A stretch of 30,031 bases of DNA from Bacteroidia bacterium (GCA_026391215.1 JAPLDX010000096.1:1-30031); one strand, 5' to 3'; counted from the stretch's first letter, positions 1-30,031 are shown. Notes: generated by a model from the sequence alone, not told the origin. Made by a program: numbers and translations.

Positions 1-1
1 T

Positions 2-784
2 CATGAGCTGGCAAAGGAACTTTATACCCTGTGGAACAACGTGAATCAGCCAAGGATGCTTGAGACATGGCACGATGCCCAGCAGATACGGGAAGAAGCT
101 CTCGACCGGTTCAATCTGGGGCTGATAGATCTGAAGACAAGAGCTCAGATTGAACGGCTTTTCTGGTCTATAGCACGGAAAGTCTACATGATCGTCAACA
201 GTACCAAACATGTACCCGACGAGCTGAGGCAGATATCACGCATACTATCGGATAAATATTTTTGTAATTTCTCTCTCTTTCAGTCACTCCCCGATGCATG
301 GGCAATTGACCAGATATTCCCGATAATGCCTATCCACCGCCTGAACGAAGAGCCCACCGTTTCAGCTACAATCCAGGATATGACCTGTGATTCCGATGGG
401 AAGATTGATAATTTCATTGCAACGCGTAACTCAAACCATTTCCTTCCTGTTCACCCGCTGAAAGGCAAAGAACCTTATTATATTGGTGTTTTTCTTGTTG
501 GCGCATACCAGGAAATACTGGGTGACCTGCATAACCTGCTCGGCGACACAAATGCTGTCCATGTTTCAGTTGATGAGGATGGCTATAAAATAGACCAGGT
601 AATTGATGGTGAGACAGTTGCGGAAGTTCTGGATTATGTTCAGTACAATGCCAAAAGAATGGTGCGAACTGTTGAAACATGGGTCACAAGCTCAGTAAAA
701 AGCGGGATTATAACACTGGAGGAGGGGAAGGAATTCCTCTCAAATTATCGGTCAGGCTTGTATGGCTATACTTATCTTGAATAA
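2..784 (+). CDS. speA: Biosynthetic arginine decarboxylase, C-terminal part (5' end outside the window)
   Basis: The frame is open from base 2 (HELAKELYTLWNNVNQ...). It carries the motifs YFCNFSLFQSLPDAWAIDQIFPIMPIHRL, TCDSDGKID and GAYQEILGDLHNLLGD. Confidence 0.95.
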   Translation, partial: HELAKELYTLWNNVNQPRMLETWHDAQQIREEALDRFNLGLIDLKTRAQIERLFWSIARKVYMIVNSTKHVPDELRQISRILSDKYFCNFSLFQSLPDAWAIDQIFPIMPIHRLNEEPTVSATIQDMTCDSDGKIDNFIATRNSNHFLPVHPLKGKEPYYIGVFLVGAYQEILGDLHNLLGDTNAVHVSVDEDGYKIDQVIDGETVAEVLDYVQYNAKRMVRTVETWVTSSVKSGIITLEEGKEFLSNYRSGLYGYTYLE

Positions 785-821
785 CCACAGGCTTTAATAA
801 AATCATATATTAATCTGAAAT

Positions 822-844
822 TCAGTATTATTAATTAATACTGA
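822..844. promoter_or_regulatory. AT-rich inverted repeat (terminator or protein-binding site)
   Basis: TCAGTATTA-ttaat-TAATACTGA, perfect 9-bp arms, lying between speA and the Yip1 gene. Confidence 0.35.
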
Positions 845-972
845 TCTGAGGAATCCTTCTATCTGTATAATATTTGGATATTTTCCCCTCCATAAATAAA
901 ATTATTCCTAACTTGGAGTTTTAATACCTGATCAAAAATTAGCGATTAATACTAACCTTTAATTATTTAACT

Positions 973-1617
973 ATGAGTGAATCTAGCTTTAATTTTAATG
1001 CTTTTATTAAGGATTCTATAGATGTCCTTGTAAAACCGAAATCTTACTTCTCCACAATGAAAACCACGGGAGGTATTGCTGAACCACTGATCAAAGCATT
1101 GATCTATGGGGTTGTAGCAGGACTGATTGCTCTGATCTGGGGACTACTGAAGATCGGAGGTTCTATTGGTTTATTCGGAGGAGCGGTGGGTGTAATGATG
1201 TTTGTCTGGTACGTAATAGGCGCTGTTATCGGGCTGTTTCTTGGTGCCGTGGTCGTGCTTATTATATCTGCCATCTGCAAGGGAAGTACAGATTTTGAAG
1301 CTTGTACAAGAGTGACAGCTTCCCTGATGGTCATCATGCCCATCAGCGCTCTCCTGGGATTTGCAGCAGGACTGAATCTTACAGTAGGTGCAATTGTTTC
1401 ACTGGCAGTCAATCTGTTTGCCCTTTATATTCTATACCATGCACTTGTTGAAGCGCTGAAAGCTAAACTTTCAACTGCAAAGATATTGACAATAGTTCTG
1501 GCAGCACTGCTGGGTTTATTCTTTTTAATAGGACTGGGAGCAAAGAAAGCAGCAAGTAATATATTAGATAATAATAAGGATCTGAAAGAGCTTCTTGAAG
1601 ATATAGAAACAGAATAA
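973..1617 (+). CDS. Yip1-domain membrane protein
   Basis: N-terminal 'VLVKPKSYF' motif, about 5 hydrophobic helices and a 'GSTDFEAC' loop, as typical of bacterial Yip1 proteins. Confidence 0.8.
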   Translation: MSESSFNFNAFIKDSIDVLVKPKSYFSTMKTTGGIAEPLIKALIYGVVAGLIALIWGLLKIGGSIGLFGGAVGVMMFVWYVIGAVIGLFLGAVVVLIISAICKGSTDFEACTRVTASLMVIMPISALLGFAAGLNLTVGAIVSLAVNLFALYILYHALVEALKAKLSTAKILTIVLAALLGLFFLIGLGAKKAASNILDNNKDLKELLEDIETE

Positions 1618-1638
1618 AGATTACCCTATAAACTTCAG

Positions 1639-1690
1639 GCGCCAGACCTTATGACATACTTATTCATGAGCATCTGGCGCTTCTATTTTA
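1639..1690 (+). terminator. Probable intrinsic terminator
   Basis: GCGCCAGA...TCTGGCGC stem with an inner TATGA/TCATG pairing, followed by TTCTATTTTA, about 20 bp after the Yip1 stop. Confidence 0.55.
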
Positions 1691-1812
1691 TCGGAAGCTG
1701 GAAAATATCCCTCTTGCCGACGAAGAATAGTTTTTATACATTTATGCCCTTATTCCGGGAAGTCTGATTTTTACCGGGATATAGAACAAATTATAATTAC
1801 TCTCTTCCCCCA

Positions 1813-3747
1813 ATGAAAAACTGGATCTATCCCAGAAATATTCTTATCGTATTTATATACAGGATATTACTTGTCTTATTCCTGTTTTCTCTAAGCCGTA
1901 TTGGTTTTTATCTCCTTAGCTTTAAGATGTTCCCAGGGGTGACACCTGGCGAATTTTTATCCATTTTGAAAGGAGGCCTGTTGTTTGATATTTCTGCAAC
2001 AGTATATATAAACAGCCTCTTCATAATATTGCATATTCTGCCGTTCGATTTCAGGTATAATGACATTTTCCAGAAAGTACTGAAGTATATATTTTTTATA
2101 ACCAACGGTCTGGCACTTGCTGTTAACTCAGCCGATTTTATTTATTACAGGTTCGTCTTTAAACGTGCCACCGCAGATGTATTCAGAACATTTGAGAATG
2201 AATCGAATCTGTCCAAGTTTTTCTTCAGGTACATGTTTGATTACTGGCAGGTCACGCTGTTCGGCCTGGTTATATTGTTCTTAATGGTCTACCTGTATAG
2301 TAAAGTTAAGGTCAAAAAACCTGAACCCTCAAACAGGCTGGCATACCATATCATAAATGTTCTGGCAATTCCGCTGGTTGCTGCTTTGGTCATTGGAGGT
2401 GCCAGGGGTGGATACAAACACTCAACACGACCCATAACGATCAGCAATGCAGCGCGTTATGTAAAAAATCCCAGGGATGTTGCTATTGTCCTTAATACAC
2501 CATTCAGTCTTATAAGGACATTCGGGAAAAAAGCACTTACAAAGCTGGATTATTATGATAGCGAAAAGCTTGATGAACTTTATGATCCGTACTATATTCC
2601 CTCTGGAGACAAACCTTTCAGAAAAGAAAACGTTGTAATCATTATCCTGGAGAGCTTTGCACGTGAATATGTAGGTTCACTGAACAAAGATCTTGATAGC
2701 GGTACCTATACGGGCTATACACCCTTCATCGATTCGCTTTTGAAGGAAAGCCTGACTTTTGAAGTTTCTCTATGCAATGGAAGGAAATCAATTGATGCCA
2801 TGCCTTCCATACTCGCATCGCTGCCATCCCTTGAAACGCCTTATATCATTTCTCATTACGCTAATAATCAGATTAATGGAATTGCCACTTTGCTTAAGAG
2901 AAAAGGGTATTATACCACATTTTTTCACGGTGCTCCGAACGGATCAATGGGATTTGATTCATTTGCAAGGATGGCAGGATTTGATGACTATGAAGGACTT
3001 GATCAATATCCGGATAAGAATGATTTCGATGGCATGTGGGGTGTCTGGGATGAGCCATTCTTTATGTTCTTTGCAGAAAAGCTCAATAGTTACCCTGAAC
3101 CATTCATGGCTTCATTATTTTCAATTTCTTCCCATCACCCTTTTGAAGTGCCGGAGAAATACAGGAATAAATTCAAGAAAGGTCCGGCCCCGATAGTTGA
3201 GGTGGTAGGTTATACCGATTTTGCGCTGAAGAAATTATTTGACAGGATGTCTGCTGCCCCATGGTTTAATAATACTCTTTTTGTAATTACTGCAGATCAT
3301 ACCAATGAGTCAATTCATAGGGAATATCAGAATGATTTTGGAGTCTACAGCGTACCAATTATATTTTACAAGCCTGGCAGTGAATTAAAAGGCATAAAAA
3401 ACAGAATAGCCCAGCAAATAGATATTATGCCGACTATAATGAATTACCTTGGATATGATGAGGAATATATTGCATTCGGCAATGATCTGTTCGATGATAC
3501 GTATGAATCCTTTGCATACAATACCAACGGCAGTACATATCATTTTTACATGAAGGATCATATTTTTGAAATGATTGATGATAAACCGGTCGGATTATAT
3601 AATTATAAAAATGACAGGATACTTGAAAATGATATCATGGAAGAAGAACCGGAGCTGACATCACAGATGGAGCAGAAGCTCAAAGCTGTTATTCAGTCAT
3701 ATAATACCAGGCTCATTGATAATAACATGGTTGTAAAAAATCAATAG
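1813..3747 (+). CDS. LTA synthase family / sulfatase-like membrane protein
   Basis: N-terminal TM helices, then the metal-binding motifs NVVIIILESF, SSHHPF, ITADH and QQIDIMPT. Confidence 0.9.
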   Translation: MKNWIYPRNILIVFIYRILLVLFLFSLSRIGFYLLSFKMFPGVTPGEFLSILKGGLLFDISATVYINSLFIILHILPFDFRYNDIFQKVLKYIFFITNGLALAVNSADFIYYRFVFKRATADVFRTFENESNLSKFFFRYMFDYWQVTLFGLVILFLMVYLYSKVKVKKPEPSNRLAYHIINVLAIPLVAALVIGGARGGYKHSTRPITISNAARYVKNPRDVAIVLNTPFSLIRTFGKKALTKLDYYDSEKLDELYDPYYIPSGDKPFRKENVVIIILESFAREYVGSLNKDLDSGTYTGYTPFIDSLLKESLTFEVSLCNGRKSIDAMPSILASLPSLETPYIISHYANNQINGIATLLKRKGYYTTFFHGAPNGSMGFDSFARMAGFDDYEGLDQYPDKNDFDGMWGVWDEPFFMFFAEKLNSYPEPFMASLFSISSHHPFEVPEKYRNKFKKGPAPIVEVVGYTDFALKKLFDRMSAAPWFNNTLFVITADHTNESIHREYQNDFGVYSVPIIFYKPGSELKGIKNRIAQQIDIMPTIMNYLGYDEEYIAFGNDLFDDTYESFAYNTNGSTYHFYMKDHIFEMIDDKPVGLYNYKNDRILENDIMEEEPELTSQMEQKLKAVIQSYNTRLIDNNMVVKNQ

Positions 3748-3749
3748 AT

Positions 3750-4598
3750 ATGAAATCACGTCGTCAGTTTCTAAAAGTTACCGGCACAGGAATCCTGGCT
3801 GCTGGTGTTAATTCAGTTTACGGATCTGTTGTCTCTCCGGTTTCTGTTAATAAAAAGACATCAGAAGCAGATAGATTTACTGTTGGGATGGCAGGTTTTA
3901 CATTTGTCCGGCTAAATGTGGATAAGACTATTGAAATCATGAAAAGGACCGGGGTAACTAACCTTTCCCTTAAAGATTTTCACATGCCGCTCAATAGCAC
4001 TCAGGAAAAGATCAATGAGGTAATCGGAAAATTCAGGAGTGCCGGGATCAATGTATATACTGTGGGAGTCATCTATATGAAGACGCAGGAATCTGTCGAT
4101 CAGGCTTTTGAATATGCCAGGATGGCAGGAGTAAAAATGATTGTCGGAGCTCCGGATTATGAACTTCTTCCATATATTGACAAGAAAATCAAAGAGTATG
4201 ATTTCCGCATGGCAATTCATAACCATGGGCCAGATAATCCTCTATATCCGAATGCAACAGACATCTGGAACCATGTCAGGGATCTTGATCCGAGAATAGG
4301 AATATGCATTGACATAGGCCACACCACACGTGACGGACAGGATCCTGCTAAGGATATACTAAAGTATAAAACCCGCATCTACGATGTCCACATCAAGGAT
4401 GTTGATAAAGCTTCAAAAGAAGGAACAGGCGTGGAAATGGGAAGAGGTATAATCGATATTCCAAAGGTTGTCGAAACTTTAAGGAATATAAGATACACAG
4501 GGAAATGCAGTCTGGAATATGAGAAGGATAATACAGATCCTCTTGCCGGTATTGCTGAATCAATTGGCTATTTTAAAGGAGTAATGGCTTGCAAATAA
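3750..4598 (+). CDS. Sugar phosphate isomerase/epimerase (xylose-isomerase-like TIM barrel), Tat-exported
   Basis: Twin-arginine signal SRRQFLK, with motifs AIHNH, CIDIGH, VHIKD and SLEYE. Confidence 0.88.
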   Translation: MKSRRQFLKVTGTGILAAGVNSVYGSVVSPVSVNKKTSEADRFTVGMAGFTFVRLNVDKTIEIMKRTGVTNLSLKDFHMPLNSTQEKINEVIGKFRSAGINVYTVGVIYMKTQESVDQAFEYARMAGVKMIVGAPDYELLPYIDKKIKEYDFRMAIHNHGPDNPLYPNATDIWNHVRDLDPRIGICIDIGHTTRDGQDPAKDILKYKTRIYDVHIKDVDKASKEGTGVEMGRGIIDIPKVVETLRNIRYTGKCSLEYEKDNTDPLAGIAESIGYFKGVMACK

Positions 4599-4664
4599 AA
4601 TCCACTTTGATATTTTCCAGTCAGAATTAAGGATTTTTTTCCTGTGGATCAGTAAAATATTAAT

Positions 4665-6131
4665 TTATTCGCCGATAACTTTTATCAATTTACCAGCCTG
4701 TACCTGGGCAGTCAGTTCAAGGTTGTTGAGGAGAGCGACTTCTGCAAGCTGCTCCTGTTTTATGCCATAGTAGGCTAAAGCACTGGAAACCGTGCCTGTA
4801 CTAAATACTTTTTTGATAATAATCCTCTTGGGTTTAACATTTATTTTTGCTGCATCAGTCAGCGTTGAGAAGGTCTTCATAGATGATTCAAACTGACTCA
4901 TGTACGTGCTGAAATCAGTATCAGCAGATACACCATGAAACACATAGATAAGGCCTCCGTATTCAATAAAATATGAAAAGATCATGTTAGTTGATGTTGC
5001 ACCGGTTGACTGATCCTGCTGGATCTGTTTGGAAACAGTTGTTATTGCCGGGAGTCCGTTGACAGTTGCCTGGTTGCTTTCTACAAGAGTCAGTCCCAGC
5101 CTTTTTAATGTAGAATCAGCAGCTGCTTTAAGCACTCTCTCATTTGCCATTGTAAAGATCATCAGGGCTTTCTGATCTGCGGGGGCTATGTTAATCTGGG
5201 CAGGTGTATTCTCAAGTTTCCACCCGGCAGGGAAAGAGAATTTAAATTTAAGGGTGGGGTGATAGAAAATACTTACTTCAGCATAGCCCTGTCTTGGGTC
5301 TTCACCATATACAATACCATCTATCAGCTGAAGATAGCTGTCTCCACCTACCTTCGGGGAGGTCATTCCCAGGCTGTCCTGCCACCATGTAGCCAGCTGG
5401 TTAACAGTATTATAACGATCTCCCGGGTCAGGATGTGTTGACATGAATGTCGGTACACCGCCTACGCTTTCAGCCATGCTCATTTTGTTCAGGACCTGGA
5501 AGAAATCAGCCATTTTATGTGCATCATAACCAATTAATGTTGAATACCTGACTCCCAGACGGTCAGCCATACGCTCATCATCGCGGCTGAATCTCAGGAA
5601 AAGAAGCTCCATACCCTGCATTGCATACTGAGCATACTGTGCAAGCCTCTCAGAAGCTATCATGGTACCCATCAGGACCAGTTGCCCTAATTGCTGTTTG
5701 GTTTGCTGACTGGCAGAGTGACGTGCAGTGATGTGTCCCATTTCATGAGCAATAACACCCATCAGCTCAGCTTCGTTATTAAGCTGGGCCAGAATGCCTC
5801 GTGTCAGATAAATATATCCTCCCGGGACTGCAAAAGCATTGACCACCTGTGAATCAAGAATCTTGATGTGGTATTCAAGGGTGGGCCGGTGTGAAATCTT
5901 GCCCATTTCAGTAGTTTTTTCTTTGATGAATGAAAGTAAAGCATCACTTTTATATTCACCAAAGGTCGCCAGTACCTGTGGGTCGTATTGACTTCCCAGG
6001 GCAAGTTCCTGTGCTTCAGACATCAGCATAACCTGTTTTTTACCGGTTACGGGGTTAATAGCACATGAGATCACCAGCATAATCGCCCCCAGTAGAAGAG
6101 AAATCTTGACAGAAATGTTTAGCCTTTTCAT
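4665..6131 (-). CDS. M48 family zinc metalloprotease lipoprotein
   Basis: Lipobox LVISC, then NAFAVPGGYIYLTRG, HEMGH (HExxH), FSRDDERMAD and STHP. Confidence 0.92.
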   Translation of the reverse strand: MKRLNISVKISLLLGAIMLVISCAINPVTGKKQVMLMSEAQELALGSQYDPQVLATFGEYKSDALLSFIKEKTTEMGKISHRPTLEYHIKILDSQVVNAFAVPGGYIYLTRGILAQLNNEAELMGVIAHEMGHITARHSASQQTKQQLGQLVLMGTMIASERLAQYAQYAMQGMELLFLRFSRDDERMADRLGVRYSTLIGYDAHKMADFFQVLNKMSMAESVGGVPTFMSTHPDPGDRYNTVNQLATWWQDSLGMTSPKVGGDSYLQLIDGIVYGEDPRQGYAEVSIFYHPTLKFKFSFPAGWKLENTPAQINIAPADQKALMIFTMANERVLKAAADSTLKRLGLTLVESNQATVNGLPAITTVSKQIQQDQSTGATSTNMIFSYFIEYGGLIYVFHGVSADTDFSTYMSQFESSMKTFSTLTDAAKINVKPKRIIIKKVFSTGTVSSALAYYGIKQEQLAEVALLNNLELTAQVQAGKLIKVIGE

Positions 6132-6164
6132 TTGTGATAAATATTTTAATGATTAATGATCAAT

Positions 6165-6848
6165 CTAAGTATTAACCTGCCTGAGAACATCCTGTAATTC
6201 ACCGGATTCAAAAATTACCTTGTCCTTCGGGAGCCTGGAGATCTTTATCATTGCCCTGGCCACATCCCGGGCATAAATTCCCTTGTATTTTCTCATTGGA
6301 CCGGTAAAAAGCCAGCCAAAAGCCTTCATAAAGACAGTGGATGCTCTCTCACCAAAGCGAAATTCCTTTCGATTTCCCATCAACAATGAGGGACGTACGA
6401 ACTTAAGGTTTCCCGAATATATCTCTCTTACGGTCTTTTCCATTTCACCTTTGGTCCTCAGGTAAAAGTTGGATGAAACCGGACTGGCGCCGATAGATGA
6501 GATAATCACGAGCACCTGAACTGAGAGTGACTCAGCAAGGTGTGCGATTTGTTGCGGGATTTCCAGGTCAACCTTCCGGAATGCTTCCTGTGAACCTGCG
6601 ATCTTGATTGTAGTGCCAATGCAGCAAAAATATACTTCAGCATATAGCTTATCTTTAAGCTGCATCAGTTGAGAAAAATTGTCCAGATTACATATTACCA
6701 GATCCTGGTGCGAGACCGGTAAGTCCCTTCTTGTCATAGCAGTTACCTTAAAATCCTTTTGTTCAAGCAGTTCATTGATTAGCTCTCCGCCAACCAGGCC
6801 AGTGGCTCCGAACACAACTGCAGTTTTCTTGTTTCCTGTATCCGTCAT
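6165..6848 (-). CDS. NAD(P)-binding protein, TIP30/YraR-like atypical SDR
   Basis: Motifs GATGLVG, FCCIGTT, FYLRTKGEME and RPSLLMG. Confidence 0.85.
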   Translation of the reverse strand: MTDTGNKKTAVVFGATGLVGGELINELLEQKDFKVTAMTRRDLPVSHQDLVICNLDNFSQLMQLKDKLYAEVYFCCIGTTIKIAGSQEAFRKVDLEIPQQIAHLAESLSVQVLVIISSIGASPVSSNFYLRTKGEMEKTVREIYSGNLKFVRPSLLMGNRKEFRFGERASTVFMKAFGWLFTGPMRKYKGIYARDVARAMIKISRLPKDKVIFESGELQDVLRQVNT

Positions 6849-6887
6849 AACTATTTATATATCAATATTATTATTAATTTCTCCCGG

Positions 6888-7616
6888 TTATCGCTGCTTC
6901 ATCTTCCATTTAAAAGATAAAATTGCAAGCAGAATTAAAATGATTGAATAGGCAAGTATCCAGTAAAAGTTAGTCTGGATATCAGAAAACGAAGACCCTG
7001 ATAATAAGTATTTTGATGCATCCACAGCATGTGCAAACGGGAGTGCATAACCTATAGTTTCAAAAATGCCCCCCATTTCTTTCAGAGGAGCCCATGCTCC
7101 GCAGAAAAGTCCGATTACTGTAACCAGGACAGAACCAAATCCGGTAACCTGGCTCATTGTTAAAAGAGCCCCCATTATCATTCCTATACTGATACAGATA
7201 ATGAAGGCAAACAAGAAGATTACTGAGGAGAGCATTATGTTAACATAACCGGCTCCCATTATTGCTCCGACAATGAGGCAGACTATTGTCTGGATCAGAG
7301 CAATAGGTATAAAGGGTATTAAATAAGCAAAAATAAAATCAGAAGAGGTCAGAGGTGCTGTAAAAAGGCGAGTTAAGAATGAACTTTCCCTGTCTTTCAC
7401 CATTAAAACAGCTGAAAACATTATTAAAAAGGCATAGCTGAAGATAATTATCCCGGGTGTCATCCATTCAGGAGAAAATTGGGGAAGTTGTACTCTTTTA
7501 TAAATAGAAGAAAAGAGTACAAGCATTGTTACCGGAAGTGCCAGACCCAGAATAACTGATATTGGATCCCGGTATACTTCCTTAAGATTCCTGCTTGCAA
7601 GGCTAAAGATTTTCAT
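6888..7616 (-). CDS. ABC-2 type transporter permease
   Basis: About 6 TM helices, 'RNLKEVYRD', 'RLFTAPL' and 'LPFAHAVDA'. It overlaps the ATPase gene. Confidence 0.9.
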   Translation of the reverse strand: MKIFSLASRNLKEVYRDPISVILGLALPVTMLVLFSSIYKRVQLPQFSPEWMTPGIIIFSYAFLIMFSAVLMVKDRESSFLTRLFTAPLTSSDFIFAYLIPFIPIALIQTIVCLIVGAIMGAGYVNIMLSSVIFLFAFIICISIGMIMGALLTMSQVTGFGSVLVTVIGLFCGAWAPLKEMGGIFETIGYALPFAHAVDASKYLLSGSSFSDIQTNFYWILAYSIILILLAILSFKWKMKQR

Positions 7617-8568
7617 CTTTCACCTCCTTTCCTGTAAGTTTAAGAAAAACATCATTTAAAGTAGGTTCGAGATATTGAATGCTGGTTATCCTGATATTAT
7701 TTGAACGCAACAAGTCAATAATCATATTATAATCTATTTCAGTAGCTTTTATTTCTACTCCACTTATTGTTTTGATCACTTCCCATGCAGGTTTTCTCAC
7801 ATTATTGAAAAGTTCGACGGAAATATTATCCGCTGATATTTTGAGAGTTCTGGTAGTACTATATTTTTGTTTTAGTCCAGAAGAAGTTCCCAGTGCTATA
7901 ATTTTTGAATGGTCCATTATGGCAATATTATCGGCCAGTGAATCTGCCTCCTCAAGGTAATGCGTTGTCAGTAGTATTGTTTTTTCTCTTTTTAGCTTTT
8001 CAATGTAATTCCATACCGATTTCCTTGCATGTGGATCAAGTCCCAGAGTAGGTTCATCAAGAAACAGGATCTGAGGATCGGACATTAATGCCATGGCGAT
8101 GCTTAATCTTCTTTGCATGCCGCCGGAGAGCTTTCGCCCCTGATCCTTCCTGTTCTCCAGTTCCATCAGCTGCATAAGAACATTTGCTCTATTAAATGCC
8201 AGCTTGCGTTTCAAACCAAAAACTCCTCCCATTAATAAGAGATTTTCCCGGGTTGAAAGATGTCCGGCAATGGCAGTTTCCTGAGGAGATACGCCAATAA
8301 TTTCCTTTATCCTGAAAGGATTCTTGTTGATTTCATTACCCATGACCATTGCTGATCCTGATGTGGGTGCAAGCAGACAGCAAAGCATTTTAATTGTTGT
8401 CGTTTTTCCTGCTCCGTTTGTTCCCAGCAATGAGAAGATCTCACCTTGTTTAATTTCGATATTCAGAGCATCGACTGCAAGTCTGCTGCCGAATTTCTTT
8501 GTTAAATCAAGAGTTTTTATAGCAATATTATTTCCATTGGGTATATGAACTCTTGTTGTTAAATCCAT
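7603..8568 (-). CDS. ABC transporter ATP-binding protein (DrrA-like exporter)
   Basis: Walker A GTNGAGKTT, signature LSGGM, Walker B LFLDEPT, H-loop TTHY and C-terminal PTLNDVFLKLTG. Confidence 0.95.
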   Translation of the reverse strand: MDLTTRVHIPNGNNIAIKTLDLTKKFGSRLAVDALNIEIKQGEIFSLLGTNGAGKTTTIKMLCCLLAPTSGSAMVMGNEINKNPFRIKEIIGVSPQETAIAGHLSTRENLLLMGGVFGLKRKLAFNRANVLMQLMELENRKDQGRKLSGGMQRRLSIAMALMSDPQILFLDEPTLGLDPHARKSVWNYIEKLKREKTILLTTHYLEEADSLADNIAIMDHSKIIALGTSSGLKQKYSTTRTLKISADNISVELFNNVRKPAWEVIKTISGVEIKATEIDYNMIIDLLRSNNIRITSIQYLEPTLNDVFLKLTGKEVKDENL

Positions 8569-8636
8569 ATTGAATGGTTTTATTAGATTATCAGGTAAAG
8601 ATAATCTGAACTTATTAAATAGAAATTTGTTTATTA

Positions 8637-8644
8637 TATATTTG
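8637..8644 (+). promoter_or_regulatory. Bacteroidota -7 promoter box
   Basis: TATATTTG matches TAnnTTTG, 16 bp upstream of the blc start. No clear -33 box. Confidence 0.5.
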
Positions 8645-8660
8645 CATCAATTATTCCAAT

Positions 8661-9197
8661 ATGAAAAAAGTATTTATTATGGCAACAATGACGGGTATCG
8701 CTTTACTTTCACTTATATCATGTGCATCAATTCCTCGGGGAGCTGTTGCAGTTAAACCATTTGATAAAGAAAAGTACCTGGGCAAATGGTATGAGATAGC
8801 CCGTATGGATTTTCGTTTTGAACGTAACCTGAAAAATGTTACTGCAACCTATTCAGTAAACAAAGATGGCACCATTAAAGTGGATAATCAGGGATACGAT
8901 TATGTTGTGAAGGAATCGAAGCAGGCTCTCGGTAAGGCCAAATTTGCGGGAGATCCGAAAGAAGCAAAGTTAAAAGTATCCTTTTTTGGCCCATTTTACT
9001 CAGGTTATAATGTTATTGCCCTGGACGGGCAGTACAAGTATGCTCTTGTTGCCGGGAAAAACCTAAAATACCTGTGGTTGTTGTCCCGTGAGACAACGAT
9101 ACCTGAAGACATAAAGCAGTCCTATCTTAAAATAGCCAGGGACCTGGGTTATGATACTTCAGTCCTTATCTGGACAGAACAGGACAATAAAGAATAA
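8661..9197 (+). CDS. blc: Bacterial lipocalin lipoprotein
   Basis: Lipobox LISC, YLGKWYEIAR (GxW motif), LKVSFFGPFY and YLWLLSR. Confidence 0.9.
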   Translation: MKKVFIMATMTGIALLSLISCASIPRGAVAVKPFDKEKYLGKWYEIARMDFRFERNLKNVTATYSVNKDGTIKVDNQGYDYVVKESKQALGKAKFAGDPKEAKLKVSFFGPFYSGYNVIALDGQYKYALVAGKNLKYLWLLSRETTIPEDIKQSYLKIARDLGYDTSVLIWTEQDNKE

Positions 9198-9222
9198 CGC
9201 TGAGGCGATCGGGTCTTTACAG

Positions 9223-10935
9223 TCAGAGACCTGTTTTTTCAATTATCAATTTGGCTGCCATCAGATGGTCAGCTTCAGATACTTTAAATATAACAGGATC
9301 CGTAAGTCCCCATTTTTTTATTACATCTTCAATATAAGTATCCCGGACAGTTATCAGGATATTGTTTTCTGAGGATATAATTAATTTCTGAAAACATCCG
9401 GCCCACCCTTTATTATCAAGTTCAAGGGTGCCAATTTCATCGATTACAACCAGCTTTTTCCCATGCTGTTTTTCCGGACTCAGAATGGCTGTTCCTGTTT
9501 CAAGTCCTATCTGGTTTATCCGGAATTTCCCGATTTTCTCAATACCGGTATTTTCATCACGTCTCAGAAAAATATATGTGTTATTTGTCTCAATATCAAT
9601 AAGATCATAGCCCATGATTTGGGAATCTGCAATAATTTTTTTAGCTAGAATTCCTCCGACAGGCAAGTTATTCTTTTTGAGTTCATCGGTTATTTTTTGT
9701 GTAAAGGTTGTTTTGCCTTCATTTTTTGAGCCGGTCACAATAAATATTTTTTGAAAGAACTTTTCTTTTTTTCTTAACTCAGATAGCTTAATGTTAGCAT
9801 GTGAAAGAACATTGTAAAAAACTGATACCGGATTTTTGATAAGACTTTTGAAATCGGGAATACTGGCAATAAAGTCAGGCAGGCTCTCAACCGAAAGTTC
9901 CAGAGCCAGAGGTAAATTTTTAAAAGAAGTCTTGTAGAAGAAATTCCTGATCCTGGGATTATATAGTTCAGTGCCGATTCCCGAGAAACCCACAATTATT
10001 ACTGCGGCCCTGAAATTCATCTGTATCCCTGTCAGGAGTCCGTTAATAAGTCCGCTTTTACCCTCCTGTACCGTTGAAAAAGCAAATGCAGTAATAAGAG
10101 TGATGAGAACGAAAACAATCCAGAATTTTGGTCTGGAAATCCTTCCCAGTGCATTTCTATATCTGAACGCCCAGATGACGATAATACCTGTTATTGATAT
10201 GCTCCAGGCTATCCAGGATGTAAAGTTCAGTAATATGAATGATCCGATGATCAGCAATATGTCTGCAAAAAGCCAGGTAATTGAATAATTGAATTCTTTT
10301 TTTGTTTTGTTCTGTGGCACGAAAGAAGATCTGTTTTCTGCACCGGCTAATACTGCAGGAGGCTGTTTTAGTAGTTTCCTGCCGACTCTTATCCCTATTA
10401 TGGCAGCAAGAAAGCCAAACAAAGCGTATAAAATAAGTAAGATGATTATTGGCAGCCAGACAATATCAGTCTCCAGGTTAAGCTGTTTCTGGGCAAATTT
10501 CAGCAGGTCGGTATAAACCCCTACTATATCTGATCCATAGAAAATAATATATTTAATAATTTTCTGAACCAGGTTCCAGGACATGGCTGCCATGGCTCCC
10601 AGAATATATCCGGGATAGGTTCTGCCCAACACCCTGACAGACAGTTCAATCAGGAGACCTTCAGTGAAAATGGCTATCACCGGTCCGAAGATTATCGCGC
10701 TTGGCGACATTGTTTTCATGATGGCGCAGATCAGTCCTGCGCGCCAGAAAAGCCCTTTCTCAGTCCATGTGTAGCTGATTGAAATAAGTATTATAATACC
10801 TATTGCTGTCAGAATGTTACCGCTGAATGGTACACGGAGATTATGAAGAAAGCTGCCAAGAACAATCTCTGATGCTGCCCAGATTGTCCCGATAATTGAA
10901 GCCTTAATCCATTTCTCACTTAGTTCCTGCTTCAT
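9223..10935 (-). CDS. Multi-TM membrane protein fused to a C-terminal THEP1/NTPase_1-type P-loop NTPase
   Basis: About 9 TM helices in the first ~320 aa. The C-terminal domain has Walker A GSKNEGKTT, GGIL, GYDL and VIDEIG, characteristic of THEP1-like NTPases. Confidence 0.8.
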   Translation of the reverse strand: MKQELSEKWIKASIIGTIWAASEIVLGSFLHNLRVPFSGNILTAIGIIILISISYTWTEKGLFWRAGLICAIMKTMSPSAIIFGPVIAIFTEGLLIELSVRVLGRTYPGYILGAMAAMSWNLVQKIIKYIIFYGSDIVGVYTDLLKFAQKQLNLETDIVWLPIIILLILYALFGFLAAIIGIRVGRKLLKQPPAVLAGAENRSSFVPQNKTKKEFNYSITWLFADILLIIGSFILLNFTSWIAWSISITGIIVIWAFRYRNALGRISRPKFWIVFVLITLITAFAFSTVQEGKSGLINGLLTGIQMNFRAAVIIVGFSGIGTELYNPRIRNFFYKTSFKNLPLALELSVESLPDFIASIPDFKSLIKNPVSVFYNVLSHANIKLSELRKKEKFFQKIFIVTGSKNEGKTTFTQKITDELKKNNLPVGGILAKKIIADSQIMGYDLIDIETNNTYIFLRRDENTGIEKIGKFRINQIGLETGTAILSPEKQHGKKLVVIDEIGTLELDNKGWAGCFQKLIISSENNILITVRDTYIEDVIKKWGLTDPVIFKVSEADHLMAAKLIIEKTGL

Positions 10936-11737
10936 AATCTCTTATAATACAGATCTTTTGTGCACAATATTCAAACAGGTGGAAGCCTCCTCCGGCCTCA
11001 CTTATAACATCAAATAATATATCAGGTTTTGTAATCCGGGTAGCTCCAATAATATTTACCTTGTTTGCAAACAGAATATCCGGAATGACACTACCTGAGG
11101 GTCCTACGACTATAACGACAGCTTTATCAGGGATGGCAGCCAGTAAGTTGTCAATAGTATTATTTACCAGTGTTAAGCCTGTTATAATAATGATGTCAGA
11201 ATCAGGGAACACCTTCCTGTAATCATCAGCGGGAACATAGAATTGTTTTTGATCTTCGCCAAGGGCATTCTCATTCAGCTCAAGAACAAAAAGCTTGTTG
11301 TTGGTTTCAGAAATTCTGCTGATATATGACTGAAATGCGCCGACGATAGTAATAGTTTTCTTTTTGTCCAGATCCAAAAGATCAATCGGGTCACTGTTTT
11401 CCAGAATTTTATAATTACCGGATGAAATGATTTTGGATGAAATTGCATTCAGACAGGCAATTTTTAAAGTAGTTATCGTACCGGATTTTTTTTCTGTTTC
11501 AAACAGGCTATAGACTCTTTGTCCTCTGATTTTTAGCGGCGTAAAGTCGCCGTAATCCCGCATGGGTTTTTTACAATACTGATGATTATCAGTATAAGTG
11601 GATGATACCCCGCAGCTGCCGTCAGAAAGCCTTACGGCAGTCATGGAGATTCCTATCCTGACATCAGCAATTGTAAGATTTTCTATCCTGTCCCCATACC
11701 AGCTGTTAAGCAAATTTAAAGTCTGCTCAATGATCAT
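10916..11737 (-). CDS. DUF364/DUF4213 family protein (Rossmann-like, putative metal or cofactor binding)
   Basis: Motifs DVRIG..TAV, ACLNA, VGAF, LELN, ITGLTLVNNTIDNLL and VGPS. It overlaps the downstream NTPase-fusion gene by 20 bp. Confidence 0.85.
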   Translation of the reverse strand: MIIEQTLNLLNSWYGDRIENLTIADVRIGISMTAVRLSDGSCGVSSTYTDNHQYCKKPMRDYGDFTPLKIRGQRVYSLFETEKKSGTITTLKIACLNAISSKIISSGNYKILENSDPIDLLDLDKKKTITIVGAFQSYISRISETNNKLFVLELNENALGEDQKQFYVPADDYRKVFPDSDIIIITGLTLVNNTIDNLLAAIPDKAVVIVVGPSGSVIPDILFANKVNIIGATRITKPDILFDVISEAGGGFHLFEYCAQKICIIRDYEAGTK

Positions 11738-11844
11738 AAATCTCCCTATAAATCATATGCTAAATAAATAAATGGATTTTTTCTTTTATCTGCTTTAAAT
11801 CATACCTTTTTTAATTCCAGCCTGACATAAAATTATCCCTTCTT

Positions 11845-12219
11845 TCACCTACCTGCTTTTGCCTTTTCAAGATTCTCTTTAATCCTGAATTTTACAATTT
11901 TAGATATGAGGCTAAGCGGGAGAGGTTTATCAGACAGAAACTGGATTGAACCTTTTCCGGTCTTATAACCTGCCAGCTCTTTTTGAAATGCCTTGATCCC
12001 TGATGATGTCGGGTAAAAACCAATGTGATTAGTCTGCGCCGCAAAATATACCAGAATACCTTTCAGCGTGAAAGCGGGCATCTGATAGCTGATCTTTTCT
12101 TCGGCATCAGGTGCAGCTTTTTTTATTGTGGTTCTGATCTCCCTAAGCTTAATTTGAATATGATCTGGAAATTGTGCTATGTACTCGTCAACATTATCTG
12201 GAGTTCTTGTTGCTCTCAT
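11845..12219 (-). CDS. DUF1801 (YdhG-like) protein
   Basis: VDEYI...APDAEEKISYQMPAF...HIGFYP...KGSIQF...LP. Confidence 0.9.
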   Translation of the reverse strand: MRATRTPDNVDEYIAQFPDHIQIKLREIRTTIKKAAPDAEEKISYQMPAFTLKGILVYFAAQTNHIGFYPTSSGIKAFQKELAGYKTGKGSIQFLSDKPLPLSLISKIVKFRIKENLEKAKAGR

Positions 12220-12258
12220 GAATATTTCTAATTTAATTCAAACTTACATTTCAGACAG

Positions 12259-12744
12259 CTAACTCTGTGGACGCATAAAACTGATCCGGATTATTGCCAA
12301 TCCAAGCTGAGAGCTCAGGGTATTAAGTTCTTTCACGCAAGATTGGTATGAATTACATTTTATTACAGGCATAATTTGCTTATTGTCAGAGCTATATAAA
12401 TAGATCCTGATATCTTTATAGTGAATACTGACTGGCTGGGTACCCCGGATATATCCCATAAATCCTCTGTGATGTTGTTCTAATCCTAATTTCATGTCAG
12501 GCTTTATATCAATCCATTTACCGACAGGGATGATCCCGAAGAAGTTGTCGGAGAACTTGATCTTCTTATTGTCGCTGTCAATGATGGAGCTGGTCGTAGA
12601 AAAAGAAGCGAAAGCTCCAACGACAGCTATAACCAGGCCAAACCAGGAATAAAATGTTGCTATTAGTCCTCCCAGGAAAATAAAGAAGCCAGTAGAAGAT
12701 CCGAAAGGGCCAAATGTTTTATCTAATTTGTTCTTAATTATCAA
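12259..12744 (-). CDS. Hypothetical protein with 2 N-terminal TM helices
   Basis: 161-aa ORF whose TTG start overlaps the purC TGA stop, with two hydrophobic segments. Confidence 0.7.
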   Translation of the reverse strand: MIIKNKLDKTFGPFGSSTGFFIFLGGLIATFYSWFGLVIAVVGAFASFSTTSSIIDSDNKKIKFSDNFFGIIPVGKWIDIKPDMKLGLEQHHRGFMGYIRGTQPVSIHYKDIRIYLYSSDNKQIMPVIKCNSYQSCVKELNTLSSQLGLAIIRISFMRPQS

Positions 12745-13574
12745 AGGAAGATATTTACAAAATCAGCGGCCGAAACCTGGTTTCTGTTTTTAATCGTTTT
12801 CTTGCCGTCAGCGAATTTAGTTACCGTACATTGTTTATAGAGGTCGCAGTCGCCATTCTTATCAGGATAATATCCCTTGCATACGCGCAATACATCAGGG
12901 GAAATTTCGTCAATAAGGACAATTTTCCCGTCCCCGTATTTCAGCCTGCCTAATTCGAACTTGCCATCAATTACATGGAGATTCTTTGATGTAAACTCGT
13001 TGGAAACGATTTCGGCAATGTTCTTTACCAGCTCTACGCTCTGCGCTATTTCATCTTTACTCATGGCTCCTGTTGCTTCCAGTGCTTCCATGGTAATTAG
13101 GATGTCACTATCTCCCTTTGTCCATACTTCAACCACTTTGTGAAGATTCTTGCAGGGTTTCACAAAAGGGTATCTTCTCCAGAAACTGCCAGTTGCGTTA
13201 TTCCTCCAGGTAAATTCAAGATTCGACAGTGGTGCGGAGCCTGGAAATTCGGGTGATTCCACTGCCATGGACAGAGGTATGGCAGGTTCCACAATCATCT
13301 CATTATCCTTGATCGTATCGATGTAATGAGATGGAATACCCTTCTCTTTCAACAGTTTAAAGAAATGTGTGGCAAACCTGCAGGCAACAGCACCCTTACC
13401 GGGTATATCGCCTACAACGGTATCGTATCCGGGATCAAAGACAATTTTCCCGTTTTCAATATAGCCAGTCGCTCTGTCTGTAAAGACAAACCGGTACTTT
13501 CCAGCATAAGCTCCTTCTGTTATGTTAAATACATCTTTCGATTTTCCGCGATATACAAGATTCTTTTCTGCCAT
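12741..13574 (-). CDS. purC: SAICAR synthetase (PurC), divergent; start placed at MAEKN
   Basis: Motifs YRGKSKDVF, FTDRATG, GKG, IPSHYI, E..WRNNATGS..RRY, DGKFELG and DEISPD..R. The 18 extra upstream residues in the ORF track overlap a pseudogene remnant. Confidence 0.85.
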   Translation of the reverse strand: MAEKNLVYRGKSKDVFNITEGAYAGKYRFVFTDRATGYIENGKIVFDPGYDTVVGDIPGKGAVACRFATHFFKLLKEKGIPSHYIDTIKDNEMIVEPAIPLSMAVESPEFPGSAPLSNLEFTWRNNATGSFWRRYPFVKPCKNLHKVVEVWTKGDSDILITMEALEATGAMSKDEIAQSVELVKNIAEIVSNEFTSKNLHVIDGKFELGRLKYGDGKIVLIDEISPDVLRVCKGYYPDKNGDCDLYKQCTVTKFADGKKTIKNRNQVSAADFVNIFL

Positions 13575-13617
13575 ATGTATTATAGTTTTAATTATATGTA
13601 AATATAAGCTTCCCTCT

Positions 13618-13752
13618 CCATCCTGCAAACATTTTTGCTGCCCGGTTATCCTATTTATCGTATCCTTTATTGAATAACAGGAATAAAGCTACAGCGCAGA
13701 ATGCTCCGACAAACACATTTCTCATCCCGATGTGGTAATAAAGACTGATAGA
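13618..13752 (-). pseudogene. Internal fragment of a DUF998-like membrane protein gene
   Basis: The minus strand reads SISLYYHIGMRNVFVGAFCAVALFLLFNKGYDK*DNRAAKMFAG, resembling the remembered SISxYYxxxMRxxFVGxLCAxxxFLxxYxGYDxxDN family motif. It has an in-frame TAG at 13651-13653 and no start. Confidence 0.65.
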
Positions 13753-13763
13753 TTTTGTTACAG

Positions 13764-14129
13764 TCAGTTGTTTTCATTTTTGCGTACTTCTTCTAATCTG
13801 TTTTGAGCATCAGGATCTATAGCAAAGTGCTTCTTAAGGTTATCACATGCATAATCACTGCAATATGCGCAATTTGTCATGTTTTTCAGGATAGCACATT
13901 TTCTGATCTCACAATCGGCGCATCCTGTGAACAATCTTCCCTTACTGACTTTGCATCCATCGCAGTCAGTAATTATCTCAGGCTTGGGTGTTGTTCCATA
14001 GATTTTAGAAAGTTCTTCAGCAATCATAACTCTCATTTCAACCTGTTTAGTAATATTTGTTTCAAGTGTTGCCAGGTGAATAGGGCAACTGTCACATACC
14101 AGACCGCAATATGCTAATATTGTATTCAT
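13764..14129 (-). CDS. DUF3795 family Cys-rich protein
   Basis: AYCGLVCDSCP...CDGC...CADCEIRKCA...CAYCSDYAC. Confidence 0.88.
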   Translation of the reverse strand: MNTILAYCGLVCDSCPIHLATLETNITKQVEMRVMIAEELSKIYGTTPKPEIITDCDGCKVSKGRLFTGCADCEIRKCAILKNMTNCAYCSDYACDNLKKHFAIDPDAQNRLEEVRKNENN

Positions 14130-14222
14130 AATTTCAATCTAAACCTTCAAGTAAAATAGTATCACACTTTGCTGAATTAAGCCTGTGTTTCAATATTATT
14201 TCTTATTTAAGTTTCCTGGTTT

Positions 14223-14389
14223 TTAGTTTGCTGCCTTGCCCAATACAAAAATCATCCACTGTGCAAAGAAATTATTTTCGGCAGATCTCTGTACGCCTGA
14301 TAATATGTATTTGGGGATTCCAGCTTAGAATAGGAATAAGCACGTGCCAGATTGCTATAGGTGTTTTCAAATCGTAAAGCAGAAGTCAT
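14223..14389 (-). pseudogene. Internally deleted class I SAM-dependent methyltransferase gene
   Basis: ATG at 14389 gives MTSALRFENTYSNLARAYSYSKLESPNTYYQAYRDLPKIISLHSG*, resembling the N-terminus 'YSKLEFPxTYYLAYRDLPxII' of a methyltransferase family. It is joined out of frame to WMIFVLGKAAN*, resembling that family's C-terminus 'PWxIYVL'. Confidence 0.6.
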
Positions 14390-14419
14390 CTGGCAACAGG
14401 AGAATTATCAGTGTTATAA

Positions 14420-15487
14420 TTAGTACTTATTTTTCTTCATATCTTTCTTATAGTTTTTGATCATCTTCCCAAATTCCCTGTCTTTTTTATGTTTTTCAGC
14501 AACAGTAGTCTGGAATCTCCGTTGTTCTTTCTGCAGTCTTTTAAAATTGTCAAGTGAATCAATATCTATTGTTCCCTTATTCAGAGCTTCCATTACAGCG
14601 CAACCTTTTTCATTAATGTGCTGGCAATCCGGAAATTTGCATTTTAATGATAAGCTGTATATCTCCTGAAATGTTGTTTTGATGCCTTCAATATTATCAG
14701 TTATACCAAGCTCTCTCATTCCCGGAGTATCAATTATGATTCCGCCATTTTCCAGGATAAACAGCTCCCTGTGATCCGTTATATGCCGTCCCTTGTTTGT
14801 ACTTGTACTAATATGTCCGGTTTTCAGAATATCCTTTTTCAATAAGTTATTTATAAGGGTTGATTTTCCTACTCCGGAAGATCCTACGACACAATATGTT
14901 TTGCCTTTCTGGAGAGCGTCAAGGATTTGATCAAGTCCTTGTCCTGTCACGTTGCTTAGAAGAATATATTTTATTTCTTTTTCCCTTGTTTTAAGTTTTT
15001 TTATAGAGTCATTAATGATGTTTTCGGTGGAAAGGTCAATCTTGCTTATAACTAAAACAGGTTCAATGTTAGCTGAATAACAGATAGATAAATATCTTTC
15101 CAATCTGTTGATGCTGAAATTATTATCGATAGATTGGATAATAAAAGCAACATCAATATTTGTTGAGATTATCTGTTTTTCTCCATATTGTCCGACAGAT
15201 TGCCGTTCAAGTATTGACTTGCGGGGCAGAATTTTATGAATAATTGCAAAATCTGAATCATACTTTGTAATGTTGACCCAGTCTCCAACAGCAGGGAAGT
15301 CGGCTCTTGAGAGGGCAGAAAATCTTAGATTTCCTGTTATTTCTGCCTCAAGTTCTTTATCACCTGTTGAAACGATATATCTCTCACGATGTTCCTGGAT
15401 TATTCTTCCAAGTGAGAACTCTGACAGGTTGTTTTCCTTCAGATAGGTTATTATATCGTCAGTAAGTCCTAAATCTTTTAATGTCAT
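14420..15487 (-). CDS. rsgA: Ribosome small subunit-dependent GTPase A
   Basis: PAVGDWV, SKIDL, GSSGVGKSTLIN, GRHIT, DTPGMRE and the zinc finger CKFPDCQHINEKGC. Confidence 0.95.
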   Translation of the reverse strand: MTLKDLGLTDDIITYLKENNLSEFSLGRIIQEHRERYIVSTGDKELEAEITGNLRFSALSRADFPAVGDWVNITKYDSDFAIIHKILPRKSILERQSVGQYGEKQIISTNIDVAFIIQSIDNNFSINRLERYLSICYSANIEPVLVISKIDLSTENIINDSIKKLKTREKEIKYILLSNVTGQGLDQILDALQKGKTYCVVGSSGVGKSTLINNLLKKDILKTGHISTSTNKGRHITDHRELFILENGGIIIDTPGMRELGITDNIEGIKTTFQEIYSLSLKCKFPDCQHINEKGCAVMEALNKGTIDIDSLDNFKRLQKEQRRFQTTVAEKHKKDREFGKMIKNYKKDMKKNKY

Positions 15488-15538
15488 GATTGTTAAGCAG
15501 TAAGATTTCTTTTTCGATTAAACTAGGTGTAAATCTAT

Positions 15539-16117
15539 TCAGGATCTTGCCAGTTTAATAACTTGTTTAACGAAAGCAGTTTTCCCTTCAGTATATTTTT
15601 CTCTGTCATTTTCATATTTAATTGCCAGTTTCATTTTCAGAGCTGCATATTCAATAGCTGTTTTAGCGTTGGCAATCAAATAGTCGCGGAACACGATTTC
15701 ATCCCAGTCACCGGAATACCTCACATGAATGTGAAATTTCTGCTCAGAATTATCAGTTCTTGAATATCCTTTGGCTAGCATGATGTGAGGCGGGGGATTT
15801 TCGGGTTTTGGAATATACTGATATTTAATCTTATGCAGATTGCTTAAAAGTGAATCAAGGTCTGTTTCATTCTTGATCTCAATTAAGATGTCAATTATTG
15901 GCTTTGCGCAAATCCCGGGCATAGCAGTACTTCCGATATGTTCTATTCGTAAAATTGTGTCTGTTCCTGATGCTTGAAGAATATTATGTTGTTCTACAAG
16001 AAATCTTTCTCTCCAAACAGGATTATGGTCAACCAGTTTAATTGGAAACAGTTTTCCAAGTTCTCCAACAGTCAATTTGTTAAAATCTTCACCACTAACT
16101 TTAGGATCGAAGTTCAT
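15539..16117 (-). CDS. GrpB/UPF0157 family nucleotidyltransferase-fold protein
   Basis: EHIGSTAMPGICAKPIIDI, HIHV, FRDYL, Y..LK and YTEGK. Confidence 0.9.
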   Translation of the reverse strand: MNFDPKVSGEDFNKLTVGELGKLFPIKLVDHNPVWRERFLVEQHNILQASGTDTILRIEHIGSTAMPGICAKPIIDILIEIKNETDLDSLLSNLHKIKYQYIPKPENPPPHIMLAKGYSRTDNSEQKFHIHVRYSGDWDEIVFRDYLIANAKTAIEYAALKMKLAIKYENDREKYTEGKTAFVKQVIKLARS

Positions 16118-16130
16118 GATATCTCTTAGA

Positions 16131-17351
16131 CTATAATAATGGTGCTAATCCAAATTCTATGGTTTTTAAACTATCTGCTCTTATAACGACAAATTTTGCC
16201 TGATCTGTTTTCTTAAAGAAGGCTTCCTGGGTTTCATACGGTATTTCTTCAACAGGAGTATTATTAACTGAAATAATTTTATCATCTATTCTTAATCCTT
16301 GCTTTTCAGCAGCGCTATTTTCAGTTAAACTCGCTACTATCCATCCTCCCATAGTTTTACACCTATCTACATAAGAAAATCCAAGTCTGTCAAAAATATA
16401 TGGTTCATTAAATTTTTTGTTTGGCTTTAAATAAAGATTACTGTTTCTGAAATCAAATATTATATCAAAGCGATCCAGGATATTACTTCCCAGTATTCCC
16501 GAATATCCTTCACTTGCCAGTACCCCGGACCAATCTGCACTATATGACATATTAACATTTTCCAGACGATAATCAGAAATCTGCACAGAATCAGCTATAA
16601 AATCATAACCCGATGATTCACCGCCAACTCCGCCATACTTGGTATAATAACGGACTTTGCGTTCAATTTTGTCAGTCAAATTATATGTTTTTGCGACATA
16701 ACTTGTAAAAGTACTGAACGGAGTCCCTGTATCAATATGAAAATTTCCTGTAATTGTTGTTGAATCATTGATTTTTACAATAAGCGGGACATAAAAGTTA
16801 TGACCATGTTTCCCCATCGGAACAATTTGATAATCAGAAATATCGGTAGAATCAATAGTTTTAAAGATGTTAATATATTCTTTTGCATAGTTAATTTCCA
16901 GAACACTTTGCAGAAAATATCTTGTTCCGATCAGTCCGTCAATATAATCACCGCCTACTGGTTTTAGCTTAAGAACTGGCACAAGGGATGTTCGATAGAT
17001 GAAATTTCCAAAAGTAAAACTGACACTATCTTTAATTATAGTAATTTTTTGAAATGCATTTCCTATTCCATATATTTTGGTTTGGTAAGAATTATTATAT
17101 TTGAAGTTATTGGTATTATGAAAGATACTATCAATATATAGATTATCGCCACCTGTATCAAGTAAAAAATTTCCCTGAACACTATCAACATTCCCTTTTA
17201 TATATATATAATCGACATATACGATAGGAACAGCATTTTTGGGCAAGGCAATACTATCAGCAATAGAATCATCTTTACCTTCTTTACCAGATAGATTCTT
17301 GCATCCTGATAACAATATAATTGCAACTCCTATGATAATTATTTGTCTCAT
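16131..17351 (-). CDS. Lipoprotein with two aspartyl-protease domains and a C-terminal PDZ domain; start placed at MRQII
   Basis: Lipobox LLSGC, LLDTG...GLIG, HIDTG...GILG, and PDZ motif SAAEKQGLRIDDKIISVN. Confidence 0.85.
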   Translation of the reverse strand: MRQIIIIGVAIILLSGCKNLSGKEGKDDSIADSIALPKNAVPIVYVDYIYIKGNVDSVQGNFLLDTGGDNLYIDSIFHNTNNFKYNNSYQTKIYGIGNAFQKITIIKDSVSFTFGNFIYRTSLVPVLKLKPVGGDYIDGLIGTRYFLQSVLEINYAKEYINIFKTIDSTDISDYQIVPMGKHGHNFYVPLIVKINDSTTITGNFHIDTGTPFSTFTSYVAKTYNLTDKIERKVRYYTKYGGVGGESSGYDFIADSVQISDYRLENVNMSYSADWSGVLASEGYSGILGSNILDRFDIIFDFRNSNLYLKPNKKFNEPYIFDRLGFSYVDRCKTMGGWIVASLTENSAAEKQGLRIDDKIISVNNTPVEEIPYETQEAFFKKTDQAKFVVIRADSLKTIEFGLAPLL

Positions 17352-17452
17352 TTTTGACTTGTGCAGATGTAACAAATTCTGAACTGATCCATTATCACGA
17401 TGAAGAATTCGGATTTGAGATGCTAAAGATAGAAAATCTTATAATTGCTATT

Positions 17453-18022
17453 TTAATATAGCATAGGAATCAGTCTCTTAGTTCGTTTTTGATAATCAAT
17501 ATATTTTTGTCCTATCTGCTCAATCATAAATTTTTCCTCAACGTTCATACGAATGAGATATCCTGATAAAACCGGAATCATCATAAGTAAAACAGCCAGC
17601 CAGTTTGATAATGAGGTAGAAATCCCGAGAAAAATAATCAGTTGTCCCAAATATCCAGGGTGCCTAATGTTTTTATATAATCCTGTCTCAATTAACTCAT
17701 GATTTTCAATCTTAGTCACGGAATATGTGAATTGTTGTTTAAGAGTCAAAATAGAGGTAACTCTTATAATTAACCCGATAATTTCCAGGATTGATCCAAT
17801 AACAAAAAAAGTGTTCCAATGATAAATCCTTCCTATTCTGGTTGAAGCTATAAGAAAAGAGAGCCAATAGCCTATCGATATTGAAACAATAAGCGCCCAA
17901 ATACTCCCTTTGTCTCCGGATTTCGAGATATTCCTTTTATTTCGCAGTCTTCTGCTCATGAATATCTCAAATAATCCATAGAGAATTGAAAAGGCAATAA
18001 TCAGAATCAATTTTATATTCAT
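17453..18022 (-). CDS. Isoprenylcysteine carboxylmethyltransferase (ICMT/Ste14) family membrane protein
   Basis: HELIETGLYKNIRHPGYLG, EE and Y..Y..RTKRLIP. Confidence 0.9.
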   Translation of the reverse strand: MNIKLILIIAFSILYGLFEIFMSRRLRNKRNISKSGDKGSIWALIVSISIGYWLSFLIASTRIGRIYHWNTFFVIGSILEIIGLIIRVTSILTLKQQFTYSVTKIENHELIETGLYKNIRHPGYLGQLIIFLGISTSLSNWLAVLLMMIPVLSGYLIRMNVEEKFMIEQIGQKYIDYQKRTKRLIPMLY

Positions 18023-18046
18023 GTTTGCAATGTCTATTTAAAAATA

Positions 18047-18730
18047 TTAACGAGGCATTACAACTATCTCTTCTTTTACTACTACAGTTCTCGTAATACC
18101 GATTGCATTTATGTCAACTACAGTCATAACTTCATTATTTAAATTATCTGAAGCTATTTGGTCCTGTTTGGATCCCTCTGTATCACCCAGGATTTCTTTG
18201 ACTTGGGATCGTGATTCGAATAATTCAAAGTCATATTGATTATCCTTTATTGCATTATTAAGAAGCTTAAGCGCTTTTTCAAACTTCTGTTTTTTAATAT
18301 ACACAGAAGTTTTACTCTTATTATCAGGTGGTTGAGTATTTATGTAAATCCTGAACCTGATTATTATAAAATATTTCTTGTCAACTGGTCTGTCGTTTAT
18401 TCTGGAAGGACTCCATTGTTCATACAATCGATCAAATGCAACAATTGTGCTGGTTGAAAATGAGAAATCAGGTGATTTTAAAATAGTCAAGCTATCCAAT
18501 TTGCCATTTTTAGTAATGGTGAATGATAAAACTACGTCACCTTGAATATTACTCCTCATAGCCTCATTGGGATATGCAACATTTTTAGAAAGGAATTTAG
18601 TCAGATCCTCTTTCAGGTATTTTGCTTTTTCAACAGTTTGAATTGAATCAGGTTTTTGAGTCGTCTGACTAATGACAATCGTATTAAATGTCAATAATAA
18701 AACAGCAAACAGAATTGCAGTTTTTTTCAT
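18047..18730 (-). CDS. TonB C-terminal domain protein with a TPR-like tail
   Basis: Signal peptide, YPNEAMRSNIQGDVVLSFTITKNG...WSP, and a helical repeat 'FEKALKLLNNAIK...SR'. Confidence 0.8.
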   Translation of the reverse strand: MKKTAILFAVLLLTFNTIVISQTTQKPDSIQTVEKAKYLKEDLTKFLSKNVAYPNEAMRSNIQGDVVLSFTITKNGKLDSLTILKSPDFSFSTSTIVAFDRLYEQWSPSRINDRPVDKKYFIIIRFRIYINTQPPDNKSKTSVYIKKQKFEKALKLLNNAIKDNQYDFELFESRSQVKEILGDTEGSKQDQIASDNLNNEVMTVVDINAIGITRTVVVKEEIVVMPR

Positions 18731-19377
18731 TTCAGTGCATTTTTAACGAAGCTGCCCAGCTTTTCTTTATCCAGCAAGCCATTGGTTCTGACGCCGCTGC
18801 AAACATCTATTGCAAAGGGTTGTACTTCTTCAATTGCCTGTCTGACGTTTTCGGGTTTCAAACCACCGGCAAGAATAACCGGGCATTTTGAATTATCCCT
18901 TATCTGTCTGCTGAGAGTCCAGTCATGGACTCTGCCAGTTCCTCCCAACTCTTTTATTTTCAGATTGGGATTCCCACTATCAAGCAATAATGCATCAACG
19001 CTTTCCGAGAGTTTAATAGCCAGGTCAACGGACCCTGAATCCATTACATGAATTACCTGAACAATTTTGACATATGGTAAAGCTTCTTTGATTTGAGAAT
19101 AGGTTCCATGTGAAAGCAGATCAACAATTTGAATTGTATTGGTTCCGGTTCTGTAATGATGTTTAATGATTTCCCCGGCAGATGTTTCACTTGTCAGCAG
19201 GAAGGTCCCGATAAGCGGGGGAACCGATTTTGAGATTAGTTTTATTAATTCGTCAGGGATCGGTCCGGGACCGCTTGGCATTTTTGCGACAAGTCCGATT
19301 GCATCAGCACCAAATTGAATAGCAGTTTTTGCCTCTTCAATACTTTTGATACAACATATTTTAATACGAATTCTCAT
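18727..19377 (-). CDS. trpF: Phosphoribosylanthranilate isomerase (orphan copy)
   Basis: IKICCI, GADAIGL, LLLDS, GGTGRVHDW, LAGGLKPENV and DVCSGV. Confidence 0.88.
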   Translation of the reverse strand: MRIRIKICCIKSIEEAKTAIQFGADAIGLVAKMPSGPGPIPDELIKLISKSVPPLIGTFLLTSETSAGEIIKHHYRTGTNTIQIVDLLSHGTYSQIKEALPYVKIVQVIHVMDSGSVDLAIKLSESVDALLLDSGNPNLKIKELGGTGRVHDWTLSRQIRDNSKCPVILAGGLKPENVRQAIEEVQPFAIDVCSGVRTNGLLDKEKLGSFVKNALK

Positions 19378-19486
19378 TCAGTTCCAATATAAACCGTGGA
19401 ATAAGGATAATAAGTATTAAGAAAAGTCCAAATTTCCAGTTATAATTAAAAAACCTGTTCCAAAAAGGTCTTAATTCATTTTCCAT
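19361..19486 (-). pseudogene. Truncated N-terminal remnant of a membrane protein, probably a CPBP/Abi intramembrane protease
   Basis: 41-aa ORF MENELRPFWNRFFNYNWKFGLFLILIILIPRFILELNENSY*, starting 1 bp after the upstream stop and running into the trpF start. It resembles remembered N-termini of Bacteroidota CPBP proteins. Confidence 0.5.
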
Positions 19487-19487
19487 A

Positions 19488-20522
19488 TCATGGCAAGGTT
19501 TTTCCGCTGTTCTTAAATAAGCCGGCCCCAATATCATAACCTAGCGAGCCTGGAATAGTATGCAGATAATCAATTGGTAGCGGTTGATCAATATTCTCTA
19601 TCAATCTCAATGAAATTTCACCTTCTTTTGTAACGTTTTTCTCCTTTAATTCAAATTCCCCGGGGACCAAAGCGCCTGTGCTATCCGAAATAACCTTGTA
19701 ATACTGATTGTTTACTATTATACAATTATCTATAGAATAGGATTTTGTTGTATTGAAATAGTTTTTAACCCAAACATGTATGCAATTCGAAACAACATTA
19801 TTCTCAAATTTAAAATCCTTATCAGGCCATGCTGTCCAAACTCCTTGTCTTGCTCCATAAATTATAGAGTTTGTTATACCGTTCCCGGTCTTTATTCCAT
19901 CTCCCGAATCCTGAAAAAATACTACGGTATTCCTCAATTTATAAAAGACACAGTGATCGATGTTAATTTCATTGCCATGAGCAATGATCCCTGCCTGGAT
20001 CTGAGAAACATTTTCATCTCCTACAAACATGCATTGCTCCACTGTTAAATCCGTTTTTGTTTTGTCAAATCTTGCAATCGGAAAATATCTTGTATTGGGA
20101 TAGAAATAACCGTGAAATTTAATACCTCTGATTGTAACGTGACTTTCATCGATTAAGAAACTTACAACAAAATGATAACTGTCCGGTATTTGTCCTTTTT
20201 TCGCCTTGCTTGCGATTACTGGCATTTGTTCCGGTGTCCATGATTTATCGTCAGGTAAAACGCTGGCTTCTATTATTATACGTTTATCAGTCATATCTTT
20301 TTCTGTTGTGACTGACACATGATTTTCCAGGATATAGGTGCCGGGATTTATTTTCATGATATAGATATTATTATCCCGGCTTCTGATAATTTCTGCAGCT
20401 TTATCAATCGAAAAAACCGGGGCTTCTTTGGTCCCCGGATTTTTATCATTTCCAATATTGCTGTCAACGTAGACTGCCTGTGCCAGAACAGTCAGGTAAC
20501 AGGTTAAAAAAACATTTCCCAT
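19488..20522 (-). CDS. Right-handed beta-helix (DUF1565 / pectin-lyase-like) secreted protein
   Basis: VYVDSNIGNDKNPGTKEAPVFSIDKA, PGTY, and Asn/Ile-rich beta-helix repeats (IDHCVF, ITNSII, IDNCII). Confidence 0.8.
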   Translation of the reverse strand: MGNVFLTCYLTVLAQAVYVDSNIGNDKNPGTKEAPVFSIDKAAEIIRSRDNNIYIMKINPGTYILENHVSVTTEKDMTDKRIIIEASVLPDDKSWTPEQMPVIASKAKKGQIPDSYHFVVSFLIDESHVTIRGIKFHGYFYPNTRYFPIARFDKTKTDLTVEQCMFVGDENVSQIQAGIIAHGNEINIDHCVFYKLRNTVVFFQDSGDGIKTGNGITNSIIYGARQGVWTAWPDKDFKFENNVVSNCIHVWVKNYFNTTKSYSIDNCIIVNNQYYKVISDSTGALVPGEFELKEKNVTKEGEISLRLIENIDQPLPIDYLHTIPGSLGYDIGAGLFKNSGKTLP

Positions 20523-20533
20523 TTACGATAGTT

Positions 20534-22171
20534 TTAGCAAAGTCCAAAAATTTTCATATCTTCTTCTACTGTTGTGATAGTTTGCACCCCAAACTTTTCC
20601 TGAACAACCTTAAGAACATTAGGTGTCATAAAACCAGGCAGGGTAGGACCAATATGTGTATTCCTGATTCCAAGATACAATAACGAAAGATGAACAATTA
20701 TTGCTTTTTGTTCATACCAGGCAATATTGAAAACGATCGGTAATTTATTGATATCGTCCAGGTTGAGAACCTCTTTCAGCTTAAGCGCAACGAATGCCCA
20801 TGAATATGAATCATTGCACTGTCCTGCGTCCAGCACTCTTGGAATGCCATTTATGTCTCCTAAATTCAATTTGTTGTAGCGGTATTTTGCACATCCCGAA
20901 GTCAGGATTACAGTGTCTTTGGGGAGTTGTTTCGCAAATTCAGTGTAGTATTCGCGGCTTTTTTGACGTGCATCGCAACCCGACATTACAACAAGCCTTT
21001 TTATCGCACCAGAGTTCACAGCTTCCAGAATTTTATCAGCAAGTGATAAAACCTGATTATGCGCAAAGCCGATTGTAATTTCACCATTTTCAATTTCAGT
21101 CGGAGGTTGACATTTAATAGCAATTTCTATAATTTCCGAAAAATCTTTTTGGCCGTTTGCCAGCTTCCTGTCAATGCGTTTCCATCCAGGCATTCCGGTA
21201 GCACCTGTCGTGAATATCCTTCCATTATAGGTTGTTGCCTTTCGCGGCGGGACTAGACAGTTTGTTGTAAAAAGGACAGGGCCATTAAAAGTTTCAAATT
21301 CTTCCAGCTGCCGGTGCCATGCATTGCCATAATTACCAACAAGATGCTTATACTTTTTCAATGAAGGATAGGCATGTGACGGCAGCATCTCGGAATGCGT
21401 GTAAACGTCAATTCCTTTTCCTTCAGTTTGGATTAAAAGCTGTTCCAGATCTTTCAGATCATGACCGCTGACGAGAATGCCGGGTTTTTTACCGACTCCG
21501 ATATTAACTTTTGAAATTTCAGGATTGCCAAATGTTGACGTGTTCGCTTTGTCAAGTAATGCCATGACTTTTACCCCATTTTCACCAGTCCTCATAACCC
21601 AGTCCAGCATACTATTTAAATCCATCGGTTTGGTGATCATTACAAGAGTCTCTTCCATAAAGTCATAGATATCCTGTTGCTCAAAACCAAGATTAAAAGC
21701 GTGCTCAGCGTATGCAGCCATTCCCTTAATGCCAAATAAGGCATATTGCTTTAATGCACGGATATCTTCATTGGTGTCATAGAATAATGTGCTTACATGT
21801 TTAGCTTTTTCATAAAACTCTGAAATGTCTGCTCCATTCCAGGAAATTGAGTCATGCTTTTCGCTGATCGGAACCTTATTCTTCAAATTATCCCGAAAGC
21901 CATTACAATCCTTTATTGCCTGAATTATTGCTTTATCATCAAAATTGGCATTAGTGATGGTCATAAACAGGCAATTTGTAATATGCTTGCTTTCGGCATT
22001 TGTAACAAGCCCTTTTTTTCGGGCTTCGATGGTTGTAAATGCAAGTCCCTGACAGGCAAAAACCAATAAATCCTGAATATTAGCGATTTCTTCTTTTTTA
22101 CCGCAGACTCCATTAATTGTACAGCCGGTATTTTTTGCTGTTTCCTGACATTGGTTACAAAACATACTCAT
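20534..22171 (-). CDS. hcp: Hybrid cluster protein (hydroxylamine/NO reductase)
   Basis: [53 protein letters not shown] and WYEQKA. Confidence 0.97.
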
Positions 22172-22183
22172 AATATTTAAGTT

Positions 22184-22696
22184 TTAAAGGTTAATCTTTT
22201 TACTTATTCCCTCAATATAGGGTGAAAATTTTTCTCCGTCCTGAGAAAACTCAAACCTTGTATTAACCGTTTCAGTGTCAATCAATTTATAGACAAGACG
22301 AAAAACAGGTCTGTTTGGGGCTTTATCACTGGTCAATACGATTTCCTTATCCGAATAAGAGATTGTATAATTTATTGTATGCCCTTCATTATCAAAGTAG
22401 ATAGCCTTGTTTGGGCTGTCTGTAGAATCCAAATATACTATCATTAAGTCTTCGTGAACCACCGTGGATTTGCCTTCAGTTGAAGGATATTCAGAATGGC
22501 TTTTTCTTATAAGAACTTTGCTGTCAAGATCAAGAGAGAATGAAAATGTTCCACCTCCTGATCCCGGTTTTCCTGATCCTTCACCACTCCAGTCCCCAAT
22601 TAGCCAATTCCATTTATCCCATGCAGAACTTTGCTGCCCGGAGCAAATGTTTATAATCAGGGACAGAGCAAGAGTCAATAATATTTTATACTTCAT
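22184..22696 (-). CDS. Secreted hypothetical protein, probable lipocalin/THAP4-like beta-barrel
   Basis: Signal peptide, WLIGDWSGEG (GxW) motif, AIYFDNEGH, and an alternating beta-strand pattern. Confidence 0.65.
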   Translation of the reverse strand: MKYKILLTLALSLIINICSGQQSSAWDKWNWLIGDWSGEGSGKPGSGGGTFSFSLDLDSKVLIRKSHSEYPSTEGKSTVVHEDLMIVYLDSTDSPNKAIYFDNEGHTINYTISYSDKEIVLTSDKAPNRPVFRLVYKLIDTETVNTRFEFSQDGEKFSPYIEGISKKINL

Positions 22697-22730
22697 TTGT
22701 TAAAGTAAGTAAATATTCCAGTCAGTAAGA

Positions 22731-22761
22731 CTATTTAATGCATTTCTAATAGTCAGGGTGC
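22731..22761 (-). repeat. Decayed attC-like left arm
   Basis: The minus strand reads GCACCCTGAC-N14-TAAATAG with the gene's TGA stop inside the core, the same layout as the 27597-27658 site. Confidence 0.35.
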
Positions 22762-23700
22762 ATCAACAATATGATTGTTTTCTTTAATTTCTTTTATGGC
22801 CGCGATCAATCCTTCTTTATACGACGGATATTCCGGTTTCCAGTCCAACATTCTTTTTGCTTTTGCATTTGAAACCTTACAATCCATTCGAATTACTTCA
22901 TAGAAGTCTTTTCCTAATACAAGTTTCATAATAAATGCGGGAATATGTCCGGGTTGCTTTTTGTTCATTAATTCAGCCATATAGAATGTGAAATCCTTCT
23001 GGCTTACCGCTGTATCGTCTGCAATAATGAACTTTTCGCCAATTGGCAGCTTCTCAATGGCTTTAATTATTGCGGATGCAGCATCGCCTGCATATATGTT
23101 TGGAATACAATTATCACCCTTGCCAATAACACTGCTGCGACCTTTCTCCATCATATTGTACATAAAACGGAAGAGTCCGCCATTACCATATATTTTCCCA
23201 TACAGAAGTTGTACGACCTCAGGTTTTCCGGACTTTATAGCCTGATTAACCATTTCATCAGTATCCTTTCCAATTTCAGTCAGCCCGATCCTTAATATTG
23301 GCCATGTTTCATCTGCTATTTCATCACCTGTTGTCTTGAAGCTTGTTCCTGAAGGTAAAATTATCGGGATATTAAAGTGAACTGCCAGATCCATGGAATT
23401 GCGAAAAAAATCATTTGTTTCTTTTCTCAATTCTTCTTTACGCTTCTTAGTCATCCTATGCCCGGGTTTGACACCTGGCATAGCGAGCAGCACAATTATA
23501 TCCAGCCTGTCTGGCAAATTCTTCTTAAAATCTTGTGGATTTCTTATATCACCTAAAATGCCAAAAGCGCCTGATTTCTTTATTCTTTCGATTTTGTCTG
23601 CAGAGCGGGTCAGAACATATACTTCATTCCCGTTTTCGATTAATCTCGGAAGCAAATAACTTCCTACTAATCCGGTTCCTCCAATTACGAATATTTTCAT
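22753..23700 (-). CDS. NAD-dependent epimerase/dehydratase family protein
   Basis: GGTGLVG, IYG, DAA, and VSNAKAKRMLDWKPEYPSYKEG. Confidence 0.9.
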   Translation of the reverse strand: MKIFVIGGTGLVGSYLLPRLIENGNEVYVLTRSADKIERIKKSGAFGILGDIRNPQDFKKNLPDRLDIIVLLAMPGVKPGHRMTKKRKEELRKETNDFFRNSMDLAVHFNIPIILPSGTSFKTTGDEIADETWPILRIGLTEIGKDTDEMVNQAIKSGKPEVVQLLYGKIYGNGGLFRFMYNMMEKGRSSVIGKGDNCIPNIYAGDAASAIIKAIEKLPIGEKFIIADDTAVSQKDFTFYMAELMNKKQPGHIPAFIMKLVLGKDFYEVIRMDCKVSNAKAKRMLDWKPEYPSYKEGLIAAIKEIKENNHIVDAP

Positions 23701-23708
23701 AAGGTGAG

Positions 23709-24128
23709 TTATTTGTTTATTTCAAATTCAATAAGTTCAATCGGAGCGCCATTATGTTCAATCATCGTTACTCTTATTCCCTCAAAATTTGATGCTGGTT
23801 CTGAAATCACTTTAAAATCATGGCTGGCAAGTTCGTGTTCTATATTCTTGACTTCAAACGCAATGTGTGGAACCGTCCGGATCAATTTACTGACAGGACT
23901 CTCTTTTTCAAATCTCATCCATTCAATTCCAAAAGGGCTGGTATTAAAGCCGGAGACATAAAATTTAAATTTTGCTAAATAGGTTTCCCCGGGTATTTTC
24001 TTTTTCGTGGGAATTCCTATATGATGATATTTCCATCCCCATTTAACTATCGATAATGGGAGTTCATGATCCAATCTTAGTTTATTCACTTTATTGTCAG
24101 AGTTGACCGAAGGCTTTTTCATAATCAT
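23709..24128 (-). CDS. VOC/glyoxalase-like protein
   Basis: YHHIGIP, IEWMRF, PHIAFEV and PIELIE (paired His/Glu metal ligands). The start is uncertain. Confidence 0.75.
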   Translation of the reverse strand: MIMKKPSVNSDNKVNKLRLDHELPLSIVKWGWKYHHIGIPTKKKIPGETYLAKFKFYVSGFNTSPFGIEWMRFEKESPVSKLIRTVPHIAFEVKNIEHELASHDFKVISEPASNFEGIRVTMIEHNGAPIELIEFEINK

Positions 24129-24670
24129 TTATGTGTCAATGTAATATCATCAAAAAATACCGTACCAGTAGTACTATTAAGATATACTAAAAAGACATAT
24201 ATTTTATTAGTATTAACAGACAAGTCTGAAAGGACAACACTGTATTCAGCCCAATCAAAAGTGCCGCTGATATAACCCATATCCTGAGTTGTCACAAATT
24301 GATAAGTGCTATCCGCATCAGCCCTGATTGCAATGGATATTCCATTTCCAGATAGATTAACACCTTTTATTCTTGCAGTCAGAGTCAAATCCTCACCAAA
24401 TGGCATTTCGCCTTCATATAATTGTCCCCAGTACCAGTAATTTGCATAATCAAGAGTCGTTCTGTCTATTTTTAAAGAATAAGATGTCGAAAATGAATCC
24501 TCATTAGTCCGAGATGCATTAAAACCACTGCTGGTTCCATTACTGAACCAGACTGACATATTTACTGATTCCAAATCAGTATTTACTAATAGCTGAGTGG
24601 GAATTTTATCTTCCTTTTTACAGGAGATAAGTATGCAAAAGGCCAGGATGATTAGTGATACTTTTTTCAT
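24125..24670 (-). CDS. Lipoprotein with a galactose-binding-like (CBM4/9-type) beta-sandwich
   Basis: Lipobox LISC, L.N..LE, GTFDWAEYSV and GTVFFDDITL. Confidence 0.7.
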   Translation of the reverse strand: MKKVSLIILAFCILISCKKEDKIPTQLLVNTDLESVNMSVWFSNGTSSGFNASRTNEDSFSTSYSLKIDRTTLDYANYWYWGQLYEGEMPFGEDLTLTARIKGVNLSGNGISIAIRADADSTYQFVTTQDMGYISGTFDWAEYSVVLSDLSVNTNKIYVFLVYLNSTTGTVFFDDITLTHK

Positions 24671-24708
24671 ATGATTCTATTTTAGAAGTGGTGCAAAAAC
24701 TAAGGAAA

Positions 24709-24742
24709 CCTGATTTACTTTATTGATCGTGTCAGGCGGCGG
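24709..24742 (-). repeat. attC-like left arm (R''-L''), right arm lost
   Basis: Immediately after the stop, the minus strand reads CCGCCGCCTGAC-ACGAT-CAATAAAG-TAAATCAGG, which aligns with CGCTAAC-AGCGC-CAATAAAA-TAAATAGG at 27631-27658. Confidence 0.65.
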
Positions 24743-25894
24743 TTATTCTTTTAGTTTTATATTAATCGTGAAAATGTTGTTTATACGATTACTTATTTTA
24801 ATGTCAATTATCCTTTGTTCATTTATTTCTAAGATTTCCTTGTAAAATGCAACTCCCTTTTCTATTGTTTTTTTATTTATAACAAGTAAGTACTTATTCT
24901 CAAAATCTGAAGTTGTACTATAACTAATTTCGCTCATTTTCCCTTTTATTCTGGAATGAACTATATCTGTTAATTTTTTTATCACAAATTGTTTAGAATA
25001 GATTAAAACAATACCATTTGTGGCATCCGATTTTGGAAATTTCTCTTTAATCAATTCTTTATCTCTAAGAATTTCTAACCATGCAATTTCAATCCAATCA
25101 AGATTTTCAAGACTGTTTTTATCACGGATGTCATTGCTTAGTATTTCTTTTTCATCTAATATATAAACGGGAGGATTAATTTGAGCAAGACGCTGCTGGT
25201 AAGTCCCTTTAGCCTCTTCATACTTTATTGAGATATTATTTTTTAAATCAGGTTCCAGATCGTTATATTTCCAGACTATTTGATTTTCAGATTCAGTAAA
25301 GTTGTCGGGAGTAACTTTTAATAATAACTCTTTATCAATATTCTTTAAATTGACAATTATCTCAGCTGTATCAATTGTTCCATACCAGCCAGATCCGGTA
25401 CTAAGCAAATAATCAAACTTAGAATAAAGATTGTTCTTAACTAATCCATGAGGTAGTGAGTATGAAACAACAATCACTTTTATTTCATTCTCGTCGAAAT
25501 ATGTATCCCATAAATACCAGGGTTTTTTATTATTATCGATAATGGCTAAGTTTATAGAATCAGGAGTAAAAAAAACAATATTGTTTATTTTTTCCCCATT
25601 CTCATATACATTAATTGGATTAAATTTCAAGCTATTATAACCATTAGAATAATAGTTCATATTTGGGTAACCAATTTGAATTTTTTGAGCTTTCCCTTTG
25701 TTATGCAGTCTGAAGAAACAGTGAACAAATGAACTATCAATGGTTAAATCCACAACAACCTTCTCATAAGTCATTTTTATCTCTGCAGGTTCAGTCATCG
25801 ATATCCCTGTTGCTTGAATTGGAGAAGGGGCTATGTCTGCTTCAATACTTAAAGAATATAAAAACAGCAGAGTAACAATTATTAAGTACTTCAT
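24743..25894 (-). CDS. Secreted protein, DUF4424-like N-terminal domain
   Basis: Signal peptide, then IKMTYEKV...F...N...IGYP and FDYLLSTGSGWYGTI. Very AT-rich. Confidence 0.65.
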   Translation of the reverse strand: MKYLIIVTLLFLYSLSIEADIAPSPIQATGISMTEPAEIKMTYEKVVVDLTIDSSFVHCFFRLHNKGKAQKIQIGYPNMNYYSNGYNSLKFNPINVYENGEKINNIVFFTPDSINLAIIDNNKKPWYLWDTYFDENEIKVIVVSYSLPHGLVKNNLYSKFDYLLSTGSGWYGTIDTAEIIVNLKNIDKELLLKVTPDNFTESENQIVWKYNDLEPDLKNNISIKYEEAKGTYQQRLAQINPPVYILDEKEILSNDIRDKNSLENLDWIEIAWLEILRDKELIKEKFPKSDATNGIVLIYSKQFVIKKLTDIVHSRIKGKMSEISYSTTSDFENKYLLVINKKTIEKGVAFYKEILEINEQRIIDIKISNRINNIFTINIKLKE

Positions 25895-25926
25895 CGGCAG
25901 ATATTTTTCTTTCTGATTGTTATTTC

Positions 25927-25962
25927 CCTTAGTAAATATTTCATGCCGTTGTCAGTGGCTTG
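25927..25962 (-). repeat. Decayed attC-like left arm
   Basis: After the stop, the minus strand reads CAAGCCACTGAC-AACGG-CATGAAATATTTACTAAGG. The core position matches the other sites but the inner part is degenerate. Confidence 0.4.
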
Positions 25963-26955
25963 TTATTTAGTTATTAAAACATATTCATATGGAAGTAAAT
26001 CCCCAATTCGCTGAGTTATCATCTGACCTTCCCAGCTTATCCCGGATGCATCAAAATATCCAGAACCATCAAAGAAAACGCGGTCTTTAAGAAATATAAT
26101 GTAACTTTTAACATCCTTTGAATAGTAAGTAATAATTAAATTTTCCCTGTAAGATAGATACCTCTTATGGTCATTCTCTTCCAATACTATTTTCTCATAG
26201 TTCAGGCTTTCTTCCGAGGAATTTTGTACAACAAATCCGGTGGCATTCAGATTATCTGCCCATAATTCTCTGAAAAAGTGCATTCTTGATCCCATGTAGG
26301 CATTTCTTCTATGTCGTTCATAAGATTGTTTTCGAATCTCTTCAGTGGTCATATCTTCGTTGAAAACAATATTCCCTTTGAAAAAGAAAGTCTTCTCCTT
26401 TCTATCATACTCAAATTTATCCAGAAAATATGTGATTTTATATCCCAGAGCTCTATTTTCAATTTGAAGCGGTTTAGAAGCAAATGCTTTCAATGTGTCT
26501 TTGTCAGATTTATAATTGAAAGTAATATCGTTTTCATTAATTATCTTGCACCAATGGGCAATTGAGGTTGTTCCAAGAAATACATTCTTGAAAAGTTCAA
26601 GATTTGATCTCCTCTCACGAGCGAGTGATTTGGCATTGATGACAACCTCACTAAGATTATATACTTTACGCGTTAAATATATTATAAGTGGATTATTACT
26701 TGAAAAGCTATTTACGGTAGATGAATTATAACCTACTGCGCTAATTGATAGCGGCATGGAAGCATTTTTTGATACATCAATCTGAAAGTTCCCATTTTGA
26801 TCCGAATAGGTTCCAACAAATGTTCCATTAAAATAAACAGTTGCATAAGCTATCTTATCTTCTGTTTCCTTATCCAGAATAGTCCCTTTTATAATTTGAT
26901 TATAAGCAACTAAAAAGTGATTAACCAGCAGTACTAATAAAACCAGCTTCTTCAT
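25963..26955 (-). CDS. Carboxypeptidase-like regulatory (CarboxypepD_reg-like) domain protein
   Basis: Signal peptide, IKGTILDKET...YATVYF..T..GT.SD.NG.F...ISAVGY...L...VYNLSEVVI, and GSRMHFFR. Confidence 0.85.
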   Translation of the reverse strand: MKKLVLLVLLVNHFLVAYNQIIKGTILDKETEDKIAYATVYFNGTFVGTYSDQNGNFQIDVSKNASMPLSISAVGYNSSTVNSFSSNNPLIIYLTRKVYNLSEVVINAKSLARERRSNLELFKNVFLGTTSIAHWCKIINENDITFNYKSDKDTLKAFASKPLQIENRALGYKITYFLDKFEYDRKEKTFFFKGNIVFNEDMTTEEIRKQSYERHRRNAYMGSRMHFFRELWADNLNATGFVVQNSSEESLNYEKIVLEENDHKRYLSYRENLIITYYSKDVKSYIIFLKDRVFFDGSGYFDASGISWEGQMITQRIGDLLPYEYVLITK

Positions 26956-26968
26956 AAGAGATCTTTTA

Positions 26969-27001
26969 CTAATTTATTTTAGCATTGACCGTGTCAGGTT
27001 T
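26969..27001 (-). repeat. attC-like left arm downstream of the toxin gene
   Basis: The minus strand reads AAACCTGAC-ACGGT-CAATGCTAAAA-TAAATTAG. It shares CCTGACACGRTCAAT (14 of 15 identical) with the 24709-24742 copy. Confidence 0.6.
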
Positions 27002-27006
27002 AGATT

Positions 27007-27306
27007 TTATTTAGTGATCTTACTGTCAGGATATTGTCTGGTATCCCAGATTGTATGGATTACTATCTTATCCCTGGTAATTTCGTAGTATATAATAAAA
27101 TCATCTATTATCAATCCCCTGATGTCATCTTTTGTTGTTTTGAGTCCTATTTCAGGGAATTTAATTATTATTTTTACTTCTCTGTGAAGTAAACGATATA
27201 AATTAATTGAACAGGTTTTGCTTTTATTTCTCTCGATATGGAACTCGAGGATACCATAAAGTCTTTTCTTAGCCCTGTTTGACCAAATTATCTTGCTCTT
27301 AGCCAT
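27007..27306 (-). CDS. RelE/ParE family type II toxin
   Basis: IIWSNRA...L..I...FPEIG...IRGLII.DFIIYY....IVIHTIWDTRQ. Confidence 0.9.
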   Translation of the reverse strand: MAKSKIIWSNRAKKRLYGILEFHIERNKSKTCSINLYRLLHREVKIIIKFPEIGLKTTKDDIRGLIIDDFIIYYEITRDKIVIHTIWDTRQYPDSKITK

Positions 27307-27524
27307 TGTCTTACTTCTTTATCCAGGACACTATTTTCAAGAAACATACCTTGCTGAATTTCTTTTTTTGAAGTAATAATGTCATCAAGTTGATTGGGAG
27401 TCAGCTGGATGACACCAGATTCAGTTTTTGTATCAAGGATTGTTTTTAATGCCTTGAGAAACGATATGTCGTTTATTTCAGAGATCCGGTGAATTAAAAG
27501 TGTTCTAAGCTCAGATGCTGTCAT
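27288..27524 (-). CDS. Cognate antitoxin (addiction-module type)
   Basis: 78-aa ORF upstream of and overlapping the toxin, with the pattern 'L...I..I.D...L..L...LT..Q...I.....I..G......WL'. Confidence 0.8.
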   Translation of the reverse strand: MTASELRTLLIHRISEINDISFLKALKTILDTKTESGVIQLTPNQLDDIITSKKEIQQGMFLENSVLDKEVRQWLRAR

Positions 27525-27596
27525 GATAGCGAATGTATGTTTAAAAGATAACTAAACCCAGGAAATTTTCAGTCAGGATAGAATGTACAAAATAAA

Positions 27597-27658
27597 AGCT
27601 AACGGTCAGGTAATGAAGTTAGCAGACAAGCCTATTTATTTTATTGGCGCTGTTAGCG
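27597..27658 (-). mobile_element. Near-complete attC-like recombination site (62 bp)
   Basis: The minus strand parses as R'' CGCTAAC (contains the TAA stop), 5-nt spacer AGCGC, L'' CAATAAAA, 21-nt centre, L' TTCATTA, spacer CCTGACC, R' GTTAGCT. GCTAAC/GTTAGC pair perfectly and the L boxes pair imperfectly. Confidence 0.7.
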
Positions 27659-28660
27659 GTTATTTTTCTTAAAAGAATATTCATATGGGAGCTGGTCCGC
27701 AATGCGTTGATTCGCCATCTCCCCATCCCATCTTAATCCAATTCCATCAAAAATTCCATTCTTATTAAAGTAGACACTGTCTTGAGTAAAAATAATATGG
27801 GTTACAGGAATTTTCTTGCTGTAGGAAATTTCCAGAGACCCCTTATTCTTAAGGTATTTTGAAAGGCTATCTGTTTGAATTACAAGATCGTCATAGCAAA
27901 GTTTATTTTTTTTATTATCTAAAACGGAATATCCCGATAAATCCAAGTCATTTTCCCAGAGCGTTCTGAAAAAGTGCATTCTCGAACCCAAAAATGCGAT
28001 TTCTCTTCTTCCTTCAAACCTCTGAGTGCGTTTTTCCCGGGTTATTGAATCCTCAAGGAACATAATATTCCCATAAAAATAAAAGTAATCTGTCTGTGCT
28101 GAATATTCAAACATATCCAGGTAATAAGAAATTTTATACCCTAATGCCTTATTCTCAATTAAGAGAGGTTTCAAAGAAAAAGCAGTGATTGTATCGCCAA
28201 AAGAGCTGTATTTAAACATTAAGTCATTTTCATTTATTATTTCGCATTTTTGAGCATTCGAAGTCTTCCCGATAAAAACCTCTCTAAAAATTTTAATATT
28301 AGCCTTTCTCTCTCTTCTTATTTTTGCATTGCCCTTAGTACTTATGACAACATCATTTAATTCAAATATCTTGGGTTTCAGGTATATTCTATAATATTTA
28401 CCGGATGAAAGATCAGGTACAGCATTAGAATAGTATCCTAATGCACTAATTATTAATGGCATTGATTTGTTCTTTGAAATATCTATTTCAAAATTGCCAT
28501 TTTGATCTGAATGAGTACCTACAAATGTTCCATTGAAATAGATTGCAGCAAAATTTATGGGATTATTCGTAGATAGGTCCTGAATAGTCCCTTTAATGAT
28601 CTGAGAATAAGTTATTGTACAGAAATTGATAAGTACTAATGCTAATGTGATCTTCCTCAT
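27653..28660 (-). CDS. CarboxypepD_reg-like domain protein, paralog of 25963-26955; start placed at MRKIT
   Basis: Signal peptide MRKITLALVLINFCTITYSQ. Shares YFNGTFVGTxSDQNGNF, ENxALGYKI, GSRMHFFR and QRIxDxLPYEY with the paralog. Confidence 0.85.
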   Translation of the reverse strand: MRKITLALVLINFCTITYSQIIKGTIQDLSTNNPINFAAIYFNGTFVGTHSDQNGNFEIDISKNKSMPLIISALGYYSNAVPDLSSGKYYRIYLKPKIFELNDVVISTKGNAKIRRERKANIKIFREVFIGKTSNAQKCEIINENDLMFKYSSFGDTITAFSLKPLLIENKALGYKISYYLDMFEYSAQTDYFYFYGNIMFLEDSITREKRTQRFEGRREIAFLGSRMHFFRTLWENDLDLSGYSVLDNKKNKLCYDDLVIQTDSLSKYLKNKGSLEISYSKKIPVTHIIFTQDSVYFNKNGIFDGIGLRWDGEMANQRIADQLPYEYSFKKNNR

Positions 28661-28675
28661 AACGGGCAGGTTAAA

Positions 28676-28687
28676 ATTACCGCTGAC
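28676..28687 (-). mobile_element. Core (R'-type) site at the 5' boundary of the first cassette
   Basis: The minus strand reads GTCAGCGGTAAT, ending 15 bp before the ATG. It matches the reverse complement of the gene's 3' end (GTTAGCGGTTAT) at 10 of 12 positions. Confidence 0.6.
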
Positions 28688-28864
28688 GGGATTCAACCAC
28701 ACGGATCCTGGGTCCCTTTTATCTTTTATCTTGTTCACAGCAAAGCTTGGTCAGTCCCAAAAGCAAATAATACATAATATATTGAATTACCACCTGATAT
28801 TGTGCTTTTGTCCGACTTTCATCCGCCCCGGTATATAAAATTACACAAAAAAAATAATATCCCT

Positions 28865-28872
28865 TAAATTTG
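28865..28872 (+). promoter_or_regulatory. Bacteroidota -7 promoter box for the NUDIX gene
   Basis: TAAATTTG matches TAnnTTTG, 50 bp upstream of the ATG. Confidence 0.4.
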
Positions 28873-28922
28873 AAATATAATCATGATCTGATTTCTCAGA
28901 AAAGACAGTAATTTCACCAACA

Positions 28923-29336
28923 ATGAAACAGATCGCTGCCATAATATTTGAAAGTGATAAAGGAGAGTTTCTCTTTTATCTGAGAGACAACAAGCCGGGT
29001 ATCCCATTTCCGCTTCACTGGGACCTCTTCGGCGGACATGTGGAGGAGGGTGAAACACCGGAAGAAGCGCTTGTGAGGGAAGTAAAGGAAGAGCTTGACT
29101 ACGACCTTAAGGATTACAGGTTCTTCAGAAAATATGAATGTTCTGTAGGAGATGCATATCCAAATGTGAAATATATTTTCTCGGGCAGGTTCAGCTTGCC
29201 GGTTGAAGAGATTACTCTCCTTGAGGGAGAATATGTAAGGTACTTTAAGAGAGAGGAAATCCCTGGTATTAAATTCGCCAATATTCTGAAAGATATTGTC
29301 TTAGACTATATTGACAGCCGGCAGGATCAGGTTTGA
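28923..29336 (+). CDS. NUDIX hydrolase
   Basis: Nudix box GGHVEEGETPEEALVREVKEEL, preceded by LRDNKPGIPFPLHWDLFGG. Confidence 0.92.
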   Translation: MKQIAAIIFESDKGEFLFYLRDNKPGIPFPLHWDLFGGHVEEGETPEEALVREVKEELDYDLKDYRFFRKYECSVGDAYPNVKYIFSGRFSLPVEEITLLEGEYVRYFKREEIPGIKFANILKDIVLDYIDSRQDQV

Positions 29337-29371
29337 GATATAGCTCACTATGCAATTTTTACTCTATTTAT

Positions 29372-29401
29372 TTTGGATAAAGAAAATTTCGCTTATTTTT
29401 G
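29372..29401 (+). promoter_or_regulatory. Bacteroidota sigma-A promoter of the tRNA locus
   Basis: -33 TTTG (29372-29375) and -7 TATTTTTG (29394-29401), with an 18-bp spacer. Confidence 0.6.
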
Positions 29402-29413
29402 CCTCGCAATTAT

Positions 29414-29455
29414 GGCGCGGTAGTTTCCCGGGTTCCCGGGATTAGAATATCGGCC
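29414..29455 (+). pseudogene. Broken tRNA-Asp 5' half with a palindrome in the D-arm
   Basis: GGCGCGGTAGTT-[TCCCGGGTTCCCGGGA]-TTAGAATATCGGCC versus the intact GGTGTGGTAGTT-CAGTTGG-TTAGAATATCGGCC. It stops just before the anticodon. Confidence 0.75.
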
Positions 29456-29471
29456 AGAGCATTGAGATGAT

Positions 29472-29545
29472 GGTGTGGTAGTTCAGTTGGTTAGAATATC
29501 GGCCTGTCACGCCGAGGGTCGCGGGTTCGAGTCCCGTCCACACCG
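29472..29545 (+). tRNA. tRNA-Asp(GTC)
   Basis: Acceptor stem GGTGTGG/CCACACC, D-arm GTTC..GAAT, anticodon arm TCGGC-CTGTCAC-GCCGA (GTC at 29506-29508), T-arm GCGGG-TTCGAGT-CCCGT. CCA is not encoded. Confidence 0.97.
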
Positions 29546-29558
29546 CAAGAGAAAACAA

Positions 29559-29588
29559 AAGGCCATCCCGCGATCGCGGGATGGCCTT
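29559..29588. repeat. Perfect 30-bp palindrome (terminator or REP-like)
   Basis: AAGGCCATCCCGCGA|TCGCGGGATGGCCTT. Confidence 0.8.
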
Positions 29589-29589
29589 A

Positions 29590-29671
29590 GTATTTTAGGG
29601 CTTCACCGCTGACAGCTTGCAGGCATAAGGTGAAAGCCCTAAAATACGCCAAATGCTGCAGCGCAGCATTT
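29590..29671. repeat. Two further tandem hairpins
   Basis: GTATTTTAGGGCTTCACC...GGTGAAAGCCCTAAAATAC (29590-29647) and AAATGCTGC-agc-GCAGCATTT (29651-29671). Confidence 0.75.
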
Positions 29672-29721
29672 TTGTTTTCTCTTGCTCAGGTAACCTCAGG
29701 ATGAAAGGGTCCGGCGGAGCC

Positions 29722-29738
29722 AGTCCCGTCCACACCGC
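29722..29738 (+). repeat. 17-bp direct repeat of the tRNA-Asp 3' end (att-like)
   Basis: AGTCCCGTCCACACCGC, identical to 29530-29546. Confidence 0.85.
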
Positions 29739-29753
29739 GCAATTGAAACGCTT

Positions 29754-29786
29754 AGCCCCTGTAAATCAGGGGCTTCGCTATTTTTT
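29754..29786 (+). terminator. Intrinsic terminator-like hairpin after the att-like repeat
   Basis: AGCCCCTG-taaat-CAGGGGCT followed by tcgctaTTTTTT. Confidence 0.6.
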
Positions 29787-29939
29787 AGTAGTTTGTTTGC
29801 ACAACCATTGCACAATATAACTTGAAACTGCCCTTTTTTCAGGGAATATGTATTTTTGATATGGGGGGCTTCCATTTGCCATTTACGGCAAACAGGATTA
29901 TTGCTAATCAAATAGTCTCCCCTCTTATTTCATCAGCAC

Positions 29940-29981
29940 AAAAAACTAAGCCCCCGGATCTGATTTCCGAGGGCTATTTTT
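29940..29981. terminator. Probable bidirectional terminator
   Basis: An A-run, then the imperfect stem AGCCCCCGGA...TCCGAGGGCT, then a T-run. Confidence 0.6.
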
Positions 29982-30006
29982 GTAAACATTCACAAGTAAT
30001 AATAGG

Positions 30007-30031
30007 CTATTTTACAATCCAGTCAGTGTAT
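30007..30031 (-). CDS. Possible 3' end of a convergent gene starting outside the window (...YTDWIVK*)
   Basis: Open minus-strand frame ending in TAG about 30 bp before the terminator hairpin. Too short to identify. Confidence 0.3.

Follow-up and report, generated by a model that had tools for sequence, protein, structure and literature searches.

Integrons are defined by the recombinase IntI and by short attC recombination sites, about 57–141 nt in length, and searches for integrons are built on those two features. In sedentary chromosomal integrons and CALINs (clusters of at least two attC sites with no integrase nearby), co-oriented cassettes of one or two genes encode unrelated functions, including toxin-antitoxin and defence-type genes. 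Every cassette is closed by an imperfect hairpin that has outer AAC and GTT boxes and inner covarying boxes and whose structure is better conserved than its sequence. The cassette borders lie within a conserved core, the insertion junction adjoins the recombinase gene, and recombinase-less clusters occur elsewhere in the genome. Integron integrases can also insert cassettes at secondary sites. Integrases that are co-oriented with their arrays are known from Treponema denticola and from some non-proteobacterial phyla; T. denticola-type integrases retain the IntI additional domain, and their attC sites are of ordinary size. The idea of gene modules with Xer-type sites at their borders is also known, as in the Xer-dependent dif modules of Acinetobacter plasmids, and dif sites are short, double-stranded and about 28 bp long.

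We analyzed a 30,031-nt stretch of DNA from a Bacteroidia bacterium (GCA_026391215.1, JAPLDX010000096.1:1-30031), referred to here as the window. A preliminary description had read positions 9223–28687 as an integron-like, decaying array without its own recombinase. Our analyses support that reading for about 22.7–28.7 kb, with the qualifications that no site there is intact and that the recombinase of the related system is not IntI. We consider this region to be, probably, the decayed remnant of a cassette array whose own recombinase is absent, the integron-like system being intact on another contig of the assembly, C24, and in related Bacteroidales. The motif that follows several of its stop codons is an eroded left arm of the hairpin site, a predicted recombination site, that separates the cassettes of C24, and the window therefore looks like the fossil of a gene-capture array. 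The assembly is a draft of 135 contigs, and placing the window's contig (C13) and C24 in the same genome rests on binning. A gene-capture array of this kind was not found described in the papers searched.

Gene content of the window

The minus strand carries all 23 long ORFs of 9223–28738, with Pfam families that are unrelated to one another, in agreement with what had been described for 9223–28660. The minus-strand run actually begins at 4665, its sole interruption being a lipocalin gene, blc, on the plus strand (8661–9197). The block is bounded on the left by a conserved plus-strand flank (1–4598; ORFs 41–784, 973–1617, 1813–3747 and 3750–4598), and on the right by a plus-strand flank (28923–29546) consisting of a NUDIX hydrolase gene identified with Pfam (28923–29336) and tRNA-Asp (29472–29546). 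The GC content of the window falls to 0.30–0.34 at 24–28.5 kb.

The left part of the variable block (4665–22171) holds 18 co-oriented, minus-strand accessory genes. Their products, as assigned with Pfam, include an M48 peptidase, an ABC-2 pair, an NTPase, a DUF364 protein, SAICAR-synthetase-like, RsgA-like, GrpB and PRAI-like proteins and a hybrid-cluster protein (hcp), among others. The SAICAR-like and PRAI-like genes are low-scoring paralogues of a second type. To the right of these, two single-gene units make up 22184–23700 on the minus strand, a 170 aa unknown (22184–22696) and a gene resembling NAD-dependent epimerases (22753–23700). They are followed, also on the minus strand, by an overlapping pair of genes of 139 and 181 aa (23709–24670), which is a candidate two-gene cassette, and by a 383 aa gene (24743–25894), which is a candidate cassette; none of these three genes has a Pfam family.

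The remaining genes of the block include the duplicated cargo and the toxin-antitoxin pair that had been noted previously, and both were confirmed. The minus-strand gene at 25963–26955 and the first gene of the block (27653–28738, minus strand) both encode CarboxypepD_reg-like proteins by Pfam, with 49–50% identity to one another, and a third copy is present on contig C25. The true start of the first gene is likely the ATG at 28660, as judged from alignments to its paralogues, which begin at residue 25–27. Between these two genes lies a minus-strand toxin-antitoxin cassette (27007–27524) composed of a ParE-family toxin (27007–27306; PF05016, E 8.6e-6, bit score 26.7 where the cut-off is 23) and a 78 aa upstream ORF (27288–27524) that overlaps the toxin by 19 nt. 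A toxin of the ParE/RelE superfamily with a small overlapping upstream partner gene is the arrangement of type II toxin-antitoxin systems; the partner here is without a Pfam family. No tyrosine recombinase had been seen in the window, and that observation holds: none of the 29 window ORFs scanned matched recombinase families, and an assembly-wide search with TIGR02249 gave no match on C13.

The intact system on contig C24 and its predicted recombination sites

A profile made from the three best sites of the window gave weak matches that were clustered on C24. These matches represent five long repeats, each of which opens with the motif of the window and closes with its imperfect complement. 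The sites separate five co-oriented cassettes located directly behind a gene for an Xer-like tyrosine recombinase (L001:10110-11738; 507–542 aa in the family), and the cassette genes encode a caspase, an AbiC-like protein, a trypsin/Fib_succ protein, a YkuD protein and unknown proteins. An attI-like junction, GTTAGCGT, is found 62 nt after the recombinase stop codon and is the exact complement of the outer flank of the first site (8/8).

An IntI-type recombinase was sought across the assembly and no protein passed the TIGR02249 cut-off. The C24 recombinase scored 185 bits, below the cut-off of 265, and its match was split into two stretches that leave out model positions 179–243; residues 183–249 of VchIntIA (2a3v) face only 24 residues in the C24-type protein. 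As judged from these alignments, the C24-type recombinase is not IntI and the IntI-specific insertion is absent. It can be compared to the Xer recombinases (archaeal XerA, bacterial XerC/XerD): its catalytic half is closest to XerA-type proteins (PDB 4a8e, 144 bits; 5hxy, 123 bits; NCBIfam recomb_XerA_Arch, 217 bits against a cut-off of 220), and it has a 230 aa N-terminal extension and two extra N-terminal modules. Of the 12 recombinase loci with 1.5 kb or more of sequence downstream, 10 have co-oriented sites there. The relation between recombinase and sites is one of linkage at these loci, and recombination activity is a prediction. The C24 protein is a candidate for acting in trans on the sites of the window.

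The motif of the window corresponds to the 5' arm of an imperfect-hairpin site (TAAC...GTTA) of 224–413 nt, a range measured on the 29 full sites from which the profile was made, with 16 nt of flanks included; a few short forms of about 80–110 nt also exist, and are present in the closest relative, G001. The sites consist of TAAC, a covarying stem, an inner stem and GTTA, with TAAC and GTTA nearly invariant and the L''/L' boxes covarying as CAAT/ATTG, CGAT/ATCG and CGGT/ACCG. In 21 sites from nine genomes, 93% of cells in the arm alignment are paired, and 15 of the 31 pairs show changes in both partners; none of 500 shuffles reached the observed pairing, and slid controls paired at 30–51%. Extrahelical bases set strand choice in attC; the arms here have a conserved asymmetry, ACGGA facing CCGGGCC, that would leave unpaired bases. 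The ends of the cassettes are also complementary: the four nucleotides that follow GTTA in one site perfectly complement the four that precede TAAC in its neighbour for 21 of 29 adjacent pairs (among the 29 is one false match inside the recombinase gene), compared to 24 of 812 non-adjacent pairings (3%). No Rfam family matched the full sites at the three loci searched (L001, L002 and L003). In sediment metagenomes, the site family attracted hundreds to thousands of contigs. Some metagenome contigs have joints at site borders, with sides under 30 nt that may come from repeats.

The intact form consists of an Xer-like recombinase gene, an attI-like junction on the same strand, and cassettes of one or two genes that each end in a site. 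By analogy with integrons, the recombinase would recombine folded sites within the TAAC/GTTA core, and cassettes would be excised as circles and inserted at the junction behind the recombinase gene. The system shares with sedentary chromosomal integrons and CALINs its co-oriented small cassettes of unrelated function (toxin-antitoxin and defence-type genes among them), hairpin sites with outer and inner boxes on C24 and in relatives, cassette borders in a conserved core, a junction adjoining the recombinase gene, and recombinase-less clusters: contig C43 of the same assembly carries a recombinase-less series of recognizable sites of this family, which is the CALIN arrangement. It differs from integrons in that the recombinase has two additional N-terminal modules instead of the IntI-specific insertion and is upstream of its array on the same strand, and in that full sites exceed the length range of attC. 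A recombinase gene that reads towards the cassettes is shared with T. denticola-type integrons, from which the C24 type differs in its recombinase being without the IntI domain and in its longer sites. In contrast to dif, the sites here form long, structured hairpins; the cassette ends are complementary, and the sites are arrayed behind a recombinase of their own with a long N-terminal extension.

Probable remains of sites at stop codons in the window

The preliminary description had listed a motif at five stop codons. Taken literally, its pattern had no matches genome-wide, not even at its own sites, and the sites are nonetheless alike. We scored them with a 14 nt weight matrix, trained on sites from other contigs and a relative only, with the window excluded, over 47 positions around each of the 27 minus-strand stop codons. 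Three of the five positions were supported, at stops 27007 (p = 8e-5), 24743 (p = 4e-4) and 27653 (p = 2.4e-3), and two, at 25963 and 22753, were not. The weak look-alike 8 nt after the stop at 25963 (25942–25955, minus strand; p = 0.10, best nearby score -1.7) and the stretch at about 22725–22752 (p = 0.11) received no support as sites.

The sole two-armed site (27597–27660, minus strand) has a 5' box at 27656–27643 and a 3' box at 27618–27599. As had been claimed, the stop codon of the first gene of the block is within its TAAC, and its 3' box, which ranks 22 genome-wide, ends in GTTAG. This site is degenerate (~60 nt), and in its lowest-energy fold GTTAGC pairs with an internal GCTAAC and not with the outer arm. 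The site at the other bound of the toxin-antitoxin cassette (26968–26997, minus strand) is a 5' arm only (box 26997–26984, score 18.9), lying 10 nt past the stop codon of ParE and 41 nt short of the next ATG; it ranks 12 among all matches genome-wide and third outside the training sites, and forms no hairpin (z = -0.64). A further 5' arm (24689–24742, minus strand; box 24735–24722) has lost its 3' arm and forms no hairpin (z = +0.22), and its likeness to the site family extends to 24689, including the stretch GTTTTTGCA. With an 18 nt matrix it was the second best non-training match genome-wide. With the full-site profile in a window-only search, E was 0.12 for the two-armed site and 0.25 for the last arm, and that each is weak alone is a point against the array reading.

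An unlisted site was found at stop 14420, where a 5'-arm box (14404–14417, minus strand; matrix score 12.0) directly follows the RsgA-like gene. This possible relic has p = 5e-4 for its stop window, or ~0.015 after correction for 27 stops; positions 14297–14304 perfectly complement its L'' part over 8 nt, and the stretch has no hairpin fold (z = -1.46). With the full-site profile and the matrix, no other site was detected in 4665–22171. The inclusion of the left ~13 kb in the same array, as the preliminary description had proposed, is plausible, with this one weak relic the sole site there, and the rest of the 24 kb co-oriented block (4.6–22.7 kb) may share that origin and be older.

The window thus has no intact site: a 3' arm survives at one site, and hairpin folding is seen at none. 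The test at pre-specified positions is passed by three 5' arms and by the degenerate two-armed site, with full-site E-values above 0.1, and the sites of the window are too decayed to count as attC. Presumably the sites lost their middle and 3' parts, leaving 5' arms of 30–55 nt that abut or overlap stops 27653, 27007 and 24743, and the cassettes of the window are probably now fixed in place.

Related genomes, alternative explanations and significance

Parts of the left flank were collinear in all five genus relatives examined. In G004 the homologue of 3750–4598 is 22 nt from the NUDIX homologue, meaning that the two flanks of the block are only 22 nt apart there; NUDIX matches were found in G002, G004, G006, G007, G008, G010, G012 and G013. 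Synteny is poor in this genus in general. Homologues of the block's genes in G001 are scattered over at least seven contigs, those of the left part being scattered or among decayed sites, and hcp was found in three of five genomes. The homology of 22184–23700 ends at ORF ends, and a homologue of the 139 aa gene, at G001:C19:21191-21552, adjoins the PRAI-like homologue. Cargo related to that of the window was found between sites in relatives. The epimerase-like gene is 81% identical (249/307) to a gene on G001:C38, where a full 337 nt site ends 28 nt before the ATG and a short site is located 134 nt after the stop codon, and relatives of the CarboxypepD_reg-like gene at 25963–26955 are inside site arrays on two G007 contigs (C95 and C36). 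The G001 block adjoining the same flank contains six site fragments on the coding strand (E 1.5e-25 to 0.23), and in G013 a recombinase gene is 6.2 kb from the NUDIX homologue, with the polarity of the window's block. The suggestion that the youngest cassettes are at the right is consistent with the places at which sites survive and with this one relative.

Several observations count against an array, and these would suit cassettes that were inserted singly at secondary sites in a variable, island-like region, with no array having its own junction and with the truncated sites being off-target hybrid products. There is no attI-like junction or recombinase gene at the head of the block, the surviving sites are 5' arms only, the left part is almost without sites, and a block of about 30 kb at the same place in G018 has no site. 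We nevertheless regard this explanation as unlikely. This is because it does not account well for a same-strand series of four sites that fall at consecutive gene ends over 3 kb, for a toxin-antitoxin unit exactly between two sites, for the many serial fragments beside the same flank in G001, or for the position and polarity of the G013 recombinase.

It is less probable again that the motif is kept for a function at gene ends, as a terminator, an RNA-stability element or a promoter of the next gene, and either merely resembles an arm or is a co-opted one. The arms are indeed 0–10 nt after stop codons and 41–128 nt before the next start, and the same truncated form occurs three times. However, that spacing is variable, the arms form no hairpin, the full sites have no Rfam match at the three loci searched, and the best motif matches genome-wide are almost all within site arrays and not at gene ends in general. 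The explanation we rate lowest, and consider already disfavoured, is an ordinary accessory chromosome in which the similarity is due to chance or to a small, unrelated, MITE-like dispersed repeat. Full-site E-values above 0.1 and the poor synteny of the genus would fit it, but chance similarity is disfavoured because the positions were chosen before any model was made and were then scored by an independent matrix at p = 8e-5 to 2.4e-3, and a MITE-like repeat predicts neither the complementary flanks of neighbouring sites nor the linkage to one recombinase family.

A broader proposal follows the remnant reading, and we hold it to be about evenly balanced: freshwater-sediment Bacteroidales would carry an undescribed integron-like platform, with an Xer-type recombinase that has two extra N-terminal modules and no IntI domain and with giant (220–410 nt) three-helix hairpin sites, and the window would be its end state, in which sites are eroded to stubs at stop codons and captured genes become ordinary chromosome. 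If true, integron-like capture has an origin or a divergent branch beyond the IntI lineage, and such arrays escape current integron finders. The known range of structure-specific recombination would be extended by a functional counterpart of integrons whose recombinase is built differently and whose sites have three times the length. A large hidden pool of cassettes would also come to light, and the defence-type genes already seen among the cassettes of the system encode caspase, AbiC-like, Fic, MNT-HEPN and ParE proteins. The window itself would offer a rare view of captured cassettes losing their sites and being absorbed into the chromosome.

Long hairpin repeats behind a tyrosine recombinase

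The preliminary description had noted a motif at several minus-strand stop codons of the window and proposed a decaying, integrase-less integron-like cassette array at 9223-28687. The window makes up all of contig C13 in a draft genome of 135 contigs and 3.39 Mb. The sequences that follow the stop codons at 27653, 27007 and 24743 (sites A, B and D) clearly resemble one another, and a small profile made from them gave weak matches clustered at one end of C24, another contig of that genome. C24 has five long repeats that start CTAACACGGACAATAAAG and finish CTTTATTGCCGGGCCGTTAG, its imperfect complement, and the contig terminates within the fifth; further copies were observed on contigs C43, C124 and C130. 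Upstream of the C24 repeats, on the same strand, is a tyrosine recombinase gene (an ORF of 542 aa, 507 aa in most homologues), and the cargo behind it, with repeats in between, encodes caspase, AbiC-like, trypsin/Fib_succ, unknown and YkuD proteins. The YkuD-type L,D-transpeptidase cassette (16942-17758 of the C24 locus, L001) is split over two overlapping frames, 16942-17343 and 17285-17758, owing perhaps to a frameshift or to misassembly. The sequence GTTAGCGT, 62 nt past the recombinase stop, complements the first repeat's outer flank (ACGCTAAC) without a mismatch. A second array, this one without a recombinase, was found at 5029-9720 of the C43 locus (L002), in the order methyltransferase, site, Fic protein, 5' arm, MNT-HEPN toxin-antitoxin pair, site and alpha/beta hydrolase. 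Rfam searches (E up to 1) with the repeats of L001-L003 matched no family, returning tRNA and chance matches only.

Alignment of 21 sites from nine genomes revealed three helices: TAAC/GTTA on the outside, then a stem that covaries as CAAT/ATTG, CGAT/ATCG or CGGT/ACCG, then the inner stem. Across the alignment 93% of cells pair, and both sides have changed in 15 of 31 pairs; none of 500 shuffles reached the observed level of pairing, and slid controls gave 30-51%. The 4 nt past GTTA complement the 4 nt before the next TAAC in 21 of 29 adjacent pairs from 11 loci (the 29 include one false match within the recombinase gene), and such complementarity was observed in 24 of 812 non-adjacent pairings. 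Complementary borders would be expected of circular cassettes that recombine inside the core, and they are not predicted by a model in which the sites are simply dispersed repeats.

Co-oriented sites were found downstream of the recombinase gene at 10 of the 12 loci where 1.5 kb or more of sequence follows it (G000, G177, G156, G014, G149, G018, G010, G007, L045 and L050). No sites were found behind the recombinase at the other two, L048 and G016, nor in the short stretch available at eight more loci whose sequence stops less than 1.2 kb beyond it. The closest relative, G001, is without the 507 aa recombinase. On G001:C42 (L039 11-136 and 640-1461) it has instead a paralogue of ~396 aa, with 49% identity over the catalytic half, and a site fragment directly downstream. 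The shorter form of the recombinase may thus serve the same sites.

The recombinase and the abundance of the sites

A search for an IntI-type recombinase had been proposed, and the C24 enzyme fell below the cut-off of the integrase_gron model (185 bits, cut-off 265), matching in two stretches with model positions 179-243 skipped. Residues 183-249 of the solved Vibrio integrase lie opposite just 24 residues of the C24 protein. It aligned without a break to XerA-type proteins of archaea and scored 217 bits on recomb_XerA_Arch (cut-off 220). The C24 recombinase is not an IntI. Its predicted structure has two N-terminal strand-strand-helix-strand-strand-helix modules, at residues 4-70 and 133-201 (mean pLDDT 73 and 71), joined by a disordered linker. 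Structural searches with these modules returned no convincing relatives (best Foldseek E 0.1); an eIF1/YciH-like fold gave the best VIA Z, 7.5, and N-terminal domains of UvsW and XPB reached 5.5-6.3. All these values may reflect only a common arrangement.

Among 8000 candidates scored, 4729 proteins belonged to the recombinase family at E <= 1e-20, and the best 120 of these were 57-94% identical to the C24 recombinase. Where their sources give names, these are XerD or "site-specific tyrosine recombinase/integron integrase", from Bacteroidales, and related loci come from records labelled Bacteroidales, Bacteroidetes or "uncultured Rikenellaceae" MAGs. In the same genus, 17 of 60 other genomes had a match starting within the first 37 residues.

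Three freshwater-sediment metagenome runs of one study, which may include the source sample, contained 70-89% of the words of the C24 array; runs with small word shares were excluded from inference on habitat. In these three (X1-X3) and a fourth run from another study (X4), the array was matched by between 687 and 2626 contigs of each run. Summed depth in bins covering sites exceeded that in cassette bins by tens to hundreds-fold in X1-X3 and by still more in X4, and at the site at L001 13229-13567 it exceeded that of the cassettes on either side hundreds- to thousands-fold in X1-X4. As depth sums over organisms, these values are read only as the site family being common in those communities, and they point to a very large pool of such sites there. 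In X4 some cassette stretches were uncovered and many joints fell at site borders, with sides of <30 nt; we do not read these as absence or excision.

Relic sites in the window

The motif seen in the window corresponds to the 5' arm of this site family. As literally written, the pattern had no match across the genome, and a repeat finder run on the window missed it. For each of 27 minus-strand stops, the 47 surrounding positions were scored with weight matrices trained solely on sites from other contigs and G001. These supported the stops at 27007 (p = 8e-5), 24743 (p = 4e-4) and 27653 (p = 2.4e-3), together with one at 14420 that had not been listed before (p = 5e-4); the proposed sites at 25963 and 22753 were unsupported (p = 0.10 and 0.11). 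The site after 27007 ranked 12 among all genome positions, and that after 24743 was the second-best match outside the training set with the 18 nt form of the matrix. Only site A has kept a 3' arm, at 27618-27599, which ranks 22nd in the genome. A full-site profile reached at best E = 0.12 and 0.25 in the window, with no match in its left half, and none of the window sites, including the relic at 14417, folds into a hairpin. An inner-helix match at 13648 was dropped because that pattern matches >100 places genome-wide. The window sites are relics, in which the middle and 3' parts are lost and 30-55 nt 5' arms remain against the stop codons.

Much of what had been described of the gene content held. 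All long ORFs from 4665 to 28738 are on the minus strand, with the lipocalin gene at 8661-9197 the sole exception, and the Pfam families along the way bear no relation to one another. At 27007-27524 a ParE toxin gene overlaps a small partner gene, two CarboxypepD_reg-like paralogues share 49-50% identity, and the window was found to have no tyrosine recombinase. GC is 0.30-0.34 at 24-28.5 kb versus 0.37-0.46 in the flanks. The left-half genes with a housekeeping look are accessory: the true purC is on contig C117 (233 bits versus 108 bits for the SAICAR-synthetase-like gene of the window), the PRAI-like gene is a second, low-scoring type, and hcp was found in three of five genomes searched.

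Other repeats were also observed. A 22 nt inverted repeat (95% complementary; 11666-11687 and 17428-17449, arms 5.7 kb apart) has one arm in a DUF364 gene and the other intergenic, with related direct copies at 15317 and 21657. The 3' end of tRNA-Asp (GTCCCGTCCACACCGC, 29530-29547) recurs ~190 nt downstream at 29722-29740, which suggests an attachment-site pair, or the scar, of a tRNA-integrating element; the stretch following it has several copies in G004.

The block in relatives, and the likeness of the C24 system to integrons

In the relative G004, homologues of 3750-4598 and the NUDIX gene are only 22 nt apart, and therefore the entire 4.6-28.9 kb is an insertion relative to that genome. 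Homologues of block genes lie on at least seven contigs of G001, with homology stopping at ORF borders. The epimerase-like gene at 22753-23700 shares 81% identity with a gene of G001 that has a full 337 nt site just before it and a short site after it. CarboxypepD_reg-like relatives occur inside arrays in G007. Beside the same conserved flank, the G001 block has six site fragments on the coding strand, and decayed sites lie either side of its SAICAR-synthetase-like homologue. No sites were found in the same-place blocks of G018 and G004 (L027). The site-free G018 block and the presence of a single marginal relic in the left half count against the inclusion of that half. The proposed polarity, youngest at the right, agrees with a single case, G013, in which the recombinase is 6.2 kb from NUDIX. 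Aligning the sequence 3' of the ABC gene and of the RsgA-like gene to G001 was uninformative, the RsgA coordinates having been guessed.

The array on G001:C38 encodes a TPR protein of 702 aa that weakly matches a TIR domain (E 0.0079), and an AAA_15/AbiEii-like ATPase lies just past its sites (L013 2384-4492 and 7752-10037); this defence-type cargo is reminiscent of Vibrio arrays.

Published papers mention integrons in Bacteroidota. Full-text searches gave no account of a Xer-type, long-site variant in Bacteroidales, which may nevertheless have been described earlier. The C24 family is unlike integrons in its recombinase, which falls short of the test defining IntI, and in its sites, which are far beyond the usual attC size range. 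It resembles them in that its cassettes are accompanied by hairpin sites and have their borders inside the core, a junction adjoins the recombinase, the cargo includes toxin-antitoxin and defence-type genes, and some clusters, such as that on C43, are without a recombinase. The original observation was largely borne out, apart from the two sites at 25963 and 22753 and the literal pattern; its interpretation is partly supported, for the right ~6 kb, and may extend to the left ~13 kb. By analogy, the C24-type system would work like an integron, and the best reading of the right ~6 kb is that of a fossil cassette array from such an integron-like system.
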